Part shown: positions 1 to 64,000 of the stretch, in pieces | Position numbering within the stretch: position 1 is the first letter of the stretch | How the letters are laid out: each line of letters begins with the position of its first letter | From: a virus | DNA length: 64,000 nt | Virus record (IMG/VR): IMGVR_UViG_3300045988_138661 | Direction: 5' to 3' (one strand) | Notes under the pieces: generated by a model | What the model was told of the DNA's origin: nothing | The model's database searches: none | Seen by the model: only the letters and a program-made list of their open reading frames with translations | Made by a program: the position numbers and the translations under genes

Positions 1-200
1 GTGCCTTGGAAACCAGAACCATTATTACCCCAGCCATTACCGCCCCAACCATTGAAGCAGAATAAGAACAGGATAATAATCCACCATGCTCCGTCTCCCC
101 ACATTCCGCCATCATTATTACGATAGCCATTTCCAGAAGCCGCAGCAATATCAGATAATGAATAATTCGGCGTGCTCATTGGATAATTGTAATTAAACAT
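1..200 (-). CDS. Partial small Gly/Asn/Trp-rich protein with a hydrophobic segment. N-terminal 67 aa visible (MFNYNYPMSTPNYSLSDIAAASGNGYRNNDGGMWGDGAWWIIILFLFCFNGWGGNGWGNNGSGFQG); runs off the window.
   Basis: ATG at 200-198 preceded by SD (gaaagaggttttgttATG). No stop before the window edge. Confidence 0.4.
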   Translation of the reverse strand, partial: MFNYNYPMSTPNYSLSDIAAASGNGYRNNDGGMWGDGAWWIIILFLFCFNGWGGNGWGNNGSGFQG

Positions 201-226
201 AACAAAACCTCTTTCTATAATTTTAT

Positions 227-475
227 TTATTTAAACCCCATTTGGGACTTAAAACTATTGAACTCTTTATCGAAATTCAACCCTCTTGATTCAAACAAAT
301 TACGAGCAAATTTTTCAATGTCATCGGATTGACCGTTCCGTGCCATTCGTAATAAATTATTGCCCATTGGCGTTCCGCCCATTTGATTTTCAAGCATAGA
401 TAAAACTAATTGCTATGGATTTTGACCGTTTTTAATCATAGCAATAATTTGCATTGGATTCATTGATTGTGTCAT
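227..475 (-). CDS. Hypothetical protein, 82 aa (MTQSMNPMQIIAMIKNGQNP-TAG-QLVLSMLENQMGG...), with one in-frame TAG.
   Basis: Hand translation: SD ggagagcttcaaATG, in-frame TAG (plus-strand CTA at 413-415), TAA stop at 229-227. Missed by the ORF track because of the TAG. Confidence 0.5.
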
Positions 476-487
476 TTGAAGCTCTCC

Positions 488-934
488 TTAAAAATTAAAC
501 TGCGGTTTGCTCTCTGCTGGTTGCTATGGAGTTGGCTAATCCGTTCCTTGAGATGGCGCAACCGCGTTATTGGATCCCATGATCTATGCAAATACTTCTT
601 TAATAGAAGTTAAGGTAGTATTAAATTCTTCTCGTGTTATATAGTCATTATTAGGCTAAGAAGAATTTGGGATTTCCTTTAATTCATACATATTGATAGA
701 AGCTGTTCCATCCATATTTATTTGTTTTGTATAAATTCTACGATTAGCATAGTCAGGAAAATAAAAAACTGAACCATCAAAATCTATATTCATAGCTCGA
801 ACCTCTTCTAAAGAAGCAACGGGTCTAATTCGCTATGCAGTACTGTTTTGAATCATAGGTGTAGCAGTTGTTCCATAAATAGGTCTATTATTACCTATTG
901 GATACTACTGCTATGGATAACCATAAGTATTCAT
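488..934 (-). CDS. Hypothetical protein, about 148 aa, with several in-frame TAG.
   Basis: ATG 934-932 with SD (ctccggaggtaataacATG). Frame stays open through CTA triplets to a TAA at 490-488 that overlaps the SD of the next gene. Confidence 0.45.
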
Positions 935-1063
935 GTTATTACCTCCGGAGAAATATAATAATGAAAGGTTTTATCTTTTCCTTTCATTATTATATGACTT
1001 TTATTTTGTGTAAATATATTATAATTACTGACACTTTTTGGATAAAAATTTCACTTACTTAAA

Positions 1064-1125
1064 ATTAAATAAATTTGACACTTTATAATTTTTTATTTTA
1101 CAATATTTAAAAATTTTTGTATAAT
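1064..1125 (+). promoter_or_regulatory. AT-rich promoter region upstream of the LytTR gene (TTGACA-N17-TTACAAT; repeated TGACACTTT motif).
   Basis: ttgacactttataattttttattttacaat, with a second tgtataattataat downstream. Confidence 0.3.
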
Positions 1126-1177
1126 TATAATATAGAAAGAATATAAAGATAGAAAAATTTTTTCTAAAATAAACAAA

Positions 1178-1894
1178 ATGAAGGTGATTAAAATTTTTAT
1201 CGTAGGTATTTGCGACAATAGCGATTAGCAAAATGACTCATTGGAAGAAATAATAAATCAGTATTTTAAAGAATTTAATTTGCCGGGATATATATATAAA
1301 TTTACTGATCCTGGAAAATTAATTGATTCTAATATTGATTATGATGCAATCTTTTTAGGAATTACATTCAAAAACATGGATGGCATTGAAATAGCTCATC
1401 TTTTAAGAACAAATGGGTATATTGGAAAAATAATTTTTGTTTCCTCCCAAATAAATTATGGAGTAGCTTCTTATGAAGTAAAGGCATTTAATTTCGTCAA
1501 AAAACCTGTTAATAAAGAAAAAATTTTTTCTATTTTACATGAAGTTAGAGAAGGAAAAAGACGTGAATATAAATATTTAGATACTCCTAACGGAGAAGTA
1601 AAAATTGATTTAAATAAAGTATTATATGCTGATATCCAAAAACGAAATTTATGTTGTCATTTAGAAAATGAGGTTCTAAATAGTAAAACTTTAAAAACTT
1701 CTTTTGAAAATTATATAGGAACTTTAGTTTATCATCCAGATTTTGTCTTTATCCCACCAAGTTTAATTATTAATTTAAATCAAATTAAAATAATGAATAA
1801 AGACAATTTAACTTTTAGAAATGGTGAAATTTTATACTTTCCTAAAAAAGGTTATGAAGAAATTAATCGACGATGGAAAAATCCATTTAGATAA
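1178..1894 (+). CDS. LytTR-family DNA-binding regulator with a degenerate receiver domain (FLGITF in place of FLDI). The long form starts at ATG 1178 and reads through one in-frame TAG at 1226-1228; the alternative TTG start at 1241 gives 217 aa.
   Basis: C-terminal LytTR-like segment (YADIQKRNLCCHLENEVLNSKTLKTSFENYIGTLVYHPDFVFIPPSLIINLNQI). Upstream in-frame MKVIKIFIVGICDNSD-TAG-QNDSLEE resembles receiver beta1/alpha1. TAA at 1892-1894. Confidence 0.6.
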
Positions 1895-1895
1895 A

Positions 1896-1937
1896 AAAAA
1901 ATAAGGGAGACATTCAATTAAGAATGTCTCCCTTATT
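1896..1937. terminator. Bidirectional intrinsic terminator between the LytTR gene and the leftward genes.
   Basis: aaaaaaaataagggagacattcaattaagaatgtctcccttatttttatt: 13-bp stem flanked by A and T runs. Confidence 0.6.
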
Positions 1938-2034
1938 TTTATTACTTTAAATCATCATTTGGAGTACGATAATTATTTACTGTAGATTCAATCTTTTCTT
2001 GTAAATATTTATTTAAATCGCCAAAAGCATTATT

Positions 2035-2349
2035 TAAATATTCTTTAGCGTCATCGCTTAAAATAAGCAATACCGCTTGATAAGTTCTCTAAAATGCTTC
2101 TTTTTGAGCAGCTTCATCAAACTTGCCTTGTTCTTTAAGAGAATTTACATAAGTTTGATTAGTGGCAATAACACAGTTAGTAATTGTGTCAGTAGCCATT
2201 TGCACATATTTATTTAAAATATCATTGTCAGTTTTCTTTTGTAGTTCTGCACTTTTTGCTTTAATCCAAATAACTATAAAAGTAGTTAAAGCACCAAGCA
2301 TAGGAATCAAGCACACTTGAAATAATTGATTAATCAAATTTTGATCCAT
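2035..2349 (-). CDS. Small membrane protein, holin-like (N-terminal TM helix LFQVCLIPMLGALTTFIVIWI, charged C-terminus), about 104 aa with one TAG.
   Basis: The ORF-track piece 2089..2349 ends at TAG (2089-2091). The frame continues to TAA at 2037-2035. SD aggagataatattATG. Confidence 0.45.
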
Positions 2350-2383
2350 AATATTATCTCCTTTTTCTTACAATAAATTTATA

Positions 2384-3412
2384 TTAAATCCAAGCCACTG
2401 GAACAGGTGTCCAAGTGCCTGTGGTAGAAGTCCTATATTTAAAAGTACCAGTTTTAGCAGTTGTATCTATCCATATTAAAGGCGCGGTGCCAGAAGCAGG
2501 CTATGTAGATCCAATATAAATAGAATAATCAGTAGTAGTTCCAACCGTAGGAGGAGTAGCATTATCAACATATTTTTTAGTTGCTAAATCCATATCTGCT
2601 GTAGGAATATAAGTATTATCCATGGTAATTTTACCATTTGCAGTCATTGTATTAGATTTATTTTTATATACTGCTTGTGTTACATCATCAGGAACAGTTG
2701 CTAATTTATCATCAATTTGTTTAATAGCACTACTTACTTTATTATTAATAGTTATTTCAGCATTATCTACTGCTTCCTAAATCTAAGCAACTTTTTCGTC
2801 TACATTAATTGCGGCGGCTCCTTCAATACCCATAACCGCAAGATAATCATCAGCTTCACTGGTCCAACCATTTAAAGTAATAACTTTTCCTTCAATGGTA
2901 TAATGATCTGTTTCTTTTAACATAATACCATTGTAATATAAAGTTAAAGCACTGCTATCATCAAAATCAAAAGGAATGGTAAATGTATTCTAATTTGCTT
3001 TTGCGGTAAATACATATTTATTTATAGGTTTACTTATTATATTAGTAGGACAAGTAACATTATGCTCAATTCCATTAATATTTATTGTACCAATTTTACT
3101 TCCAGTATCATCAATATTTTCATAAGATACTTCTGACAATTCCGCTAAATTACGTCCGTTTTCATCATAAGTAGCATAATCCGCGTGATCAGTATATAAA
3201 TTTAATCTTTTATCTTTAGTATCAATATAAAATTTATGAGTGTCTTCTGTAAAATAAGCATATCCTTCTGTAATAGGAGTACTGTCTGCTGTTGTAAATA
3301 AAGTTTTTCCTGAATCTAAGGCAGGAAAAGGAATTTTACCATTAACTACTTCAGCATTATCATAGGAAACTAAATTATTTGAGTTTCCTTTTAAAATTTT
3401 AAATAGAGCCAT
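2384..3412 (-). CDS. Putative tail fibre or receptor-binding protein, about 342 aa, with TAG.
   Basis: ORF 2990..3412 with SD ggagttattgaagatcgATG. Same frame continues through CTA triplets to TAA at 2386-2384. Confidence 0.4.
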
Positions 3413-3482
3413 CGATCTTCAATAACTCCTTTCTATAAATTAATGGTATAGAATTAATTAATAATTCTATACCATTTAGTTT

Positions 3483-4107
3483 ATTTATTCAAGAACAATC
3501 CAATAAACATCCAACCCATTACCACCAACAAATCCTTCTAAACGAGCTAAACGCTCCCAAATTTGTTGAACTACTTGGCTATCATCAATTACATAATAAT
3601 CTTCTTCTTTTACAATAGAATCTAAATTGAGCTTAGAATAAATCTAAAGACTTGCTGGCAATGTATTTAAATTATATAATAAATTATTAGAATCTTTTTC
3701 TATTTTGTAAAAAGTTATCATATAATTTAAATTACCAGATTTTTTAGTAGCACTATAATTTAAAACCCAAGGAAAAATAATTTTATCTTTATGAGTTAAA
3801 GTATCATAATATGGAACTGGATAAATACGTTTTTCATTGTCAGCATTAATATACTAAATAATACACATCATATTAGTTAAATCCATAGTGTCAAAATATC
3901 TATCTACTTCAAAATAAATAATTTCAGCAGCATGGTCGCCTTCAACTGTAATATAATTATTTTCATTACTAATAGTCCTTGAATTTAAATTTATCTAAAC
4001 TAATTTTTCATCTTCTGGAGCAGGAAAAGCTGGATATTTTACTGGAAAATTTTCATCTTGTATTTGATGTAAAACGCTATAATAATCAGTTGGATTAGTT
4101 ATCATTT
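3483..4107 (-). CDS. Hypothetical protein, about 208 aa, paralogous to the N-terminal domain of gene 4111..5794 (shared AEIIYFEVDRYFD / AETIYFQIDRYFD block). Candidate fibre chaperone or assembly protein.
   Basis: Hand translation from ATG about 4107 (ggtaaaataaATG) through three TAG to a stop near 3483. Not in the ORF track because of the TAG. Confidence 0.45.
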
Positions 4108-4110
4108 ATT

Positions 4111-5794
4111 TTACCTCTTATATCGTAAGTACTCCTGGCTTTGATTTTCTTTCACCTTTTTTAATAATAACAGCCACTTGAGTAATATTTTCATTTATTT
4201 CTATTGCGTTATTAGTCCCAGAAGTAGTTATTTGAGTAACACCTTCAGCATTTTTCCACTAATATTCATAAATTCCATTTCCTAACTCACTAGTATTAGT
4301 GATATTAACAATATATTTTCCATTTTCAGTTTTTACTTCACCAGTAGGCACTAAATTGATAGGATCAAAATAATTAGTAAAATTAATTGGACCATAATCT
4401 ATATTATCTTTATTTTTATACCCATGAACTGTTAAAGTATAATTATCTTCTTGAGTTAAAGTTACAGTTTTTTCATTGCTAAATTCAGACCCATTCTTTG
4501 TCCAAAGATAAGTACATTGAACTCCTTCATCATTCTACCCAATAGCAGTAATTGTATTAGAAGAGCCATAATAACATCCATTATCAGGAGAGGGATCAAG
4601 AATAATTTTAAAATCTTCACTAATACCTTCCACAACAACACTTAATCCTACCCATTTAACTTCTCTACTTACTTGATTTGCGGTCGTACCATAGGCAGTT
4701 ACACTATAACTTCCGCACCCGTCGACTTCACAATATTGGACTTTTAAATAAAGATCATTCTTTTTAGCAACATAATTCTCAAGATTAATATCGCTACTAC
4801 TATTAATATAAGTATCTCCATTTTTAGTGAAATAAGTCAATTTTTCGTTATAGGCCATATCTCCGCTAAAAATACTATTATCATCAACAATTTTTTTGTA
4901 TTCATAGCCAATACCATTTTTTAATTCAGTATTAGTTCCTCTATAATTACAAATCCATTTATATTCAATAGTAGTATTGTCTGGATTGTTTAAAGTATCA
5001 TTATAAGCTAAAGCATATAATTTATCACCAGTTAAATAAACTGATTTATTATTTAAAATACTTGTCAAGAAAGCCACATTATCAGGGACTCCAAAGCCCG
5101 CAGATTTCTTTGAATCAATTAAACTTTCTAAATACCCAGTTAAATAATCAACAGGTTGCGCGGTAATTAAGTCTTCATCAATGTCTAAAGTTTTATTAAT
5201 AACCATTTGCGCGGGTAATGTATTAAATACATACATTAAATTATTATTATCTTTTGGATTTTTTTTGAAGAAAATAATAGAAAACTATAAAGTACCAGGT
5301 TCACTAGTTACTTCATCACTAATTTGCCAACCAAAAATTAATTTTCCAGCAGTACCAATATCGGGGCAAATAGCTTCAGAATAACCTTGAATTTGATCGT
5401 TCAAATAATACTAAATATAAATTTTAATATCATCAGCTGCTAAATCTTGTAAATCAAAATATCTATCAATTTGGAAATAAATTGTTTCTGCCAAATGATC
5501 ATTTTCAACAGTAAGTAGTTGAGTTTTTCCAAATTCTTTAGTTAATTCAATTTGACGAGTATCAGCATTTATATTTATAATAGGCTCATCTAAGGGTATG
5601 CGAAGAACAGATGGATCTAGTTTCTTCATTTGAACAATACCAGTGATGTTACTATAATAGTCTTCAATAGATTTTATTTCAACGATTTTTCCATTAACGT
5701 TTTTTATTTTATTATCTTTAGCTAAAGTATTAATTTTCTTTTGAAGTTCTTCCCACTTAGCTTGTTCGATAACACTATCATTTTTAACTATCAA
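4111..5794 (-). CDS. Structural, tail-fibre-like protein of about 560 aa. N-terminal domain paralogous to 3483..4107, C-terminal domain Asn/Gly/Tyr-rich. TTG start.
   Basis: ORFs 5411..5794 and 4535..5236 are in the same frame. The gap 5237-5410 was checked codon by codon: only TAG, no TAA or TGA. TTG start 9 nt after SD aaaggaagag, with a TAA immediately upstream. Confidence 0.45.
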
Positions 5795-5804
5795 ATCTAT
5801 CTCT

Positions 5805-5845
5805 TCCTTTCTAAAAAAATTAGGTTAAATAGTTTTTTTCCTATT
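5805..5845. terminator. Hairpin plus T-run terminator (aggttaaatag ttttttt cctatttaacct aatttttttt).
   Basis: Perfect inverted repeat flanked by T or A runs on both strands. Confidence 0.5.
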
Positions 5846-5889
5846 TAACCTAATTTTTTTTATATTTAAATCAATGTATTCTGGCCTAT

Positions 5890-6090
5890 TTAAACCTCAT
5901 ACCATTCTTTTAATTCATTTTCAGGAACTAAAGGAGAGATGGAAAAGAATTCTTTTCCATCTCTTGTTAATTTTTTATTGTAATCTGCTATTAATCTATA
6001 TAAAGTAGTTGCAGGAATTCCTGTTAATTGAATAGAAGATTCAATAATACCATTAGAACCCATATATCTATAAACAATTTCTTTTTCCAT
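5890..6090 (-). CDS. Hypothetical protein, 66 aa, TAG-free.
   Basis: ORF track. SD gaggacaaattATG. Real TAA stop at 5892-5890. Confidence 0.55.
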   Translation of the reverse strand: MEKEIVYRYMGSNGIIESSIQLTGIPATTLYRLIADYNKKLTRDGKEFFSISPLVPENELKEWYEV

Positions 6091-6099
6091 AATTTGTCC

Positions 6100-9000
6100 T
6101 CACTTTACAATAGGCTCTTCTTCAAAATTCGCTCTATTGGATATCATTGCTTCATAAATATTATGTAAAGTATTTTTAACACTTTCACCATAACTAGCCA
6201 CATAATAATATCTAAAACGACCTGTGTATCCATTAGCAACAGTAGGCATACCAGTTTGACGAGGAGTAAAAATATTACCAGAACTATCTGCTGTAATTTG
6301 TTTAATTGGGTGTTTATTAGTACCAATCTATACTTGGATAGCACCAGTATAACCTTTAAACTAATTACCAGACATATTTAAAATTGTCTGGCCAGAAAAT
6401 GCATTTATATCAAAATTAAGAATACCGTCTTTGCATCCCTCTATAATTAAATTATAAGGAGAATAAGAACCCATCTTACTTTGATAAAATGCTTGAGCTC
6501 CAAAAGTCAAACCTTCAGTAGAAGAAGAATAAGGAATTATGTTATTACGGCTTAAAGGACATTGATAAAATGCTTTAGTGCCAATTTTCTTTAAACAATC
6601 ACTAAATTGGAAATATTCTAATCCGCTATCTAAAATAAAGGCATAATCATCTATTACAGAAATTTTATTACTATCTTTTGGAGCAAAGAATATAGCAGTA
6701 ATATTAGGATTTACCTGAATACCAACTGCTGCTGAGGGGTTAACTTGACTATATTTAATTCTTGTAATTGGCTAACCATTATAAGTTGTAGGTAAAGTAA
6801 TTTTGCCTTTTAAATTCTTAGCTAAGTCAGTCATTGCAAATGATAATTCTCCATCAGAGTTTATAATATCATAATATTTATGAGTAGCATCATTAGTTAA
6901 AATATTATCATAAACACTAATCGGCTCTCCAACAGCATAAAATTCGCGGTCAGCATAGGCTAGTTGTTTAGTTAAATCAATTTTAACTCCATCCTTATCC
7001 GCCCATCCCGTCTATCTCCAAGTCCACTCTAATGGGTCTTCGCCTTCTGGTAAATCAGATACTTCTGTATTATTAAAATAATAGAATTCTTTTGGAACAG
7101 TAATTTTTTCACCATAATTAAATACTTTCTTTACAGTTGAATCATTAATAATGCGGTCACCATTAACGAAAGTGATCGTATAAGATTTACGCTCAAATCT
7201 CGCTTTAAAAATATAATCCATTTTATTAGGTTGTAAAGACAAAGAATTCCAATCGCTTTTTAAAACAACGTCTTCTTCATTTACATTTTTTCCAACAGTA
7301 ATTACTAATTCTCCCGTATCATCTTCCCAACCTTTAAAATCATAAGTTGGCATTTTTTCTTGTAAGCTACCAAAAGAAATATAAGTTTCACTAGAAGAAT
7401 TTGTTGGATCATCAAAGAATTCACTGCTAGATAAGGGTAATTTCTAAGTTTTTAGAACCTCCTAAATTAACACTCCATCAATATCTTCTTTTTCTAAAAT
7501 AAACTTGGCAGAACATTCTTGTTTAACGTTTTCTACAAAAATTATTAAATCAGGGTATTTATTCTATAACTCAGTCTAGATAATAGATTCATCAATCTAA
7601 TTATTATTTTTTATATACATAACACCAGATATTTCTGGCTTATTAGTATTAAGACCCCTATAATTATTATAAATATCAATTAATAAATTATAATCAGTTA
7701 TTATACTATGATTATTATTGTCTCCATTTATTGTATCTAAATAATAAATCTGATTATTTTTAATATCAGATTTTGTTATTTTATTAACCTAATCTTTTGG
7801 AATAGCTACCAACTAAAAATGTCCATTATCTCTATAATAAGATTTTCTTTCTGGATCAAGAGTTGTTTTAGTGTCAGTCAGAAGTCTATATGGACTCCAC
7901 TAAACATTATTTAAATTAATAATACAATTAGATAAATCTAATTTACTATTTTTACTAGCTGAAATATATTTGCGTAATAATTTATAACTATTATAGCCTA
8001 AATTGCCACCTCGAATATCAAAAGTTCTTATCTCAGTTTTTTCTTTTCCTTCTTCAGCATCGGTAAGACCTTGAATATATAAACCACGATTTTCATCTAA
8101 AATCTCAAGTTTTCCAGTAATCGGATTTTTTTTAGGATATACATAATTAGTTATTAATTTCGTTAATAAATTAGCTTCTATTAAACTTAAATAATTTGTT
8201 CGATTAGTTAAATATAAAGTATTTAAAGCTACTCCAGGAGCGAAATTAACTCTCGGAATATTAGATTTAGTATTTCTAAAGTTTTCAAGTTTTTCACTTT
8301 TAGTTAAATCTAATGCACCCTAGTCTTTTTTAAAGTTAATATTACAAAGATTCATTTCTTTAAGTAAAGGCATTCCACCTTTTGGGAAGGACCAGTCATT
8401 TACATCATTATTAAAATATTCATTACCGCTTTCATCTTTTCCATCATATCCTAATAATAAATCAGTTAAACGCTCCATTTTTCCTTCAGCTGCAAACTCT
8501 TGGAAATATAATTTACTTAAATCACCAAGGGATTTCATTTGATCCATTCCATAAATATAATATAATTGTTCTTTATAATTACCGCTACTCATAATTCCTT
8601 TTTTAATATCAGGAGCTACATATTTAACCGGTTCTAAACCATTATATTTTTTTGAAGGAAAATTTTCTCCATCTGTACCAATAGTAACATAGGCATTACG
8701 CGCGGGTTCCATGTTGATCCAATATTCACCATCAAACATATGATTTTTTTCTTCGAATTCAGCACCATTTTTCCAATACTGAGAATTTGTAATTAATCCT
8801 TCCATATTTTGAGTGTTAGTACCTTCAATCCATTTATCTGATGTATTCTTAGGATTGTTCGCGGAAATACGACTTCTAATATAGCTTCCTCCACCGTTTC
8901 TGGCATAAGTGCCAACAGTCAACCAAGAGTCAATGTAATTAAGACGATTAGCTAAAAATTGCGCGCGATAAAGATTTCTATCTCCTTGCAAAGCATAAAA

Positions 9001-12000
9001 ATATTTATCATCTTCAACCTCATATGAACCTCCATCAGTTAAACGGCCAAATACTGGCATATTTTCAGCTTTAGAATTTGTTGGAATAATATATTTAAAT
9101 TCTTCATCTAAGCTTAAAGCAATAATTGGTCGATCTCCTAAAGCGGCATAACTATCAAGAAATACTGATGGATCAGTACGATACCATTTATCTACAATAT
9201 CGCTCTTTTTAGCCCCTGCTCCTGCGCCTTTAGTAAAAATTTTATTTACTCTTGAATCATTTGGGCTATAAGAATTATTTTGAGTTCCCATTAATTGCTT
9301 ATATTTATCTACCATTTTATTCTTAAAGAAAGTATAAAAATTATTCCAAAGAACACTATCATTAGTCGAAAAACTTCCTTCTTCAGTAGCATCAATATAA
9401 TATTCAAAAGATGGGATACCGGTATTATTAATACCTAGTTGAGTATCAATATCATAAAAGATAGGATACCAAATATAATGCTATTTACCGGTAGATTTTT
9501 GAACATTGCCTTTTTGCGGACCCCAAGAAGCAAACATTGCATTTTTTCCACGAGAATCATAACATTCAAAAATTTCCGTCATCAAAAGATAAGAAGCCAA
9601 ATATTCGATATCAAAGAAATTACTTAATTCATTTTTAAATTTAGCTTGACGGTATTCTTTACTATCTTTAGTATAAGTAATAGAATCATAAGTTACTGGT
9701 TTAGGCAATCTCCATCTTTCATCAATAAGATCTTCATTTTTAACAAAAGAATAATAATCTAAAGAAGAATTAAATTTATCAGAACTTAATACATAAATTT
9801 CATTTTTACTATCAACTAAAAGGTAGTAAGTATTTGTTTTATATACTTTACTCAAATCATTTGTAAGTTTTATACTTATATAATTTACTTTATTATTTTC
9901 ATTAATCTATTTATAATACCTTAATTCAGGATTATAATCTTCAGAAGCTAATTTATAAATAATTTTTCCATCTTTATTAACCCCATCTTCGATGTAATAT
10001 TCATTAGGGGTGTATATAGCTGCTGCAAGTCCTTCAACTTTAGTATAAGTACCCATAGATTGAAGCTCTAATTTCTATCCATCCTCAAACTCAATCTTAC
10101 CACAATCTAAACAGGTACTCCATACCCAACTAACTGCATCTTCCCAGTTAGACATTAAAGCTAAGAGCAATTCTTGTTTACTTGTATTATTACCAACATT
10201 AAATTCTATTTCTTCTCCATCTGGATTTTTTATAATCCATTTAATAGATTTTACACCAGTAATTTCATCAATTATTTCTTTTTTAATAAGCCTATCAGGA
10301 GCTACATTTTTTAATTCTTCTCCAACAATCTTAGTCTATGTTCCATCTGGGTCATCCCAGTCTTTTAAATTAAATAACTATTCAGCAATTAAATCATCAT
10401 TTGGATTATATCTTGGTTCAAAAGAATCAACAACTTTTGGAGCGCCTTTAACTAATTCAGGATTATCTCCATCTGGAGGAATTACCATATTAGGATTCCT
10501 AAATGATAATTTATAACGATTCCAAGGGTCGCGGAAAGAACAATATGTTCTTGAATTATTCTAAAATTCCCAACATTCAGCAATATCTCTTACTTTTGGA
10601 GTTCCATTAATTTGATTCTATAAAACCTTTTTATCAGGCTTAAATCCATAGCATTCATCTGACCCTTTGTCTAATAGCATATTATATTTACCAATAAAAA
10701 TACAATTACTGCTATTTTCTTTAGAATATGTATTATCATCATTAGACATATAATGGAAAGCTAAAACTGGGAATCCTTTCACTGAAGTACGATAATCTTC
10801 TAAATTTCCATATAAATTATAATTATCAAAAGAATCTTTATAATCTTCTACGGGATGTTTAGAATAAATTTCATTAACTAAATTAGCAAACCCTCTATTA
10901 TAATCTCCTGAAGATTCCATAAAATCTATTTTTAAAGTAAACTTAGTAGTACCAACTGTTTTATTATCCATATAAAACCATTCTAAATAACAAGGATGTT
11001 TAGTTATATCTTCATTATACTAATCTCCTGCTTTTTTATAAGCCTCAGCAAATGGGCCTCTATTTAAAAGCATTGATTTTTTACATTTAGCCTTATAATT
11101 ACGACGAGGATAAAATTGTGAAGAAGTGCCTTGGACTTGAAAAGTACATCCATTAAGAACAGTTATAAAACTAGGGCAATGATGTATATAATAATTCTAT
11201 ACAGCAGTATATTTTATTGTTTCTATCCCAGTCTCTTTATTTTTTTCAATTACAGGTTTCCATCCTTCTTTTATAGCAACTTTTTCTAATTCGCCACTAT
11301 TATAAGCAGCATCTAAAGCCGTATTAACAAATTCTAAAGTTCCTTCCTAACTTCCTTTTGCTTTAGAATAAGGTAATCTATTATCTGTGTTGTTTTTATT
11401 ATTTTTAGTAGTTCTTAAAATAATATAAGGCATTAAAGGATCAGTAGGATGATTATCATTATACTTTTTCATTTTAGTATAAGAGAATACATCATCTTTT
11501 AATACCGTGTTATTCTCGTAAAGGTCTTTTTGATCCCATTGTTTTATACTTCTTTTATCAAAAGCATAATTTTGGACTATTTCAGGAATAGTTAAATCTG
11601 TATCATAAACTCTAATACTATAAATATCAATATCACAAGTATTAGACATAAATTTAATGGAATCAGAATCAATATTCCAAACATCACTATTACAACGTAC
11701 AACACTAGTTAAAACGCCATTCATAAAAATTTCTAATAATTTAGAATTTCCGCCTTCTATATCGCTTTTCTTTTTAGTATAAACAAATGAAAGATTTAGC
11801 ATTTCATTTTCAATAAAATCAACTGAAACTGTTTCTTGAGCGCCATTAGCCGTAAATACAGCATCCTATGGACTAAAATAAATACCAGGAGAAACGGAAC
11901 TTCCTAATTTACCATACACACAAACTAAATTCTTTAAATTAAAATCTTGTTCTATTTTATTATACTCTAAATCATCATAACTATAATTAGTTGTCGGTAA

Positions 12001-13716
12001 ATATTCTTTAATTAAAAACTCATCATAATTAAGATATTTATTTTGAGCTTTAAATTTATCCCAAGCATCATCATCTTCCCAATTATCTTTACTTACTTTA
12101 TATCTAGTATATTTAGTTATAACTTTAGCATAATTTTGAGGATTTTTTATTTTAAATTGAACCTCAATAGTAGCAGATGATGATCCATCTTTAAAAGCCA
12201 TTTTCCCAATTGGGATAGACACCTCGGCACCATTACTTACTCGCAAACAAGTCGTATTGTTTTCATCGAAAATCCAGCCATTATTATACCAATTAAAATT
12301 TTTAAATTCTACGTATTTATTATTATTAATTAAATAAGTTTCACGACCTAATTTTCCCTCTGAGTTAGAACGACCAGTAGCTATAAAATTAACTTTTAAA
12401 TTATCTTTTTTTGCTAATTTCATATCTCTTAAAGGATCAATTAAAATTGTAAAATTAAAATTACGAGAATAAGAATAAGGATCAGTACCAACTTTAATAG
12501 TATAATAAGAACTATCATCTACAGTTAAATTAGTAATTTCCCAATATTGCCATTCTCTAACTTGTGAACTATCTAATTCTCTAGTTCCTACTTGGACGCC
12601 ATTCTTATAAAGAGTTATAAAAGCTCCATTATTATTTGGGTCTAATACTTTAAAAGGAATTCTTATTGTCTCATAAGTATAATATTCTGTCTTAAAATCT
12701 TGCACCCAAATTAAAGGCATTTTATTGCCTGGTTCTTGAATAACAATTTCCTTTTGAATAAAATCTGTTCCCGCGCCTTTTTTAGAATTATTCATTAAAT
12801 ATAACTTTGCTTTTATTATATGCTCACCATGAGTAAAATAATTTTTTAAAGTAGAAACTTTGTCAATCCCTAATATATTTGTATCAGGAGTAATAACAAA
12901 AGAATCTTCAGAAGAAGAATCAGTATCACTATAAGTTCTATCTAAAACTAAATAGTCATCAAAATAAACTTCAACAGATCTAGCGATATCTTCAGACATT
13001 AACCAGCTAACAGATATTTGTCCGTTATCAATTGGACTATCATTACTAAAACTACTTTCTTTCCAACTGAAAGAAAGATGGTGCTTATTAATATTAATAG
13101 TGTCAGAGTTTTTCTAAAATCTATTATTTTCTTCATCAGGATTATAATAAATGCTAAAATTAATCTCACTAGAACATGAATTTCTTAAAATATTAGTTAA
13201 ATCAATTTCTTGTGGAACATTATGTTCATAAGTAGTAGGAGGAGAAGTATAATATACTTCTTTTTCTGTAGCACTTTTAATTTCACTTATAGTTATAATT
13301 CCTTGCACAGAAGAAGATTGCGGAATACCACCAACAGTTCTACATTTAACCAAAACTTTTACTTTAACATTTTCTTCATTTAAGATATCAACAGGGCTGT
13401 CAGATGGAATTCTTGTTAAAGAAACAGTTCCTAAAACTTTTTGTTCAGAGTCTCCTTCTCCGCCACCGCCCGCCCCGGCGACAGTTAATTTTTCACATCT
13501 CGCACATTCTTCGCGGTTTTCATTTAAAGCAAAACCTAAAATTCGATAAAAACATCCATCTAAATTTAAAATTAAATCATCTATATGACAATTTGTTATA
13601 GATAATTTTGATAAAAGAATTAAATAAGCCACTGGGTTTTCATCCGCATCATATTCAATTTCCACAGTATTATCTGTACCGTAAATTACCTGAACACCAC
13701 TAGACCCTATTGGCAT
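6100..13716 (-). CDS. Giant structural protein of about 2538 aa (tail-associated or host-recognition candidate), read through about 40 or more in-frame TAG.
   Basis: ORFs 7012..7353, 8320..9315, 9481..9855, 10618..10971, 11347..11802, 11866..12999 and 13114..13716 share one frame. Each ends in CTA on the plus strand. The gaps 7354-8319, 9316-9480, 11803-11865 and 6103-6420 were hand-checked and contain no TAA or TGA. TAA lies immediately upstream of ATG 13716; TGA at 6102-6100. Remaining gaps were not checked, so this could be two or three genes. Confidence 0.4.
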
Positions 13717-13848
13717 TTTATTTTCAGTTGCTGTATCTAAATAAACTCGGCCTGTATCTGTTGCAACATAAAAATATCCATCGCTTTGAGGATATTCTTT
13801 TATTTTTTCTTCTGGGCCCTATACAGGACGAAAACGTATTTTAGACAT
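13717..13848 (-). CDS. Small protein, 43 aa (MSKIRFRPV-TAG-GPEEKIKEYPQSDGYFYVATDTGRVYLDTATENK).
   Basis: SD aaaggagtaaattATG. TAA at 13719-13717 directly abuts the next ATG (TAAATG). Confidence 0.35.
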
Positions 13849-13871
13849 AATTTACTCCTTTCTATCCTAAA

Positions 13872-13915
13872 AAAAATATGGGGAAAGAATATTTCATCTT
13901 TCCCCATAAAAACAT
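13872..13915 (-). terminator. Intrinsic terminator downstream of the tail fibre gene.
   Basis: tatggggaaag aatatttcat ctttccccata, with an 8-T run on the minus strand. Confidence 0.6.
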
Positions 13916-13966
13916 TCTTCTATATAAAATAGAAAAAATTATATTTATTATTAAATAGTATTGCCC

Positions 13967-15628
13967 TTAGAATGTTCCCCACTCTAGCTCAAAATTAACT
14001 TTAGCATCATCAGTCTTAGTTGCCGCGGAAACATTAACCTTTAGACTATTACTTGCGAAAACAAGCGGTTTACCTTCAAGAACAGCACCCGCAACTTTAA
14101 GATTAGGAATTAAAGTATTAGTACCATTTACCGTATAATCTGCATTAGCAATTTCTTGATGAGTATTTTTTACAGTAAAAGTTTTTTGAGTAGATTTAAT
14201 TACATGCCCTTGAGCATCAATTTCAGTTGGCTCATTAATAGTAATAGTTTGTTCATCAGCATAAGATTGAGAAACTGGATCATTTACAGTTAAAGTATTA
14301 CTATGTTTAATAGTAACAACTTTAGAATTAGTAGGTTGACCTTTTGAATCTGTTAAAACTTCTGTTTCTAAAACAATACCACTTTCACCATGAAGAGCAT
14401 AATCTAAAAGTTTTCTGGTAGACCCAAGTTTAATAATAAAACCAGCAGTACTATTATCATTGGCTCCTTCAATTTCAGTAACAGGATCATTAGCAGAAGG
14501 AACATAAGTCCAATTAATAGTACCAGTAATAACGCCATTAACCTCTTCCCCAGAAGCAATAATTAAATCACCAGGGCGTAAATAATGACCATTCCAAAGA
14601 GTATCTTCAGCTCCAGTATAAATAAAGGTATTACCTTCAGTAATTTCAGCAATATCAGAATTATCATAGGCAATAGCTCCATCTTTAACTTGGAATCCGC
14701 CACGGAATACCATAGCATTAATAGTTCTAAGTTGATTATCAATATCTTGCTTACTATAAACAGGAAGAGTTAAAACACCATCTTTAAATTTGTAGCTACC
14801 AGTTTTACCTTCTAAAGCAATTTCCGGATCAATATCAGCAGATAAAGTTGTATTATTACCAGCCCCTTGAACACCAGGACCACTAATAGAAGCAGTAAAA
14901 CCAGTACCAGTAGCATGATTAGCTACATCAATACTATCAACAGCTTTATTTACACTTAAAGTATAATTTCCAGTAGAAGTTTCAGCAATATTAACATTAC
15001 TACCGGCGGTAATATTAAAATTACCTGCACCAGTATCGCCATTATTTAAATTAACATTTAAAGTTTTTTCGTTTAAAGAAGAATTTAATTGATAATTAAT
15101 TCCTTTTAAACTCAATTTAACAGTGTCTACACCGTTATCACCAATAGCAGGAACTGCTTCAATTTGGATATAATCGCTACCTATAATATCATAAGTTTCA
15201 GTAATAATATTACCACTACTATCAGCAATAGTATTAGTTATAGAAGCTCCATTAGGTCTTTCAGGATTGTTATTTACTGATACATTACTATTCTCTTTTC
15301 TAGTATCTAAAACAGTATCAGTATTAGTTTGAATCCAATTTTTACCATTATTGATACATAAAATATTTTTATCTTTTATATAATAAAATTCGCCAGCAGT
15401 ATTTTGGTTAAAACTTTGAGGTAAATCTGCGGTAGTATCAACTACATTAATGCCTTGATTTACAGGGACGCAATTATTTTCATCTACACCATAATAAAGA
15501 CGGCTTGGTTTTTTATAGTCTTCGGCGGACTTATTGTCATTAATTACTAAATAAAACGCACCAGGTTTATATCTACCTGCCACCTTTTCAAATTCGGCTT
15601 GAGAGCCTTTTAAAAACTTAACGTTCAA
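13967..15628 (-). CDS. Tail fibre or receptor-binding protein, 553 aa, TAG-free. N-terminal KFLKGSQAEFEKVAGRYKPGAFYLV anchor motif common to phage fibre proteins.
   Basis: Intact ORF. SD aaaggagtgaaaaaaATG. TAA stop. Gly/Asn/Thr-rich repeats typical of fibres. Confidence 0.65.
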   Translation of the reverse strand: MNVKFLKGSQAEFEKVAGRYKPGAFYLVINDNKSAEDYKKPSRLYYGVDENNCVPVNQGINVVDTTADLPQSFNQNTAGEFYYIKDKNILCINNGKNWIQTNTDTVLDTRKENSNVSVNNNPERPNGASITNTIADSSGNIITETYDIIGSDYIQIEAVPAIGDNGVDTVKLSLKGINYQLNSSLNEKTLNVNLNNGDTGAGNFNITAGSNVNIAETSTGNYTLSVNKAVDSIDVANHATGTGFTASISGPGVQGAGNNTTLSADIDPEIALEGKTGSYKFKDGVLTLPVYSKQDIDNQLRTINAMVFRGGFQVKDGAIAYDNSDIAEITEGNTFIYTGAEDTLWNGHYLRPGDLIIASGEEVNGVITGTINWTYVPSANDPVTEIEGANDNSTAGFIIKLGSTRKLLDYALHGESGIVLETEVLTDSKGQPTNSKVVTIKHSNTLTVNDPVSQSYADEQTITINEPTEIDAQGHVIKSTQKTFTVKNTHQEIANADYTVNGTNTLIPNLKVAGAVLEGKPLVFASNSLKVNVSAATKTDDAKVNFELEWGTF

Positions 15629-15642
15629 TTTTTTTCACTCCT

Positions 15643-16224
15643 TTAAATATCAGCCCAAGAAACAGTTTGTTCAACCGCTTCAACACGAGTTACCAAATTA
15701 TCAGGACCCTTATCTACTAAATATTTATTAGCTATACTAATTGTTTCAATATCTCCCTAAGTTAATGTTCCTACTGGCATATCAATCCATGTACCAGCAT
15801 CAGTGAGGATATGTTTTCCTTTAGTTTCATGCAAAGAAACTGGAACTAAACCTGGAACTCTACCCTTAAAAACAGGAGCTAATTTAGCTAAATTTTCTTC
15901 TGTAGATAATTTTTCAACAATAGAATTAATTAAAGTCTCATTATTTTCTAAACTCTAATTAACCCATTTTTTTTGTTCTTCATTATAAGTTAAAACTTGA
16001 TTTGTCTTAACTTCATTGAGGACAATATCGCTTAAATCACTTAACTTACCTGCGGAACTAATTCCACCACAAATTAGACGACTACCTAAATAAAGTTCTC
16101 CAGAAGAATCATTTTCCCCATAAATAAAATATAAAGTATCATTGTCTCTTTTTGTTCCTAAACTTTCAAAAGCAGTTTTAGAACCTCTGACAAATTTTAC
16201 ATATTTATTTAATGTATTAGGCAA
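15643..16224 (-). CDS. Second protein with the fibre N-terminal anchor motif (KYVKFVRGSKTAFESLG...TLYFIYGENDSSGELYLG), about 193 aa with a TAG.
   Basis: ORF 15955..16224 ends in TAG. Frame continues to TAA at 15645-15643. SD ggaaggagtcgattatcttATG. Confidence 0.5.
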
Positions 16225-16261
16225 GATAATCGACTCCTTCCTATTATTTATAAAATCTTTT

Positions 16262-16300
16262 TAATCAATACTAAAAGGGTTTGGCCTGTTAAGACCAAAC
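16262..16300. terminator. Bidirectional hairpin terminator (aaagggtttggcc tgttaa gaccaaaccctttat).
   Basis: 13-bp perfect stem. Confidence 0.55.
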
Positions 16301-16316
16301 CCTTTATTTAAATTAA

Positions 16317-18586
16317 GTCGTCTCAGATGGAGTATCAGTATTATTTGAGCTATTTTTTAAAGCATCAACATCAGTTCTTAATCCAACAATTAAATTATTT
16401 AATTCAATGTCTTTATTCTATAATGCTTTGATGGTTGTATTTAACTACGTATTTTTATTCTATAATTCTACAATTAAATCAAACATTTCTGCTATTGTTT
16501 TAGCTCCATTATTTCCAGAAGTCGCATTATATGTAAGACTGCGCACCGCGCTTTCATTTAATTTACTATTTGCTAAAGTATTTACATCAGCTAATGTGCC
16601 AGTATAACCACCTAAAAGATTTGCTTTTAAAGTATTTAAACTACTCATAGTAGCAACTTTATTACTATTACTATAAGTTCCATCAAAAGTAATAGGCAAA
16701 TCACTTTCTTGTAAAGCACTTCTTGAAACAGTTATTAAACCATCTTTTTCTTCTACCGCCGTAACAAATTGTTTATCTACCTTGTTATCAGCTTTATCTA
16801 ATTTATCAATAGCCTATTTAATACTATAAGCAACAGAATTAGTAGTAGATACATCTCCATTTAAAATATCAATTTTACTACTTAAATTACTAATACTAGT
16901 TCTATCACTATTAATTCCTTGTCTTAAACCATAAAGAGTTGGGACAGTATCTTTACCAAAACTATTATTAGTTTGACCTAATAAAGTATTATATTTACTA
17001 TCGCTATTATCAATCAATTTAGTAATACTATCATTAAGAGTTGTATCTTTAGTGATAGTATTTAATTTATCGTTAGTAATATATCCAGTTCCTAATGTTA
17101 AAGTACCTAAATAAGATTTCTCACTACTTAAAGCTCCAGTAGTATCAATAAAACTTAAAGAAGTAAGAACATTACCTTCTTTAGTATTTTCATAAGAGCC
17201 TTTTGGGATACTAATTGAGAATGTTTCTTCTTTTACAACATGCCCAGCTCTATCAGTAAACAATTTAGGTAAATTAATGGAAGAACCAAAAGTATTAAAA
17301 TCAACATCTTTACCATAACTTTTTGATGCTTTATTTACATCTAAATTATTATGGGTAATTATAATAGCTCCACCATTTTTTTCAATATCTGCATCTATTG
17401 AAATTAGATTATCTCCCTAAATAGTTGCAGATTTCATATAATTATCATTAATATCATTGTCAGTTTCAGTAGAAAAGTAAATAAGTTTATTGGTCTCTAA
17501 TTTTTCTAAATTCATTTTTTTATTAAGAGTATTTAAAGCTCCCTTAACATTAGTTTTATCAAAATTAGTAACAGAATCATTACGATTTTGACCATAAAGT
17601 AAATCATAAGTTTCACATACCGCATTACCAAGAGCAGGAAGCTTTACTACAAGTGATTTGCGATCATAGCCATCTTCAATCGGTTCACCAACAACATTAT
17701 CCTATTCTACATTATAATAAAATTTATATCCTGACTAACTTAATTTATAATTAATACTATTTTCTGTAATATTATCATAAGAGCGTTTTGTTTTACTAAA
17801 TCCTTCTTTATTATAATAAATATTATTATTATCTAAATCAAGTTGAAAATTAGTAGGAACTCTTAATTTATAAAGTAAATTTGTACTACTTTGATCAGCA
17901 GTTATTGCTGGTCCAAGTTCGCTTTCTAAATAATAAACGCGCCCTTCAGTTTTAGTATCATTATTATCTAATTTATAATGACTGTCAGCTTCATCGTAAT
18001 AATAATACCTACCTGGCTGATATACAATATTAGTACTATCAACCGCAACATATGGGTCTTGAGGAAGTAATGGATAAATTGAAAAATTCGGAACAACAGT
18101 ATTTAATTCAGCAATCTAAATATAAGTTTCTTGGTTATTAACATATTGTTTTATCCAAACTGTAGAATCATATCCTCGTCCATAAACTGGATAATCTATT
18201 TGATAATTTTTATTATACTATTCATCATCAACTCTGTCATTAGTGATTCTAGTAAGATATCTCCAATATGGAGACCCATCAGATTTGGTATCTCCGGTAT
18301 ATAAATACCAATATCTATTTCTATTAACCTTTACCATTTTACCTTTTTCACATAAAATAATGTGAGAATCACTTCTATCAACAGGATCATCATACATAAT
18401 CTCATTATTGTCAAGGTAGCCTATTATATACTAAGAAGCCGGAAGGCCATACTCAACTAAAACATAGCGACCTAAAAATACTCCATCGCTTGCGCAATTG
18501 TTATCCATTTGAAGTCTATTATTATAAATCCTATCAAAAGTGAAGGTCGTTTTTGAAGTATTACTTATATTACCATAAAAACCCAT
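16317..18586 (-). CDS. Tail or baseplate structural protein of about 756 aa, with TAG.
   Basis: ATG 18586 with SD gaggagggttgataATG. ORFs 16814..17263 and 16460..16699 are in the same frame. Confidence 0.45.
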
Positions 18587-18588
18587 TA

Positions 18589-18933
18589 TCAACCCTCCTC
18601 AAATAAATAATCTATAATAAGATATGCTTCTTTATTTTGATTAATCAAATTCATAGAACTTCTATCAAATTTAATTAAATTAATAGTAGAAATACCTTCT
18701 AAATCTAACTCATAAATACCAGTATTCCCAACAATAATAGCATTAGCACTATCATTCAAATAAAATTTTGTTCCTGGTAAAGTCTAAATACCCAACTGAG
18801 TAATCAACACATTTTGATTATTATTTTTAAATGCAGTTCCTGTAATTAGTTTACTCATATTGACATCACTTGGATAGTTCTTAGAATTAAGACCTTCACC
18901 ATAATATCGAATTTGTCTTATCTTTCTTGCCAT
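18589..18933 (-). CDS. Hypothetical structural protein, 114 aa (MARKIRQIRYYGEGLNSKNYPSD...).
   Basis: SD ttaaggaggatcactaaATG. TGA at 18591-18589 overlaps the SD and start of the next gene. Confidence 0.5.
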
Positions 18934-18946
18934 TTAGTGATCCTCC

Positions 18947-21253
18947 TTAATATACTCTTGATATTGCTTTGGTGGCACTAATAGACATTAAACCATTATA
19001 AGTTAATGGAATAGTTATTTTATTAACTAAATATTCTCCTTCAACGCCACTTCTTTTATCTTCAATATAAATTCTATTATTAGGTTCTAAATAATAAACT
19101 GGAATAGTAGAAATTGAAACACTTTCCGTACAATAGGCTGTTGTATAAAGCAAATCTTCAATTTCATCAACTGCGCTCTTACCTTTAGGACTAATTTTAA
19201 AATAATTATCATATCCAGAAGGAATATTAATCCAAATATACCCACTTTCTGTTGGATAATTATTCTAAATAATAGAATCATAATCTGTCTATGTCATAAA
19301 TAATACATCAGGTGTATCTCTATAACATATAACTTTTATATTAGTATCATTAATTGCTTTTGTTCTATCTCCAATTAATTGAACTGAGTATTTAGCGATA
19401 TCCGCGTTTTCTTCCCCAATAAAATCAAACCAAAAATTTAAATTCTCAGGATTATTCTTTACTTCTTCTTTAAAATCTAATTTATCATAATCATAGATAT
19501 CTCTCCAAAAAGAAAATAAATCTACATAATAAGTTTCATAGCCAGTTATTCCAGAAGGATAAAAATCAGGATTCGCGGCTGCCACTTTACTAGTAAAATC
19601 ATCTGCATAATTATATTGGTAATAATCTACAGCCATACGATATAAAACTTCACGCCAATCGCAATAAATAACTCCCGGCTCATTTTCACTTTGATACCAT
19701 TTGTTTTTATAAGTTTTTTGCTCTAATTGTGGATTCATAGTATCAAAAATATCATTATTATACATTGTAGATTTATACCTATTTATATCATTATCATTCA
19801 CAATAATTGTAGTATATTGAATAGGTTTTTGATCTATTGCATATCTTAAATGAATAGGAATTTCCGCCCCACTGGCGCTTTCTCTCTATCCCCAAATAGA
19901 AAAATCATTTCTTAGATTAGCAATCTATGGAGTATTATTAAAAGAAATAACCGTCTATCCATCTCTAAAAGAATAAATTGAAGAAGAAGAATAAACCGCA
20001 GGCTCAATATAATTATCTCCATTAGAATTCTTTACTATATTATTCCAAGATTGGTATTCATAAAATTTCTTTCGCTAAAAAATGAATCTACCATCTATAT
20101 CATAGTAATACTCAAAACAACTTAACATATTTTTAATTTTGTCTAATACGCTAGTTATATTTTCACCAACACTTGTAATAAGTTCTCCTGCATAGACTAA
20201 ATCACAAATACGATAACCAACTGTTTCATTAGTTACTCGACTTATAATAGTGTAAATAGTTCCATTATTTACCAGCCTTACTTTAGTCGGTTCAGAAACG
20301 TCATCTAATAATTTATTACTATCTAAATTATCAAATTTAATACTACTTATATCAGTTATTTCATTATTGTTTATATCTAATAAAGTAGGCATTGTCCCTA
20401 TCGAAGCATTAACTATTCTATTCGTTTGCGCATCTTTAAAGAAATACATAGTTTCATCACATTTATTAGCTAATAACTCATAACCATATTGATCTAAATC
20501 ATTAATAATTATATTACTTTCTTTTTCTTTGCCATAAACTGTAAGAAGTTTTTTAATAATAGTCTAAATAGGGATTGAAATTAAATTCAAATGACTCTCC
20601 CTTAAATAATACTCTTTATTACTAAACTCTTCTTCATCTAAAACATAATAAGTAGTTCGTTTATTCTAAGTAGAAATATAATAAATATTATGTTTTTTAG
20701 CTTCTTCTTCACTATTAACAATATAACAATATTTACCTTTTATATAATTATCTTTAGTTATATTATTTTGTTTATTATAGCTATAAGTAATTACTTCTTC
20801 TTTTCCAAAATCTACAGAAGCAGGTAAATCTCCTCCTAAGTCTCCGTTTAATAGACACATCTTATCTTTACCTTGGATAGAAATATTATATGAGCTAGCA
20901 CTTTGAGAAGTATTAAAAGACGTAATTAAATAAATGCCTTGATTAAACCAAATAATATCTGGATATTTATTATCAATTTTATTTTCTAATCCAATAGCCA
21001 AACTAAATTTAGAATTTAAACCCCAAGAATATTGTTTATATAATTTCTCATTCGTGACCATAGTAAGAGAACAAGACCGGCGGACCGCAGATGTCCCATC
21101 AATATTAATTGATCCGCCGGTTATCTTACCCTCTATACTTTCTATTGGTAATTCATCAAATGTTAGTAGTTCAATACGAGCATAAACTACTTTATGTTTA
21201 AATTCATCTAACTTTTTAAGAAAATCGGTATCATATTGTCTTTGAGTTTTCAT
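18947..21253 (-). CDS. Phage tail protein, possibly distal-tail (Dit) or Tal-like, about 768 aa, with TAG.
   Basis: ORFs 20666..21253, 20075..20449, 19289..19801 and 18947..19153 share one frame. Gaps 19802-20074 were hand-checked: TAG only. SD ggtagaggagtATG. TAA at 18949-18947. Confidence 0.5.
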
Positions 21254-24110
21254 ACTCCTCTACCGCCTTTCTTAAAGTATCAATAAATAAAGTATAAGTT
21301 TCATCTATAGTCTTTTGTAATTCTACTACTCTTCTATTGTATTTTTTTATACAATCCTGAATATTACTTTGATTTACATTATAAAATGGATCATCATTAG
21401 AAAAATCAGGATTGCTTTTATCTTGTTCTAATTCTTTAAAATCTTTTAAAGCCTTTTTAGCTCTTAACCAATTTTGCTTTAATTGATAAATAGTTGTTGT
21501 AGTATAAGTCTAACCATTAAAAATTCTATAAGTAGTTTGATTATCATTTTCAAAAGAATAAACTATTTCTTGACGTTGTACTGATAATTCACATAAAACG
21601 CCAGGATCAATTTCAATAGAAGTAATATCAGTCAAATCTTTTATTTGATATTCATTTTTATGGTCTATACCAATAATCTATTTATTATCTTCATTTATTC
21701 TAATATTACATGCCCAGTTTTTCTCATCTACTAAAATACCTGAATCATAAATTTCCTTTTTAGTATAACCATCAATATAATAATCTCTTTCTTCATTTTC
21801 TTTAACTACATACACATGATAAATTAAGGTTGGATCAAAATCTTCGCGCTTAATCTCCATGGTATAATTATTATCTTCCAATGCCCTATCAGGAGCTATA
21901 TAAAAATTAATTCTATTATTAGTATATAGTTTCTATACTTCGCGTTTCGTAAAACGTAAGAAATAAATTTTTGTGATTTTATATTTGAAATTATCATTAT
22001 AAAGATTTAAAATATTACCTTCAGTACCATAATATTGTTCTAAAGGTAAATCAGCAACTTGAATATCACTAACGGTATCAAATTTACTTGCTTGTTTACC
22101 ATAATAAGAATATACAATAGTTCCTTGCTGTAATCCTATGTCGGATAATTCAATTATTTTTACACTATGAATAGGAGCTACATGATCTATTAAATAAGCT
22201 CCTGTAATACCAATAACAATTTCTTCTCCATCAACATTAAATTTATCTCCAGGAGCAAAACCTTCAAATCGAATAGTTATCGCAGGAGAATTAGCCAAGA
22301 TATCTTTAGTCTATAAACTATAATGATCTCCATTATAAAGTAACTCAAACATAGGATAAAAACTTAATGTTTGTAATAAATTGTCTAAACAAGTTTGTTT
22401 ATTCGCTTGTAATTTCTTAATTTCTGCCTAAGTTAAATTTTCATTTTTTAAATTATCAATATAAGTATTTACATCATCAATATAGCCATTAATTTTATAC
22501 CATCCATCAAAAGATACACTATCCCATTTAAGAATTTCACTTTCAGGCGGGTCCGCATCAATAAATCCATAAGTAGTAAGATTATCAAAACTAACTTTAT
22601 CAATTTCATATGCGGTTCCACTAAATGTGTGAAGCATACGACCTAATTTATCTTCTGGACTTAAACTCACATTCAATAAACGTACAATGAAATTTCCTTC
22701 TGTTGGAGATTTAAATAATTTAGGTTCTCCATCAGTTAAAAACTCTAAAGCCTTAGTTTTAAATTGACGTTCTATATTAATATTATAATCAGTCAAATCA
22801 GTTGATGTAAAATCTTTAATTTCATCATCGCCCAATTTGTCCATAAATAAATGATCTTCATCCATAAGGTAAGAAATTAAACCACTTATAGGAAATTCGT
22901 GATAATAAGTATTTCCATTTCTAAAAATATAAGGATATTGACTTCCAATAGTATCAGTTTTACTTTCAAGAGTATTGATTTTAAAACTACTTACTTTTGG
23001 ATTAAATCTTATTTTTAATAACTGCCCATTACTGTATAAAAAACTATCTTCAAAAATACTATATATCGTATTAGAAAAAATTTTATTACTGCGGATAGCG
23101 GTTTCATCGCTATATTGCTACACCGCATATTGATAACTAAATCCATGCTCAACAGTAAAATCTTTATACAATTCTCTTGAAGGAGTTTCACCAATTAATT
23201 TAAACTTTAATATTGTATTCCAAGTATTAAAATCATCTTCGCTACTGGCTCTTAATAAAGCAAAAGCTCCTGTCGCGGGAATTTCTAATCCTGTCTTTTT
23301 ATCACGAATTCCGTTTAAATTAATTTTTACATATCCATTATTTTCATCCATAATCGCAGAAAGAGTTGCTTGTAATTCTGGGTTAATAGTTTCTCTATTA
23401 ATAATTTGATAACGAATACTTTCTGCTTCATAGTTATTAATAGTGGTTATAGAATATTGAATAAAATAATTTTTATTCTTTTGTAATTCTTTATTTAATT
23501 CAAAACTATCATAACTTTCATTTAATTCTGTATCATTAATTGAATTATGTAATTGCTCTCCGCTATCAGCAAAAATATTACCATTTTCATCATATACTTT
23601 AAATCTATATGAATAAACTTTTTCAGTAATATCATCATTTTTTTCTTTTTGACTATATACTCCAATAAAATTTGTTTTATTTATTCCTACTAAATTATCT
23701 TCAAAACCTTTTATATAAACTGCGGGCTTAGTCGTGCATTTAGCAATACCAACCGTAGAATAATATCCAACTACTCCATTAGTATTAATATATGCTAACT
23801 GAACTTTGTAAGACTATCCTGGATTTAATTTATATTGGATAGGTTTTCCGCTATTAGTAATTGATTTAAGATTTATATTGAAAGTAATAGACCCTTGTTC
23901 CAAACAACCGCGGACTTTGCTTGGAGTAAAATCCGCGGTTGTCCCCTAAGCAATTACGACATTGCTTGACACTGTTTTAATTATATAACATAATCCTGAA
24001 ACTTCTACCATACTAACTGCACGATTCATTTGAAATGGAATAGTAATTTCCTATCCAACAAATGCTGGTAAAGTTCCAGGTATAATAGGTGGATATAATT
24101 TATTAACCAT
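21231..24110 (-). CDS. Large structural protein of about 959 aa, with TAG. Overlaps the next gene start by 23 nt.
   Basis: ATG 24110 with SD ggagggataaaATG. ORFs 23118..23351, 22428..22865, 21933..22298 and 21678..21881 share one frame. Region 21253-21677 was hand-checked. TGA at 21233-21231. Confidence 0.45.
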
Positions 24111-24111
24111 T

Positions 24112-24288
24112 TTATCCCTCCTAATTATTTTCGTTATTCTTCTCCTCTTGAAGACTTACTAATCTATTTGTAAAATCTCTTAATTGTTTTAAACATTCTC
24201 CCATAAGAATAGTATCTTCTCCTTTAGTTGTCACTAAAGAAAGAGTATTATATAAAACTTTTAAAAAATTAATATCTCGCTCATTCAT
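24112..24288 (-). CDS. Small protein, 58 aa (MNERDINFLKVLYNTLSLVTTKGEDTILMGECLKQLRDFTNRLVSLQEEKNNENN-TAG-EG).
   Basis: SD ggagaaaaaggaaaATG. TAA immediately before the next ATG. Confidence 0.4.
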
Positions 24289-24314
24289 TTTCCTTTTTCT
24301 CCTTCTTATTATAT

Positions 24315-27300
24315 TTAACCTGTTATGTCTCGTCCATTAAGAGTTAATGAACCATTTATTACAACAGGGCCGTCTAAATAAATAGAGTTATTAGTTACAT
24401 TTAAATAATATCCTGAACCGCCCATCATACCAACTGTTCCATTTCCCTAAACAATAAATTTAGCGCCTTCTTCATTATTCCAATAATGTAAATAAACATT
24501 TCCTGACCCCTATTTATAATTAAGGATTTGGCTTACATATGCTAATTGGCTAATAGCGTCGTCCGCCCTTGCCTAAGCATTAGCTATATCTTGAGTCCAT
24601 GTGATAGAAGCCGTTGCCAAATCACTAGCTTCTTTGGCGGCTTTTCCAATCTAATTTAAAATATAACTTAAACTTCGATCGCCATAAGTCCATTCATCAC
24701 CCGTGCTACCGGTATAATTAATTATAATGTCGCCTTTAAATGTACCAGTATTGGCAGTAATAGAACCATCATTTAAATTTATATACATTCCTGTAGTTCC
24801 ATCTGTAGTATAATTTTTAGACTTTAAATAATAACTATTATCTCCTACATTCATTAAAGTAGTATTACTAACAGGGTCTTTAATTGTTAAATATGGACTA
24901 GATTTATTTAATAAAAAAGCACTATAATTATTACTTTTACCATCTATTTTACTTTCTTTTAAATCAATTAAAAGACCATTACCGCTATCATAACCAGCGG
25001 ATTTTATTTTCCCAGAATCGCCTTTAATTTCAATCTAACCATTTCCAGATTTACCAAATGTCGCAGTACCATCATCTTTTAAAGCATAAACCTATTTACC
25101 TTGGTAATATCCATAAACACCAGTATTTTTACTAAGACTACTATCTGATTTATTATCACCAAAAGATCCCATTAAGACACCAGTAAATGTATTATTATTT
25201 TCTTTTTTACCAGCCGCGATCTGAGCAACACCAATAAAATTATTATCACTATCTATATTTAACTATCCGTCCCACTTATTTACCATTGCTGATGGATATT
25301 TATTCTAAATGACTAAAATAGGTTGACTCCAAACTATCTTGCTTCCCTATTTTCCTTGAACTCCATAAGTGCTTACTCCATCAACATAAAAGTTCATAGG
25401 ACTTAATCTATATTCTTTTTTCTTATCATTATATTTAATCTATCCAATAAATTTATCGGTAGATCCAGTGGGATAAATACTCCAAGCCGCAGTTTCATCT
25501 ACTTCGCCATCTATAAATAATTTATAAGGCTCTTTAGAAAATGTAGGTTCACCATTACTTAAATAAATTACCTCTGTTGGACCATTTATATAAGCATTAT
25601 CTAAAATCGTAATAGGAACTGGATAATAAGCAGTTAAATCATAATCTCCCCACCCAGATAACTTTACCTATAAAATAATTAAATTATTCATTATAGAATT
25701 TGTGGTATTAACTCTTAACACGCAATTCTAATTATTAGTATTCTATAAATCAACATTATTAACCGTTGATCCAGACATAAAGCTCCAAGTCCAATTACAT
25801 TTTTTAAAATCAGTAATTTCCTTACCTTCATTATCATATAGCTAAGCTCTAAAAGTATAATTATCTCTTACACCACTTTTTATAGCAGTAAATACTTTAT
25901 TATTTAAATTCTCGTGAGCTATCATATCAATTACTAAAGTACAGTCAGTACCATTAGTTCCTGCCTATCCAAAAGTGAAATCTTTAATGGCGGTATAAAC
26001 AATACCATCTTTTTCCACCTTGGCAATTACGGTATTATTAGATTTATTACTACTATAAAAAGTATTAATAGTATAATTTAAAGAAAATTCTCCAGGAGAA
26101 ACATTGACGTTTTCATTAGTTAAATCAATAATAATTTCTTTATAAGTAGCATCAGTTTCATCATCTTTAACACCAAAATTAAGCATAGTATTTTTAATAG
26201 GAATTTGCCAAATTACTCTCTAAGCTTCAACTAATTTACTTTCTCCATCCTAATTTTTACCAATTATACCATTATTAATAGCATAAGTCTTAGAATCAAA
26301 ATGTAAAGTTAATTTACGACTAATCTTTCCATCTGATCTATTCATCAAATAATTAGCCTAATTATAAATTAAATAATTACCGTTAGTCTAATCTCCACAG
26401 TGAATAGACAAAGCATTTAAACTATCAATAGTCGCATCATTAGGAACTTGTTTTTCATTATTAAAAGTAATTATATTACTTCTATAAACTTTTCCATTAT
26501 ATAAAATAATTACTTTAACCTATTCTTGATTTTTATTAGAGCGCGGTTTTAGCTAATAATAAAAATTATTTTTATTATCTTCAATCGCAGTCCAATAGAC
26601 ACCAGAATATTCGTCTGCGGACGGCGCTCCAAATTCATACCTATACCAACGGACTTCAAAAGTATCATCTTTTTTATGCTCGGTTATTTGAGTTCTATTG
26701 CCATCTTCATCAAAATGAACCCATTTTAATCTAATAATTTTAGAATCAATCTAACCTTTATCATCAATTACGTAAGTACTTCCATCTAATGAATATAATC
26801 TTACATATTCATTTTCAATTTCGTCCGCGGAAATACCTAATCCCATATATATATCTTTTACAAAGATATTATTAGGCGGAATTGACATATTAAAATCATT
26901 GGCATAACTAATTAAATTATTATTACTATCTTTAAAATTACCTTTTTGATATAAAAATATTTTTATATTATATATTTTAGCTACTGCGCTAGTATCAATA
27001 ACAATTTCTTGAGAATAGTATCCTTCAAAATTATAAGGATTGCCATACATATCATTAGTATCTAAATCAATAGATGCAATTAAAGGGATTTCTCCATTAT
27101 TTTTAATACTATTTTCTATTTTTTTAATATTATCCGCAGTATCATCTTTAATACCATATATATTTAATTTTAATCCATAATTACCACTTACTACGCCGAG
27201 CGTTTCAAGCCAGGCGCGGAAATCGGCACGCAGCCCTAACCGCGTAAATCCCTATTGCTCATCAGTAAAAGTAATTCCGCCATTTGGGGTAATCTCAATT

Positions 27301-27713
27301 TCCTCTTCATTGCCATTAGCTAAGATACTCCAAACTTCTTTATTATTATCTTTGGCAATAAAGAAATTACCAGTTAAATCAATAAAAGTATTAAAAGGAT
27401 TGACAAAATTATATGGCTTATCTTCATTTTTATCTGTCTTTTTACCGACAATAAATTTAGTGCTATTATAATCTCCTTTTGGGATCTATACATAGACTTT
27501 ATCGCCTTTATTATAAGTGGTTATTTGGGAATAAGCATAAAATTCCGCATAAGATTCATTTTTAACCTTATACTTACCAATAAGTTTATCAGTTGCATCA
27601 ATAATGGTACATTCAATGGTACTATCAAATTTAACTTTATCAACACTTGAATTAGCAATAATACTCATTGCTTGACATAAACTTTCTTGAATATTTAGTG
27701 CCTTATCAGCCAA
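24315..27713 (-). CDS. Very large tail protein of about 1132 aa, with many TAG and a TTG start.
   Basis: ORFs 27486..27713, 26751..27050, 25965..26186 and 24651..24854 share one frame. TAA at 24317-24315 was hand-checked. SD aaaaggagggattattTTG. Internal gaps were not all checked. Confidence 0.4.
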
Positions 27714-27792
27714 AATAATCCCTCCTTTTACTCATTACTCTATAATTTTCTAAAAAATTAATTAGTTTTATTCAATATAATTACCCAAAAAG

Positions 27793-27836
27793 AAAAAGGG
27801 TGAAGCCTATAAGACTTCACCCTTAATTTTATTTTC
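27793..27836 (-). terminator. Intrinsic terminator after the tape measure gene (agggtgaag cctataag acttcaccct plus T-run).
   Basis: 10-bp stem followed by 5 or more T on the minus strand. Confidence 0.6.
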
Positions 27837-30800
27837 TATTGGCATACTAAGAAGCTACATTAACTAATGTATTAAATGCTTCTTGAATTTCGTATCTATC
27901 AGTAGCGTTCGGGAAACTAGCTTCAATTCTAACATTCTGCTCTAATGTTCCATCTTGAGAATTAACAGTAAATCCAGAAGAAGAAAGAGTAGAGATTTGT
28001 TGACTATTGAAGTCTAATTGTTTTGCGATCTATCTAACTAATTGAATAGAAGCTAACATATTTTCCGTGTCATCAGCATTAAGAACTAATTCTTTCTAAT
28101 GTAAGAACGCTAATTTTCCATCATCATTCCAAGTGCCAGTATAACCACCACTTCTAAATCCAACTAATTGTTTCCAAACATTATCAGGAATATCAGTAAA
28201 ATGACTATAAGTTTTTCCATTATAACTAATCGGCAATGCTAATCCTTTACGATAAAAAGCATCAACACGGGCGGTAGTAGCAGCTTCAACGTCATATCCT
28301 CCCCTAATAACGTCTTCACGATTCTAATAATATTCATTATATTTGTCAGAACCATATTCAACTTGACCCATTTTTTCAGACCAATCAACTCTTGTTAAAG
28401 AATTACTACTTCCACTACCAAATCCGCTCTAAGCGCGCAATGTTGCTTGAATAGCGTTCAAAAGCTCTTCATAAGCTCTAATAGTATCAAGTAATTGCTG
28501 ACGATGTTGTGCCCAAGCTTCAGTAGCACTACGAACGGAACTTAACTCGTTTTCAAGAGCAGGAATAACTCTATTAGATACTTCTTGATAAAGTTTATTA
28601 CTTTCATCAGTAACATCTTTAACTTTCTATTGAGTGTCTTTTAAATCATCCCCAACAATTTTACTAATTTCATCCATACTATCTTGCCATTCTTTAAATG
28701 TATCATTGATAATATTAGTATTTTCAGTAATAGTGTCTTTCCAACTATTACTGTTATCTTTGATAATATCAAAAGAATTTACCCAAGCATCTTGAACTAC
28801 TCTACTGTCTTCTTCTTGCGCTTTCGCATAAAGATTTCCAGCAGTAGTAATTAAATCAGTATATTGTTGAATTACTAATGCGCGTTCTTGCTGATATGTA
28901 GTCTCGCGGTAAACGGCATCTTCCGCGGCTTTCTAATCAAGTTCCGCAAGCTTTTCAGCCAACTCTTTCTCATATTGAAGTTTTTGTTGACCATATTTAT
29001 TTGTCGCATCAAGGCGAATATTATATAAGTCATTTTCCGCGTCTGCCAAAGCCTATTGCGCGTCATTTACTTTCTCTTGGTCTGCGGTATACACATAACC
29101 AAAATTACCCTCATTATCACGTTGCAGTCTAACTGTAGACTTTGCGTTTTGAGCTTCCTCTAATGCAATTTGTGCTTCAAGCACTTTATATTTAGCCTAA
29201 GCAATTTCTAATTCTAATTGACTTAATTTATCTTTATCTCTTAACTACTCAATTTCTTTAGTAAATTGCTGGTATCTATTTTTAGCTGCTTGATTATTTG
29301 TCTTATCAATAGCCTAATTAACATTATTAAGTAGTTTATTCATTTCATAAATCTAATTAGTCTTTGTTAAATATTCATCTTGATAAGAAGACATTCTATC
29401 CAAAGCATCATTTAAAGCATCCCAACCAGAAATATTAAAGTTATTACCATTAATACTCACTTTAGTAGTGCTCAATTGCTTATTCATTTCATCCGCAGCT
29501 TGTTCCATCTTTGTAGTAAGAATTTCTTTTAATGCTTCACCATATTCTTCCGCTTTAGAAAGCATATCCTCTTCCGCTTCATCGAACGCGGCTAATATAG
29601 CATCATAATTCTTTTGAAGCACTTCACGCTCAGCCTCATCAGTTGAACTGGCTAAAGCCGCGGCCGCTGCATCACGTTCACGTTTCAAACTTTCATACCA
29701 TTGTTTAGAAGCATCAAAATTATTTTTCTTAGTCTAAGCAGTTCCATTTAAAACTGATAAAACTTTATCATAATCTTTATCTTTACCTAACAAAGTAATA
29801 ATAGAACGATAATGATCCAATACACTAGTCAAATGCTCCATATGATCTGTATATTTAGATAATTCATCATTTGCTAAATCTATAGTATTACCATAATATT
29901 CAAGCATTTCTTTATCTAAATCCTATAAAGCATTTAAATTATCTAATGTATTATCATATACATCTTGTAAGCCTTCAATATAATTTTCTTGAGAAATTTC
30001 TCCATTAGAATAAGCATTATTTAACTGACCATAGAAATTTTCGTAAGTTCCTAACTGACTAATTACTGGATCAAATTGACCTTGTAAATATCCAAGAGCT
30101 TCAGCAGCTTTATAAATATTATCACTTAATTTATCAAAATAATATTCTAATTTCTTAGTATCATTTTCATCTAATTGGACTTTTACTTCAACTTCATAAG
30201 TAAGCATTTGATAATTTTTATCTTGCCACTCATTTATTTTATCTTGAATATTATCAGTTAATTCTTCGACTAAATCTCTTGTATCTTCATATTGACTAAT
30301 GGCGTCTTTTAACTCATCAATTTTCTTTTGAATCGGATCTAAAGTTGCTTCTTTATAAGCATCTTGAGCGTCTTTTGTAGAAAAAGAATTTGCTTTATCC
30401 TAAGCGGCTACAAGCTAATTATAAAGTTTAGTCATCTAATCAGTATAATTAGAAATATCACCATCTTCATCAAATGTGAAAGTAATTCCAGCTTTTTTCG
30501 CAGCTTGCTATAAAGTAGCTTTATCTGTCTTTAAATAAGCCTAAGCTTCTTTTTGCTTTTGTTTTAATAAATCAACTTCCTTAAGAGTTAATTTATTACT
30601 TTTAGCCATTGCATCAAGATGAGCTTTGCCCCAAAGCCTATCGGCAGATTTATTAGCTTTATCTAAAGCACGAGTAGTATCATTGATGCTATCAGTTATT
30701 TCTTTATATCTATCAACGACATCAGATTTTTTAGATTTATCAATTTTAGAAGGCTTAGAAGAAGAAGAACCACCACTTGATTTGCTTCCTCCTCCTGACC

Positions 30801-33800
30801 CTCCAGAATTAGTAGAAGAATGATTGTTCGAACTGCCGGTAGCTTTTCGATGAAATCCCTAAATTTTAGGAGGAGTTTTTCCGCCGCTAAAAGATACTAA
30901 ACGCATACCGCCAGGAGATTTTGTAGGTTCCTCAGCTTTTGTTTCTGTTATTGTTGAAATTGAAGGTAAATTAATAGTATGTTTACCTAAGAATCCAAGA
31001 TCAAAAGTTTTAGGATTGTCAGCCTTAATATCTACTACGCGAGTAATAGTTTCAGCATTTGGCATTTCCGCAGAGGTATCAATATCTTCTGCGTTATAGA
31101 CTGGTTCATAGCCAATTCCTGCAAAATAAGCATTAGCTTCATCTGCAGTCATCTAAGATTCCTTAACTAAGTTATTAGCTGCTTCTAAGAAATCAGCATC
31201 ATCAACTTTTGCTCCAATCTCAATGGTCGGATCAAGTTTAGAGCAAGCATCTTTAACTTTCTAGTCTAAAGAATTTATCTAAGCAGTAAATTCTTCATCT
31301 TGTCCTAAAGTGATTCTAGCAATAATCTCTTCATCCATTGAATTTCTTAAAGAATCAATAGCTTTTTCATCGCCTTTAGCTGCTTTAGCAATTTCATCTA
31401 AATGGCTAGTAACAAAATCATCTGAAATAAACTCTTCTTCAACATCAAGGACATCAGATAAAGCAGAACGGGTTTTAGTTAAAGCATTAAAATATTCTTG
31501 ACTGCCCTTAGTACTATTCTTTAAAATATCATTCCAAGTTTCAAAATTACCTGATAAAGTTTCTACTCCTTTATTCATTCGAGTAATCTAAACTGCTAAA
31601 CGGGCAGCTGCGTTAGCATTCTAAGAAACACTATCATCAAATTCTGATGAATTTTTAGATACTTCAAGAATATAAGAAGCATAATCTTTCATAGACTAAA
31701 CTTCATCATCACTTAGTCCCATTTCTTTACCGGCATTAGTAAAGAAATCAGACATACTATTTAATTCTCCGATAGCATTTAACTCTTTAAGACCATCTTT
31801 AAATTCATCAATGGTTACCTATCCATTAGCTAATTGCTATACTAATCTTTGATAAGCTTCGCTTTGTTTGTCTATATATTTAATACTTTCACTAAAATTC
31901 TATAAATCTTCTTCAGAAGTACCATAGGCTTTAACGATTTTATTAAAATACTTAGTACCTAATTCTGTATCACCAAAAGATTCTTGTAAGCTTCTCTAAA
32001 AACTATCTAAATAATTTAATTGATTTAAATCTAAATTACTTAAATCTATACCGTTTAAAGATTTCTGCAAAGTATTCTATAAAGCTGTAGTAAATTTTTC
32101 AGCTACTTCAGGAGAAGAATAAGCTTCTGCTAACTAACTATAAAATTGATCTGCACTAACTTTTAATTCTTCATCATCGACTTTCAAAATCATATTACCA
32201 TTACGCTAAGCAACATAAGATACATCTTCATATCCTTGCTATTTAAGTAACTAAATATAATCTTGAATTTCTTGCTCATTACCACTATAATTTATATGTT
32301 TATTCCATTTAAAATCTTTCTATAATTTAGATTTCTAATCTGCAACAGTTTGACTATAAATATCTTCTCCATTAAATAAGTCATTTATTTCATCAGCAGT
32401 CCTATCACTTCCAAGAGCTGAAAATTCCGCTTCCAATAAATTATTATATAATAATTTTCCCTATTCTTTTAAAGAAGAATTTTTAATTATCTAATCTTTA
32501 TTTTCTAAAATAAATTGATAAAAAGCTTCAGCAGTCTCATCACTAATAGCTCCAATACTAGTTCCAGTGGCATCTACTATAGCAGTTAATAACTCTCTTG
32601 CTCCTTCTTTAGTATATAACATATTACCAAAGTTAGGATTATCAGCAGCATTCTAAATCATTTCACTTATACCTGCTTTAGTAAGAATACTTTTACTTGA
32701 CACTAAATCAATAATATTCTAAATACCCTAATCACTATCTTTAAATTGATTATAACTATTAGTAATTTGCTAATCATTTACCGCAATCTAGTCTCTTATT
32801 TTTGTCGCAGTAAAAATTTTAAGATTTTCTTTTTGAGATTCTCCTAAATATTTTCGCCCTTCATCACTAATATCCATAGCTCCATTTTCATCAATGCTGA
32901 CGTATTTAGATAACTCAGGATATTTCTCTAATAATTTAGTAATTTCAGCATTAACATCAGAAATGGCTTTATACCATTCAATTGTGCCAGGAACTAAATC
33001 ACCAATTGTATCTTTATAAGACTATAATTTTTCTAATGCTGAGTTAGTTTCATCAATATTATTATTTAATTTATCAAAAGCTTCAGAACTCGCTTTTGCA
33101 TTCTCTTCTAACTTTTTTAATTTTGCTTCTGGAGTGCTTTCCTGCATTTTTTTAAATCCAATAGCAATTAAAGTTACAGCTCCCGCTAAAGCAATAAAAG
33201 CTCCAGCCGCAATAAGCGCAGTTGCGGCAACTAAACTTATACCCATTTTTGCTGCTAATAAAGCTGCCGTCTAAATTAATAAACTATTAGCAAATTTTGT
33301 TGACGCAAGAGCAGCCTAAATCTCTGCTAAAGTCATCTCTTTAGTAATAACTATTTTGCCTTTTCCCGCTGCAGTATTAGCATTTATAGCAATAGTTTCA
33401 AGTAATGTCTATGCTGTTGATTTTAATTGAGCAGCAGTTTTCTTTAATTCTGCTTGTTTAAATTGATTTACAGCAGAAGTTAAAGAAACTAAAGCCATAC
33501 TTAAAGACATAGTAATAGATAATAGTTTATCTCCAATACTCATATCTTCATCTTGTAAGGTATCAATAGCTCCTTTTAAAGACATTAACCCCATTGATAA
33601 AGAAGAAAGGGCTGTAAAACTCTAAGTAATTGATTTACCAAAATCATTTAAAGCACTTTGATATCCGCTAATAGCACTTTTTATCTCGACAAACTAATTA
33701 CGTAATCCTTCGTGACCTTTTTTTACAATTTCAATTTTTTCTTTTAATTTTAATAGAGTATTTCCTAAAGCTTCAGCCAAATCGTCAAATTCTTTAGCAG

Positions 33801-36083
33801 CTTTACCAGTTATTCCAAACTATTCTTTTAAAAATTGTACTCGAGCACTTATTTCAATCGCAGTATCAGATAATAAATCCCCCGCATTTACATTTTCTAA
33901 CTTTTCGAATTCTTCTCTAAAAGCTTTGACATCTAATTCTCCATTTTCAAAACGAGCTGATAAATTTCTCACTGCTTTAGCGGATTCTGTTAAATGTACC
34001 TAATCTAATGCTTTAGCTAATATTTCAAACTCAGCATGAAGCTCGGTAGATCTATTTTTTAAAATCCCAATTTTTTCATTAATGGTATTTAAAGCAGCCG
34101 CTCCTTGGTATCCTGTATCTACGACACCATTTAAACTTTGTCTTATTTGTGAATAACTTTTTAAATTATTTTCTATACTACCATTTTTAGAATCATTTCT
34201 TATAATTGATCTTAAATCAGTATTAATGCTCTATAACTCTTCAGTTACCTAGTCTTTAGCCTAAGCCGCCTTAATAACCTAATCTCCATAAGCCTAATTA
34301 ATTTTAATTAAATTTTCTAACTATTCTCTTTCTTGTGAAGTTATATCACCAGAAATTTTCTAAATTTCTTTTTTTAATTCTAAAGTATATTTTAATTGTT
34401 CACCAGAAACAGCATCTGCTTCAGTAACATTATCAAAAGCCATATTAGATGCTCTAGTATAAGCTTCTTCTTTCATCTACTCAGCAGAGCGTTTAGTGTA
34501 TCCTACCAAAGACTATATACCAAATCCAACATTACTTAATCCCTAAGCGATTTGCTTATTAAAAACTTTGGTAAATATAATTCCAACAGCAGCAATTACT
34601 CCTGGTAAGCCACCCATACTTTCTATTAAATCATTTATTTTATCTAAAACGTCGGCTAATAAATCGTTTAATGTAATAAAAAATTTATCATTAATCAGCT
34701 CAGCATAGACGCTCTATGCAGCTGCTTTTACTCTGTTACTAGCAGCTTCCCAAGATTCCGCATAAATATCAGCTTGTTTTTGAAGAGATCCATCAGCACT
34801 CTATGCTCTAGCAAGATTTTCTTTATAATAATCAAAATGGTCCATCAAAGCAATTAATTGAGTATATTGACGGACACCCGCAACCTATTGTGCTAAAGCC
34901 ACTTGCTAATCTTTATTAATACTCTGCCATTTATTACCCATTTCTTCGATGATGTTATCCATATCTTTTAATTCACCATTAGAATCTTTGATATTAATTC
35001 CAACTTTTTCAAGAGCCTATGAGTATTGATTTAATGTAGTACCATCTTCTAAAGTTTCGCCAAGCTTCAAGCCTTGAATACGAGCAAAGATAGTTTTTAA
35101 AGCTGTACCTACGACATCTTCACTTTGACGAGTAGTAGCAGTAATAGTAGCTAACGCGGCAGCTGCGTTATCAAAGCTTAAACCAATAGTATCAGCGACA
35201 GCGGCGAATTTTTCAAGACCGCCAGCAATTTCGTCAGAGCTAGATGCGGTATCTACACCTAAGCGCACCATCGCATCAGCGTAATGCTCTAATGATTGAC
35301 TTCCATCATAAAAGTTATTCCAAACAGCAGTCATCTGATCTGAAACTATTTCAGCACTTTCACGAGCTACATTTGCCATTTTAATAGTAATATCAGTGCG
35401 TTCTTTTACCTATTCATCATTTAAACCCTATTGATAATAAATTAAAGCAGCGTCAGTATATTCAGTAGTAGTTGTGCTTAAAGTTCTGGCCGCGATATTT
35501 GCCTATTTAGCAAATTTAGCCATCTAATCAGAGCTCTAACCTGTAACAATACGGATATTATTTAAAGATTTATTTAAATCTTGAGCGTATCCATAAGCAG
35601 TCTAAACTGCTCCCATAAAACTATGAATTGCACTTGAAGAAATCTGCCAACGAACTGTATTCTTCATAACAGTCCACATTTCAGATACTAAAGCACTTGT
35701 TCTTTTTAATGGAACGTCAGCCTCAATAATAGATTGAGATAAAGTCATAAAGGCCTTTTGGCCTTCTGGTCCTAATTCCATTAAATTACTCTATAATTTT
35801 TCTAAGTTTAAATTACTCTATCTTAAAGACTAAGAGAACTTAGTCAAATCCATTTTCCCAGTTTTTATATTTACCGTTTGAGATAAAATAGTCTATAACT
35901 TAGAAGCGGCTATTTGTGCTTCCGTCAATTCTTTTGTTATAGGTAATTTTTGAGTTTGAACTTCATTTATTGAAGACTTCAATAAATTATCTAACTAAAA
36001 TTGCAAATCTCTAATTTGATTCTAAGCTGATTTAGCATCAGTAGTAAATTGTAAATTAACCTAATAACTATTTAATTGTTTAG
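27829..36083 (-). CDS. Tail tape measure protein of about 2751 aa, coiled-coil rich, with dozens of in-frame TAG.
   Basis: All ORF fragments between 29353 and 35379 share one frame and each is bounded by CTA (checked at 33022 and 33409). SD gagaaaggagatttctATG at 36083. TAA at 27831-27829. The size and position after the chaperone genes match a tape measure protein. Confidence 0.6.
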
Positions 36084-36209
36084 CCATAGAAATCTCCTTT
36101 CTCTCCAAGTTTTATCTTTATATAAAAATAAAACGGGGATAAGAGCAATTATACTCTTATCCCCATCACTCTATTATTTTTCAAAAAATAATATTATTAA
36201 CTAATTTAA

Positions 36210-36743
36210 TTAGCCCAATTTAGTAAGCACATCTTTCAATAAAGCCATATTATCTGGATCATTTAACTTCTTTTGAATGTCTGTCGCATCCAAATCTAAA
36301 TTACTGTAATCTGCGGAAATTGCTTCCATAATACCCATAGCAGAATTGCGATATGTCACAATATTATTAGCCATTTCATGAGTCGTTTTATTTAAATAAT
36401 AAAATTCTCCATCTGGCACAAGACCAATAATAAGATTAAGCACTTTAGAAGCATTAAGCATATCATAAAGCTTCATTGGATCTTCCTTTTGTTTTTCAGT
36501 AAATGAAATATTACTATAAGCATAAACAATCTCTAAACCAAGATTCATATCTAACTTTAAAAGATTATAATATCCAGTATTTTCATCCACTGAGTTATTC
36601 AATACACGAGTAATCAATTCACTCTTTTCCGCAATGGGAAGATATTGCTTTACTTCAATAGTCTAATCATTGTATTCAACAGTTTGAACTTTATTAAGTT
36701 CATCCTTAGTAATTCCTAATTTATTATATGAAATTTTAGCCAT
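36210..36743 (-). CDS. Tail assembly chaperone-like protein, 177 aa, with one TAG.
   Basis: ATG 36743 with SD aaaggaggctaattATG. Hand-checked through a TAG at 36663. TAA at 36212-36210. Sits immediately upstream of the tape measure gene. Confidence 0.45.
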
Positions 36744-36804
36744 AATTAGCCTCCTTTTACTCTTTATTATATTATACAAAAAATTTTTTATTTAGTCAAA
36801 ATTC

Positions 36805-37848
36805 AATTATTTTTTATTAAATAATAATTCTTCAGTTAATTTTTCGCCATGATAGCGGACTAATCCATCAATACTTTTTTGACTTAATTCTCTTATCTAA
36901 CTAATTCTTTTTTCTTTTTCTTCAATAGTGAAACGATTTATGAAATCAGCAAAACTTTGAGGTGAAAACTATTTATCTCTTAAAATTTTTAACCATTTTA
37001 TTATAGTAGTATATTTCTATGGAGATCCGCCTTCACCCTTAACTGCATATTGGATTTTCCCTCCAGATACATCTCCAATTAAAAATCCATTCATATTATC
37101 AGCATTAATCGCACCCATAGTAGGATCTAACATAAAATAATCAATATTTGTTTCAAGATCTGAATTAAATTTAATATTATTTATATAAAAAGATACAAAT
37201 GCTTCATTAATAGGACCACGAGTAGACATTGTATATCCTTTCCACGAATCTTTATACCATAATATTCTCTTTTTATATTTATTATATCTTAATTCTACTT
37301 GCATTGCTGTATTCTATAATCCTTTATTATCATCATCCGGCAAAGCATTTTTTAAATTTTCATAATGCTAATTCATATCATATTCTAATTTAGCATAATT
37401 ATAACCCTATACAGACGTTTTTTTAACTGCTTGAATATTTTTTATATCATTATCCATTAATCTAATTTCTCTTTGGCCTGTAATTGGATCGACATAGACA
37501 GCAGTAATTTTTATTTCTTGATTTAAAAACTCATTAATTAAATTCTATAAATTAAAAAATTCCTAATAGATTAATATTTTTTTCTACTCTAATAGATTTA
37601 AAGTCATAGTCATTGATTTATTTATTTTACTATTATACTTTTTCTAAATATTATCAAAAATAGTAAAATGATTAATTAATATTTCTGATGATTTTCTTAT
37701 TTTTTCATATAATTCTTTAAAATGTTCCTACTATAACTACTCTTTTACCATATCTTCAGTCCAATAAATAAAATCTTCGGCAATTTTCTAACTTTCTTGA
37801 CTATTATCGCTATAATTATTTTTAATTACCAAATTTAATCCTCCTTTT
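36805..37848 (-). CDS. Hypothetical protein of about 347 aa, TAG-dense (13 or more TAG); possible second chaperone.
   Basis: Continuous frame from just after the terminator at 37858 (SD aaaggagg plus TTG) through ORF 37017..37304. Boundaries are approximate. Confidence 0.3.
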
Positions 37849-37857
37849 CCGCATAAC

Positions 37858-37895
37858 AAAAAAATGGGAGAGAATATTTTTATTCTCTCCCATTA
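37858..37895 (-). terminator. Strong intrinsic terminator after the major tail gene cluster.
   Basis: aatgggagagaat aaaaata ttctctcccatt plus a T-run on the minus strand. Confidence 0.65.
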
Positions 37896-37896
37896 A

Positions 37897-38079
37897 TTAA
37901 TCTTTTTTATCTAATTCAGATAAAATCTTACTTACCTCATCTTCCTCTTGAAGAATTACTTCCTCAATAGGTTCGATAAGCTCTTTCTTTACAGCCTTTT
38001 CTACTTTTGGCTGCTTTTTAGTAGATTCTTTTTTAGGCTGTTTTGGTGGAGTATATTTTACTGGACCTTTTACAACCAT
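37897..38079 (-). CDS. Small Lys/Glu-rich protein, 60 aa, TAG-free.
   Basis: SD attggaggctaattaatATG. TAA stop. Confidence 0.5.
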   Translation of the reverse strand: MVVKGPVKYTPPKQPKKESTKKQPKVEKAVKKELIEPIEEVILQEEDEVSKILSELDKKD

Positions 38080-38084
38080 ATTAA

Positions 38085-39068
38085 TTAGCCTCCAATAGCA
38101 ATGGTGCTATTAGCAGCGGTCTTTCTACGAATATCGTTGTCAACAGTTTCGTCTTCTTCAATAATCTGAATAGCAGCCAAAACTTTCTTACTATGATCGA
38201 AACGAGTATAATCAGGGAATGCGTCCATAGTAAAAGTGAAAGTGGAAGGATCACCAGAAGAAGCCATTGTAAAGTTAAAGTTGGATTGAATCTTGCAGTT
38301 AGGAATAATAAATTCAGCAGGCATATCTACGCCGTCTTGATTGCGGAATAAGGTAGAAGCTTCAAGATAGTAGTTACCACCGAACTTATCAGCAGTAATT
38401 TCAATCTGCTTAGCGCCAGATTCACGCTCAGTATAATAATCAACCATTACGGAGTCGCATTTAGCATAATCATTCTCTAAATCGTTAGTGGTATAAGCCA
38501 CTCCACTAGCACGATCAAATCCTTTTACGGTAATACTAAAACCAGTCTCTCCCGTAGTAACTCCTTCATGCGCCAGATAAGGCTCAGAAATAATTTCGCC
38601 ATCTTTCATAAAGAAAACATAAACATAATCGTCATCTTTATGCTCATTATCAAGATAAGGGGCATAAGAAACAGGAACGATTAGTCCATCAGTCTTAATG
38701 TTTTTTCCAGCGTTAGCAGGGACAATGTCTTTAGTCTTATCAACAGTTTGAGTAATATGTTGCTTAATCTTATTATCAGCAGAAGCCTCAACAAGACCAG
38801 CACCGGAAAGAATCATGAAACCTTCAGGAGAAATAAGAGCATCTTCCATTGTGAAGGTAACAGTACGCTCGCCTTCCCATGCGACTAAGTTAGTATTACC
38901 ACGACCACCTTGTGCGTATACGGTGGTAGCAGCGCCTTCCATACTGGAAGTCTTTAAAGTGTCGAAATAAATAACTGGCTCATTCTTATAAAATTGCTTA
39001 TTACCAATCTTTTGATTAGCCTTTGCCTTTAAAACGACATCGCAAATTTCGCGTACACCAAATTTCAT
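38085..39068 (-). CDS. Putative major tail protein, 327 aa, TAG-free.
   Basis: Strong SD ggaggaaaaaaacctATG. No TAG in a TAG-dense region. Followed by a small gene and a strong terminator. Confidence 0.45.
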   Translation of the reverse strand: MKFGVREICDVVLKAKANQKIGNKQFYKNEPVIYFDTLKTSSMEGAATTVYAQGGRGNTNLVAWEGERTVTFTMEDALISPEGFMILSGAGLVEASADNKIKQHITQTVDKTKDIVPANAGKNIKTDGLIVPVSYAPYLDNEHKDDDYVYVFFMKDGEIISEPYLAHEGVTTGETGFSITVKGFDRASGVAYTTNDLENDYAKCDSVMVDYYTERESGAKQIEITADKFGGNYYLEASTLFRNQDGVDMPAEFIIPNCKIQSNFNFTMASSGDPSTFTFTMDAFPDYTRFDHSKKVLAAIQIIEEDETVDNDIRRKTAANSTIAIGG

Positions 39069-39092
39069 AGGTTTTTTTCCTCCTTAAAAAAT

Positions 39093-39818
39093 TTAATGGA
39101 TATTTTTCATCCAGTTATCCGGCTTATTATCAGGCTTTGCGCCTGCTAATCTAGACCGGATATCAATATCCCAATTAATATAAAGTTGATATCTTTCAAC
39201 AAGGTCATAGAGTTGGAACATTGTTAAATCCATTAAATCCTGTAAAGACATTGAATCAAGACCTATAGTAAGCATTGAAAGATACTAACTAAATATACTA
39301 GCATTAGCCGTGCCGTTTAATTCAGCGACACGTTGTCTACCTCGCATTAATTTATCGGCTATCTTTTTCGCGGCCGCACTTCCAGGATTAAATCCCATTT
39401 CTTGCGAAGCATTAGATTTAAAACAAAATATTTCTTTAATATATTCCTATAATATATTAAAATTGCTTTCGTCAATCATTATTTGTGGGTCACCTTGTAA
39501 AACAATTGACCTAGGGGTAAATAAAACATTTTGCTTTGGAAACAATAATGTAAGAACCTACATAGATGCTTGTTTTTTATCGGCCATCTCTTTTTCTTTC
39601 ATCATTGTCATAAATATCTAAAAATTATTTGTTTCTCTTAAAAGACTTTCGCCCGAATTCTCTATTATGTTTTTATCAATACATAAACACTAAATCCCCA
39701 AGAAAAGATCTTTTTCACCTATAAAAGAAATTTCTTTTATAGATGGCTAATGAATAGTGACTTCTAATTCAGGTATTGGTAAATCAATACCTGTCATTAA
39801 TCCAAGTCTGATATCCAT
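39093..39818 (-). CDS. Hypothetical tail or connector protein, 241 aa, with 7 TAG.
   Basis: Codon-by-codon check from 39276 to 39818: TAG only. ATG 39818-39816 overlaps the TAA of the upstream gene (TAATG). Confidence 0.5.
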
Positions 39819-40399
39819 TACTCTTCAGTTCTTTTTTTAAAATCTTCTATAAATCTTTCCTCGTCATTAGGATTTGGCATAGATTTTTTATCTTCTTCAC
39901 CATGAACTGCCTGATACATAAGACACAAACCCGCATATTCATCAGTTAAAATAATTTGATTTGCTCCAAGAAATTCTAACTTACCAATACCGGTTAAATG
40001 CGTTTTATCTATCATGCTATCAATTTCTGCGGCAATACGATAAGGGCGCAATTGGTAATCTTTTAAATGCCATTGATCAAAATGACAAATAATATCGAAT
40101 TCAATAATATTGTCTCTAAACTCAGGATTTCCACTTTGTGTAAAATTATCAAAATTAATAATTAAATAATTTAATACACTTCCATCAACATAAAGCTTAG
40201 GAATTAATTTAATATTTTTATTAAATAATTGAATCATTTGTTCATCATTTAGATCTGGCTTATCAATAGCATCTTTTGTTGTATAATACAATAATCGCTT
40301 TAATCTCTCATTTTTACAGAGATGTCTTACAATAATTTCTAAATCTTTTTCAACAGAAAGAAAACTTGATTTAGGTAAATTTACACCATTAATTTTCAT
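39818..40399 (-). CDS. Hypothetical structural protein, 193 aa, TAG-free.
   Basis: ORF track. SD ggagtaaaaggtgttATG. TAA stop. Confidence 0.55.
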   Translation of the reverse strand: MKINGVNLPKSSFLSVEKDLEIIVRHLCKNERLKRLLYYTTKDAIDKPDLNDEQMIQLFNKNIKLIPKLYVDGSVLNYLIINFDNFTQSGNPEFRDNIIEFDIICHFDQWHLKDYQLRPYRIAAEIDSMIDKTHLTGIGKLEFLGANQIILTDEYAGLCLMYQAVHGEEDKKSMPNPNDEERFIEDFKKRTEE

Positions 40400-40414
40400 A
40401 ACACCTTTTACTCC

Positions 40415-41479
40415 TTAAAACAATGATTGAACTACAATCGTTTTCTTATAATCTCCATAACATAAATCGAACTATCCACTATATCCAGAAGTCCAACTTA
40501 TTTCAACTGTTGGCTTTTTTGCTTCTTTAATAACTTTTAAAGAAACTGGCAACTTTTTATTATTCTTTATTTTCCATTCTAGAACAACTTCACCATCAAA
40601 ATAATAAGTATAAGTTTTCTTTGGGAAAATAAATGTTTCCCCTATAATATCAGTTGTCGTAGGATTTGGATCAATTGGTTCCGCAATTAAAGAACCAACA
40701 GTCTTATTATCTAAATTATCTTCCTACTCATTAATATAATATTCAGTCGCATTAACTTCTAAAATACCTGGCATACTTATTGAATCTACAGCTTCAACAC
40801 GCCAACAAATTAAATTGTCTCCCTCATCCTAACCATCTAAATAAAATTTAGTATAACGCCTAAAATAACTTAAAGTATCTTTATTTTTTGGCATTAAAAT
40901 ATTTAATGAATAATTAGGATTATCTACACTAATTTCATGTTTCTAAATATAATTAATTTTCGTTTCTACCGGACCGCGGATTGCTGCATAAGTAGATTTT
41001 TTCTCTCCATTATCTACCCAATTTATTTTATAAGAGCATTTTCTAATATCTCCTCTAAAATAAGCCAATTCAGTTAAATCCTAAAGATAACAAATCCAAT
41101 AGGTATTAGTTCCGCACCATTCAAAGATATCTCCCGGTTTAAACTAATACTCATTTCCAACAGACAAAATCTTGTCATCATAATCCTATTTTAATTTATT
41201 GGGATTAATTAAACACCTAATAGGTTTTTTATATTCCGCATCCTATTTAATAATTTCTGCGGCTTGATATGAATTCCATACTGCTCTATCCAAGCTTCTG
41301 CGCTTAGATAAAATCATACGCTCTTGTTGGCGGTTTCCGCCCATTTGACCGAGCCGAACCGCCATATAATTAACGCCTTCAACAGGGCTACCTTCAAAGG
41401 GTGGTTTATCATAAATTCCTAAGCGACCTTGCTATAATCTAAAAGGTTGCTTACTACTATAATCAAACCCTGACGCCAT
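40415..41479 (-). CDS. Structural protein of about 354 aa, with TAG.
   Basis: SD ggagataaattATG at 41479. Hand translation continuous through TAG to TAA at 40417-40415. Confidence 0.4.
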
Positions 41480-41760
41480 AATTTATCTCCTATAAAAGAC
41501 TGATCGTTTCAAATACAGTCTTACGATAAAAATTAAAATCAGTATCTCGATTCTACAATCCCTCAAGTTTATTTAATAACTATAAATAAAGGGGTTCAGC
41601 GTTAAAAATCACACTAAACCCCACAATTTCATTTATAACAGTTTCTAGCTATTTATGCCAATCTTCATTATTTTCGCGCATTGGAATTAATTTCCATAAT
41701 TGATTGGTTAAGCGCAAACAATTTACCTTTATACTCTCTATTGGAATATCAAAATTATAT

Positions 41761-42333
41761 TTAGTAATCATATCGACTTTTAAACACATCCCAATTAGAT
41801 TCATACTCACCTTTGTCATTTAGACGTCTGCGTTTATATAAACGCTACATATGGTGAGATTGTCTTTGGCATTCACTTAACAAACTTAACAGCTTTGATA
41901 GATGATTTGCCTAAGAAGTAAATTTAAAATCAGAGCCACTATATTTCATTCGAGTATTCTCAATTGAAGTGACTTGCCTTTGCGTCCAACCGCACATCAT
42001 TAAAATAGCTAAAATATTAATTTCTTCTTCAGTTAGATCACAATTAAAACTAGATCTATCAACTAAAACTTGAGGTTCTTCACCCGGTTCTGGAAGTTCT
42101 CCCCATACCGTTCCTACAATAAAATCATCCGGCATAGCATCAGATTCATTAATAGTAGCAACATCTAAATTATAATCTAAAAGATTTTTTCGCGGAAATT
42201 CAAATCCAGGAATAGCATCTATTATAAGATTCTATAAATCTCTTAAAGTATCTTCAGGAGTCAACTCCAGATACATGTCATCAGTAACCTTGTTTAGAAA
42301 GCGATTATAAACAGCTGAGAATAATGTTCCCAC
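41761..42333 (-). CDS. Hypothetical protein of about 190 aa, GTG start, two TAG.
   Basis: SD taggagggcgattaaGTG. Includes ORF 41911..42135. TAA at 41763-41761. Confidence 0.45.
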
Positions 42334-42352
42334 TTAATCGCCCTCCTATAAA

Positions 42353-42946
42353 TTATTTCTTGGAGGAAGTTTCCTCGGTTTTATTAATTACTTTATATCC
42401 AGAACCGCTTGTGCGACGACCTTGAGTAGTAGGTTCTTCTCTTACTACACGGCGCTTAGCTGCTGGTTCTTTCTCTACAATAGTATCTTCTTCTTTACTA
42501 GCGATATCATTAGCAATAGCTTTATCAACATCAAACCCAGTTTTTTCCTTCAAAGCTCTACGCTTATTAATATCAGTAATAGGAAGGCTAACAGATAAAT
42601 TCTTGATTAAGTCAATAATTCCAATAGGAGCAAAATCAAGAGCATCTAAGAAAGCATCTAATGAGCCATTAAGAATTAAATCAGCAACTTGTTGCTCTGA
42701 CATATTATATTCAGGTTCAGTATGAACATTAAGAGTATGAGTTACTTCTGGCTCTAAAATTTGTAAAAAATTAGCAATCAATTCGCGGCCGCCTGCCTGA
42801 TAAGTTAACTTCTCTAACTCACCAAATGGAATACGTTTAGTTTCACCGGGCGCAAATTCACGACGCAAATTAGTATCAGGAATAGTATAAACAACTACGC
42901 TAGTGCTTCTATTTTTTACATTATAAATATCTTCATTATTAATCAT
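42353..42946 (-). CDS. Hypothetical head or connector protein, 197 aa, TAG-free.
   Basis: ORF track. SD aaaaggagaaattgaATG. TAA stop. Confidence 0.55.
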   Translation of the reverse strand: MINNEDIYNVKNRSTSVVVYTIPDTNLRREFAPGETKRIPFGELEKLTYQAGGRELIANFLQILEPEVTHTLNVHTEPEYNMSEQQVADLILNGSLDAFLDALDFAPIGIIDLIKNLSVSLPITDINKRRALKEKTGFDVDKAIANDIASKEEDTIVEKEPAAKRRVVREEPTTQGRRTSGSGYKVINKTEETSSKK

Positions 42947-42974
42947 TATTCAATTTCTCCTTTTACTCATAAAA

Positions 42975-43020
42975 CAAAAATATGGGGAGAGGGAGTTTAA
43001 TCCCTTCTCCCCATGGAATA
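42975..43020 (-). terminator. Strong intrinsic terminator after the major capsid gene.
   Basis: ccatggggagaagggattaaactccctctccccatatttttgtttt on the minus strand. Confidence 0.65.
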
Positions 43021-43032
43021 ATTTATATTAAA

Positions 43033-44139
43033 TTAGACATTGCCATCAAGACGGCCATCATAAGTGACAACCTTACCGGTGACTCCATCATAATTCCAAG
43101 TATACATCTGACCGAGAAGTGAAGTATCAACATAGGCACAGATGTTATTAGCAAGCATACAAACTACGCCAACCTTCTTGTAAACCTGAATCTCACGAGA
43201 ACGATCATAATTGTTAAACTCGTCAACAATAGTGCCGCCTTCGAAAGCAATCTTTACAGGCTTACCATCAGCGCCCGTAGGAATAACCCAAGCATAACCA
43301 GGATCAATAACCTTACGAGTATTGGTTTCATCTTCAAAGCCCTGCTCAAGAATAATAACCTTAGTGCCCTTGTAAGTAGCAAGACGACCATTATTCCAAA
43401 GCTCGTTCTTCATAGCTTCAGTATATCTCCAAGCCTCATGAGGAATCATCTTAACAGCGAACTCATAAGTGCAATAAATAGTAGGAGTACCATAAGCAGA
43501 AGCAATAGTAATCAAACGATCCATAGCCGCTTCATCAAATCCGGCAGCCGCAACGCGGTTAGCAGGAGGAAGTTGATTGATAGAAGATCTAAGAGCAGCA
43601 GCAACTTCTTTATAAATAAGTTCATCCATACCATCCATGATGATCTTGGTTACTTCACCAAAATCAACACGACCATCAAGGAACTCTTCGAAGCCAATCT
43701 GAGCAGCTCCGCCGATAGCGCTAGTACGTACCTCGAAGGCTTCATTCTCTTTAGGTCCGAGCTTGAAGACTTCATAAATACCAGCAAGACCAACGCGAGT
43801 TACAAACTGTTTAGCACGAGCACGATTATTAAGAGGACGACGGAAGACAGGCTTATCACCCTGAGCGAAAGTCTTAACCTCAGCAAACTGATCATATTGC
43901 TGAATAACTTTCTTAGGAAGAACCTCATCAAGAGTCTCCTCAATCATAGAGAAAATAAGATTCTTATTTTCACGATAAAGAGCGTAAGTACCAGCCAACT
44001 CATTCATTTCATTACGAAGAGTTTCATTTAAGGCTTCATAACTAAGATTTTTTCCCTCATAACTATAAGCAACAGGAGCAGAAGGATCAGCCTTAGCAAC
44101 TTGCTTCATAAGAGCAACTAAATTATTTTTATCTAACAT
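43033..44139 (-). CDS. Putative major capsid protein, 368 aa, TAG-free and with higher GC than neighbours.
   Basis: Intact ORF. SD aaaggagaaaaggataATG. Sits downstream of scaffold and decoration-like genes and before a strong terminator. Confidence 0.55.
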   Translation of the reverse strand: MLDKNNLVALMKQVAKADPSAPVAYSYEGKNLSYEALNETLRNEMNELAGTYALYRENKNLIFSMIEETLDEVLPKKVIQQYDQFAEVKTFAQGDKPVFRRPLNNRARAKQFVTRVGLAGIYEVFKLGPKENEAFEVRTSAIGGAAQIGFEEFLDGRVDFGEVTKIIMDGMDELIYKEVAAALRSSINQLPPANRVAAAGFDEAAMDRLITIASAYGTPTIYCTYEFAVKMIPHEAWRYTEAMKNELWNNGRLATYKGTKVIILEQGFEDETNTRKVIDPGYAWVIPTGADGKPVKIAFEGGTIVDEFNNYDRSREIQVYKKVGVVCMLANNICAYVDTSLLGQMYTWNYDGVTGKVVTYDGRLDGNV

Positions 44140-44156
44140 TATCCTTTTCTCCTTTC

Positions 44157-45074
44157 TTACTTAATACGCATTACCTTGACGCCCTTTTGACCATCAGGCA
44201 TAGTATAAACTTTAACAACCTGCCAGATCATTGAATCGTCACCAGTTTTGCTAAGAATACCCTTTGTAGCAGCAGAAGGAGAAAGTTTATCTCCAACAGC
44301 AAGAGTCTCTTCATTAATCATATTAGTAGTGTAAAGATCACCAATCATGGTCTTAAATACACGAGGAACCATAGAAGTGCCAGATTCCATGAACTTCTCA
44401 TGATAGATACCTAACTTATGATATGGATCATTGGTCCAATTTGCTTCATATATATCAGGAACATCAGTAAGAAGTTTATCATAGTAATACTTTACAGGAA
44501 CATTAGCAACCTGATGATTACTATCAAGAGTATATTCATTACCATCATAAGTAAACTTGCCAGTTTCATCAACATCATAAACACGGCCAGCAATAGTAAC
44601 AGTCTTTAAACCCTGATCAGCGGAAACGGTCTGATTGATCAATTTATAAGTTTGACCCTTATCATCAACGCCGTTCCAGAAACGACCACCATATTCAACC
44701 TCGGTATGCTCCCAATCATAAGGGCTATAAACACGAGCCTGATAGTCATCCTTAAGCATAGCAAATTCGCAATCCCACTGCTTACTGCCATCAGAATGAT
44801 CACGATAAAGCTTAATCTCGTTATAAACGAGCATCCATTCACCTTCGCCAGTAAAGTTGACTTCGCCGATACCATTACCATTAGCAGCATAGTCATACTT
44901 TACAAACTGACCGTTTTCAAGAATCTCAATGTCTTTATTGGCGGGAAGTTGAGCATAGATTTGAGCATTTCTTTGTGCGGAAAGGTGATTAGGCTCGACC
45001 TGACCGTAACCAAACTCAACATACTTTGCCTGAGACTTAATAGGAAGATTCTTATTCAAAAAGTCTTTAAACAT
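44157..45074 (-). CDS. Capsid-associated protein, possibly decoration, 305 aa, TAG-free.
   Basis: Intact ORF. SD taaggaggacatactaaATG. Confidence 0.45.
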   Translation of the reverse strand: MFKDFLNKNLPIKSQAKYVEFGYGQVEPNHLSAQRNAQIYAQLPANKDIEILENGQFVKYDYAANGNGIGEVNFTGEGEWMLVYNEIKLYRDHSDGSKQWDCEFAMLKDDYQARVYSPYDWEHTEVEYGGRFWNGVDDKGQTYKLINQTVSADQGLKTVTIAGRVYDVDETGKFTYDGNEYTLDSNHQVANVPVKYYYDKLLTDVPDIYEANWTNDPYHKLGIYHEKFMESGTSMVPRVFKTMIGDLYTTNMINEETLAVGDKLSPSAATKGILSKTGDDSMIWQVVKVYTMPDGQKGVKVMRIK

Positions 45075-45091
45075 TTAGTATGTCCTCCTTA

Positions 45092-46138
45092 TTAATTTTT
45101 GTTGGCGGTAGCAAAAGCCGCCTTCACCCAAGCGGGCATATCATCATCTTCTGAACCATTATTGTTCAAATTAAAAGTAGTAGCACCATTGGGCTTATTA
45201 TTTTCGTCAAGGTCGAAACTCACCTTGTTGCGAACACAAATAACAGATAATTTAGCTTCAATATCATCAAGAGAATATTTATCAATATTTTTAACAACAT
45301 CAGCCTTATCTTCATCAGAAAGCATATAGAATTTAGCAATCATATCTTCTTTATCTTTCTTCTCAGCAGCATTTTTAAATTCAGCAAGTGGAGCAATTTG
45401 CTCTTTCAAGCTATTATTTTCAGTTTCAAGAGCCGCGAATTTAGTCTGTAATTCATCATACTGAGCTTTAAGTTCAGTATATTCAACGACATCTTCAAGA
45501 GAATAATTTTTCTTTTTCTTTTTATCATCGTCATCATTCTCGCCTTTGTCGCCTTTGTCAGACTTATTAGAGGGTTCTCCATTATCAGGATTCTTCTTAT
45601 TATCATTGCCCTCTGATTTATTATCAGGGTTTTGGCCATTAGATTTATTATTTTTGTCCTCTTCCTCAGCCTTTTTCTTTGAAGCATAATTAGTCTCAAA
45701 AGCTTCAATATCAGCAAGAGCAAACTGAGGCTCTGCTGCCGGAGTATAAGACTTAGTTACTTCAGTTAAAGCGTCAGAAGGAACAAAGCCTTCTGCATCG
45801 GTAAGAGAAAAGTCCATGCGATAATATTTTTGATCTTGTCTATTTTGAAGAATAGCAAACTTTTGTCCAGCATCTTCATAAACGCCTTCAATGCGATAAA
45901 TAGAACAATAACTACTAGGCTCGCCAGGATACTTAGTCTCAATATAAGACCAGAGAGAATTCCACAAACTATCGCCAATTTCAACAGCATATTGTGTAAA
46001 CACTTTGGGTCCTCCTTCTTTCATAAATTCTTTAAGTTCATTCATCATGGAGAACAAAGTGTTCTTAAAACCATCATCGAATGAAAAATTCACATTGATT
46101 TGGGAGCCTTCGAAACAAGGTTCATTTTCTTCTCCCAA
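45092..46138 (-). CDS. Scaffold-like protein with a highly charged Lys/Asp/Asn/Glu low-complexity region and a coiled-coil C-terminus, 348 aa.
   Basis: ORF track. Composition (NNKSNGQNPDNKSEGNDNKKNPDNGEPSNKSDKGDKGENDDDDKKKKK; LKAQYDELQTKFAALETENNSLKEQ). Start uncertain: TTG 46138 or downstream ATG. Confidence 0.45.
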   Translation of the reverse strand: MGEENEPCFEGSQINVNFSFDDGFKNTLFSMMNELKEFMKEGGPKVFTQYAVEIGDSLWNSLWSYIETKYPGEPSSYCSIYRIEGVYEDAGQKFAILQNRQDQKYYRMDFSLTDAEGFVPSDALTEVTKSYTPAAEPQFALADIEAFETNYASKKKAEEEDKNNKSNGQNPDNKSEGNDNKKNPDNGEPSNKSDKGDKGENDDDDKKKKKNYSLEDVVEYTELKAQYDELQTKFAALETENNSLKEQIAPLAEFKNAAEKKDKEDMIAKFYMLSDEDKADVVKNIDKYSLDDIEAKLSVICVRNKVSFDLDENNKPNGATTFNLNNNGSEDDDMPAWVKAAFATANKN

Positions 46139-46168
46139 AATACAAAGTTTAGAAATAATTGCCTTATT

Positions 46169-46681
46169 TATAATAAAAAACTAAGGCTTTCCATTACTAT
46201 CTTTTGCCCACGTAGCATTTAATGTTTTTTCATCAAGCTCCATAGAATGATTATTCCCTTTATCAACTACACGTTTACATTCAGGATACTAACCAGTCCA
46301 CAAATAACCTTCAGTCATTAAATATTCACGTTCGACAACACCATCATCCAAAAATTTCTAGAACCAAACTTTAGCTCCAAGATCAACAAAACCATAAGGG
46401 CGAGTATTATCTCTCATTCTAAATTCGCCATTAGATAATTCAATTATCCTATTATGTTCTTCAAAATCTTCGGTATTTTCGTTAAAAAAGCCAACAATAG
46501 GACTGCCTGGAAGACTATTAGCCATCTCAGTCGCTACATCTTTAGTGATTACGCTTTTATTACGATTAGGCTTATCATCTACATAGCAAACCTTAATTTG
46601 GCATTTAGAAATTAAAGGATTTACAGGAGTTATATTTATAAACTCACAAGGTGTATTTAATTTAATACTTGTATGTTTCAT
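46169..46681 (-). CDS. Head morphogenesis protein, 170 aa, with two TAG.
   Basis: SD ataaggaggatttATG. ORF 46358..46681 continues through TAG to TAA at 46171-46169. Confidence 0.45.
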
Positions 46682-46690
46682 AAATCCTCC

Positions 46691-48334
46691 TTATTTCATT
46701 GCTTCTTTATTTTGAATAGTTTTTTCACTTTTCTAATCATCAGGTTTTTCCGGACGTCCTGCTTCGCCATTAGAAACTTTAGCAGTTCCAGAACCTGAGC
46801 TTCCTGAATTATTTTGAGTTTTATTATTAGATGATGAACCTTTTAAACCCAAAATATCTTCACTACCCATAGTAGAACTCATAAGAGGAGGAATCATAAT
46901 TTCACTTAAATGTAAAATCTCATTTTCAAAATGAGCTGCATTAAGAATAAAACTCTATGAATGTCCAAGAGCAATCTAAGACAATAGTTTTGATTGTCCC
47001 ATTTGCGCTTGTTCTTTATACATTTTAGAAAGTGTTTGATAATTATTCTGAGTAGTTTCTAATAAATAAAATCTAAAATTATATTTCTTATTACTACTCT
47101 TTTTTTCAATAATTCTATTAAAGAATATATTAAACTATAAAATTAAACTTCTTATTGTAGATTCATCATTTAATACTGATTTTTCTAAAGCCATATTGCC
47201 ATCAGTATTAAACAAATTCTATGAAATACCTAATGAATTATAAACACTACGTTCAACTTTAGCTAAATCATCTGTCGTTGTAGTAGTATTTTTATCAGAC
47301 ATATCAATAGAATCTACATCAGTAAATGTAGTTAAAACATCTACTCCAATAGCCCTCTATAACATCTAAACGGCATTATTATGGATATCTCTGGCTTCAT
47401 CAACATCAAATATCAAATCACCATTTTTATCCATTGGGAGCTTTTGGACTAAAATTTTAAGCAACTTCTACATTTGTTTCTTGCGGTCAAGATCTTGCGC
47501 TGCATCTAAATCCATAATAGTAGGAATGGAATTTACAAAAATAGGAACATCACTATTATTAATATTAAATTTAATACAATTTTCTGGCTCAAGAACATAC
47601 CAACTACCAGTATGCTAGCATCCAACCGCATCTTCTAAAGCAAGTTTTCCTTGCTTATATAAAACATAACCTTTAGCAAATTCTTCTGGGAATAATTTTA
47701 ATACTTTTAAGCGATAATTCATATCTTTAAAAGTATCAAAAAATCGCATATCAAATTCGACAACTGGGATATTATTTACACTATAACGTGTTCTACAATA
47801 TCTAACTGGCAATTCTTGTAAAATTAGATTTTTCTCTGAAGGAACTATATATCCATAATAGCATCCATTTTTAACAACTTGCAAAGCAATATCTCCACAA
47901 ATCTTTTTAATATAACTATTATCAAAATAATTCAACATTCTATAAAAATCTTTTAAAACTTTTTCTTCTTTTACATTATCATCATAAGTTTCGGCTGCAA
48001 TATACCAATCATAGCGGTATAAAAAAGCAACATAATTACAAACTCGTTGATATACACCACTTATATCATAATAAAAATTAGAAATGTATCGCAAAGTATT
48101 TAAATCTCTTTCTGCGAGTGCGCGAAGCACATCAGGTTTCGTAATAATACGATTTTGACCTGGGTATCTAATCTTACTATAATCACCAAGTTTTAAAATA
48201 GCATCATCTAAAGTTTTTGTGCCAACTTTTATTTTTCTATTGGCATAATCCGTAGCATCATTATAATTATATTCACAACGACCATTATAAATATCAAAAC
48301 CTTTAGCATGAATCTAATCATTACGATCTTGCGT
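46691..48334 (-). CDS. Putative portal protein of about 547 aa, with TAG and a TTG start.
   Basis: Position between terminase and scaffold. SD taaaggaggtggaacTTTG. Contains ORF 47615..48130 in frame (LRALAERDLNTLRYIS...). TAA at 46693-46691. Confidence 0.5.
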
Positions 48335-48353
48335 ATCCAAAGTTCCACCTCCT

Positions 48354-48710
48354 TTAATAACCTGCTAATTTCATTATATAATCATAAGAAATAAGGTTTT
48401 CGTCGGTATATGGAATCTCTATTAATCTAAAATCATGTAAAGCGCAAAAACGTCTTTTTTGATTATCATTATATTGCTACTGGTATAAACCGCGTTTTCC
48501 GCCAAATTTAGAACTGGCTTCATAATGCTATTTTCCCTAATACTCAATAATGAAATCAATTTTTCCATCATCATCAAATATAACAAAATCAAAACGAAGC
48601 GGACGCCCGCTGGGGCTTTTTAAATCTGGAAAGATATATTCCATTTTAAAAGGTAGTCCTGCTTCTTCTAAGATTTCTTCAATTTTAATTTCTCCTCTTG
48701 AAGCACGCAT
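48354..48710 (-). CDS. Small PD-(D/E)xK-type nuclease-like protein, 118 aa, with TAG (LRFDFVIFDDDGKIDFIIEY-TAG-GK-TAG-HYEAS...). Candidate free-standing homing-endonuclease-like insert.
   Basis: SD taaattaaggagggtggaaaATG directly after the terminase stop. Motif resembles the core of Vsr/DUF559-type endonucleases. Confidence 0.45.
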
Positions 48711-48722
48711 TTTCCACCCTCC

Positions 48723-50462
48723 TTAATTTAAAAAGCACCAATCAGCTGCATTAAACTTTTTACGTTTTTTCTTTTTATCTTCTTCAAGTTTTAAATAATA
48801 TAATCCATATTCAAAAGCCGAAAATTTATCTTTACGAATTCCGCGATTTGCTTGTTTTAGAATAATATTAATACCTTCATTTTCTTCGCGTAAATTCATC
48901 ATTTCTTCTTTTAATATGGAGGTTAAAGTAAATGGTTTTAAATAATCTGCCCTTTGTTCAGGAGTCATTTTTGAACCTTTTTGAGTAGCTAATAATTTTT
49001 CTTTAGCCGTTCTCTCATCTATTAAGAATTTTACCTTACCCGCTTGTAATTGAGTCTGAGCATTAGCATGACATTCAGTATTTATTGGAGCATTTGCTTT
49101 AATAACATACATAGCATCAAATTGAGTATTTGGTGTGCGATATTTTTTATAATATCCATCATCATCATTCTCAACGCCAAAATCAGGTAAAAATTCACCA
49201 TCTTCATCATTTTGAGATTTTACCATATAATCTAAAAGCCCAATACCTAAACCATTACCGTCTATAACTAAAGTTTTAGCTTTATATTTATAAAATAATT
49301 TCTTTAATTTAATAGCCTAATCTTCAAAATGATCATCTGACATAGTATACATATTTACTAATGATTTAATAGCTGGACCTTGAGCTTGTGGTGTTACTTT
49401 AAATACACAAACTACTGAATCGCATCCCTTACGGCCTACATCTACAGAAAGCACATAATAAGCTTGCGCGCCCGCACGTCCAGAAGCTTCATACTCAGGC
49501 TATAATAATTTTCTATTTCTATCAAAATGCTCTCCATTAAAGAAAGCATCTTCAACAGTTCCTGACCACTTAGATTCATATTCACGCTCAAATGAGGCCT
49601 CGTTATAAGTTCCTTCATTCTTTTGGTCAGTAATAAATGTCTTACTTTGTAATCCTACCGCAACAGGAGTTCGCCATGTTCCGCCTAATACCATACAACG
49701 ATCGGGCTAAGTTACCATACGAACTAAGAAACCAATAAGTCTATCATAAGGGAACGTGCCCTTATAACCAGCAGTAGTAATATAGATTTGTGATTTATTT
49801 AATGGCTCTTGCTCATTGGTAGTGCCATCTTTAGCTCTACGGGAAATTGCCATAACAGGAATAATAACTTCACGAAGGATGGCATCATCAATACCAACAC
49901 ACTCTTCCATTAGTCCACCATGACGACGCTGACCACGAGTGCTTTCACGAGCTGCGAGGTTATCTAAAACTGAACCATTTTTAAATACATATCTAACTTT
50001 ATCTTTTCCTTCAAGAGTTTTTCCTCGGCTCCAATCAATTTCTCGATTAAAACTTGGAATAAGTTCACATATTTCTTGAACTTTATCATGAAGAATACTA
50101 GCACCTTGTTCTTTACCTCCAGAAGTAACGAATAGATGCGCACCAGGATACAAAATACATCTAATCATTAATGCCATAACAGACAAAAATGATTTAGAAT
50201 AAGCACGAGGAAAAACCGCGTAAACATACTAATAACGCATAACAGAACGGAGAAATACTCTCTAATAAAAATAAAAATTAAATTCTCCATCTTTTATTTC
50301 AGTGCGTCTTCCTCGCACCATAAAATCTACAAATAAATCAGGATATTCTCTCCAAAAAGCAACGTATTTTCGGATGATGGGCATTACCGCCTCTACTCGC
50401 TCCGGTGATAAACCTATTTTTCTACGGCTATCACTTAACTACAGTAAATCTTGTAATGCCAT
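48723..50462 (-). CDS. terL: Terminase large subunit of about 579 aa, with TAG.
   Basis: Three ORF pieces (48723..49226, 49500..49694, 49707..50186) share one frame. Upstream extension was hand-translated to ATG 50462. Terminase-like segments (LFVTSGGKEQGAS; nuclease region ASFEREYESKW). TAA stop at 48725-48723. Confidence 0.65.
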
Positions 50463-51649
50463 TATTTATTCAAACCCTATAAGAACTCATTATCTTGCGC
50501 GGACTCCTATTCTTTAAATTCCTCAAAGTCCGCGTAATCACTATCTTTAATAGTTTTTTCAAGTTCTTCAATACTTAAATCAGCATCATCAACGATATCA
50601 CTTTCCACGTTCTTTGCTTTCTCTTCATCTTCTTTAGCATTTTCGCGTAAAGCCTTTTCTACCATTGTGCTAATATTAGTTTCATCTTCAATAAGAGTGC
50701 GAGTATAACGTTGCATATCTTGAATAGTTAAATCCACTTTATCATGTGGCTATTCAACATAATATCTTTCAATATATCCTTCTTTTTCACACAATTCAAT
50801 TAATTCACCAATTGAATCAACAAATTCACCTGATTCTGCTTTATTTTGAGCAGCGGTAAATTTACCAGACTTCATTAAGCTATCGTATACTTTGCTCATC
50901 TTTTGGAAACCTTCAATATCACCAATATCGATCAATTGATTTGCCTTTAAAGATGTCTTACATATTAATTTTAGCGTATCTTTGTGTCCGGCACCTTGAA
51001 TATCATAAGAAGCCATCATTTCTTCATACAACTATTCAAGCTTAACCCATTCTTCAGGCTTATAAGTTTTGCCCCATTTAAGTCTTAAATAAGTGCGGTC
51101 TTCATCAGTTAAATCTAATTCTTGTTCCACTTCACCACTCTATTGTGCGAAATAATCTTCCGTAGGAGCATTAGGTGGTGGAGCATAAACCGGCTCTTTT
51201 AGTTCTCCTTCTGGAATAGCGATAGAACTTTTTTCAATAGCAGTTGCAATCTATTGAGCGTCATATCCTTGGCGTTTCATAGTTTGCTCTAATTTATTAT
51301 TTGCCATCTACTGTAAAAATTCTGTATCTTTCCAACGATAATCTTTAAACTATTTGAGTTTCATTTTTGACAAATAACGTCCAAGAATTGTCATACCGGT
51401 CATAGACTGCGGATCGCGCCCATATTTTTCCATTAATTTATTCCATTCGTCTGGGACATAAGGAACATCCGCTTCTTGTAAAATCCATAAATAAGTATCT
51501 GGATTCCAATTATCGACGTGCATTGTCATACATTTTTTGCACACAGGGAATTTACCATCATTAGGATATTTTTCTAAATTATTAGATGAATAAAATTCCG
51601 TGCCATTCATTGTGCGGTTACATTTTTCGCAATAATATGTTTCAGCCAT
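50462..51649 (-). CDS. Protein with an N-terminal zinc ribbon (CEKC...CKKC) and an acidic C-terminus, 395 aa, with 6 TAG. Possible terminase small subunit or DNA-binding protein.
   Basis: ORFs 51350..51649, 50750..51031 and 50507..50737 share one frame. All intervening codons were hand-checked (TAG only). TAA at 50464-50462 overlaps the terminase ATG (TAATG). SD aaggagaatatcttatttATG. Confidence 0.45.
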
Positions 51650-51698
51650 AAATAAGATATTCTCCTTTCAATTATTTATTATAAACAAAAGGACAATA

Positions 51699-52754
51699 TT
51701 AAGATTTTTTGGCCTTAGAATTTCGACAACTTTTACAAATACTATAAAAGCCATCTTTACTTGTTTTATTTTTACTAAAATATTTATTGTGAGCTAATTT
51801 TATTTTGCCACAACGACTACATTTTTTATATTTACCTTTTTCAACATTTAAATAATAATTATCTAAGTATTCATCTTCCGCAGTCGAAGCAATTAATTTT
51901 GGAATTTTATTACGCCATAAACTTGAAATATATTCAAGGCTGTGCTTAATACCAAATTCCATTTGTATTTTCTCTTGAATGTCAATATTTTGTAAACCAT
52001 CAATTTTATATTCAACGATTCTATCATAAAGAGGATAATTAGCTAAAGCTTTATCACAAAGTTTATCAAAATCCTCCATTAAATACCATAAATCTTTATC
52101 ATATTCGCCCCAACTATCTTGCTTTAATCGGGAATAATTACATAAAATCGCAGAACATATCTCAGGTCTTAATAAACTAATTCCATCAGGAATGGGAAAA
52201 CCATCATCATCAAAAATAAATGTTTCATCATCTAATGGAATATAAGACTTTGATCTGGTTAATTTTGTAGGCACTATTGGACGACGATAAGCATTTTTTA
52301 TAACATACTAATCTTTACGCATTTCAATAAGAGCCTTTTTAATAACAAAAGCATCTTTACCTTCTGTTACTTTTAATTTAGCCTCCCAAACATTAATGGC
52401 TTCTCTTAACTAATTTAAACTTGGTATCTCTTCTAAATCTTTTTTTGTAATTGTAATATGTGGTTGAAATATTGTATTTCTATTATCTGTAATTAAATTA
52501 TAAATTCCATCTTCGCCATTTTCGAGTTGGGAAACAAGACCTTCAAAAGAAGTCTCACGTTTATTAACTGTAGCCATACGATTATCAGTTAATAATTTTT
52601 TCTCCTTTTTTTCTTGTTTCTCCATACAAAGAACCAAATAGTCTGCTAAAATTTCTAAATACTTTTCAGGCGGATCTGGATTATCAGCCAAAATTTGTTC
52701 GACTAATTGATTTCTTTCTTCTGGAGTTTGTAAAGAATAATCAAGTTTTATCAT
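51699..52754 (-). CDS. Hypothetical protein, 351 aa, with a C-terminal zinc ribbon (CSRCGK...CKSCRNSK) and 2 TAG. First gene of the leftward arm.
   Basis: ORFs 52410..52754 and 51699..52274 share one frame; the gap was hand-checked. SD ggaggtaaaaaATG. TAA at 51701-51699. Confidence 0.45.
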
Positions 52755-52946
52755 TTTTTACCTCCAGTCTATGTTTATATTATACTCGAAAAAATTTTTT
52801 TTGTCAAGTTTCATTTAAAAATTTTTCTTTTTATATTTAAAAATTTTTTTAACAAAACAAATAACTTTTGCCCAATCACGCCCTACGATTTGACATTTTT
52901 TATTTTTTATTTTATTATTATTATAAGAAAAAGAAAAGGAGTATTT
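52755..52946. promoter_or_regulatory. Divergent promoter region separating the leftward recoded arm from the rightward standard-code arm.
   Basis: Minus strand: TTGACA-N18-TATAAT then SD. Plus strand: TTGACA-N17-TATTAT then aaaggag and ATG at 52947. Very AT-rich. Confidence 0.5.
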
Positions 52947-53339
52947 ATGGAAATTATTTTTATTGTATTATTGAGTTGTGCGTTAGTAGTATCCCTCCTT
53001 TTTTTATGGTTATACAGAAAAGCCTTTTGGGTATTATACCAAAAAATGGCAAATCAGCAAAAAGAATTAAATAAATGGCCAATCGCGCAATATGAGTGTA
53101 TGTTATTATTAAATATATTTTATAATTATGACTTTGAGGGAAGAGCAGTAGATTTTTCGCGATATGAAACGCAAGGACTAATTGTTTATAATTGTTTTCA
53201 TGAAGCGAAAAATAGTCCAAAAGGAATTACAAATGATGGAATTGTTTCATCATTTTATAAACAAGCATTTGTATATGAATTAGATGATGGAACATTTGAA
53301 TGGGAGGATATTGAAAATGGGTCGGAACCAGCCTTTTGA
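52947..53339 (+). CDS. Small membrane protein, 130 aa (N-terminal TM helix IIFIVLLSCALVVSLLFLWL).
   Basis: ORF track frame. ATG at 52947 has SD aaaggag. Confidence 0.55.
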   Translation: MEIIFIVLLSCALVVSLLFLWLYRKAFWVLYQKMANQQKELNKWPIAQYECMLLLNIFYNYDFEGRAVDFSRYETQGLIVYNCFHEAKNSPKGITNDGIVSSFYKQAFVYELDDGTFEWEDIENGSEPAF

Positions 53340-53712
53340 AGTAAGAGGAATAGATGCGGTAATATTTAGATTAGAACAAGAATATTCTAACGCAACAAGA
53401 GATAAAGATCCTTTTGTAAGAGATTGGAAATTATTTAAAACAATACGTATTGAGAAAAAGGATAATGGGTCAAGAACAATTACTTACAGACCTTTATCAG
53501 ACGCGGAAAAGGCTCAATTAAGCACCAAAGAAGAACAAGAAGAATATCAGTTAAACAAATACAAATATGTATTAGAGCACTTAATGGAAAAATATGATAT
53601 AAATACTATTAATAGATATATTGATAGTTGTAAATATAAAGATAAATTAATTGAATATATTGAGAAAAAATTAAATGCGGAAACCACTCAGCCCTTTGAA
53701 GGCAATTGCTAA
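53317..53712 (+). CDS. Hypothetical protein, 131 aa.
   Basis: ATG 53317 with SD gaggatattgaaaATG, overlapping the previous gene end. Confidence 0.5.
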   Translation: MGRNQPFEVRGIDAVIFRLEQEYSNATRDKDPFVRDWKLFKTIRIEKKDNGSRTITYRPLSDAEKAQLSTKEEQEEYQLNKYKYVLEHLMEKYDINTINRYIDSCKYKDKLIEYIEKKLNAETTQPFEGNC

Positions 53713-53802
53713 AAAGTGTCAGCAGAAAGTCACTTATTCTGTTACTTCTGGATTATACACTCTTATGCAGGGTGAGAAACCTAAAAGAGGTAGAAAAAAG
53801 AA

Positions 53803-53920
53803 ATCATGATTTGAAATTAAAAATTGATTTGTTGTTTTAACCGTATTCTGAAATTGAAAATTGATTTAGATAAATTTAAATTATTCTTCGTGATTTGAAA
53901 TTGAAAATTGATTTAGATTG
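53803..53920. repeat. Three direct repeats of about 25 bp (core GAAATTGAAAATTGATTT), spaced about 42 bp apart. Iteron-like.
   Basis: tgatttgaaattaaaaattgattt / ctgaaattgaaaattgatttagat / tgatttgaaattgaaaattgatttagat, inside a 570-bp non-coding stretch. Confidence 0.6.
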
Positions 53921-54092
53921 CGTTTTGACCACGCAAAAGGAAAAACACAAATAAAAAAAAATTTTTTCCCGAAATACACCCCCGCCCTATAAGGTTCTAA
54001 CTTGTTTATTCTCTGAGAGTATACCAGCCTTACTCTCGCTCTTTTGCGGAACGCAAGACCCCATCCCGCATAAATGCCCCGGTAAACGTTGC

Positions 54093-54135
54093 TCGGCTCG
54101 CTGGCGGTAGTGGCGAGCCGAGTTTTATAAAAATC
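54093..54135 (+). terminator. GC hairpin plus U-tract (ctcggctcgc tggcggtagtg gcgagccgag ttttat); copy E of the GC-hairpin module.
   Basis: 10-bp stem. Followed by TTGCACAAA..ATGCACAAA and a promoter. Confidence 0.5.
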
Positions 54136-54289
54136 AGCAGTTTGCACAAATTTCTCGCCGAAACTTCGTCATAATGCACAAACATCAAAATGCCCGAAAC
54201 TACGCCATCACATTTGGGTAAAATGACTATTGACAATCCAGTAGCCATGTGCTATACTTGTATCATCAAAAAGAAAGAGGTAAATCAAA

Positions 54290-54655
54290 ATGAAGAACAT
54301 TTCCAAAATCATCACCATGGCCATTGCTATCATTCTCTCCGTGTCTTTCTTTGGCCCGTTCCACGACCACACAACCGCGGAAGCCTGTGAGGAAGCGCCC
54401 CAGTCCTACGACCTCTCGGTCATTGAGAATTGGTGCGGTTCAGGCACGGAGCGCGGAAGTATCCGTTTCGTCGGCGCAGAGGTCTATGAGCGCGAGGGCG
54501 ATACACTGACGCTCATTGATGAGCAAGGCAATCTGTGGGACGTGGAAGCACTCAACATTGATGACAACGACTTCTTGCTCTTGTGGATTAACGACAATGA
54601 CACTGACACTGTGGAAGATGATACAATCATTAAGGTATGGAGAGAGGCTTACTAA
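54290..54655 (+). CDS. Secreted small protein, 121 aa, with a signal peptide (MKNISKIITMAIAIILSVSFFGP).
   Basis: ORF track. Promoter tattgacaatccagtagccatgtgctatact. RBS aagaaagaggtaaatcaaaATG. Confidence 0.6.
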   Translation: MKNISKIITMAIAIILSVSFFGPFHDHTTAEACEEAPQSYDLSVIENWCGSGTERGSIRFVGAEVYEREGDTLTLIDEQGNLWDVEALNIDDNDFLLLWINDNDTDTVEDDTIIKVWREAY

Positions 54656-54684
54656 GTCTCTCTCTTTCTTGCGGATCGGCGAAG

Positions 54685-54702
54685 ATTGTTAAAAAATTAA
54701 CA
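54685..54702. promoter_or_regulatory. Perfect palindrome TTGTTAAAAAATTAACAA (operator-like), about 25 nt upstream of a -35 hexamer. Also at 55109-55126, and a variant at 59041-59058.
   Basis: ggcgaagATTGTTAAAAAATTAACAAg and ggcgtagATTGTTAAAAAATTAACAAa are near-identical 27-mers. Confidence 0.5.
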
Positions 54703-54783
54703 AGCAAAGAAGAGTAAAAAACTCTTGACAAATGCGCAATGATGTGCTACAATGTAGATACAATAAGAAAGGGGAATACTCAG

Positions 54784-55074
54784 ATGACTAATAAGAATTT
54801 TTATAATGCTCTCAAAGCAGAAAAGGAACGGTTGATGAACGAAAGCAAGCAGGCATCCCGCGACTGCCAGATTAAGCATGGTGAGATGTCAAAGGCATGG
54901 AACATTGTCAATGCCCTTGAAAGCTTGGGTAAGTTTGGCACGCAGGAACTCAGCAACGCGTATGATAACTATGAGGAAGCCAGCTACGCAAGTATGTTAG
55001 CAGACAACCACTTCGATGACATTGATGAAGCCATTGATAAGATAAATGGATTGATGGGTCTTTACGAAGAATAA
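54784..55074 (+). CDS. Hypothetical protein, 96 aa.
   Basis: Promoter cttgacaaatgcgcaatgatgtgctacaat. RBS aaaggggaatactcagATG. Terminator agggagcagtaatgctccct. Confidence 0.6.
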   Translation: MTNKNFYNALKAEKERLMNESKQASRDCQIKHGEMSKAWNIVNALESLGKFGTQELSNAYDNYEEASYASMLADNHFDDIDEAIDKINGLMGLYEE

Positions 55075-55204
55075 GGGAGCAGTAATGCTCCCTTTCTAAC
55101 GGCGTAGATTGTTAAAAAATTAACAAAGATTTTTCTCAAAAAGGTCTTGACAAATCAGTTAGAATGTGGTATTCTATAATCACAAAGGGAAAGGGGAAAG
55201 AAAA

Positions 55205-55414
55205 ATGATTTATGGCATTGTTTATTATACTAAGGGCGGTCAGGGCTATCTCTTCCAGCAAGCGTTCGAAGAACAGCGCGCTATGGAGATTGCAGGTAAG
55301 ATGAACGACTTACTCGCGACAGGTGCTACGATGTATAATGATAAGTCCTATGGCAAGCTCGACTTGCGGAACGTTGAGTATTTCACAGTTGAACCCAGTA
55401 GCGAAATGTATTAA
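55205..55414 (+). CDS. Hypothetical protein, 69 aa.
   Basis: Promoter cttgacaaatcagttagaatgtggtattctataat. RBS aaaggggaaagaaaaATG. GC hairpin plus T-tract terminator follows. Confidence 0.55.
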   Translation: MIYGIVYYTKGGQGYLFQQAFEEQRAMEIAGKMNDLLATGATMYNDKSYGKLDLRNVEYFTVEPSSEMY

Positions 55415-55599
55415 GGGCGGGAGCGGGCTCCCCGCTCTTTCTCTTGCGCCGTGGGGCGCGTGTAGAGCGTCCCAGCCCGAACTTTATCACAGTAAAGCAT
55501 TAAAGCAAAATTTTTTCCATTTTTTGCCAAAAACCACTTGACATTCCTATCCCGAAATGCTATAATAGTATCATCAAAAGAAAGAAAGAGGTAAATCAA

Positions 55600-55722
55600 A
55601 TGTCTATTCACGATGGTCTTGTTCTTCTCGCTATCTATGTTGGTGTTATCGGCGCGGGCGCGCTCATCGAATACGTGGAGCACCGCGTAAAGAGAGCGGT
55701 TCATCGCAGAAAGAGAAGTTGA
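55600..55722 (+). CDS. Hydrophobic micro-protein, 40 aa (MSIHDGLVLLAIYVGVIGAGALIEYVEHRVKRAVHRRKRS): one TM helix plus a basic tail.
   Basis: Own promoter (cacttgacattcctatcccgaaatgctataat), RBS and terminator (agagaagtt gaaaa aacttctct ttttttt). Confidence 0.4.
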   Translation: MSIHDGLVLLAIYVGVIGAGALIEYVEHRVKRAVHRRKRS

Positions 55723-55776
55723 AAAACTTCTCTTTTTTTATAAAAAACACTTGACAAATCCAACAGCCGGTGCTAT

Positions 55777-55925
55777 ACTATAATTGTCAAGAGGGGAAGA
55801 GATAAGTTACTTCCCAAAGGGTGTGTGGCAAGTAGCCATTTCCTTTGATAAAACGCTTAGTTGGAGCGACCAGACAGGGCGCGCACTGTCCGCAAAAGTA
55901 GAGAATAAAAAAATTCCAACTTCTC
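55777..55925 (+). ncRNA. Candidate non-coding transcript from promoter 55751-55776; begins UGUCAAGAGG and contains hairpins.
   Basis: No credible ORF (track ORF 55784..56023 runs across the next promoter). Stem gggaag/cttccc and gacag-ggcgcgca-ctgtc. Confidence 0.3.
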
Positions 55926-56104
55926 AAAAAAACCTCTTGACAGACCCCTTAGAGTGTGATACAATAAGGATGTCAAGAGGCAGACAGGAGCGAACAACCT
56001 CTCCCCAATGCGTAGTTGGGTGAAGTAAAACAAAATCTCCCTACCGAACAAAAAAGTTCAAAAAACCTCTTGACAAACCCCTTAGAGTGTGATACAATAA
56101 GGGT
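55924..56104 (+). repeat. Tandem duplication of a 44-bp promoter unit (aaaaacctcttgacaNaccccttagagtgtgatacaataagg) at 55924-55967 and 56061-56104.
   Basis: Near-identical copies. The first is followed by AUGUCAAGAGG..., the second by the tRNA-like element. Confidence 0.6.
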
Positions 56105-56110
56105 ACAGAT

Positions 56111-56222
56111 GGCGGTGAGGTAGAACGGTTCTACTTCCACAAAGATGGCTGAGATACAAAAGTGTCGCTCACTTGGAAACGTTCGCTATTGGAAAATGTG
56201 GGTTCAACTCCCACCACCGCCT
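56111..56222 (+). tRNA. tRNA-like element of 113 nt: 7-bp acceptor stem (GGCGGTG/CACCGCC), D-arm (GTAG-AACGGTT-CTAC) and canonical T-arm (GTGGG-TTCAACT-CCCAC). Has an insertion of about 40 nt in the anticodon region, so either an atypical or intron-containing tRNA, or a tRNA-like RNA.
   Basis: Arms identified by hand. Possible anticodon stem 56136-56140 / 56189-56193 enclosing the insert. The promoter places the TSS about 5 nt upstream. Length is atypical and the anticodon is unresolved. Confidence 0.45.
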
Positions 56223-56302
56223 CAAAATTTTTTGAAAAAACACTTGACAAATCCAAAAGTAGATGTTATAATGTAGATACAATAAGAAAGGGGATAAAAA
56301 CC

Positions 56303-56566
56303 ATGACTACTTACAACATTCTCACTATTGGCCCTTCTCGTGAACCGAAGCTCGCGGGCAAGTTCAACGTTGCGGATACTGAAAACTTCCTTGACCGGTT
56401 AGAGGAAACGCTCTACATTCTCTTTGAATTAGAGCCGAAATCCCGCGAATGGAAACGCGAATTTCTCAAACATCTTTTTGCGGAATTCACTTATCACTTT
56501 TGCGAAGATTCCCGCGTTGAAAAGCAAGGCAACAATATTATCGTTTATGAAGAAAATGAGGGCTGA
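56303..56566 (+). CDS. Hypothetical protein, 87 aa (MTTYNILTIGPSREPK...).
   Basis: Promoter cacttgacaaatccaaaagtagatgttataat. RBS aaaggggataaaaaccATG. Terminator gggctgaaaaagccc plus T8. Confidence 0.6.
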   Translation: MTTYNILTIGPSREPKLAGKFNVADTENFLDRLEETLYILFELEPKSREWKREFLKHLFAEFTYHFCEDSRVEKQGNNIIVYEENEG

Positions 56567-56682
56567 AAAAGCCCTCATTTTTTTTCAAACTTTTTTCAAA
56601 AAACTATTGACATTTACTGCCCTAAGTGGTATTATAATATCAGAAAGGGAAAGGAAAATCCCGAACACCAGAAAGGTTAGCT

Positions 56683-56874
56683 ATGGATACTTTCGAAATG
56701 TATTACGAGAAATTCATGAAGATGCGCAAGGCTGACATTATTCGCGAGGGTCAGACTTGGGATATTTGGGCAAACTGCCAAAGCACTGCCGATAGCCTGA
56801 TGAAGTGGACAAAGCCCGTTCTTGCGAGAGTTCTTGCTGGACGCCTGGACCGTTTGGAAAAGCGGGGCTACTAA
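56683..56874 (+). CDS. Hypothetical protein, 63 aa.
   Basis: ORF track. Promoter ctattgacatttactgccctaagtggtattataat. Terminator agcggggctactaagccccgct. Confidence 0.55.
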   Translation: MDTFEMYYEKFMKMRKADIIREGQTWDIWANCQSTADSLMKWTKPVLARVLAGRLDRLEKRGY

Positions 56875-56959
56875 GCCCCGCTTCTTTCTTGAAAAAAGTT
56901 CTTGACAAATCTCGAATCTATGGTATAATAAGAGTATAAAAGGAAAGGGGATAAACAAA

Positions 56960-57199
56960 ATGACTTTGGACATGATTAAAAATGTAATTGGCACGGTAAA
57001 AGGCGCGCTGATGTTCTATGAGGGGAATGGCGTCGAAGTGATAAACGAAAACACTTGCGGTCGCTATCTCAAAGACCGCAAAGGTCGCATGACTTTGAAT
57101 GGTGATGTGTTAGACGCAAGCGAAGAGTGGGTGCTGGGATTGCCGGTCAGCGATTTGAAAGCCAGAGATAACGTTCTCATTATTTATGTTGATGGCTAA
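56960..57199 (+). CDS. Hypothetical protein, 79 aa.
   Basis: ORF track. Promoter cttgacaaatctcgaatctatggtataat. Terminator atctcccc aaaaa tggggagat plus T7. Confidence 0.55.
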   Translation: MTLDMIKNVIGTVKGALMFYEGNGVEVINENTCGRYLKDRKGRMTLNGDVLDASEEWVLGLPVSDLKARDNVLIIYVDG

Positions 57200-57253
57200 A
57201 ATTAAATTTTTTGAATTAAAAATCTCCCCAAAAATGGGGAGATTTTTTTGTAC

Positions 57254-57440
57254 ATTTTATCTATTGACAATCCCAAAACTTCATGGTATAATCGGCCGGC
57301 GCGCGAACGGACCTGGCGCGCCGAGTTTTTGTCAATAGGCGGGTTGCACAAATTTTTGGGGCAAATCTTTGTGCATAATGTCAATAGACAGAATCCCGAA
57401 TTGGTGCTATACTATAATCACAGTAAGGGAAGGAAAACCT
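57254..57440 (+). promoter_or_regulatory. GC-hairpin module copy A: promoter P1 (TTGACA 57254 / TATAAT 57277), GC hairpin 57283-57315 (cggccGGCGCGCgaacggacctgGCGCGCCgag) plus T5, TTGTCAAT, dyad TGCACAAA-N17-TTTGTGCA, then promoter P2 (TAGACA-N17-TATACT).
   Basis: Read directly from the sequence. Comparable modules at 60790-60960 (B), 62828-63010 (C), 59041-59250 (D) and 54093-54280 (E). Confidence 0.5.
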
Positions 57441-57464
57441 ACCAAACCGGAAAGGGATAACAAC

Positions 57465-57773
57465 ATGATTAACATTCGTTCTATTCTCAAACTCGCTGAA
57501 AATGACGGTCTGACCCTCAAACATGGCAAGAAGGTCAATTACAAGTCCGGCTGGCAGGTCGCCACTAATGGCGTTGAATGTAAGACCGCCCGCGAAGCCA
57601 TTAACGCGGTCAAGGAATATGGCGGCAACTGCGGCGTGTGGTTTGCGAACGGCATTTATTATGTTGACAAGTCCAAGAGGGTGCAGACCAAGAAGCAGGC
57701 GCTTGAAATCGGCAAGGCGTGCAACCAAATCAGTGTATATGGCTGGGCGCGCGGCAATCTGGCTTACTGCTAA
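57465..57773 (+). CDS. Hypothetical protein, 102 aa.
   Basis: RBS ggaaagggataacaacATG. ORF track frame. Confidence 0.6.
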   Translation: MINIRSILKLAENDGLTLKHGKKVNYKSGWQVATNGVECKTAREAINAVKEYGGNCGVWFANGIYYVDKSKRVQTKKQALEIGKACNQISVYGWARGNLAYC

Positions 57774-57851
57774 AAAATTAAATAGAGGGCTTGACAAAAC
57801 AAGCCCTCTATGCTATAATAAAGGCACAATAAAGGAAAGGGAGAAAACAAC

Positions 57852-58121
57852 ATGGAAATTAAATATGCTCACGAAATGGCGGCTATCGCTAAGGACATCC
57901 GCACCGCCAAGCGCGCCAAAGATACTGCTACGGCCCGCGCCTATCTTGAAGAAAACCTGATGAAAGATATTGAAGACCACGCGGAAAAAGGCGAGAATTA
58001 TCTGTCTCGCTGTCTCGTTGCCATTGAAGATGAAGCCGTGAAAGAAGCCTTAAAAAATCTTTTGCGGAATTATGGCTATACAACTTCTTATTCAAACGGC
58101 GTTCTCACCGTAAGGTGGTAA
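57852..58121 (+). CDS. Hypothetical protein, 89 aa.
   Basis: ORF track. Promoter with the -35 hexamer inside the palindrome agagggcttgacaaaacaagccctct. Terminator agagggaaaatttttccctct plus T. Confidence 0.6.
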   Translation: MEIKYAHEMAAIAKDIRTAKRAKDTATARAYLEENLMKDIEDHAEKGENYLSRCLVAIEDEAVKEALKNLLRNYGYTTSYSNGVLTVRW

Positions 58122-58225
58122 GGTAAAAGAGGGAAAATTTTTCCCTCTTTTTCTAAAAAACTTCTTGACAAATCCAAAAGCAGATGTTATAATAAAAGCA
58201 CAATAAAGGAAAGGGGAATAAATTA

Positions 58226-58297
58226 ATGGAATGTCCTTATTGCGATGGAAAGTGCGGAACACATGCTCAATGCGTTAAATGCGGAAAAGGGAAATAA
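58226..58297 (+). CDS. Candidate 23-aa Cys-rich micro-protein (MECPYCDGKCGTHAQCVKCGKGK), a zinc-ribbon-like peptide.
   Basis: Strong RBS aaaggaaaggggaataaattaATG. Four CxxC-type Cys pairs. Confidence 0.3.
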   Translation: MECPYCDGKCGTHAQCVKCGKGK

Positions 58298-58299
58298 AA

Positions 58300-58656
58300 A
58301 TGGGAACGGAATTCTTAATTATTGGCGGAATTTTTAGCGCAGTCCTTGCGCTGTTTGTCTGCCTTGTCTGTTGGTGCCGCATGGAAAAGTCTCACCCAAT
58401 AGTCAGATTGTTAGTTGGTATCCTTATTTCGTGCGCCATCGGTTATGGCATGACGGGCGCGTTAGTCGCAGAACATAATGCCGATAGAAAAGCATGGAAC
58501 AACGGCTATTGCTCCATTTGCGGAAATGAAATGGAATTTGTAAATGCTTCTCATGGTCGGCATGGAACAGTTTATTACTATTGGTATTGCGATGAGTGCG
58601 GTCATACGTTAGAGTTAACTTCTAACTTTGCAAAGGGGGAAACAGATAATGAATGA
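58300..58656 (+). CDS. Membrane protein with two TM helices plus a C-terminal zinc ribbon (CSICG...CDECG), 118 aa.
   Basis: RBS ggaaaagggaaataaaaATG. ORF track frame. Confidence 0.55.
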   Translation: MGTEFLIIGGIFSAVLALFVCLVCWCRMEKSHPIVRLLVGILISCAIGYGMTGALVAEHNADRKAWNNGYCSICGNEMEFVNASHGRHGTVYYYWYCDECGHTLELTSNFAKGETDNE

Positions 58657-58855
58657 AAAAACTATCCCACAGGCTTTGAGAGAACAGGCAGACGCCATTG
58701 AAAAGTTAGCTCAAAGAATTGCGAAAGAAAGCAAGGAATTTCCAGACGAGGAAGACCGCAGAGACGGCGGAGAACTTGCGGACGCTTTATTTGCGATTCA
58801 ATCAAAGCTCCGCTATGAGTACTCTTGGATTGCGGAAACCATGTGGGACGTGTAA
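58649..58855 (+). CDS. Hypothetical acidic protein, 68 aa.
   Basis: RBS caaagggggaaacagataATG, overlapping the previous stop. Terminator tcaggcgagat ttaat tatctcgcctga plus T. Confidence 0.5.
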   Translation: MNEKTIPQALREQADAIEKLAQRIAKESKEFPDEEDRRDGGELADALFAIQSKLRYEYSWIAETMWDV

Positions 58856-58934
58856 TTTTCAGGCGAGATTTAATTATCTCGCCTGAAAATTTTTTTCAAA
58901 AAACTATTGACAAACTCACCCCGTTGTGGTATTA

Positions 58935-59036
58935 TAATCATGTCAAGAGGAAGTGGTAAGCCTCTTGAAGTAGTGAACAAATTTCTCATACTATGGTTTG
59001 CGCGGTAGCCGATAATTACCGCGCCCTTTCTATTTC
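58935..59036 (+). ncRNA. Candidate small RNA or leaderless micro-ORF transcript. Starts AUGUCAAGAGG, has a 5-prime hairpin caagagg/cctcttg and a terminator gcgcggta-gccgataat-taccgcgc plus T-run.
   Basis: Promoter ctattgacaaactcaccccgttgtggtattataat immediately upstream. A possible 22-aa leaderless ORF (MSRGSGKPLEVVNKFLILWFAR) ends at TAG. Confidence 0.3.
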
Positions 59037-59258
59037 ATTTTTGTTAAAATTTTAACAATGATTGTTCGGCCGGGCGCGCACGGACCACGCGCCCGGAATT
59101 TCAATTATATCACAGGGCCAGCAATTTGTCAAGCAAAAAGTCGCGAAAATTTGCATAAATTATTTTTCCCAATTTTGTGCGATCCGTCAATAGACAAATC
59201 TCTAAGAGTGTGTTATATTATAATTGTTCCAAGGGAACAGAAAGATGAGGTAAATAAA

Positions 59259-59465
59259 ATGACTAACTACAACATTCACTCTTTTATCAAGACCCAGCTT
59301 CTCCATGCCGAGCAGATGCCCAGCGATGCCGAACTTTTCAAGCATAACGCCTATGGCGCAGTCTCGTGGGAGTTATATCGCACGAATGACCATGCCCTTG
59401 AAGAACAGTGGGCAAATGTATATGCTCCCAAGTTCGACGCCATCATCAGAAATTATCATTTCTGA
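59259..59465 (+). CDS. Hypothetical protein, 68 aa (MTNYNIHSFIK...).
   Basis: RBS gatgaggtaaataaaATG. Promoter tagacaaatctctaagagtgtgttatatt. Confidence 0.55.
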   Translation: MTNYNIHSFIKTQLLHAEQMPSDAELFKHNAYGAVSWELYRTNDHALEEQWANVYAPKFDAIIRNYHF

Positions 59466-59534
59466 TAAAAAGGGCTTGACAAAAGCCCTTTCGCATGATA
59501 TAATACATATACAATCAAGAAAGAGGTAAAACAA

Positions 59535-59873
59535 ATGCTTATCAAAATGTCAAAACACGCCACGCAAGACCGCATTGACCGCCTGCTCTTCATCTACGAT
59601 AATGTAGGAATCGGCGAACCGTATATCGACAGTGTTGAGGACGATGTTCTCTACACTATCACTACAACAGGTATTCTTCTTGTTCGTAGTGCTAAGGACG
59701 GAACACTCATTACAGCCTATATCGCGGATATTGATAAAATCACCGCAATATGGAGAAATAAGCACGGCGAGCGCCCTATGCCTGATAACCTTTACAAGCG
59801 GGTTCTCGCAAACGCGTTCTTTGATAGAATGTGGAATAAGCAAGAAAAGGAGAAAAAGAAAAATGTTCGGTAA
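59535..59873 (+). CDS. Hypothetical protein, 112 aa.
   Basis: ORF track. Promoter with the -35 hexamer inside aaagggcttgacaaaagcccttt. Confidence 0.6.
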   Translation: MLIKMSKHATQDRIDRLLFIYDNVGIGEPYIDSVEDDVLYTITTTGILLVRSAKDGTLITAYIADIDKITAIWRNKHGERPMPDNLYKRVLANAFFDRMWNKQEKEKKKNVR

Positions 59874-60216
59874 GAAAAAGAAGCCTTTCAATCCATATGA
59901 AAAACGCGCGGACGATGCGCTTTATGAAGTATGGGAAACGCGCGACCGCCTTTATGAAAAGACAAGGCAAGTCATTACGCGCGTAGGGGTGATTAACCTT
60001 TACCCCAATGGCGCTGACCGCGAGAAAGCCGTCTCTGACGCCGAAGAAGCGAAGCACGCTTTGCTTGTAGCTATTGGAGCATACGACACCGCGCGCATGG
60101 AATACAATGATTATGTTGAAAAAAACGCGGAAAAGTTTGACAACCATAAAGAAAAATGGACTACCACGAGCCATGAAATTATCGAATGGGCTTACAAATA
60201 CTATTATAAAGGGTGA
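59863..60216 (+). CDS. Hypothetical protein, 117 aa.
   Basis: RBS aaaaggagaaaaagaaaaATG, overlapping the upstream gene end. Confidence 0.55.
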   Translation: MFGKKKKPFNPYEKRADDALYEVWETRDRLYEKTRQVITRVGVINLYPNGADREKAVSDAEEAKHALLVAIGAYDTARMEYNDYVEKNAEKFDNHKEKWTTTSHEIIEWAYKYYYKG

Positions 60217-60221
60217 ATAAA

Positions 60222-60455
60222 ATGAAGATTACTATTAAGAATAATAAACTCGCCCCCTTTGGAGAAATTGCCAAGGGCGTAGTTTTCAAAGACCCGACCG
60301 CCGAAGATTATTACATCAAAATCGCCGCAGAGGTCGATGAAAATACCGGTGATGATGAATGGAATTGTCTCCATTTGGACAATTACGCTCTCGACTGTTT
60401 CGGCCTAAAAGATATGGTTCTCCCCATCTACGATGCGGAACTGATTATTCCCTGA
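60222..60455 (+). CDS. Hypothetical protein, 77 aa.
   Basis: RBS aaagggtgaataaaATG. Hairpin ggcggttgt-accccaaaaa-acaaccgcc follows. Confidence 0.55.
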   Translation: MKITIKNNKLAPFGEIAKGVVFKDPTAEDYYIKIAAEVDENTGDDEWNCLHLDNYALDCFGLKDMVLPIYDAELIIP

Positions 60456-60568
60456 TAAAACCGGACTTTGTCCGCGTTTCTCTCCCCCTTTCCTATGGCT
60501 TTGGCGGTTGTACCCCAAAAAACAACCGCCACCCTTTCCAAAAAATAAATTGAATGGAGATAAAAAAG

Positions 60569-60745
60569 ATGAAGAATGAGAAACTTAGTGAGGTTGTTAA
60601 AACTGTGTGCTTGATGGCACGATACGGCATTCAGAAGGGATATCCCTCGGGCGGGACAGAAGCAAATGACATGATTGAACGTGTCGCGCTTCTTGAAAAC
60701 AAGCTCGTTCCCATTCTCGTCGACCTTGAAGCCGTAGAAAACTAA
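60569..60745 (+). CDS. Hypothetical protein, 58 aa.
   Basis: RBS aatggagataaaaaagATG. Terminator aatcacccaa tttgggtgatt plus T8. Confidence 0.5.
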   Translation: MKNEKLSEVVKTVCLMARYGIQKGYPSGGTEANDMIERVALLENKLVPILVDLEAVEN

Positions 60746-60967
60746 ATGAAAAATCACCCAATTTGGGTGATTTTTTTTGTTTACTTTCACTATTGACAAA
60801 GTTCCTTGAATGTGATAAAATCGTCGGCGCGCGGACGATTGTGGCGCGCCGAGTTTTTTGTCAAGAGGTAAGTTCAACAAATTTTCGCACGAATTTTTGT
60901 GTAAAATGCCAATAGACAAAAATCCTATAATGTGGTAAGATGTATACAACAAATAGAGGGGGCTAAA

Positions 60968-61315
60968 ATGATGGTTGCATGGTATTGGTTAATTCTCGCG
61001 TTTTGCGTGGGTATTGCGTTCGCTACAATCACTGATGAGTGGTATGATTGGGAAAACACTTTAACTGACATTCTTGCATGGATTGCTCTGATTATCGGCT
61101 TCGTTCCTTTGACTTTCTATTGCATATTTCTCAAACTGACGGTTTTCCACCCCACTACGCGAGAGAAGTTTGAGGAAGTCAAAAAGGTTAGCGAAGAAAC
61201 TTGTAAAATCTATCGAGTATGCGGAAACGTGTATTTCTGGATTGACCTTAAAGCAACAAAAATCTATAACAAGGTATTCTTTATTCGAGTAAAGGAAACT
61301 GAAAACAATGGGTGA
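60968..61315 (+). CDS. Small membrane protein, 115 aa.
   Basis: RBS aaatagagggggctaaaATG. Preceded by GC-hairpin module copy B. Confidence 0.55.
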   Translation: MMVAWYWLILAFCVGIAFATITDEWYDWENTLTDILAWIALIIGFVPLTFYCIFLKLTVFHPTTREKFEEVKKVSEETCKIYRVCGNVYFWIDLKATKIYNKVFFIRVKETENNG

Positions 61316-61466
61316 AAGAGTTAATGTTTTATGTTTAATTGAGTGGTTGCGCGCTTGGACGGAAACCTTTAATGACTGCGCTTGTTGTCCTTTGTCCAAC
61401 GAGTGCGACCGCCGGAGCATCAGTTATGAATGTGCTGATGACCTATTAGAAAAATTAAAGGAGTAA
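61308..61466 (+). CDS. Cys-rich 52-aa protein (…FNDCACCPLSNECDRRSISYECADD…).
   Basis: ATG overlaps the upstream stop. RBS-like ggaaactgaaaacaATG. Confidence 0.4.
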   Translation: MGERVNVLCLIEWLRAWTETFNDCACCPLSNECDRRSISYECADDLLEKLKE

Positions 61467-61539
61467 ATTAAAAACTCTCTATTGACATTTTTGTTATAAT
61501 ATGATATTATTATAATAGAAAAAGGAAAGGGTGATAATA

Positions 61540-62013
61540 ATGAATACAATTCTTCTGTTCGCGCTTTGCACGGCGGTGAATGTTATTCTGTCAACTATCA
61601 AAAGCATTTTGACTGTTAAGGGCGGAAAACTTAGCGCGTCTTTCATCAACGCTCTCACTTATGGTTTTTATTCCTATGTGATTGTGCTGACTTCTGCGGA
61701 CGGTATGCCTATTTGGTTAAAAATGGCTATTACTGCCATTTGTAATTTCGTAGGCGTTTACCTTGTCAAGTGGATTGAAGAAAAAGCGCGTAAAGATAAA
61801 TTATGGAAAGTCGAGCTTACCGTACCGACAAGATACACTAATACCATTGACTTTGACTTACATGATGTTCCACATTCTTACATTGAATTGAGCGATAAAC
61901 ATACGCTTTTCAATTTTTACTGCGCGACCCAAAAGGAAAGCGCAAAAGTCAAGGCTATCGCTAATCAGTATGAAGCAAAATATTTTGTTGCGGAAAGCAA
62001 AAATCTTGAATAA
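61540..62013 (+). CDS. Membrane protein, 157 aa (N-terminal 3-4 TM helices plus a soluble C-terminal domain).
   Basis: Promoter ctctattgacatttttgttataat. RBS aaaaggaaagggtgataataATG. Confidence 0.6.
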   Translation: MNTILLFALCTAVNVILSTIKSILTVKGGKLSASFINALTYGFYSYVIVLTSADGMPIWLKMAITAICNFVGVYLVKWIEEKARKDKLWKVELTVPTRYTNTIDFDLHDVPHSYIELSDKHTLFNFYCATQKESAKVKAIANQYEAKYFVAESKNLE

Positions 62014-62077
62014 AGGGCTTGACAAAAGCCTTTTATTCTGCTATACTTAACGTATCAAGTGAAAGGGGAAAATTAAA

Positions 62078-62530
62078 ATGAAAGCTACTGGTATCGTTCG
62101 CAGAATTGATGACCTTGGACGTGTGGTCATTCCGAAAGAGATTCGCCGGACTTTGAAGATCCGCGAGGGCGACCCGCTTGAAATCTTCCTTGGAGAGGAC
62201 AACTGCGTTTGCTTCAAGAGGTATTCAGTGCTTGGTTCGTTGACCGAAGAGGCTCTGCGAACCGCTATTACAATGGCGTCAAATTCCGGTCTACGCCCTA
62301 TCGCAATTTATGATACTACTGTAAAACTGCGGGGCATGGAAAACTTTTCGGCCTATGTCCCGACCCAGTGGGAATTTGAAAGAAAGCCATTTGTTTTCAA
62401 TAATACCTATGGCGTTTATCCGGTTTGCGCGGACGGCGACCTTGTGGGTTATGCGGTTTGCGACCAGCAAGACATGGGGTGTGAAATGGACATGATTGTT
62501 CGCTACCTCAGCATTGTGTCTGAACGTTAA
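62078..62530 (+). CDS. AbrB/SpoVT-family transcriptional regulator, 150 aa (N-terminal swapped-hairpin domain MKATGIVRRIDDLGRVVIPKEIRRTLKIREGDPLEIF).
   Basis: The N-terminus matches the hallmark AbrB/Abh/SpoVT N-domain almost residue for residue. Own promoter and RBS. Confidence 0.75.
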   Translation: MKATGIVRRIDDLGRVVIPKEIRRTLKIREGDPLEIFLGEDNCVCFKRYSVLGSLTEEALRTAITMASNSGLRPIAIYDTTVKLRGMENFSAYVPTQWEFERKPFVFNNTYGVYPVCADGDLVGYAVCDQQDMGCEMDMIVRYLSIVSER

Positions 62531-62606
62531 AAAAATAGCACAAGGGGCTTGACAAAACAAGTCCCTTGTGCTATAATAAAACCATCAAAGGAAAGGGGCA
62601 AATAAA

Positions 62607-62783
62607 ATGGAAATTGAAAAGAAATTCCAGGTTGATTATAGCGGTAAAAATCCTTGGGACCAGTATTACGACAATCGGGTTAATTTTGATTCCGAAGAAA
62701 AAGCCGATGCTTTTATCCAAAAGTTGATGGAAGATGAAAATATCTATCAAATTTTCAAAACCATTACTGCCAGATACAGATAA
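62607..62783 (+). CDS. Hypothetical protein, 58 aa.
   Basis: RBS aaggaaaggggcaaataaaATG. Terminator ggtgaaaattcacc plus T7. Confidence 0.5.
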   Translation: MEIEKKFQVDYSGKNPWDQYYDNRVNFDSEEKADAFIQKLMEDENIYQIFKTITARYR

Positions 62784-63021
62784 AATTTGAGGTGAAAATT
62801 CACCTCATTTTTTTGGTTATTTTGCCTATTGACAAAAATCCAATAGTGTGATAAAATGGCCGGCCGTTTACGTATGCCACGGCCGGAACTTCAATTATAC
62901 CAGAAGCCAGCAAATTTGTCAATCGGCAAAATGCACAAAAATCTAATTAGTTTTTTTCCCAAAATGTGCTTGACAAAATCCAGCAGATGCGCTATAATGT
63001 ATTTAGAAAGAGGTGAAAAAC

Positions 63022-63180
63022 ATGGATAATTTCAAGAAAGCCACTGTAAAAGATTATACTGCTTGGGATTTGAATTGTAGAAACATTTGCCCTCACGATA
63101 AATCTTCTAATAAACTGGAAAAGCGTATCAAGCGCAAGGCTCGCAGAAGTCTTAAACAAAATTTGAAAAAAAAGTATTGA
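63022..63180 (+). CDS. Small basic protein, 52 aa.
   Basis: RBS agaaagaggtgaaaaacATG. The stop lies inside the -35 hexamer of the next promoter. Confidence 0.45.
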   Translation: MDNFKKATVKDYTAWDLNCRNICPHDKSSNKLEKRIKRKARRSLKQNLKKKY

Positions 63181-63237
63181 CAAAATACAGCAAATGCGCT
63201 ATAATGTAAGTACAGTAAAGGAAAGGGGTAAACACCA

Positions 63238-63738
63238 ATGAAAATCACTTACATCAAGTCTCACGTTGTGACCACTCGACGCTCTATCAACTTTGACATG
63301 GACGGCACTATCGCTGACCTCTACGGCGTCAAGGATTGGCTCGCGCTTCTCCGTTCGGAAAATCCCACACCCTATCGGACTGCCGCTCCTATGTGCGATA
63401 TGGCTGAATTGAATGAGGTTTGCGAACTTCTCCGCGCCGAGGGTTGGGAAATCAACATCATCACTTGGCTTTCCAAAGATTCGAGCGAGGAATACAAAAA
63501 CCTCGTGCGTAAAGCAAAGCGTGCGTGGCTTGAAGAACAGGGCTTCCACTATGACCACTTCCACGGCGTCCAGTATGGCGCGACCAAAGCCGACAGCGTG
63601 CGCGACCGCTATGACGTGTCCATCTTGGTTGACGATAATGAAAAGGTTCGGAATGGTTGGCACTTGGGCGCTACCATTGACCCGACCGCAGTAAACATTA
63701 TCGAAAAACTTTCGGAACTTTTGGAGAAAAGGGCTTGA
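63238..63738 (+). CDS. HAD-superfamily 5-prime(3-prime)-deoxyribonucleotidase-like protein (NT5C-type; FDMDGTIAD motif I), 166 aa.
   Basis: DxDGT motif near the N-terminus and a size typical of the NT5C family. Promoter attgacaaaatacagcaaatgcgctataat. Confidence 0.55.
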   Translation: MKITYIKSHVVTTRRSINFDMDGTIADLYGVKDWLALLRSENPTPYRTAAPMCDMAELNEVCELLRAEGWEINIITWLSKDSSEEYKNLVRKAKRAWLEEQGFHYDHFHGVQYGATKADSVRDRYDVSILVDDNEKVRNGWHLGATIDPTAVNIIEKLSELLEKRA

Positions 63739-63792
63739 CAAAGCCCTACTCCAATGGTATAATAAATACATCAAATGAAAGGGGAAAATAAA

Positions 63793-64000
63793 ATGTTTGT
63801 TCTTTTAATTCTGCTGTCTCTCACAATTTCGTTCCTGCTTATCTCTGGTTTAGTTTGGCTTCTCTGTTGGCTTCTCCCTGCCATTGGTATCACCGCAATC
63901 GGCACTTTCACCATCGTGTTCTCGTGGAAGCTGGCACTCGCAATTTGGATTATTCTCCTGCTTCTGAGCACTATCTTCCCGAGCGGTAGTAATAGGGGGT
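63793..64000 (+). CDS. Partial membrane protein (multi-TM; MFVLLILLSLTISFLLISGLVWLL...), running off the window.
   Basis: RBS aaaggggaaaataaaATG. Promoter with the -35 hexamer inside the agggcttgacaaagccct palindrome. Confidence 0.5.
   Translation, partial: MFVLLILLSLTISFLLISGLVWLLCWLLPAIGITAIGTFTIVFSWKLALAIWIILLLLSTIFPSGSNRG

Follow-up and report, generated by a model that had tools for sequence, protein, structure and literature searches.

The 64-kb window analyzed here (64,000 nucleotides of viral DNA) carries a single plus-strand gene across positions 1-52754, as the initial annotation had stated for the left arm. This gene, hereafter REG, contains an in-frame TAG and adjoins both a holin gene and a late operon. 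The locus raises the question of what REG encodes, whether the TAG controls its expression and which genes its product might regulate. The coordinates of the features are given in Table 1.

Table 1. Features of the REG locus, with positions in the window.
Feature	Position	Strand	Remarks
TM293 (293-aa transmembrane protein), first 66 codons	1..200	-	phrog_16490; gene cut by the window edge
p82 (82 aa)	227..475	-	Single TAG; in L128/L129 fused to the following protein
p148 (148 aa)	488..934	-	phrog_21718; opens the divergent late operon; contains 7 TAGs
Perfect 16-nt inverted repeat, 11-nt loop	953..995	.	Abuts the p148 Shine-Dalgarno sequence; dG -17.5, z -4.5
-10 hexamer (TATAAT) of the p148 operon	989..994	-	Conserved; no -35 consensus or TG extension upstream
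Box 1, GACACTTTTT	1030..1039	+	Candidate LytTR half-site; p148 -10 element 34 bp away
Box 2, TTCACTTAC	1050..1058	+	Second candidate half-site; 20-21 bp from box 1
Box 3, GACACTTTAT	1077..1086	+	Third CACTT copy; overlaps TTGACA -35-like hexamer 1075-1080
REG promoter-like site, TTTACA-17-TATAAT	1097..1125	+	11/12 matches; -10 and upstream TG conserved in relatives
REG, receiver-like and LytTR domains	1178..1894	+	238 codons, ATG-1178 to TAA; open reading frame with TAG read as Gln
Shine-Dalgarno-like GAAGGTGAT	1180-1188	+	ATT codon 1193-1195 lies 8 nt past the GAAGG core
Pseudo-receiver domain of REG	1193..1552	+	PF00072; Asp13, Asn14, Gly61 (1358-1360), Ser89, Lys109
In-frame TAG of REG	1226-1228	+	Codon 17 from ATG-1178; Gln; N-terminus of helix alpha1
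LytTR DNA-binding domain of REG	1568..1879	+	Residues ~131-234; PF04397 below cutoff; ComE/AgrA structural matches
Bidirectional intrinsic terminator	1897..1940	.	REG/holin gap; dG -27.8, z -9.6
Holin	1942..2349	-	1 TAG; phrog_13712, E 4.7e-38; convergent with REG

Open reading frames of up to 2761 aa emerge in the window only when TAG is read through. Across the late arm (52 kb), TAG accounts for 242 of the 697 glutamine codons (35%) and is found in 24 of the 31 genes. TAG is aligned to glutamine in 26 of approximately 75 pairings, against a glutamine background of 2.7%. TAG is a sense codon for glutamine across the late arm (genetic code 15), and the source is a large gut phage decoding TAG as glutamine. 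No suppressor tRNA(CTA) was detected by tRNA searches of the 64-kb window, of 18 loci or of all 133 loci; these related loci represent 2 Mb of sequence that redundantly covers two neighborhoods of the genome, and one tRNA-Gln(TTG) was the sole tRNA found. Megablast of positions 1-25000 returned no match among GenBank phages, and a tblastn search of phages with the protein P0010 retrieved only unannotated fecal contigs. The GC content of the window jumps from 28% to 43%, and we considered that the window might be chimeric; this idea was dropped because relatives are syntenic across the GC-rich arm.

REG belongs to a large family of full-length proteins. Using P0001, a relative with 95% identity to REG over its full length, as the query of an HMMER search against a representative set, we identified 7424 homologues, most of them approximately 240 aa long and aligned end to end. 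The family's initiator methionine falls in the column of ATT 1193-1195, where 45 of the 60 aligned homologues start. Codon alignment of this column shows ATG in L026/27/29, ATT in the window, L019 and L002, and ATA in L024/25, the latter two presenting a TGA stop just upstream. From these alignments we infer that ATT-1193 is a candidate non-AUG start of REG, with ATG-1178 as the alternative. The product is the complete protein of 238 aa; initiation at ATT-1193 would shorten it to 233 aa.

The N-terminal half of REG is a receiver domain. It matches Pfam PF00072 with 35.4 bits (cutoff 30.2), and an AlphaFold2 model of the protein (pLDDT 95, pTM 0.81) displays the (beta-alpha)5 fold, for which Foldseek retrieved receiver structures with TM scores of 0.8-0.9. 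The phospho-acceptor site is occupied by glycine (Gly61, codon GGA, in the segment FLGI), a position where 51 of the 60 family members carry aspartate. In addition, the acidic pair is Asp13-Asn14 rather than Asp-Asp; the second position is aspartate in 47 of the 60 homologues, and the metal site for Mg2+ is therefore incomplete. Ser89 and Lys109 are retained. The loss of the acceptor aspartate noted in the initial annotation thus extends to the acidic pair. Glycine at the acceptor site is common to the four nearest relatives of REG, and the clade at 45% identity is polymorphic, with glycine in L024 and aspartate in L025 and L131. With Gly61 and the Asp-Asn pair, the receiver is degenerate, and REG very probably acts without phosphorylation by a kinase. 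Using L001, a 95%-identical contig, as the wider gene context, we found no cognate kinase (HATPase/HisKA) in precomputed Pfam annotations within 10 kb on either side of REG in this genome of ~160-200 kb.

The C-terminal half was expected to be an AgrA-like LytTR domain, and the two Pfam searches proposed to check the architecture gave a divided result: the receiver lies above its cutoff, but PF04397 is matched with 19.2 bits by REG and 20.6 bits by P0001 (cutoff 22.6), although positions 4-97 of the 98 in the profile are covered in both cases. The assignment is borne out by the family and by the fold. LytTR is matched by 39 of the 60 aligned homologues at E<=0.001 (best 1.6e-15), and the REG family profile matches full-length ComE (4cbv) with E 3e-18. 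The model presents ten beta strands at residues 131-220 together with terminal helices (pLDDT >90). Full-length ComE 4cbv is also its best structural match (Foldseek, E 8e-14), and the C-terminal half alone matches the LytTR domain of AgrA (4g4k; TMt 0.78, rmsd 2.6 A). REG is a receiver and LytTR regulator of the AgrA/ComE lineage, with a predicted role in DNA binding.

The gene order, with p148 diverging from REG and the holin gene converging on it, is found in every REG-bearing relative down to 31% identity, and the expected proximity to late and lysis genes is confirmed. The divergent late operon comprises six genes: p148-p82-TM293-p140-p181-HExxH87. Searches of Pfam, PHROGs, NCBIfam and PDB sequences assigned no function to the operon proteins save for a weak HExxH metallopeptidase signal. 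Three small TAG-containing genes had been described here. Two of them, p82 and p148, are indeed small and contain TAG, but the third is the N-terminus of TM293 and is TAG-free in the window; the supposed Gly/Asn/Trp-rich peptide is this same N-terminus, and the whole membrane protein is seen in L001 at 8142-9023. The suggestion of peptide signaling is likewise not sustained: there is no kinase, AgrB/AgrD-like or pheromone gene within +/-10 kb of REG, and the neighbors match no Agr family in Pfam, PHROGs or NCBIfam. The neighbors are conserved late proteins, partly fused in the lineage L128/L129, which possesses p82 and p148 but not REG.

The region between p148 and REG contains three copies of a CACTT-bearing box. 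In all six REG-bearing lineages, box 1 (ACAC..TTTTT) keeps a distance of exactly 34 bp to the -10 element of p148, although the sequence of the spacer is unconserved, and it is absent at this position from REG-less L128/L129 (two loci of one lineage). The co-occurrence of box 1 and REG suggests that REG may activate the p148 operon. In line with this target, two independent natural deletions take out REG together with p148, p82 and the control region. Box 2 is poorly conserved in distant lineages, and the geometry of box 3 is not kept in L024. The promoters of LytTR regulators present repeats 11-13 bp apart, located 4-11 bp upstream of the -35 element (PMC6193735), and the spacing and position of candidate boxes 1 and 2 fit this geometry (~21-bp period). 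The arrangement CACTT-N14-18-CACTT occurs twice in the window relative to 0.55 expected occurrences; 11 of 100 shuffled sequences do likewise, and the repeat is therefore not significant by itself. The motif TGACACTTT, with one mismatch allowed, is weakly enriched in the window and scattered. Moreover, the boxes read CACTT on the strand of REG and are thus inverted relative to the p148 promoter; given this orientation and the overlap of box 3 with TTGACA, the boxes could instead be elements of REG's own promoter or of RNA polymerase recognition. The inverted repeat is a candidate 5' leader stem-loop or operator; its stem persists in relatives with changed arms. A search of Rfam with positions 1-2500 of the window yielded nothing credible. 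Finally, TATAATAATGAAAGG, the p148 -10 element, was evaluated as a general late-promoter motif, but this idea fails since the window has no other copy than the one upstream of p148.

Taken together, we consider it somewhat probable that REG is an orphan pseudo-receiver LytTR factor, translated with TAG as glutamine, that acts through boxes 1 and 2 on the p148 operon. A dimer of REG would bind boxes 1 and 2 as direct half-sites. The p148 promoter has a conserved -10 but no -35 element; both boxes are found immediately upstream of the position that a -35 would occupy, and binding would activate p148-p82-TM293-p140-p181-HExxH87. The strong terminator in the REG/holin gap would cut this operon off from the tail-fibre/holin transcript in this lineage, and REG may also feed back on its own promoter. 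Like each TAG-containing late gene, REG would be completed only after the infected cell has begun to suppress TAG. A bolder version of this reading, in which kinase-independent REG is the dedicated activator of a six-gene late membrane/accessory operon split off from the tail-fibre/holin transcript and is itself throttled twice in translation, by its AUU/AUA start and by its early TAG, so that the regulator relays the code switch, is possible but doubtful. If true, it would link the change of genetic code to a late or lysis-associated gene set. The setting of this reading would be a widespread family of TAG-recoded gut phages with genomes of ~160-200 kb.

Other readings of the same frame must be weighed against this one. 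It could be argued that the frame upstream of TTG-1241 is non-coding and that the real product is a short form initiated at this codon, in which the receiver lacks its N-terminus and is followed by LytTR. TTG-1241 does open the longest standard-code frame (217 aa), the relative P0005 (216 aa) was called in this way by a standard-code gene finder, and the deletion in L018 ends at ~1238. Yet TTG-1241 is not preceded by a Shine-Dalgarno sequence, and the 21 codons upstream encode strand beta1 (residues 7-12 in the AlphaFold2 model) as well as the acidic pocket; their protein sequence remains conserved in relatives with as little as 45% identity and is matched in the alignment of the 7424 full-length homologues. 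In addition, L002 has two receiver TAGs downstream of the TTG-1241 equivalent, and L011 and L023 each have one at residue 28, also past it. These downstream TAGs therefore exclude the short form, which we regard as extremely improbable; the long reading through TAG proposed initially is the real protein. Standard-code gene callers evidently truncate REG and its relatives, P0005 having been called without strand beta1. A different possibility is that TAG 1226-1228 serves specifically to gate translation, such that REG is transcribed early from a strong promoter of host type, its protein awaits the suppressor, and REG serves as a timer of late functions or lysis. Recoding has been proposed to delay the late proteins of recoded phages (Borges et al., bioRxiv 10.1101/2021.08.26.457843). 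The REG promoter is near-consensus for a sigma-70-type site and is conserved in relatives, the TAG comes early (codon 12 or 17) and ahead of any functional element, and every close relative, as well as the orthologue with 68% identity, has TAG at this codon. Such conservation is unremarkable, however, since 22% of TAG positions are shared between the window and L002 whatever the gene. REG has a single TAG among its 6 glutamine codons, which is below the average of the late arm, and a gene with 6-10 glutamine codons has a probability of more than 90% of containing one or more TAGs by chance. Orthologues present 1-6 TAGs at varying sites: the sole TAG of L026/27 is found toward the 3' end, and the six of L029 are scattered. 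The frequency of TAG in late-arm genes makes its presence in REG unremarkable; the idea that full-length REG is specifically gated is not upheld, and a dedicated gate appears unlikely to us. Dependence on suppression is a genome-wide property of recoded phages (bioRxiv 10.1101/2021.08.26.457843), and that study contains no mention of a LytTR regulator (0 occurrences). For genome scans, it follows that in-frame TAG codons in genomes of this kind are not a property of individual genes.

As for the target, REG might act on the host rather than on the phage, imitating a host LytTR regulator of the Agr, Com, Blp or LytR type without needing a kinase; it would bind host promoters or poison host regulator dimers and thereby rewire quorum sensing, bacteriocin production, competence or autolysis during infection. 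We find this reading quite unlikely. REG is an orphan, its closest named families are LytR, BtsR and AgrA, it is accessory and deleted in some relatives, and other phages also carry orphan LytTR regulators (PHROG 8810; Clostridioides difficile phage LIBA2945). A scan of genome contigs for a host or kinase partner retrieved only phage-like contigs binned into MAGs, which offer no host site to inspect, and L132, an unrelated canonical bacterial regulator that provides no independent check of the 34-bp spacing. The box at a fixed distance in REG's own control region, found only where REG is present, instead points to a phage target, although host and phage roles are not mutually exclusive. Alternatively, REG could be a decaying passenger, a response regulator taken from a host that is now without kinase and acceptor aspartate and is drifting toward a functionless pseudogene. 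Besides its degenerate receiver, REG diverges faster than its neighbors (31-46% versus 55-75% identity), and it is disrupted in three of 18 close relatives (L018, L022, L028), from which it follows that REG is dispensable. Against decay, even lineages with only 31% identity have an intact frame in this place, its promoter and ribosome-binding site are conserved, and the fold is predicted with very high confidence. Furthermore, the LytTR half surpasses the receiver half in conservation in every comparison and keeps all nearly invariant family residues (R156, F176, F189, N199, W233). We therefore consider decay very improbable.

An orphan regulator acting on the p148 operon would bear on how recoded phages time their late genes. 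Proposals for late and lysis timing in stop-codon-recoded phages have so far invoked only translational gating by the code switch. A conserved phage transcription factor between a holin and a late operon, together with a candidate operator, constitutes a testable transcriptional layer.

The genome resembles the code-15 gut phages of Borges et al. in its large size and low GC, in the use of TAG for glutamine in the structural and lysis arm and in the standard code of the other arm; it differs from them in that no suppressor tRNA was found in the parts examined (the window and related loci). REG itself shares with AgrA of Staphylococcus aureus, ComE of Streptococcus pneumoniae, LytR and BtsR a two-domain architecture within ~240 aa, with a CheY-like receiver at the N-terminus and an all-beta LytTR domain at the C-terminus; its candidate direct-repeat sites have the ~21-bp period typical of the AgrA/ComE family. 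In contrast to these regulators, REG lacks the acceptor aspartate and half of the acidic pair and is phage-encoded, with no partner kinase or pheromone genes within +/-10 kb. It also scores far below the NCBIfam equivalog cutoffs of every named regulator (LytR, 35.8 versus 375 bits). Atypical response regulators that function independently of phosphorylation, such as HP1043, ChxR, GlnR of actinomycetes and RitR, retain the receiver fold with replaced phospho-acceptor and/or metal-binding residues, and their activity is presumed to be constitutive or otherwise controlled. Those known so far mostly have OmpR- or NarL-type outputs and are encoded in cellular genomes; REG differs in its LytTR output and viral genome, and it provides a clear case from nature in which a LytTR regulator has very probably dispensed with phosphorylation. 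The regulators of LytTR Regulatory Systems (HdrR/BrsR) are not known to have a receiver domain. They are kinase-independent LytTR factors, often subject to positive autoregulation, and are co-transcribed with a dedicated transmembrane inhibitor (PMC6193735). Membrane proteins (holin and TM293) are likewise encoded beside REG; unlike in those systems, they are on the other strand and REG has a full pseudo-receiver. A phage counterpart is PHROG 8810 (function unknown), which matches residues 8-234 of REG with E 1.3e-25. This family and the 'two-component response regulator' of Clostridioides phage LIBA2945 are phage-borne, have the same architecture and present no adjacent kinase. The LIBA2945 protein, however, has all of the canonical receiver residues (E-D...D...T...K) and is encoded among anti-repressor genes, whereas REG is a pseudo-receiver protein from a TAG-recoded phage, its gene flanked by the holin gene and a late operon.

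The gene map of the late arm (bases 1-52754, minus strand, 28% GC), drawn with TAG read as sense, comprises 31 contiguous minus-strand genes and a single plus-strand gene, as the initial annotation had it. This gene (1178-1894, hereafter REG) contains an in-frame TAG at 1226-1228 and had been described as a LytTR regulator with a receiver-like N-terminus. Pfam Response_reg matched REG with 35.4 bits (cutoff 30.2) and LytTR with 19.2 bits, below its cutoff of 22.6, over positions 4-96 of the 98 of the profile. PHROG 8810, a family of unknown function, matched residues 8-234 (E = 1.3e-25). An exhaustive HMMER search with P0001, an orthologue 95% identical to the window protein, yielded 7424 homologues, typically of ~240 aa and aligned over query residues 9-235. 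Among 60 aligned homologues, 56 matched Response_reg and 39 matched LytTR (best LytTR E = 1.6e-15), and their profile matched full-length ComE (4cbv) with E = 3e-18. In the AlphaFold model built on the homologue alignment (pLDDT 95, pTM 0.81), residues 7-128 form a (beta-alpha)5 receiver and residues 131-234 an all-beta domain. Full-length ComE was the top Foldseek match of this model (E = 8e-14), which also matched receiver domains (TM 0.8-0.9) and the AgrA LytTR domain 4g4k (TM 0.78). The homologue profile, the fold and the structural matches therefore indicate that the claimed architecture is correct despite the sub-threshold Pfam score for LytTR.

The receiver of REG is degenerate. Where the family consensus of the 60-sequence alignment is Asp-Asp, Asp, Thr, and Lys, REG presents Asp13-Asn14, Gly61, Ser89, and Lys109. 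Of the 60 homologues, 51 have Asp in the acceptor column and 47 have it in the second acidic column, which confirms the earlier claim that the phospho-accepting Asp was lost in the motif FLGI. The Gly of this motif is common to the four nearest relatives (P0001, P0002, P0005, and P0008). In the clade of ~45% identity, the acidic pair is Asp-Arg and the acceptor varies (L024 and P0005 have Gly, L025 and L131 have Asp), and the most distant syntenic orthologues (L026, L027, and L029) kept the acceptor Asp. In every comparison, conservation was lower in the receiver half than in the LytTR half (79 vs. 93%, 64 vs. 74%, 40 vs. 56%, and 19 vs. 46%), and the near-invariant LytTR residues R156, F176, F189, N199, and W233 are all kept in REG. 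In contig L001, which is 95% identical, the 10 kb to each side of the regulator contain no kinase gene. Judging from sequence conservation, we infer that DNA binding is probably the selected function of REG and that phosphorylation is probably not used.

With the standard code, the longest ORF of the late arm is 556 aa; reading TAG as sense reveals ORFs of 2761 and 2584 aa and doubles the coding length. Gln was found opposite TAG codons in 26 of ~75 non-TAG pairings in diverged orthologues, against a Gln background of 2.7%, which indicates that TAG encodes Gln (code 15). TAG represents 242 of the 697 Gln codons of the late arm (35%), occurs in 24 of its 31 genes and ends none of them. Neither the window nor 2 Mb of related loci, which represent two neighbourhoods of a genome ~3 times the size of the window, yielded a suppressor tRNA. 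Two giant minus-strand genes are located at 6100-13848 (2582 codons, 26 TAG) and 27829-36087 (2752 codons, 80 TAG). The seven TAG-free genes of the late arm (38085-39068, 39818-40399, 42353-45074, and 13967-14713) may encode the most highly expressed virion proteins; the TAG-free cluster at 42.3-45.1 kb has a GC content of 36-38% and favours CAG over CAA, contrary to the remaining late arm.

From 52.9 kb, the right arm (52755-64000) presents small standard-code ORFs on the plus strand and 42-44% GC. A chimeric window was ruled out as the source of this jump in GC from 28% because the same arm is syntenic, but mosaic, in relatives (L033-L049; blocks of 72-94% nucleotide identity). An AbrB/SpoVT-like ORF (MKATGIVRRIDDLGRVVIPKEIRRTL...), recognised by eye at 62078-62530, hints at a Firmicutes-type host. 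Two family contigs, L130 and L131, sit in MAG bins labelled "uncultured Mollicutes" (164-kb contig) and "Clostridium sp."; these bacterial labels probably result from mis-binning and are therefore unreliable as host assignments. The phage family is large and widespread, the p351 gene being carried by 481 IMG/VR loci with contigs of up to ~200 kb.

The initial annotation viewed the TAG of REG as a gate on full-length expression; a start at TTG-1241 was the alternative to be considered. This TAG (codon 17) is kept in all close relatives and in a 68%-identical orthologue. Such conservation is not exceptional: of 49 window TAGs, 11 are likewise TAG in this orthologue. REG contains one TAG among six Gln codons, under the late-arm average, and TAG placement varies in more distant orthologues (other sites in L024 and L025, one in the LytTR domain in L026 and L027, and six in L029). 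With TAG so frequent among late genes and so variably placed, a dedicated gate is not borne out. Full-length REG does require suppression, but this is common to most late genes rather than a property of this one, and such dependence is the model put forward in the literature on recoded phages (bioRxiv 10.1101/2021.08.26.457843). Initiation at TTG-1241 would cut off strand beta1 (residues 7-12) together with the beginning of helix alpha1 of the AlphaFold model, and no ribosome-binding site was found in front of it; the longer reading is therefore real and the TAG an ordinary Gln codon. Further TAGs, two within the receiver of the 68% orthologue and one at residue 28 in L011 and L023, are all downstream of the TTG-1241 equivalent.

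Both candidate starts of REG, ATG-1178 and ATT-1193, are upstream of the TAG. ATG-1178 overlaps the SD-like element GAAGGTGAT (1180-1188), lacks a separate SD and varies among relatives (TTG in L019, TGG in L002). The GAAGG core of this element lies 8 nt before ATT-1193, and the initiator Met falls in the ATT-1193 column for 45 of the 60 homologues. In a codon alignment anchored on Asp13, L026, L027, and L029 present AAGGAGG and then an ATG seven codons before the Asp; the equivalent codon is ATT in the window, L019, and L002 and ATA in L024 and L025. In the latter two (regulator start ~5990-6010), TAA TGA stops are directly upstream of the ATA and no canonical start precedes their own TAG. 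Codon alignment, SD spacing and these stops together make a non-AUG start likely in L024 and L025 and possible in the window.

We identified 23 regulator-bearing IMG/VR loci. In intact copies, the order HExxH87-p181-p140-TM293-p82-p148 (minus), REG (plus), and holin-fibre-p206-p503 (minus) is preserved down to 31% REG identity, and the neighbour proteins stay 55-75% identical across those lineages. The holin (phrog_13712, E = 4.7e-38) is downstream of REG and convergent. Divergently upstream are p148 (seven TAGs), p82 (one TAG), and a window-edge ORF, which in L001 and all relatives forms the N-terminal part of a 293-aa protein (TM293, phrog_16490). TM293 combines a transmembrane segment with an Asn/Gln-rich body and a Cys-rich tail. 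Of the three small TAG-containing genes initially proposed, p148 and p82 thus stand, but the edge "peptide" is part of TM293. To the left of TM293 are p140 (phrog_20016), p181, and an 87-aa HExxH metallopeptidase-like protein, followed on the plus strand by RuvC, dUTPase, NrdG, NrdD, guanylate kinase, and DnaE. The HExxH protein (L001 6826-7089) ends the divergent operon, weakly matches M78/ImmA-IrrE-like and SprT-like metallopeptidases and is kept in all lineages, the regulator-less one included. No endolysin was recognised among the neighbours of REG. These neighbours also include no pheromone precursor, processing enzyme, or kinase, which argues against the suggested peptide signalling.

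The lineage of L128 and L129 (34-36% GC) is devoid of the regulator. There, p82 is fused to the N-terminus of TM293 (375 aa; L128 6618-7745, L129 3051-4178), the holin is elsewhere, beside a serine recombinase (L128 4205-4807), and p148 directly follows the tail-fibre gene. This organisation indicates that the holin-terminator-regulator unit interrupts a conserved late operon in the window lineage, where p148 needs its own promoter. The regulator is damaged in three of 18 close relatives: L022 carries a frameshift (~6426), L028 is missing the equivalent of window ~121-1739 (junction ~6026), and L018 is missing p181 through ~1238 (junction ~6011). The two deletions are independent and each takes p82, p148, the control region, and the 5' part of REG together. 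All three variants come from one metagenome (IMG 3300045988). The REG module is dispensable.

Signals flanking REG and candidate LytTR half-sites (boxes)
Feature	Position	Strand	Remarks
p148 -10 hexamer	994 to 989	minus	conserved; followed by a short stem-loop abutting the Shine-Dalgarno
Box 1, [G/A/C]ACAC(N)TTTTT	1030-1039	plus	in 6/6 regulator-bearing lineages
Box 2, CACTT-type	1050-1058	plus	20-21 bp beyond box 1; well conserved in window, L019, L002, loosely elsewhere
Box 3, third copy	1077-1086	plus	overlaps TTGACA hexamer
REG promoter-like site, TTTACA-17-TATAAT	1097-1125	plus	conserved; close to boxes
Bidirectional terminator	1897-1940		between REG and holin; very strong (-27.8 kcal/mol, z -9.6)

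In the control region (935-1177), the sequence TTATATAAT-AATGRARGG is kept on the p148-sense strand in all lineages, including the regulator-less one. The conserved p148 promoter element is unique in the window, and neither a -35 consensus nor a TG extension was found ahead of its -10 hexamer. In the six regulator-bearing lineages, a distance of exactly 34 bp separates box 1 from the conserved CAT..TATAT element, the 34 intervening bases being unconserved; the regulator-less lineage presents unrelated sequence at this position. The boxes would sit ~12 bp upstream of the expected -35 position of the p148 promoter. Published LytTR-controlled promoters carry direct repeats 11-13 bp apart, 4-11 bp upstream of the -35 (PMC6193735), and repeats of this kind directly upstream of P2 and P3 are bound by an AgrA dimer (PMC4227749). 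These observations support a model in which REG would activate the divergent p148 operon through the candidate boxes, a target and mechanism that we propose tentatively. The model is limited by the repeat pattern, which alone is not significant, by the orientation of the boxes along the regulator's own strand, by the overlap of box 3 with a TTGACA hexamer, and by the proximity of the REG promoter-like site. An inverted repeat with perfect 16-nt arms around an 11-nt loop (953-995) overlaps the -10 box of p148 and directly adjoins its Shine-Dalgarno. The stem is kept in relatives with other arms (GAAAGG/CCTTTC, GGAAGAA/TTCTTC, GAAGGGAAT/ATTCC..), and its fold is significant in the window only (z -4.5); it may act as a stabiliser at the 5' end of the mRNA or as an operator for a repressor.

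Overall, the observation behind the initial annotation largely holds, but its headline reading of a TAG gate plus peptide signalling does not. REG works in the manner of AgrA/ComE/LytR-type factors, and LytR, BtsR, and AgrA are its top-ranking NCBIfam models, at a tenth of their cutoffs. It differs from two-component response regulators in lacking two of their defining features, the acceptor Asp and an intact acidic pocket; with no kinase seen nearby, we therefore classify it as a pseudo-receiver LytTR transcription factor rather than a response regulator, an identity that we consider highly probable. Recoding of late and lysis genes has been published (bioRxiv 10.1101/2021.08.26.457843), and orphan LytTR regulators have been recorded in phages before, PHROG 8810 being one such family. 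Another orphan, encoded among anti-repressors in Clostridioides phage LIBA2945 and annotated as a "two-component response regulator", has a canonical receiver with its Asp intact where REG has Gly61. Relative to these systems, what is new is that a phage LytTR lineage has lost the phospho-site, that REG has a fixed place, flanked by a holin and a conserved late operon, in a family of recoded phages that is widespread, and that a candidate operator keeps a constant spacing to the divergent promoter.

Follow-up and report, generated by a model that had tools for sequence, protein, structure and literature searches.

How the late genes of this phage are decoded, into which residue and by which tRNA, is the question raised by the window, i.e., the whole stretch of 64,000 nucleotides analysed here. 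When called with genetic code 11, these genes break into fragments. Once TAG is taken as a sense codon, about 32 SD-preceded genes tile the minus strand from 227 to 52754; their ~16.7 thousand codons include ~250 TAG in frame, and neither TAA nor TGA occurs internally. The features of this late arm, together with a plus-strand gene lying within its span, are the following:

227-52754, minus strand, recoded late arm (structural, packaging and lysis genes), ~32 genes with TAG assigned to Gln
51699-52754, minus strand, sigma-factor-like gene at the head of the late arm (phrog_5767, E=9e-55), TAG at codons 115 and 149
50462-51649, minus strand, conserved protein of phrog_3314 (function unassigned), 8 TAG
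48723-50384, minus strand, terminase large subunit, TerL (phrog_2 and others), 5 TAG
48354-48710, minus strand, homing (HNH-type) endonuclease between the portal and TerL genes (phrog_9084, E=1e-26), 3 TAG
46691-48340, minus strand, portal protein (phrog_2739, E=1e-81), 10 TAG
44157-45074, minus strand, late gene without TAG, 14 Gln codons
43033-44139, minus strand, TAG-free late gene of higher GC, CAG-rich (phrog_4088)
39093-39818, minus strand, 241-aa gene whose start overlaps the upstream stop (TAATG), 6 TAG
38085-39068, minus strand, TAG-free virion structural protein (phrog_2729)
27829-36087, minus strand, tail length tape measure protein of 2752 aa (phrog_4211, E=2e-62), 80 TAG
13967-15628, minus strand, 553-aa late gene without TAG, 17 Gln codons, all CAA (P=0.0008)
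6100-13848, minus strand, 2582-aa late protein with a TGA stop, 26 TAG, no annotation
1178-1894, plus strand, response-regulator receiver-domain protein, single in-frame TAG at codon 17

TAG is translated as sense in the late arm, as the initial annotation proposed, and TAA and TGA are the sole terminators. Counting ORFs of at least 100 codons, coverage of the minus strand between 2035 and 52754 rises from 9,063 codons with code 11 to 17,056 with TAG as sense, as compared with 9,782 and 11,981 in the controls reading TGA or TAA, respectively, as sense. The longest open frame extends from 555 to 2,760 codons, and 200 shuffles all stay at or below 195. Re-calling the genes under code 15, a check suggested with the initial annotation, therefore increases coverage and ORF length sharply. 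Its count for 7354-8319 is reproduced (322 codons, 8 TAG, 0 TAA, 0 TGA), as are those for 50462-51649 (8 TAG), 39093-39818 (6 TAG) and 5237-5410 (1 TAG); the sole TAA within each recounted range is the terminal stop, and both remaining frames of the checked ranges are rich in TAA and TGA. All 33 called genes end as anticipated, 29 with TAA and 4 with TGA, and AGGAGG-type SD sites precede nearly all of them. The tape measure assignment also holds, with hits to PHROG tape-measure families (E=2e-62) and 2752 codons counted against the 2751 residues claimed; TAG represents 42% of the Gln sites of this gene. Protein breaks at TAG were looked for in alignments with standard-code relatives, and the homologue alignment continues through TAG at all 49 testable sites. 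Identity to the standard-code homologues is 71% before the first TAG and 64.5% after it, and in each relative, the ~4,400 codons backed by homology contain practically no in-frame TAA or TGA, while TAG occurs at 2-17 per 1000. The fragmentary code-11 gene calls could have indicated that the TAGs are true stops, in a pseudogenised phage or through errors of assembly or base calling, for instance C→T at CAG, but this reading has virtually no probability left and is already refuted by the comparisons: one stop codon of the three is affected, in-frame TAA and TGA number zero over dozens of independent assemblies, 98% of the TAG sites are common to relatives at least 95% identical, conservation at the protein level persists 3' of the TAGs, 57 CAG codons remain in the same genes, and the lineage has a cognate tRNA(CUA).

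The TAG frequency in the recoded late arm is 15 per 1000 codons, or 34% of all Gln sites. The extent first given to the recoding, throughout 2035-52754, has to be corrected. The minus-strand genes 227-475 and 488-934 carry in-frame TAG as well, and so does the plus-strand gene 1178-1894, meaning that recoding is not bound to one strand. "Throughout" is also too strong because six late genes are devoid of any TAG. Among them, the product of 43033-44139 is a candidate major capsid protein solely by its position; Pfam and PDB sequence searches with it returned no match, and its single-sequence AlphaFold model is unusable (pLDDT 40). The 38085-39068 product is possibly the tail tube protein, judging from its position upstream of the tape measure gene, and its best PDB support is weak (E=0.1). 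The TAG-bearing 2582-residue protein is probably a tail or fibre component.

The initial annotation held that the amino acid could not be decided from the sequence. Comparison with relatives is more informative and assigns TAG unambiguously to Gln in this phage. In relatives 80-95% identical, 542 of the 543 codons aligned to TAG sites are TAG (63%), CAA (28%) or CAG (8%), others accounting for 0.2%, and at 60-80% identity the aligned codons (CAA, TAG, CAG, GAA, AAA) resemble the profile of true Gln codons. Tabulating the residues aligned to TAG, as had been advised, makes Q predominant, with 62% in the standard-code loci (n=21). In standard-code relatives, 30 of 49 TAG sites have Q as the majority residue, which equals the rate at true Gln codons (78 of 134 CAA/CAG sites), and the log-likelihood of Q is ahead of that of the next residue, E, by >1,200 nats. 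No TAG is ever aligned with W, Y, C or H, and L and S reach <2% each. Reassignment to another residue (Trp, Tyr, Leu, Ser, Glu, Lys or pyrrolysine) might be suggested by the default ARAGORN label of CUA tRNAs ("Pyl"), by the long, class II-like variable arm of one suppressor allele, and by the Trp, Ile or Tyr isotypes predicted for some phage tRNA-Sup genes (PMC10879173). It is nonetheless exceedingly improbable, since the residues at TAG match the Gln substitution profile exactly and close relatives swap TAG with CAA or CAG in 99.8% of the non-identical cases.

The right part of the window is organised differently:

52860-64000, plus strand, code-neutral early arm, ~24 small SD-preceded ORFs, GC 0.42

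None of its 2,253 codons is TAG, while 51 are CAA or CAG (Fisher P=2e-9 versus the late arm), and none of the 24 ORFs stops at TAG. Its DNA is not devoid of the TAG trinucleotide, since 36 occur off-frame. The early arm displays ~26 near-consensus sigma-70 promoters; promoter-like sites number 60 versus 25±5 expected, 14 of them perfect, and in the late arm such sites are as frequent as chance predicts. As read from their codons, the early genes would be translatable under the standard code of the host. The early arm is mosaic among relatives, and its lack of TAG could equally stem from composition (GC 0.42, CAG-rich) and exchange with standard-code phages.

A tRNA scan identifies no suppressor tRNA within the 64-kb window, and near-identical IMG/VR contigs contain no tRNA within 8.8 kb to the left and 10 kb to the right of the window position. 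The suppressor was located using a DNA pattern derived from its conserved anticodon arm. A 90-nt tRNA(CUA) is encoded within a tRNA array, ~43-45 kb past the right end of the window, in contigs that match the window at 98-99% in TerL and at ~95% in nucleotide sequence. A tRNA(CUA) occupies the same slot in 15 of 15 contigs retrieved via the neighbouring ORF and is present in all 19 related contigs in which the slot was read, four of them at 98-99% TerL identity. Its CCA is not encoded, and a putative HDV-like ribozyme starts 1 nt after it, this nucleotide being G1 of the ribozyme. Inspection and a motif scan define P1 (GGUGCUA/UAGCACU), L3 (CCUCCUCGCGG), J4/2 (CUAA) and P2 (AAACAAA/UUUGUUU), and the Rfam RF02682 match is 26 bits (E=0.006), below the gathering score of 44. 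We predict that this element cleaves itself, as a minimal HDV-like ribozyme of the "theta" type. A motif scan finds no tRNA(CUA)-ribozyme unit within the 64-kb window, and by analogy with the relatives we infer that this genome carries it outside the window. The parts examined contain neither a release-factor nor an aaRS gene. Decoding by the host, through a TAG=Gln code or a suppressor of its own and with no phage-driven switch, would be compatible with a window without suppressor tRNA and with the scattered MAG labels of related contigs. It is very unlikely, given that each of the 19 related genomes examined has its own tRNA(CUA), that early genes wholly avoid TAG, which would be unexpected were it an ordinary host Gln codon, and that sister lineages at ~70% TerL identity use the standard code. 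We know of no bacterium in which TAG encodes Gln. The E. coli tRNA-Gln identity set and the classic Gln-inserting amber suppressors are well established; in both suppressor alleles, the unpaired 1-72, G73, G2-C71 and U35 resemble these GlnRS identity elements, whereas the long variable arm of the 90-nt allele is atypical for tRNA-Gln. In the host, charging would proceed either through GlnRS or through GluRS together with GatCAB.

The early arm also contains an unusual RNA with its own consensus promoter:

56111-56222, plus strand, promoter-driven tRNA-like RNA whose anticodon arm contains 41-50 inserted nt

Its acceptor, D and T arms are canonical, and an irregular hairpin of ~58 nt replaces the anticodon arm. 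ARAGORN (default, intron-permitting and relaxed) detects no clean tRNA in it, the sole models having ACT or ATC anticodons with non-canonical loops. It is not a tmRNA either (no stop-terminated tag frame; 16.8 bits versus a gathering score of 47), nor does the insert contain the CUGAUGA...GAAA core of a hammerhead. A pattern search of IMG/VR with the element is without match. The canonical arms, the early-arm promoter, and a C-U-A that adjoins the 3' half of the anticodon stem in one reading register could suggest that this RNA is the suppressor itself, as an intron-bearing tRNA with CUA as mature anticodon. We give this very little credence, as in no register does the loop have both U33 and a purine at 37, the triplet is CCA in the closest, equally recoded relative, and 18 recoded near relatives lack the element. 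To our knowledge, no splicing system for a ~43-nt tRNA intron exists in bacteria or their phages. The RNA is not required for recoding. It is conceivable, if improbable, that it represents a new early phage tRNA mimic, acting as a decoy or as a regulator of the code switch; a decoy might target tRNA-directed host defences, or an enzyme that processes or charges tRNAs. Just as well, the RNA could be a broken tRNA.

The likeness to known TAG-recoded gut phages noted at the outset is borne out, the nearest described phage being phAss-1 of the NCBI "Caudoviricetes code 15 clade", in which TAG encodes Gln and three tRNA-Sup-CTA genes are present (PMC10607447). The top named tblastn hits are phAss-1 (40-52% identity) and Enterococcus EF1-like phages (29-40%), which places the window phage, by sequence comparison, in the phAss-1 / EF1-/PMBT10-like group (Babkin et al. 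2023, PMC10607447). Its TerL, portal, capsid-region and tail proteins are homologous to those of phAss-1 (40-52% amino acid identity). Both phages have a tape measure gene of great length, use TAG→Gln in virion and packaging genes as well as in some genes of DNA metabolism, and keep the same capsid-region genes without TAG. Relatives of the window phage also share with phAss-1 tRNA-Sup-CTA genes, among them a form of 88-90 nt whose variable arm is long (86% identity over 73 nt). TerL identity is 44%, and megablast of 14.8 kb of the late arm against INPHARED matched no phage record. The Phassvirus members phAss-1, ctckW2 and ct6IQ4 are 80-86% identical to each other in nucleotide sequence (PMC10607447), and since no nucleotide-level similarity to phAss-1 exists, the window phage is not a Phassvirus. 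Its genome is also larger (~160-197 kb versus 133-138 kb), and in its relatives the suppressor tRNA lies in another neighbourhood, not adjoining NrdD, and is fused to a predicted ribozyme, whereas the motif scan finds none after the 88-nt phAss-1 suppressor.

Further parallels are found in the code-15 crAss-like phages and the alternatively coded gut phage clades (Borges et al., bioRxiv 10.1101/2021.08.26.457843), recoded gut phages having been validated by proteomics (Peters et al. 2022, PMC9523058). In both cases, late structural and lysis genes are recoded and early genes can be read with the standard code, TAG use in replication genes is variable, codes differ between close relatives, a homing endonuclease has in-frame stops, and a gate on late gene expression is proposed. 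However, the window phage belongs to another lineage, with a signature of the Bacillota type (strong SD, TTGACA/TATAAT promoters) and not of Bacteroidota, as known from sequence. Theta ribozymes neighbouring suppressor tRNAs of phages have been described (Kienbeck et al. [quoted passage not shown]

The window represents about one third of the roughly 190-kb genome of a tailed phage from the human gut, whose host would be a gut bacterium of the Bacillota type. MAG labels are unreliable for naming the host, as Bacteroidales, Treponema, Mollicutes and various Bacillota are all present. A RefSeq protein labelled Dialister succinatiphilus provides a host lead only, and GenBank holds a near-identical contig binned as a "Mollicutes" MAG.

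The overall explanation, a ~190-kb tailed phage using code 15, with a suppressor like that of its relatives and a proposed code switch that follows the published model, is in our opinion very probable. A phage-encoded amber-suppressor tRNA (CUA), as in the near-identical genomes, would be needed for decoding TAG. TAG-free early genes under strong host-type promoters would be expressed under the standard code of the host, following the model of Borges et al., and the suppressor would accumulate until TAG-containing genes can be fully translated. The genes depending on suppression would comprise the sigma-like regulator and the packaging, tail and lysis genes, as well as NrdD/NrdG in relatives. 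As late genes would need accumulated suppressor, recoding would constitute a translational gate on late functions, and by analogy we infer a temporal code switch in this phage. A perfect TTGACA-17-TATAAT promoter (52807-52779) lies just upstream of the sigma-factor-like gene; this late regulator would hence combine a host-type promoter with a translation that nevertheless needs suppression.

The TAG→Gln recoding is real and already well described; this phage, one more of a known group, fits the published code-switch model and leaves the established picture unchanged. Because code-11 gene callers shred the late genes, recognising code 15 is necessary for annotation. The lineage is well sampled for studying how recoding evolves, with 220 TerL relatives in IMG/VR and hundreds of contigs, recoded ones and standard-code sisters meeting at ~70% TerL identity. 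TAG occupies a third of the Gln sites, yet neither the early genes nor a few of the best-conserved late genes, candidates for major virion proteins, contain it. The phage supplies an example of the Bacillota type whose timing circuit can be tested.

The window has an overall GC content of 32% and consists of two sharply unlike parts, the first (~0.2-52.75 kb) with a GC content of ~0.29 and a strongly negative GC skew, and the second (52.8-64 kb) with a GC content of ~0.42. PHROG searches assigned the first five genes listed below, and further matches in the minus-strand arm (227-52754) are with virion structural proteins. These late genes identify the window as belonging to a large phage of the siphovirus type, of which it covers the late arm and the start of a divergent, plus-strand early arm (52860-64000).

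Identified genes of the window (the first five by PHROG searches)
51699-52754, minus strand: sigma-factor-like protein, TAG at codons 115 and 149
48723-50384, minus strand: terminase large subunit (TerL)
48354-48710, minus strand: homing endonuclease, three in-frame TAG
46691-48340, minus strand: portal
27829-36087, minus strand: tape measure protein, 2752 residues (E = 2e-62)
1178-1894, plus strand: receiver-domain response regulator, TAG at codon 17, on the opposite strand where the late arm ends

Judged only by eye, the response regulator also resembles a LytTR-type output domain, for which Pfam reported no detection. The homing endonuclease gene sits between those of the portal and TerL, and its three in-frame TAG codons indicate that this mobile element took on the code of the phage.

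Reading TAG as a sense codon roughly doubles the minus-strand ORF content (10,207 to 19,673 residues in ORFs of at least 100 residues) and extends the longest ORF from 555 to 2,760 codons, while reading TGA or TAA as sense instead brings no comparable gain on this strand. The longest run free of TAA and TGA never exceeded 195 codons in 200 shuffles of the region. With TAG as sense, ~32 minus-strand genes tile the arm with short gaps or overlaps, AGGAGG-type Shine-Dalgarno (SD) sites precede almost all of them, and the genes of the recoded stretch terminate at TAA (29) or TGA (4). The initial annotation had proposed this comparison with the standard code (code 11), and all the figures it quoted were reproduced on recount. 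The recoding that it placed at 2035-52754 is indeed found there, but these positions are not its limits, since in-frame TAG also occurs at 227-475 and 488-934 (minus strand) and at 1178-1894 (plus strand).

The amino acid, which the same annotation held to be undecidable from the sequence, was addressed with 80 IMG/VR loci retrieved via TerL (67-99% identity), phage phAss-1, and one fecal contig. For each TAG of the window the aligned codon was tabulated, the relatives being binned by identity.

Codons of relatives aligned to codons of the window
Window TAG, relatives at ≥95% identity: TAG 98%
Window TAG, relatives at 80-95% identity (n = 543): TAG 63%, CAA 28%, CAG 8%, other 0.2%
Window TAG, relatives at 60-80% identity: CAA 36%, TAG 14%, CAG 13%, GAA 10%, AAA 6%
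Window CAA/CAG, as reference: CAA 41%, CAG 22%, GAA 6%, TAG 5%

At 60-80% identity, the TAG profile matches the one obtained for the Gln codons of the window itself. Twenty-one loci are devoid of in-frame TAG and thus use the standard code; in these, Gln accounts for 62% of the residues aligned to TAG, forms the majority at 61% of TAG sites (30 of 49) as compared with 58% of true Gln sites (78 of 134), and gives a better fit than any other residue by >1,200 nats; Trp, Tyr, Cys, and His do not occur opposite TAG. The homologous proteins do not break at TAG, as the alignments span all 49 testable sites, with an identity of 64.5% after the first TAG versus 71% before it, and in-frame TAA or TGA codons are essentially absent from every relative.

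The closest described phage, phAss-1, translates TAG as Gln (code 15), possesses tRNA-Sup-CTA genes and a very long tape measure protein, and is monophyletic with Enterococcus EF1-like phages (PMC10607447). The window falls within its broad group and outside its genus, because the two share no nucleotide similarity and their TerL proteins are 44% identical. A neighbour-joining TerL tree built without support values shows lineages with the standard code embedded within recoded ones at three or more positions, and TAG density among recoded relatives spans 2.5-17 per 1000 codons; both observations fit the fast turnover of genetic codes reported by Borges et al. (bioRxiv 10.1101/2021.08.26.457843). 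In the left flank of relatives (residing at 1-8800 of contig L087), plus-strand genes converging on the late arm carry in-frame TAG in NrdD (4), NrdG (1), a nucleotide kinase (2), and a RuvC-like protein (3), and none in the dUTPase; recoding therefore extends to DNA-metabolism genes. In every respect, the recoding of the window matches that of code-15 phages already described. The closest relative of the window, L300 (GenBank CAMELE010000001.1, 163,874 bp, 97.6% identical), is filed under an 'uncultured Mollicutes' MAG, a label that is probably a binning artefact since this is a phage contig. Other relatives bear the MAG labels Bacteroidales, Treponema, Lachnospiraceae, and others.

No canonical tRNA was found in the 64-kb window, nor within 8.8 kb to its left or 10 kb to its right in near-identical contigs. 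A search pattern based on the anticodon arm, which is conserved among the phAss-1 suppressors (GGTCTCTAAAACC...GTTCGAWTC), matched contigs of the window's own lineage (TerL 98-99% identical). Their tRNA array, ~43-45 kb past the window's right end, holds a tRNA(CUA) of 90 nt that has G73, a mismatch between U1 and U72, and a long variable arm. A putative minimal HDV-like ribozyme (P1, L3, J4/2, and P2 present; sub-threshold Rfam match) starts at the nucleotide following the tRNA, an arrangement that matches the theta-ribozyme-tRNA-Sup units reported previously (PMC10879173). In the window's own genome, the corresponding unit would be tRNA(CUA) followed by GGUGCUA...CCUCCUCGCGGUAGCACU, in the slot order tRNA-Val, suppressor, ORF, tRNA-Tyr. 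Fifteen further contigs, fetched through the ORF adjoining the suppressor and hence independently of the tRNA, all carry tRNA(CUA) and ribozyme in the same slot (15/15). This slot accommodates two suppressor alleles, of 90 nt (long variable arm) and 73 nt, each directly followed by the HDV-like ribozyme; neither encodes CCA, while the neighbouring tRNAs do.

Suppressor alleles in related contigs
L209, 7965-8109
L213
L241
L295
L320-L334

Window positions 53303-59566 are 100% identical to ENA ERZ28595197 scaffold_23 (190,948 bp), which reaches 44.5 kb beyond the right end; on this scaffold the window would occupy ~44,494-108,493 in reverse orientation. From the related contigs with the suppressor, we infer that the exact genome of the window would carry the suppressor as well. 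In the array of relatives, ARAGORN also calls an 80-nt 'tRNA-SeC(tca)' with an opal-type anticodon (L213 7726-7805, minus strand; L327 3046-3125); no in-frame TGA was seen in the genes of relatives with this call, which may be a false positive. Several genes near the array (L320, L322, L335-L340) contain Mtd_N (major tropism determinant) domains, suggesting that this lineage has a target system for a diversity-generating retroelement. Lastly, the cluster of the suppressor-adjoining ORF (P0001) includes WP_444210097.1, a RefSeq protein bearing the label Dialister succinatiphilus and a possible host lead.

The window itself encodes a tRNA-like RNA in its early arm.

56111-56222, plus strand: tRNA-like RNA of 112 nt (Rfam tRNA, 37 bits), with its own consensus promoter at 56070-56098

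The acceptor, D, and T arms of this RNA have canonical form, and its anticodon arm bears a 41-50-nt insertion; it is rejected by ARAGORN and lacks a canonical anticodon loop in every reading register. It was not found in 18 near relatives or in IMG/VR, and is kept in L300 with one substitution in 112 nt, which turns a predicted G·U pair into G-C or, in another register, CUA into CCA. As recoded relatives lack this element, it is ruled out as the basis of recoding.

TAG occupies 34% of the Gln sites of the recoded arm (246 TAG, 416 CAA, 57 CAG), and its use is uneven. Six late genes, all on the minus strand, contain 63 Gln codons and no TAG, as compared with ~34% use expected in each.

TAG-free genes of the late arm
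13967-15628, minus strand
38085-39068, minus strand
39818-40399, minus strand
42353-42946, minus strand
43033-44139, minus strand
44157-45074, minus strand

Several of them have a higher GC content and prefer CAG. The set includes the proteins best conserved with phAss-1, the homologues of which are likewise TAG-free and intact under code 11. We suspect that these six genes may encode the most abundant or most highly expressed virion proteins.

The early arm comprises ~24 small SD-preceded plus-strand ORFs, whose 2,253 codons include 51 CAA/CAG and no TAG (Fisher P = 2e-9); TAG is never their stop codon, although it occurs 36 times off-frame. It is laid out as a string of small cassettes, each consisting of a promoter, an SD site, and a short ORF, often with a terminator, of which there are many. 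Promoter-like sites number 60 versus 25±5 expected, including ~26 near-consensus extended -10 sigma-70 promoters, and 14 are perfect TTGACA-N16/17-TATAAT sequences, mostly with the TG extension; the late arm contains such sites at chance level and no perfect match. The early arm varies between relatives as a mosaic, its cassettes being present or absent, whereas the late arm is collinear with ~96% identity. A perfect leftward promoter (52807-52779, minus strand) lies directly upstream of the sigma-like gene. This position suggests that the gene would be transcribed by the host RNA polymerase, the full-length regulator being made only once suppression begins. With its host-type promoter and two TAG codons, the sigma-like gene could possibly act as a translational timer for late transcription.

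Follow-up and report, generated by a model that had tools for sequence, protein, structure and literature searches.

Four late genes, among them those for a predicted capsid and a putative tail tube protein, avoid the TAG codon that a gut phage appears to read as glutamine

The viral record IMGVR_UViG_3300045988_138661 raises the question of how a reassigned stop codon comes to be spread so unevenly over genes that are apparently expressed together. In the 64,000-nucleotide stretch analyzed here (henceforth termed the window), in-frame TAG is common in late genes and absent from several of them, including the presumed major capsid and major tail genes. An earlier note on this DNA had read the pattern as inefficient or conditional suppression, with TAG acting as a translational throttle or timing gate for the remaining late genes. 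Here, we determine which genes avoid TAG, whether relatives share the avoidance, and which explanation best accounts for it.

Several observations indicate that TAG specifies glutamine in the late genes. Treating TAG as a sense codon raises the minus-strand coverage by open reading frames (ORFs) of at least 150 amino acids from 20.5 to 53 kb and yields full-length portal, terminase, and tape-measure genes. At the TAG sites of the window, 20 relatives using the standard code carry glutamine 647 times (CAA 506, CAG 141), about two thirds of cases, the next most frequent residue being glutamate (82 times). Across the 32 late genes, TAG accounts for 245 of 708 glutamine codons (35%), or one TAG per 66 codons. 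The window contains the late, minus-strand module of a gut siphophage using genetic code 15. Plus-strand ORFs at 53–64 kb end in TAA or TGA, with TAG as the stop in at most 1 of 25, and hold no convincing in-frame TAG; three such ORFs predicted under code 15 have one TAG each, always upstream of the standard-code start. The early genes are therefore compatible with the standard code. ARAGORN and Rfam searches of the 64-kb window found no suppressor tRNA with a CUA anticodon, the sole tRNA-like element (56111–56222) being without a CUA anticodon loop, and no gene for a release factor, an antagonist of release factor 1 (RF1), or an aminoacyl-tRNA synthetase was found there. In the recoded phage phAss-1, the suppressor tRNA sits in a distant tRNA array. 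Sequence comparisons point to a phage related to phAss-1 and Enterococcus phage EF1 that would at most belong to a wider EF1/phAss-1-related group. Membership of the genus Phassvirus, or a phAss-1-like assignment, was rejected: megablast against phage records returned no match for the window, capsid identity to phAss-1 is 50%, and gene order differs.

An in-frame count confirmed that all genes named in the earlier note are free of TAG. Six late genes of at least 150 codons, all on the minus strand, contain none: the major capsid protein gene (43033–44139; 11 glutamine codons, 3 CAA and 8 CAG), the capsid-adjacent gene (44157–45074; 14 glutamine codons, 5 CAA and 9 CAG), a head-module gene (42353–42946; 5 glutamine codons), the putative major tail (tail tube) protein gene (38085–39068; 9 glutamine codons), a gene for a 553-amino-acid tail-fibre-like protein (13967–15628; 17 glutamine codons, all CAA), and a virion structural protein gene matching phrog_6123 (39818–40399; 7 glutamine codons). 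When TAG was shuffled among glutamine codons or among all codons, 0.36–0.48 such genes were expected, and none of 20,000 runs reached six. The uniform TAG density that the earlier note had set against its own proposal was not seen, as the heterogeneity lay beyond these 20,000 permutations. A small ORF of 60 amino acids (37897–38079, minus strand), located between the major tail gene and a terminator, is likewise TAG-free and uses CAG and AAG.

Conserved depletion holds for four genes only, namely 43033–44139, 44157–45074, 42353–42946, and 38085–39068. The absence of TAG from 39818–40399 is confined to the window and can be explained by chance (P about 0.05): homologs carry 0–6 TAG, with a mean of 2.5 in recoded loci, and the gene scores −1.36 on the codon-usage axis (PC1) described below. 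The fibre gene has 0–3 TAG among about 15 glutamine codons in 19 relatives and, with a PC1 of 0.44, is no codon-bias outlier. It is thus TAG-poor without strong codon bias, and expression does not account for every TAG-poor gene.

The products of the four depleted genes were characterized to different degrees. For the protein encoded at 43033–44139, an AlphaFold2 model (pLDDT 88.4, pTM 0.83) gave 314 Foldseek matches in the PDB at E ≤ 0.001, each of the 50 best listed being an HK97-fold capsid protein or an encapsulin shell protein, and the structural prediction thereby identifies it as a probable HK97-fold major capsid protein. The product of 38085–39068 matches phrog_2729, annotated as “virion structural protein” (E = 4e-55), and tblastn aligned 87% of the query at E about 1e-20 with proteins annotated as tail tube or major tail from the Bacillus phages Izhevsk, PJN02, and Thrax and from the Lactococcus 949 group. 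Its sequence similarity to tail tube proteins in the PDB is weak (E = 0.1), a profile search of the PDB gave no match, and the core of its AlphaFold2 model is of low confidence. For the product of 44157–45074, tentatively labeled “decoration-like” in the earlier note, family and PDB searches gave no informative match.

Comparison with 60 recoded and 20 standard-code relatives shows that the depletion is not particular to the window. The recoded relatives form 20 lineage clusters at 95% capsid identity, and in each of the 20, TAG makes up 0–11% of glutamine codons in the four genes versus 19–46% in other late genes (each Fisher p < 1e-3). Zero TAG was found in 71 of 80 capsid genes, 66 of 78 homologs of 42353–42946, and 63 of 67 major tail genes, and even phAss-1, at 50% capsid identity, has none at the glutamine codons of its capsid (0/15), major tail (0/14), and scaffold-like (0/28) genes. 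Glutamine codons of the four genes are divided into 2% TAG, 41% CAA, and 57% CAG in recoded relatives, close to the 44% CAA and 56% CAG of standard-code relatives, whereas those of other late genes go from 76% CAA and 24% CAG under the standard code to 35% TAG, 56% CAA, and 9% CAG in recoded genomes. Since a single transition turns CAG into TAG, mutation should supply TAG most abundantly to these four CAG-rich genes, yet they still lack it. In standard-code relatives, GC3 does not set them apart, although their CAG share does. Natural variants occasionally carry one or two TAG in the depleted genes; in the capsid gene, 44157–45074, and 42353–42946, these occur only as singletons, mostly in CAG columns, with frequencies of at most 0.1 (mean 0.02–0.03), whereas TAG columns in other late genes rise to fixation within clades. 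TAG avoidance is thus kept by purifying selection across lineages.

The TAG-bearing late genes provide the contrast. The earlier estimate of one TAG every 20–40 codons in neighboring genes holds for the immediate neighbors and not for other late genes, which have one per 70–180 codons. The dense neighbors, all on the minus strand, are 36807–37751, the richest (13 TAG in 314 codons), 39093–39818 (6 in 241 codons; TAG fraction 0.53 in recoded relatives), 40415–41479 (9 TAG), 41463–41819 (4 TAG), and the 2752-codon tape-measure gene (27829–36087), where 80 in-frame TAG constitute 42% of glutamine codons; its phAss-1 homolog has 110. Lower loads occur in the minus-strand scaffold-like gene (45092–46681), whose product has a C-terminal coiled coil and which has TAG at 3 of 15 glutamine codons (TAG fraction 0.19 in relatives), and in the holin gene (1942–2349, phrog_13712; 1 of 11). 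No endolysin was identified within the window. A minus-strand phage sigma-factor-like gene (51699–52754; phrog_5767 “sigma factor”, E = 9e-55) heads the late block and lies downstream of a perfect TTGACA-17-TATAAT promoter (52779–52807). It contains two in-frame TAG, and at two of its TAG columns at least half of the related sequences carry this codon.

TAG load follows codon bias. In a principal component analysis of synonymous codon usage computed without glutamine codons, PC1 explains 32% of the variance, and one extreme is occupied by the capsid gene, 44157–45074 (the second highest), and the major tail, scaffold-like (PC1 2.5), and 42353–42946 genes. Genes at this extreme prefer CGT, GCT, CCT, CTT, and AAG and avoid ATA, AGA, and TTA. 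TAG fraction declines along this axis (rho = −0.64, p = 6e-4), the scaffold-like and chaperone-like genes being intermediate in both PC1 and TAG fraction, as in a dose-response. The correlation with predicted expression that the earlier note had called for is therefore present. TAG positions are uniform along genes, without a 5′ gate. Immediately 3′ of in-frame TAG, A and C are overrepresented and G is underrepresented relative to other glutamine columns (p = 2e-5 across columns), which fits selection favoring read-through. The hierarchy of bases at this +4 position for RF1 derives from work in E. coli, and the host here may differ. In ordinary late genes, T exceeds C at the first position of leucine codons 9–22 fold versus 7 fold for TAG over CAG; their TAG share is thus at or below the expectation from AT mutation, and in no gene of the late set is TAG significantly above CAA.

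Terminators, which the earlier note had placed after each TAG-free gene, do not follow this division. Sequence and fold energy support strong intrinsic terminators on the minus strand 3′ of the capsid gene (42971–43014; a G+C-rich stem of 13–14 bp with a T run, −22 kcal/mol), the major tail gene with the small ORF (37853–37894), and the 553-amino-acid fibre gene (13867–13908), and none was found after 44157–45074, 42353–42946, or 39818–40399. TAG-containing genes have terminators of equal strength, as judged by fold energy for 36210–36743 (36122–36167, minus strand), and likewise after the tape-measure gene (near 27797), the gene for a 2583-amino-acid fibre, and the holin gene.

We consider translational selection against a slightly leaky TAG in the most expressed genes to be the probable cause. 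TAG would be decoded as glutamine in late genes with efficient, imperfect read-through, a suppressor tRNA competing with RF1 at each TAG, and every TAG would cost a small fraction of product and give a truncated polypeptide. The more protein a gene produces, the larger this cost would be. Selection would purge TAG, formed by C-to-T change from CAG, from genes whose products are needed in hundreds of copies per virion, i.e., the capsid gene, its neighbor 44157–45074, the tail tube gene, and 42353–42946, in all of which translational selection also favors preferred codons more generally. Elsewhere in the late module, TAG would be nearly neutral and drift under the strong AT mutation pressure of the genome to about one third of glutamine codons. 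We infer high expression of the four genes from function and codon bias, and likewise presume that suppression retains some cost and that RF1 is involved. That suppression is imperfect is suggested by TAG load tracking codon bias, which would make TAG costlier than CAA or CAG. The “inefficient” suppression proposed earlier is, in contrast, difficult to reconcile with the tape-measure gene, whose 80 TAG demand a per-codon read-through of about 97–99% for a useful yield. The pattern would then be a further instance of the familiar selection on codon bias, here acting on a reassigned stop codon.

An active throttle or timing gate would instead have TAG density selected in low-copy late genes, setting their yield and delaying them until suppressor tRNA accumulates. 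Regulation of this kind was proposed by Borges et al. (10.1101/2021.08.26.457843) and would fit the assignment of TAG-rich genes to low-copy products (tape measure, connector-region genes) and of TAG-free genes to bulk components, as well as the near-absence of TAG from early plus-strand ORFs, both in frame and as a stop. The sigma-factor-like gene would fit as well, since its two TAG behind a consensus sigma-70 promoter could make a late regulator dependent on the suppressor. We nevertheless regard this explanation as unlikely, as the 35% TAG share does not exceed neutral expectation, no gene favors TAG significantly over CAA, and the tape-measure share of 0.42 is near average, its 80 TAG resulting from length and glutamine richness. 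The uniform positions and read-through-favoring contexts of TAG also count against the gating role that the earlier note had assigned to it, and TAG-free and TAG-rich genes share operons with no promoters between them. The holin gene, with a single TAG, is unlike the biased lysis genes of crAss-like and Agate phages; a lysis-timing gate as described by Borges et al. was rejected given this TAG-poor holin and a window in which no suppressor tRNA, aminoacyl-tRNA synthetase, or release factor was found. A tuned programme, in which the suppressor tRNA level is a dial that licenses the sigma factor (51699–52754), then late transcription, and then low-copy yields, we hold to be similarly doubtful. 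If true, yield would scale as about p^n (n = 80 for the tape measure), and the TAG-free bulk proteins would escape the dial.

Three further explanations fare worse. Bulk virion proteins might stay in the standard code because they are needed ahead of the code switch or independently of it: an unmodified host apparatus could read the TAG-free genes, and their glutamine codon usage equals that of standard-code relatives. This is very unlikely, as the four genes lie inside late operons downstream of terminase and portal genes that contain TAG, no separate promoter was detected for them in the window, and occasional variants carry one or two TAG; moreover, we know of no reason to make capsid protein ahead of portal and terminase. 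Recent import of the capsid and tail tube genes from standard-code relatives, leaving them too young to have gained TAG, would agree with the interleaving of recoded and standard-code relatives by capsid identity and with the higher G+C content of the four genes (0.35–0.41 vs 0.28 for the late region). It is highly improbable, since per-gene identity profiles are the same to recoded and standard-code relatives, without excess similarity in the four genes, TAG does arise in them and stays at singleton frequency, and depletion in 20 of 20 lineages plus phAss-1 would need repeated import of the same genes. Chance or misplaced gene boundaries could contribute for small genes with few glutamine codons, such as 39818–40399 and 42353–42946 (P about 0.12), but no stop codon interrupts the ORFs, whichever code is applied; such an origin has a negligible probability for the four genes with conserved depletion and was rejected on the basis of the permutations and the replication across lineages.

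Selection against a leaky TAG has precedents in ciliates and in a crAss-like phage. Code-15 gut phages, including the phAss-1 group (10.1101/2021.08.26.457843; PMC10607447), share late TAG at glutamine positions, an early region avoiding TAG, an AT-rich genome, rare TAG stops, and close recoded and standard-code relatives. According to Borges et al., recoded stops are subject to selection that “enriches or depletes” them in different gene families, and a tail tube family of crAss-like phages is preferentially recoded (10.1101/2021.08.26.457843), so the depletion rule is not universal; in phAss-1, the list of recoded genes includes the terminase and tape measure and not the capsid protein (PMC10607447). 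These studies stress timing and enriched genes (lysis, crAss-like tail tube), whereas here bulk virion genes are depleted, the tail tube gene among them, the holin gene is TAG-poor, and the window has no suppressor tRNA, unlike phAss-1 with three. An amber-reassigned Crassvirales phage is a close parallel, as its capsid gene “shows no alternative codon usage”, ascribed to pressure for efficient translation in a code-15 phage (bioRxiv 10.64898/2026.08.21.746148). That remark concerns a single genome from an unrelated podophage order, whereas here the pattern was quantified with 60 recoded and 20 standard-code relatives, and the tail tube gene and two more genes share it. In ciliates, highly expressed genes use reassigned stop codons less (PMC10553269): as here, the least safely decoded codon is avoided with expression, and the same genes show optimal-codon bias. 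Unlike in ciliates, the phage code would be switched only during infection while the host still terminates at TAG, so that the cost is expected to stem from competition by RF1 and not from tRNA abundance alone. Large Firmicutes siphophages of the EF1, Lactococcus 949, and Bacillus Tsamsa type possess homologous capsid (40% identity to EF1-type) and major tail (29–40%) proteins, a very long tape-measure gene, and a sigma-factor-like gene, but the cultured representatives use the standard code (EF1: PMC10607447).

If this reading is correct, a recoded stop codon would still be costly to the phage, with purifying selection scaling with expression. Models of the code switch would be constrained to a read-through good enough for the 80 TAG of the tape measure and leaky enough to purge the capsid gene. 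Since capsid and tail tube genes stay intact under standard-code annotation, recoding may remain hidden in marker-gene surveys, and the TAG share of each gene may serve as a free proxy of expression rank in uncultured recoded phages.

The window has an overall G+C content of 32% and is divided by an abrupt compositional break at ~52.9 kb. An unbroken block of minus-strand genes (227-52754, G+C about 0.28) precedes the break and small plus-strand genes (G+C 0.43) follow it, with individual late minus-strand genes at 0.26-0.38 versus 0.40-0.44 for the early-type plus-strand genes. GC skew and AT skew both change sign here, and divergent consensus promoters (52779-52807 on the minus strand, 52890-52918 on the plus strand) flank the site. 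Reading TAG as a sense codon raised minus-strand coverage by open reading frames (ORFs) of at least 150 aa from 20.5 to 53 kb and restored the terminase large subunit, the portal, a 2752-aa tape measure, several fibre-like proteins, and a holin; little coverage was gained with TGA as sense. At the TAG positions of the window, 20 standard-code relatives encode Gln 647 times (CAA 506, CAG 141) and the next most frequent residue 82 times. Since TAG aligns mostly with Gln in these relatives, the comparison supports TAG as a Gln codon, an assignment that holds in the window. ORFs of the early region (53-64 kb) terminate with TAA or TGA, with a TAG stop in at most one of 25.

Closest among the database phages are phAss-1 and the Enterococcus EF1-type phages, with capsid identities of 50% and 40%, respectively. 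phAss-1 is a code-15 gut phage and has been reported along with its group as recoded from TAG to Gln (PMC10607447). Large Bacillus and Lactococcus siphophages are also near, and no nucleotide-level match was found among deposited phages. With the capsid protein as query, IMG/VR yielded 80 loci related to 33-54 kb of the window, at 76-99% capsid identity, of which 60 were judged recoded and 20 standard-code from their other late genes. Grouping the recoded loci at 95% capsid identity gave 20 clusters, each tested through one representative. These loci are metagenome assemblies in which singleton TAGs could include assembly errors, and any such errors would only make the depletion stronger. Standard-code relatives (75-87% capsid identity to the window) are interleaved by capsid identity with recoded ones (76-99%), a distribution suggesting that recoding was gained or lost repeatedly in a single clade.

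Of the 708 Gln codons in the 32 late genes, 245 (35%) are TAG, which amounts to one TAG per 66 codons. Six genes of at least 150 codons contain none, all on the minus strand: the major capsid gene (43033-44139, 11 Gln codons), its neighbour (44157-45074, 14), the putative major tail gene (38085-39068, 9), 42353-42946 (5), 39818-40399 (7), and the gene for a 553-aa fibre (13967-15628, 17). Permuting the 245 TAGs over Gln codons or over all codons gave an expectation of 0.36-0.48 TAG-free genes, and six were reached in none of 20,000 permutations. An earlier note on this DNA had drawn attention to TAG-free structural genes; our per-gene recount reproduced its coordinates and zero counts. Its estimate of one TAG per 20-40 codons in neighbouring genes describes the immediate neighbours and the tape measure, but not every late gene.

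Replication in the relatives separates four of the six genes from the other two. In all 20 cluster representatives, the capsid gene, 44157-45074, the major tail gene, and 42353-42946 have a TAG share of 0-11%, compared with 19-46% in other genes (p < 1e-3 in each cluster). In phAss-1, which belongs to a different genus, TAG occupies 0/15 Gln codons in the capsid gene, 0/14 in the major tail gene, and 0/28 in the scaffold-like gene, and the tape measure contains 110. All 15 Gln codons of the phAss-1 capsid gene are CAG. The permutation result together with this replication over lineages rules out chance or a boundary artefact for the four genes. Relatives of 39818-40399 carry up to 6 TAGs, and its zero in the window is therefore chance. 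The 553-aa fibre has 0-3 TAGs among ~15 Gln codons in 19 relatives, making it TAG-poor, not TAG-free, and it shows no codon bias. This gene starts with TTG and, at 80-94% identity against 98-99% for the capsid protein on the same contigs, is diverging far more rapidly. It shares a similar N-terminal motif, KF.RG..A.F..., with three other minus-strand fibre-like genes (2384-3412, 6100-13848, and 15955-16224), suggesting that the four form a set of modules that can be interchanged.

An AlphaFold model of the 43033-44139 product, built from 72 diverse homologues, reached a pLDDT of 88, and Foldseek returned 314 PDB matches at E<=0.001, the best 50 of which were all phage capsid or encapsulin shell proteins. 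On this model, the protein is an HK97-fold major capsid protein. The product of 38085-39068 belongs to phrog_2729. Several Bacillus phages have homologues of it that align over 87% of its length and carry the annotation tail tube or major tail, and structural proteins in the Lactococcus 949 group are homologous as well. Its AF2 model was confident in an insertion domain only and not in the core, and a profile search of PDB sequences gave no matches. PDB sequence searches with the capsid protein and with 44157-45074 were uninformative, and no informative matches were found for 44157-45074 and 42353-42946. The product of 45092-46681 has a long coiled coil and resembles a scaffold protein. The portal ORF (46691-48352, minus strand) extends ~125 codons upstream of its first ATG, and its match to the PHROG portal profile begins only at position 129, so translation probably starts at an upstream non-ATG codon. 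Between terminase and portal, a 118-aa ORF (48354-48710, minus strand; 3 TAGs) is conserved like the capsid, at a mean of 87% identity across relatives. Its sole family match is a sub-threshold hit to DUF2726 (23.6 bits, cut-off 24.7), and it may be a small nuclease-like insert.

In a principal component analysis of synonymous codon usage run without Gln codons, the first axis explained 32% of the variance, with the capsid gene, 44157-45074, the major tail gene, the scaffold-like gene, and 42353-42946 as its extreme members. CGT, GCT, CCT, CTT, GGT, and AAG are preferred, and ATA, AGA, GGA, TTA, and G-ending four-fold codons are avoided, a preference that differs from that of the G+C-rich early genes. 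This codon pattern fits translational selection. TAG share correlates negatively with the axis, taken as a proxy for predicted expression (rho = -0.64, p = 6e-4). We infer the expression rank of the genes from function, codon bias, and virion stoichiometry.

Gln codon usage in the four genes is the same in both kinds of relative, at 2% TAG, 41% CAA, and 57% CAG in recoded ones and 44% CAA and 56% CAG in standard-code ones. Other late genes pass from 76% CAA and 24% CAG in standard-code relatives to 35% TAG, 56% CAA, and 9% CAG in recoded ones. CAG lies one C-to-T transition away from TAG, so new TAGs are supplied most abundantly to the four genes. In the capsid gene, 44157-45074, and 42353-42946, TAG nevertheless occurs at frequencies of at most 0.1 (mean 0.02-0.03), mostly in otherwise-CAG columns, and in other late genes TAG columns rise to high frequency within clades. 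Low-frequency TAG despite a large supply is, as read from these alignments, a signature of purifying selection. Per-gene identity profiles are alike toward recoded and standard-code relatives, which makes a recent acquisition of the capsid module from standard-code phages unlikely. A simple G+C effect can also be dismissed: in standard-code relatives the four genes are not set apart by GC3, and the codons they favour are T-ending four-fold ones, CGT, and AAG.

The earlier note had explained the pattern by inefficient or conditional suppression, with TAG acting as a throttle or timing gate on the remaining late genes. The tape measure argues against inefficiency. With 80 TAGs, a 10% yield calculates to ~97% read-through per codon and a 45% yield to 99%, and since each tape measure entails 80 read-throughs (110 in phAss-1), suppression must be efficient during late-gene translation. 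The TAG:CAG ratio in ordinary late genes (~7) lies below the analogous first-position T:C ratios in Leu codons (9-22), so AT mutation pressure alone can explain the TAG level, and TAG does not significantly outnumber CAA in any late gene. Along genes, TAGs are evenly placed (KS p = 0.23), and the 5' clustering that a gate might show was not seen. The base following in-frame TAG is enriched in A and C and depleted in G relative to Gln columns that are never TAG (p = 2e-5 over alignment columns), with the same direction in the window and phAss-1. The downstream base influences termination and suppression (PMC5373646; PMC11441406). Poole et al. in 1995 reportedly ranked UAG-G as the strongest RF1 context in E. 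coli and UAG-C as the weakest. The A/C-rich, G-poor context would therefore be a bias toward easier read-through, not one selected for throttling. One of the 11 Gln codons of the holin is TAG, which does not follow the enrichment in lysis genes that has been reported for crAss-like and Agate phages. Strong hairpin and T-run terminators, which the earlier note placed behind every TAG-free gene, do occur downstream of the capsid gene, of the major tail gene (with a 60-codon TAG-free ORF in between), and of the 553-aa fibre gene, but none was found after 44157-45074, 42353-42946, or 39818-40399. Equally strong ones follow the tape measure, 36210-36743, the 2583-aa fibre gene, and the holin gene, so terminators do not mark TAG-free genes. 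A strong terminator-like hairpin also lies inside the coding region 41463-41819 (41591-41622, minus strand; 12 bp, -20.7 kcal/mol, then a T run), and a plus-strand ORF of 239 codons with one in-frame TAG (1178-1894) sits between two terminators inside the late block. Taken together, TAG looks nearly neutral in most late genes and would be purged where expression is highest.

Gating could still act at another level. The first gene of the late block (51699-52754, minus strand) matches the phage sigma-factor family phrog_5767 (E = 9e-55) and is preceded by a perfect sigma-70 consensus promoter, TTGACA-17-TATAAT (52779-52807, minus strand). It contains 2 in-frame TAGs (0-7 in recoded relatives), and among relatives two of its alignment columns have TAG in half or more of the sequences. 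Translation of this sigma-factor-like gene, and hence late transcription, could depend on the suppressor. No canonical tRNA and no suppressor tRNA were found in the 64-kb window, and a scan for this clade's suppressor with the phAss-1 suppressor anticodon arm matched only two unrelated contigs. In phAss-1 (record L102, 96-114 kb), tRNA-Gln(CUG), tRNA-Gln(UUG), and tRNA-Sup(CUA) lie on the strand opposite the late genes. The window does hold a 112-nt tRNA-like element (56111-56222, plus strand), missed by ARAGORN, that scores 37 bits against Rfam tRNA (gathering score 29). Acceptor, D, and T arms are canonical; 50 nt replace the anticodon loop, and there is no CUA anticodon. A promoter, TTGACA-17-TGnTACAAT (~56067-56100), precedes the element and recurs 130 nt upstream (55936-55968) before another short non-coding stretch. 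The element is kept at 88% identity in a single IMG/VR match (L103), in which both the outer stem (UUCCA/UGGAA to CUCC/GGAG) and an inner hairpin (AGUG/CACU to AGGG/CCCU) show compensatory changes.

Earlier work has described code-15 recoding in the late genes of phages, connected it with low G+C, and put forward the idea of selection enriching or depleting recoded stops by gene family (Borges preprint). For phAss-1, terminase and tape measure were given as recoded and the capsid protein was absent from the recoded set, without comment (PMC10607447). A capsid gene without TAG in a crAss-like phage has been ascribed to translational pressure (2026 preprint, bioRxiv 10.64898/2026.08.21.746148), and reassigned stop codons are used less in highly expressed genes of a ciliate (PMC10553269). 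The present case thus gives a known principle a well-quantified example in another phage lineage. Two points are new relative to these studies: depletion in the putative tail tube gene, where a tail tube family of crAss phages was reported as enriched (Borges preprint), and evidence that the depletion is maintained by purifying selection. A suppressor-dependent late regulator, if true, would place a gate one level above the structural genes.

Follow-up and report, generated by a model that had tools for sequence, protein, structure and literature searches.

A GC-rich array of small, promoter-bearing gene cassettes, probably an early module, beside a recoded structural arm in a family of gut phages

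Results

The window, a stretch of 64,000 nucleotides from IMG/VR virus record IMGVR_UViG_3300045988_138661, joins two arms that differ in strand, genetic code, composition and expression signals: an AT-rich structural arm to the left and a GC-rich island of small genes to the right. The island is probably an early or host-takeover cassette array, driven by the host RNA polymerase, with a codon usage that is held off the AT-rich baseline of the phage, and the arrangement is repeated throughout a large gut-phage family.

Two arms and two genetic codes

The leftward genes form the structural module, SPbeta-like in type, of a siphovirus of ~190 kb (Table 1). Minus-strand open reading frame in this arm amounts to 51.8 kb when TAG is read through versus 27.3 kb when it is not: 25 of the 31 late ORFs contain in-frame TAG (245 codons in total), and these codons align with Gln in relatives, including at invariant Gln columns of the terminase. 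Read-through is required in the left arm only. In-frame TAG is absent from all 33 called island genes, and the different code use that the first-pass annotation had ascribed to the two arms is therefore upheld. Its description of the right-hand genes as TAA-terminated holds for 14 of the 23 called genes inside the window, the other nine ending in TGA and none in TAG (19 TAA, 14 TGA and no TAG over the whole island). Because no TAG serves in the island, whether in sense or in stop position, its products are identical with or without TAG suppression. The late arm, having 245 TAG codons, would be untranslatable before suppression is set up, despite the consensus host-type promoter at its head. 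No suppressor tRNA was found in the ~94 kb examined. There is a precedent for standard-code early genes combined with recoded late genes (bioRxiv 10.1101/2021.08.26.457843), and PMC12482277 cites codon usage that differs between early and late genes.

Position of the GC step

GC content is 0.302 over the late arm (1-52,754), 0.273 between the strand switch and the GC step (52,755-53,939) and 0.424 over the island inside the window (53,940-64,000), in agreement with the shift between arms first noticed by inspection. The profile steps sharply rather than smoothly: 200-nt windows go from 0.265 at 53,800-53,999 to 0.42 at 53,900-54,099, and the jump from 0.30 to 0.42 is located at 53,930-53,950, with a width of ~100 nt. 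The junction had been expected at 52.8-52.9 kb; a step does exist, but it lies 1.2 kb further right, and the earlier account had fused it with the switch of strand and code, the segment at 52.76-52.95 kb being the strand switch only, with divergent promoters. The code and strand boundary is not the GC boundary, because low-GC, TAG-free genes and direct repeats sit between the two; the three genes concerned are compatible with the standard code, yet AT-rich in composition. Colinearity with several relatives stops at the direct repeats. The whole island measures 16.3 kb (53,940 to ~70,250 in the source scaffold) and comprises 33 called small genes plus small RNAs; the window covers its first 10 kb.

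Table 1. Coordinates of features in the window
Feature	Position	Strand	Evidence or remarks
Late structural arm, code 15 (TAG = Gln)	1-52,754	-	Read-through ORFs, Pfam, GC3 0.18
Tape measure	27,829-36,087	-	Within late structural arm
YonB-like capsid gene	43,033-44,139	-	Pfam YonB match
YonD_N protein	45,092-46,681	-	Pfam YonD_N match
Large terminase	48,723-50,462	-	Within late structural arm
YonG_N protein	50,462-51,649	-	Pfam YonG_N match
Strand-switch region, divergent sigma-70-type promoters	52,755-52,946		Promoter scan
Late-operon head promoter	52,779-52,807	-	12/12 matches
Low-GC-operon head promoter	52,890-52,918	+	11/12 matches
Three low-GC TAG-free genes (130, 131, 44 aa)	52,947-53,809	+	GC3 0.21-0.33
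Three direct repeats, 30 nt, TGATTTGAAATTGAAAATTGATTTAGAT	53,805-53,918	+	Low-GC side of GC step
High-GC island, in-window part	53,940-64,000	+	23 called small genes, short unannotated ORFs, small RNA genes
GC hairpin copy 1	54,094-54,120	+	Stem CGGCTCGC/GCGAGCCG, then T-run
26 sigma-70 promoters, TTGACA-17-TATAAT, mostly with TG extension	54,230-63,763	+	Scan
-35 hexamer starts, promoters 1-9	54,230; 54,725; 55,147; 55,538; 55,751; 55,937; 56,070; 56,244; 56,607	+	
-35 hexamer starts, promoters 10-18	56,902; 57,264; 57,385; 57,791; 58,165; 58,907; 59,191; 59,476; 60,793	+	
-35 hexamer starts, promoters 19-26	60,913; 61,482; 62,019; 62,549; 62,829; 62,970; 63,177; 63,735	+	
Two non-coding transcripts, each with own promoter	55,780-56,065	+	Sequence reading; 5' start GTCAAGAGG
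tRNA-like RNA gene	56,111-56,222	+	Rfam tRNA model 37 bits; fold z-score -3.0
Regulatory module type A	57,264-57,413	+	P1, GC hairpin (57,297-57,323, GGCGCGCC motif), T-run, palindrome TTGCACAAA..TTTGTGCA, P2 (TAGACA)
Terminator/promoter fusion	57,782-57,811	+	TTGACA -35 box = loop of 9-bp hairpin
Third non-coding transcript	58,936-59,030	+	Sequence reading
Regulatory module type B	59,070-59,219	+	GC hairpin (59,070-59,096), operator-like repeat, P2 (59,191-59,219)
Perfect antisense promoter in module 59,070-59,219	59,104-59,132	-	
Further terminator/promoter fusions	59,469-59,491; 62,012-62,033; 63,730-63,747	+	
Regulatory module type A	60,793-60,941	+	P1, GC hairpin (60,825-60,851, GGCGCGCC motif), T-run, operator-like region, P2
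AbrB/SpoVT-type DNA-binding protein, 150 aa	62,078-62,530	+	Pfam PF04014, E = 5e-10
Regulatory module type B	62,829-62,998	+	P1, GC hairpin (62,860-62,886, GGCCGGCC motif), downstream promoter (62,970-62,998)
Perfect antisense promoter in module 62,829-62,998	62,894-62,922	-	
HAD-type phosphatase or 5'-nucleotidase-like protein, 166 aa	63,238-63,738	+	

Expression signals and contents of the island

Promoter-like sites are enriched over shuffled sequence in the right arm only: 60 were found at 52.5-64 kb versus 24 +/- 4.7 expected, and 100 at 33-52.5 kb versus 93 +/- 9 expected. When at least 11 of 12 matches are required, 34 sites lie on the plus strand of the island (16.3 kb), of which 31 carry a TG extension, versus six on the coding strand of the late arm (52.8 kb), none of which has one. 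Each of the 26 promoters in the window leads to a ~30-nt leader with a Shine-Dalgarno site, either AAAGGGGA or AAGAGGT, the 5'UTRs of the island carrying ..ACAATAAAGGAAAGGGGA... Thus, the promoter and conserved leader attributed to each gene are both real, the promoters far beyond chance, save that a few genes form operons of two or three behind a single promoter; the terminator likewise attributed to each is present for about half of them. The terminator/promoter fusions of the island are PeSL-like composite elements. The island has 1.9 runs of at least 8 G/C per kb, the late arm 0.17. The GGCGCGCC-type motifs reported as frequent in the right arm prove to form the stems of a hairpin that recurs, shows compensatory changes and is confined to the island; the literal GGCGCGCC occurs just twice.

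Almost all of the island genes are without known relatives, and a Pfam match or a named PHROG function was obtained for 3 of 37 island proteins. The AbrB-like protein is the product of the most conserved island gene (identity is 76-98% for the best 120 of the homologues found, and many of these sit on contigs of 150-197 kb) and may regulate the P2 promoters that bear operators. The PHROG matches of one island product carry an antitoxin annotation and belong to the category 'moron, auxiliary metabolic gene and host takeover'. The tRNA-like RNA gene has its own promoter (56,070-56,098) and a rod of ~55 nt in place of the anticodon arm; ARAGORN makes no tRNA call at this gene. The non-coding transcripts are kept in close relatives.

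Composition and codon usage

The GC gap is mainly synonymous: GC1, GC2 and GC3 are 0.41, 0.325 and 0.18 in the late arm, and 0.51, 0.34 and 0.52 in the island. Non-coding GC is 0.39 in the island versus 0.28 in the late arm, and GC3 goes beyond the local non-coding DNA in both directions, lying above it in the island (0.52 versus 0.39) and below it in the late arm (0.18 versus 0.28). The preference for CAG is 0.71 in the island versus 0.12 in the late arm, and that for AAG 0.57 versus 0.20; the island preference for GAG is just 0.32. Among rare island variants, 124 change G/C to A/T versus 69 in the opposite direction, a spectrum that implies an equilibrium GC of ~0.31 versus the present 0.445, with the variants polarised by minor allele, which is noisy in a recombining population.

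Relatives and cassette turnover

Among the 220 relatives found, the combination of a structural arm and a promoter-dense island of higher GC is met repeatedly, such that both arms co-occur in related genomes. An early-over-late GC3 excess of at least 0.08 is seen in 18 of 19 lineages, the terminases of which are 64-99% identical to that of the query; in one recoded lineage, L076, there is no step in the 6 kb sampled. The mean excess is 0.20 in the 14 recoded lineages and 0.115 in the other five, which use the standard code (Mann-Whitney p = 0.005; Spearman 0.65; kinship handled by 90%-identity clustering alone). Homologous island genes adopt the GC3 of their own genome, which ranges from 0.31 to 0.73. 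As to the host, MAG bins are mostly Bacillota, although bins are unreliable for phage contigs. The nearest cultured relatives are the Enterococcus phages H1 and EF1. Phage H1 shares both layout and synteny, with 17 consensus promoters over an 11-kb small-gene array that ends in HAD and exonuclease genes (the HAD gene of H1 codes for a HAD-like hydrolase, and the query also has a HAD-type gene); however, it has almost no GC excess (GC3 0.225 versus 0.176).

Relatives with late arms that are 95-96% identical carry mosaic islands, the blocks of which are 72-93% identical, and 42% of the breakpoints fall inside promoter windows that make up 17% of the island (P < 2e-4). These cassette swaps with promoter breakpoints resemble the PeSL elements of T4-type phages. 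The mosaic origin offered in the first-pass annotation is hence accepted in the sense of a recombining cassette mosaic, but not in that of a recent foreign import, against which stand the GC3 excess in 18 of 19 lineages and the genome-matched GC3 of island genes.

Discussion

Several other explanations bear on the composition of the island. An assembly chimera, in which two unrelated genomes were fused near 52.8-53.9 kb, has the abrupt GC step alone in its favour and a negligible probability: the identical junction is present in ENA ERZ28595197, Logan ERR414507 and ENA ERZ1314561, colinearity over 48.0-55.6 kb or further, at 95-97% identity, extends to contigs from IMG/VR and one from GTDB, and synteny is likewise shared by the cultured phage H1. 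Mis-assembly, raised in the first-pass annotation, is therefore refuted, since independent assemblies from different samples span the junction; the recurrence of the right arm in a large family likewise means that it is not an assembly error. Acquisition of the island, or most of its cassettes, from a higher-GC phage or host donor, too recently for amelioration, would suit the sharpness of the step, the low identity of island blocks relative to the late arms and the variant spectrum implying decay to GC ~0.31. We nevertheless regard it as very unlikely, as the early-over-late excess spans lineages with terminases as divergent as 64%, homologues of island genes are resident family-wide with lineage-specific GC3, no protein relatives beyond the phage group appear in Pfam or PHROGs, the best 120 AbrB-like homologues among the matches listed are all 76-98% identical to the query, and the promoters, leaders and hairpin are uniform along the island and family-specific. 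A better case can be made for GC-biased gene conversion, in which recombination at the repeated promoter and terminator elements, far more frequent than elsewhere in the genome, and biased heteroduplex repair would lift coding and non-coding GC alike, translation being irrelevant. The island is indeed a recombination mosaic with breakpoints at repeats, and its non-coding GC is also raised, which codon selection alone would not predict; moreover, AT-biased rare variants on a GC-rich standing composition are predicted equally by gene conversion and by selection. Against this, third positions are shifted in opposite ways from the local background, the preference for G-ending codons varies with the amino acid (CAG, AAG and GAG, as above), and H1 has a promoter-dense array with almost no GC excess, although its likeness is one of array layout; on balance, gene conversion is an improbable cause.

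Two further explanations concern what the island is. Were it a long terminal repeat or a first-injected segment, or part of one, for which the terminal redundancy of SPO1 and the pre-early region of T5 are models, its composition and signal density would reflect its physical status, a proposal that is compatible with early function. Contig ends gather at the island or within it: those of L018 and L019 fall at the equivalents of 53.89 and 53.97 kb, those of L014, L016 and L023 at 18.6-19.6 kb from where the terminase starts, near the right boundary of the island, and that of L121 at the equivalent of ~70.17 kb; there are direct repeats at the left boundary, and SPO1's module for host takeover lies within a 12.4-kb terminal region (PMC6873191). 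However, the island has an internal position in the source scaffold (190,948 bp), at a distance of 38-54 kb from one end, and its strain-level variability would equally give contig breaks, so that we place this proposal on a par with gene conversion, as unlikely. Alternatively, the island could be a moron array, expressed from a prophage in lysogeny and serving accessory host functions rather than an early lytic module. SPbeta is temperate, the own promoter and terminator of each gene are moron-like, and the antitoxin-annotated matches of one product belong to a category covering both morons and host takeover. Conversely, a lysogen would be unusually burdened by ~35 strong constitutive promoters within 16 kb, neither an integrase nor a repressor module turned up in the ~94 kb examined, and the matches in genome collections are all free phage-sized contigs, none of them chromosomal insertions; a moron array is thus more doubtful even than recent acquisition.

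We therefore favour the early or host-takeover cassette array. The early host-takeover reading of the first-pass annotation fits the host-type promoters and Shine-Dalgarno sites, the lack of TAG, the small orphan genes and the layout of H1; early timing is suggested by promoter type and by analogy, and the function may be host takeover or anti-defence. The array would consist of ~35 cassettes. In each, an extended -10 sigma-70 promoter close to the consensus and a short leader with a Shine-Dalgarno site would serve a small RNA or between one and three small genes that lack known relatives, often together with a terminator. On infection, the host's RNA polymerase and ribosomes, in unmodified form, would bring these cassettes to expression immediately, yielding proteins that would be unchanged by the state of TAG suppression, and the late arm would stay untranslated until suppression is established. 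The GC step would mark the border between two regimes of synonymous-site evolution, with late genes (GC3 0.18) near or below an AT-rich mutational equilibrium and island genes (GC3 0.52) kept far above it. The most likely cause of this excess would be selection for codons that the tRNAs of the host decode well at a time when the phage has yet to remodel translation. Turnover of the island would proceed by recombination at its repeated promoter/terminator elements, in the fashion of PeSL cassettes.

Position and extent of the composition step

The first-pass annotation had judged by eye that the rightward arm is much richer in GC than the structural arm, and had placed the junction at 52.8-52.9 kb. 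The difference is real: pooled GC content is 0.302 for the late arm (1-52,754; the structural genes, on the minus strand), 0.273 for 52,755-53,939 and 0.424 for 53,940-64,000. In 1-kb windows, it lies between 0.22 and 0.42 (mostly 0.25-0.35) up to 54 kb and between 0.38 and 0.46 from there on, and in 200-nt windows the change is abrupt, from 0.265 at 53,800-53,999 to 0.42 at 53,900-54,099. The proposed position, by contrast, marks only the strand switch, a 190-nt AT-rich region at 52.8-52.9 kb with divergent promoters, and the GC step lies 1.2 kb further to the right. The strand and code boundary is thus separated from the GC boundary by three low-GC, TAG-free genes and a set of direct repeats (TGATTTGAAATTGAAAATTGATTTAGAT) that precede the step (see the table). 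At these repeats, several relatives lose colinearity, and two IMG/VR contigs (L018 and L019) end within ~100 nt.

The high-GC array of small plus-strand genes, hereafter the island, ends at ~70,250 and is 16.3 kb in total, as judged from L007, a related contig that runs past the right end of the window and reaches a point equivalent to 73.7 kb. The island is followed by low-GC, TAG-containing genes on the minus strand and then by a fresh run of plus-strand genes; Pfam matches to the larger ORFs of this region are limited to a metallophosphatase and DUF5052. Approximately 1 kb beyond the island, in and beside a TAG-containing minus-strand gene, six to seven palindromes of the form TTCGGAAC-N5-GTTCCGAA (L007 18110-18356; 71,347-71,593 equivalent) look like an operator or iteron array.

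Features of the strand switch, the composition step and the island (L007, related contig extending past the right end)
Feature	Position	Strand	Remarks
Perfect TTGACA-17-TATAAT promoter	52,779-52,807	-	12/12 consensus matches
Promoter, plus side of strand switch	52,890-52,918	+	11/12 matches
Three low-GC genes without in-frame TAG	52,947-53,809	+	GC3 0.21-0.33
Three 30-nt direct repeats	53,805-53,918		Precisely on the low-GC margin of the step
Non-coding transcripts with own promoters (predicted)	55780-55935, 55966-56065, 58936-59030; L007 near 11425, 13745, 13870
tRNA-like gene	56111-56222	+	Rfam tRNA model, 37 bits; promoter 56070-56098
TG-extended consensus antisense promoters facing P1	59104-59132, 62894-62922; L007 equivalents 64,569, 66,885	-	P1, upstream promoter of the hairpin module
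AbrB/MazE-type DNA binder	62,078-62,530	+	Predicted; Pfam/PHROG antitoxin/AbrB-like match
HAD-type phosphatase	63,238-63,738	+	Predicted; Pfam/PHROG

Genetic code of the two arms

The late arm uses code 15, in which TAG is read as glutamine. Minus-strand ORFs of at least 100 aa cover 27.3 kb of it in the standard code and 51.8 kb with TAG read-through, which restores ORFs of 2,752 aa (80 TAGs; of tape-measure size and coiled-coil-like composition) and 2,582 aa (26 TAGs). In all, 245 in-frame TAGs are present in 25 of the 31 late ORFs, and the stops are TAA (27) and TGA (4). The assignment to glutamine follows from an alignment of the terminase across 20 lineages, where TAG positions pair overwhelmingly with Gln: it is the commonest partner (232 of 509 aligned residues), and several columns contain Gln or TAG exclusively. 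The counts of the late-gene Gln codons are CAA 397, TAG 245 and CAG 54.

The 33 called genes of the island contain no in-frame TAG and no TAG stop (19 end in TAA and 14 in TGA); with the three low-GC genes that precede the step, they make up a standard-code-compatible block. The earlier description of the right arm as TAA-terminated and free of in-frame TAG was, therefore, correct in that TAG is absent in any role, but only partly so as to the stops, which within the window are TAA for 14 island genes and TGA for nine. Given that TAG is avoided both as sense codon and as stop, the island products are identical with or without suppression. ARAGORN found no suppressor tRNA (CUA anticodon) in the window, in the related contigs L007, L117 and L123, or in 45 related loci, and no tRNAs were found on walking IMG/VR contigs with exact and degenerate DNA patterns to the equivalent of ~92 kb; the scope of the suppressor search was ~94 kb, about half of the genome.

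Per-gene figures for TAG and GC3 (GC at third codon positions) rest on curated gene lists; automatic greedy ORF calls were rejected for this purpose, as long antisense ORFs in the read-through GC-rich island contaminate them. Three TAG-free late genes on the minus strand (38085-39068, 43033-44139, encoding the YonB-like capsid protein, and 44157-45074) have the highest GC3 of the late arm, ~0.30, which would fit TAG avoidance and a weaker AT bias under the highest late expression; there are six TAG-free late genes in all, and the remaining three reach a GC3 of just 0.12-0.19. The association of TAG with low GC3 also holds for a single embedded gene: at 3724-4623 of L117 (~76-77 kb equivalent), a 299-aa gene with four TAGs and GC3 of 0.12 lies amid a TAG-free plus-strand run with GC3 of 0.3-0.45.

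Conservation across the family and origin of the split

The late arm carries an SPbeta-like structural module, with Yon-family proteins in conserved order around the large terminase: products of 368, 529 and 395 aa from the capsid region match Pfam YonB, YonD_N and YonG_N, respectively, and the terminase is 35% identical to the product of the 'putative protein YonF' gene of Brevibacillus phage Sundance. By terminase, the nearest named relatives (45-47% identity) are Enterococcus phages H1, VRE9_4 and EF1, Geobacillus virus E3 and Phass-1, with EF5 also among the nearest large SPbeta-related siphoviruses; megablast of 52-64 kb against GenBank phages gave no matches. A terminase search of IMG/VR returned 220 relatives, mostly on contigs of 100-200 kb, and both recoded and standard-code members are represented.

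A mis-assembly near the junction had been proposed as one explanation of the step. For practical purposes, an assembly chimera is excluded: the same join is present in at least three independent assemblies (ENA ERZ28595197 scaffold_23, 190,948 bp, to which the window belongs; Logan ERR414507_18, 82.9 kb; ENA ERZ1314561 NODE_1625), and both IMG/VR contigs and a GTDB contig (CAMELE010000001.1) are colinear with it over 48.0-55.6 kb or more at 95-97% identity. Moreover, homologues of the two arms co-occur, and the combination of a structural arm with a promoter-dense, higher-GC island recurs among relatives. When these are grouped into 19 clusters at 90% terminase identity, a coarse correction for shared ancestry, 18 have an island GC3 that is higher than the late GC3 by 0.08 or more; the step is absent from the 6 kb sampled of one recoded lineage (L076). 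The mean gap is 0.20 for the 14 recoded clusters and 0.115 for the five standard-code ones (Mann-Whitney p = 0.005), and the gap rises with TAG density (Spearman 0.65, p = 0.0025; 19 clusters). In distant relatives, homologues of island genes take the GC3 of their own genome, that of the HAD-like gene ranging from 0.31 in a standard-code lineage to 0.73 in the lineage L056. A mosaic origin, the other explanation offered at first, therefore survives only in part: the island is a recombining mosaic, as described below, but the family-wide excess and the genome-specific GC3 of the homologues argue against a recent foreign import and for a composition that is maintained in place.

The shift is mostly synonymous, GC1/GC2/GC3 being 0.41/0.325/0.18 for late genes and 0.51/0.34/0.52 for island genes. 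Codons ending in G and in C both increase, albeit unevenly: the share of CAG is 0.12 in late genes and 0.71 in island genes, and that of AAG 0.20 and 0.57, whereas GAG reaches only 0.32. Non-coding DNA accounts for 36% of the island and 9.5% of the late arm, with GC contents of 0.39 and 0.28, respectively; in both compartments, GC3 lies beyond the GC content of the surrounding non-coding DNA, above it in the island and below it in the late arm. Among rare island variants in nine close relatives, changes from G/C to A/T outnumber the reverse by 124 to 69, which implies an equilibrium GC content of ~0.31 (currently 0.445), or about the composition of the late arm. The island is, therefore, either kept above its mutational baseline or decaying towards it. 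Most likely, the early genes would be under selection for host-preferred codons, with the late genes at or below an AT-rich mutational equilibrium; the main rival, for the GC part, is biased gene conversion, which would raise the GC content of an island prone to recombination. A more far-reaching reading, which we put forward tentatively and consider rather unlikely, is that phages of this family would use two translational 'dialects', one host-matched, GC3-rich and free of TAG, the other phage-specific, GC3-poor and TAG-containing; the split between them would deepen with recoding, and the code change would be one half of it.

GTDB genome bins could not be used to assign a host, as the matches are phage-sized contigs in inconsistent MAGs. 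The labels of the MAGs concerned (loci L093-L114) include Mollicutes, Treponema, Bacteroidales and Gastranaerophilales, among others, and one 'Mollicutes' MAG holds two phages of the family. These placements are binning artefacts that could mislead host assignment.

Promoters, leaders and terminators

Between 52.5 and 64 kb there are 60 promoter-like sites, compared with 24 ± 4.7 in shuffled sequences; for 33-52.5 kb, the corresponding figures are 100 and 93 ± 9. With a threshold of at least 11 of 12 matches, 34 promoters, 31 of them TG-extended, are found on the plus strand over the 16.3 kb of the island, as against six, none with TG, on the coding strand over the 52.8 kb of the late arm. The suggestion that the genes of the right arm have their own promoters is borne out by this excess, as is that of a conserved leader: the leaders are ~30 nt long and have ..ACAATAAAGGAAAGGGGA..ATG in common. 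A terminator for each gene was an overstatement, a terminator-like hairpin being present after approximately half of them. Junctions in which a terminator is followed by a promoter are numerous in the island, and the loop of the upstream hairpin is formed by the -35 hexamer in six instances, of which four lie in the window.

The perfect promoter on the minus side of the strand switch lies directly 5' of the first gene in the TAG-recoded late operon. With a 12/12 sigma-70 consensus at the head of this operon, late transcription may need no phage factor, in which case TAG would remain as a timing block. Beside this operon, no candidate was noticed for a late-transcribing single-subunit RNA polymerase of the YonO type. 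Elsewhere in the late arm, a 1-kb non-coding gap (935-1941) has a GC content of 0.22 and two 11/12 promoters on the plus strand, at 1075 and 1097.

A recurrent GC-rich hairpin module

The frequent GGCGCGCC-type motifs pointed out in the right arm are genuine: they are the stem portion of an element that recurs at least nine times in the island, five times within the window. Its core is a hairpin whose G+C-rich stem of 8-10 bp closes a loop of 9-11 nt. From nine copies, a covariance model was built that gave 98 matches (83 distinct) in 51 sources; all of these are on the island side, in the orientation of the island, except for a single weak one on the reverse strand, and none is in a late arm or in Enterococcus phage H1, a cultured relative. 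In the alignment, 98.9% of cells are paired, compensatory changes are seen in seven of the eight pairs, and the covariation score is 0.53, compared with 0.15 after shuffling and at most 0.07 with the partner slid.

In this phage, the stem begins 2-4 nt after the end of a consensus promoter (P1) and, in four copies, a perfect antisense promoter lies 7-8 nt from its other side, such that the predicted start sites of the two are ~23 nt apart. These antisense promoters are directed into the hairpin, and the P1 -10 box, read as its reverse complement, gives the U-tract of the antisense terminator. Across the 83 copies in the family, P1 is present in 29, a T-run in 41 and the antisense promoter in 17; the constant parts are the hairpin, ~45 nt with lineage-specific repeats (TTGCACAAA/TTTGTGCA in this genome) and a downstream promoter (P2) with a conserved CCC in its spacer. 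Judged on this architecture, the element would combine a terminator or insulator with an operator and a regulated promoter and, if so, it would split the island into constitutive cassettes and regulated blocks. It may represent an undescribed class of phage regulatory or insulator module, and perhaps serve as a recombination handle for cassette exchange.

Four other readings of the hairpin were set aside on reasoning. A CRISPR-repeat-like RNA anti-CRISPR is contradicted by the 9-11-nt loops and by a flanking motif that is misoriented for a type I-C repeat; an integron attC site, by missing conserved flanks and by the presence of only ~9 elements for ~35 cassettes; an N4-type promoter, by the wrong stem and loop geometry; and a type I toxin-antitoxin system, by the absence of a peptide ORF.

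Small RNAs

The tRNA-like gene of the island has canonical acceptor, D and T arms, but it lacks an anticodon loop, a rod of ~55 nt standing in place of the anticodon arm. It is undetected by ARAGORN and rare, being carried only by the locus L098 and the IMG/VR contig L116. It was rejected as an amber suppressor, since CUA is paired within the rod and a 7-nt anticodon loop containing U33 and CUA cannot be formed in any register. With permissive E-values, Rfam otherwise returned only chance-level matches. The predicted non-coding transcripts, at least six in number, all start with GTCAAGAGG or GTCAGGAGG a few nucleotides past the -10 box, and several have a hairpin at the 5' end. The promoter at 55937 is a near-duplicate of that at 56070.

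Cassette shuffling and gene content of the island

In relatives with late arms that are 95-96% identical, colinearity ends at 53.87-54.0 kb or at 55.6 kb; beyond these points, blocks of 0.15-2.1 kb with 70-96% identity are separated by indels and replacements. The breakpoints are concentrated at promoters: 19 of 45 (42%) fall in promoter windows, which make up 17% of the island, and the median distance from breakpoint to promoter is 8 nt, compared with 77 nt for random positions (P < 2e-4). Of 18 contigs from close relatives, nine (among them those of L014, L016, L023, L026, L027 and L036; also L121) have an end in the island or at either of its boundaries, which fits either strain-level variability or a repeat of twofold coverage such as a terminal redundancy. 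All of the observations would fit an island that is itself a terminal repeat, of which the clustered contig ends are no more than suggestive. The variability of the island, like the sharp GC step, breaks assemblies and may mislead binning.

When 37 island proteins were scanned against Pfam and PHROG, only AbrB/MazE-type, HAD-type and exonuclease-like proteins were recognisable, and none matched a host-takeover protein of described function. The AbrB-like protein is strongly conserved throughout the population, its best 120 homologues being 76-98% identical. A 23-aa micro-ORF with two CxxC pairs (58226-58297, plus strand; MECPYCDGKCGTHAQCVKCGKGK) has its own consensus promoter and Shine-Dalgarno sequence, and a 118-aa gene with Cys pairs lies directly 3' of it. 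Two paralogues of 124 and 125 aa (MATSTTKKLTKRDRFEALLKMSEVQA...) are encoded at 11825-12199 and 14176-14553 of L007 (65,062-65,436 and 67,413-67,790 equivalent); each has its own promoter, and they have the highest GC3 of the island, 0.66-0.70. Overall, the island holds ~35 genes for which strong expression is predicted, without known relatives and with quick turnover between near-identical phages. Such turnover, together with the absence of relatives, is the profile expected of host-takeover or anti-defence genes, which makes the island a source of candidates.

Comparison with known systems

The host-takeover module of the Bacillus phage SPO1, which is likewise a large phage (genes 37-60, in a 12.4-kb terminal region; Bacillota host), comprises >20 small early genes in short operons with strong sigma-A-type promoters and ribosome-binding sites, and its proteins are mostly without known fold or function (PMC6873191). 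The island resembles it in that its clustered small genes, too, are preceded by strong host-type promoters and ribosome-binding sites. SPO1, however, is a myovirus that uses the standard code; PHROG and Pfam reveal no protein homology to gp37-gp60, and neither the GC3 split nor the hairpin-operator modules have been described for it. A closer parallel for the shuffling is provided by the promoter-early stem-loop (PeSL) cassettes of T4-type hyperplastic regions, in which near-consensus TTGACA-N17-TATAAT promoters and stem-loops flank genes without known relatives (PMC2839356, PMC4122927). Here too, intergenic composites of sigma-70 promoter and stem-loop are present, and cassette indels and replacements break within them; nevertheless, the two systems differ in phage lineage and in host phylum, their elements have no sequence in common, and the island additionally has a second, longer module of hairpin, operator and promoter, and a composition unlike that of the rest of the genome.

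As regards the code, gut phages that use code 15 (crAss-like, Lak and 'gemstone' clades) combine structural genes in which TAG encodes Gln with a standard-compatible block, and control of late-gene translation has been proposed as the role of recoding (10.1101/2021.08.26.457843; PMC9523058). The present phage likewise has in-frame TAGs in its structural genes and close relatives with the standard code. In the recoded-phage literature that we searched, GC content figures as a genome-wide precursor of recoding, and a within-genome GC3 split of 0.34 that scales with TAG density is undescribed. Phage H1 has the same layout, with a structural arm on one strand and a divergent, promoter-rich array of small genes (11 kb, ~23 genes and 17 consensus promoters, with HAD and exonuclease genes at its end), but its early and late GC3 are about equal (0.225 versus 0.176) and its annotated genes are intact in the standard code. 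Finally, in tRNA-encoding phages such as T4 and Shigella phage Sf14, late structural genes differ from early ones in codon usage and are suited to the phage-supplied translation pool (PMC12482277, which cites PMC5683454). By comparison, the effect seen here is far larger, is accompanied by an altered genetic code and is sharply bounded on the genome. In the literature searched, we found no description of so large and sharp a synonymous split, of the way in which it scales with recoding within the family, or of the covarying hairpin module of the island.

Proposed course of infection and implications

The feature is real and well supported, and its outline is explained by early and late genes, code-15 recoding, host-takeover arrays and PeSL-like shuffling. 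We propose the following course of infection. On entry, host holoenzyme of the sigma-70 type would transcribe the island at once and unmodified host ribosomes would translate it; the island products, mostly without known relatives, and the small RNAs would then take over or disarm the host. The late arm, despite its consensus host-type promoter, would be untranslatable on account of its TAG codons until suppression is set up, in line with the model of late-gene blockage proposed for recoded phages (bioRxiv 10.1101/2021.08.26.457843).

PeSL-like shuffling is hereby extended from T4-type phages to a siphovirus lineage with Bacillota-infecting relatives. The family also provides an example, repeated across its members, of a genome partitioned around a proposed code change in mid-infection, with one gene set indifferent to suppression and the other dependent on it, and the tie between recoding and codon divergence joins two problems that have been treated separately, namely, the evolution of recoding and the codon usage of early and late genes. 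If the composition split reflects the time of expression, GC3 and TAG content could be used to assign temporal class in uncultured recoded phages. Were the two-dialect reading to be true, recoded phages would remodel, or even replace, the whole decoding environment of the cell, beyond the reassignment of one stop codon.
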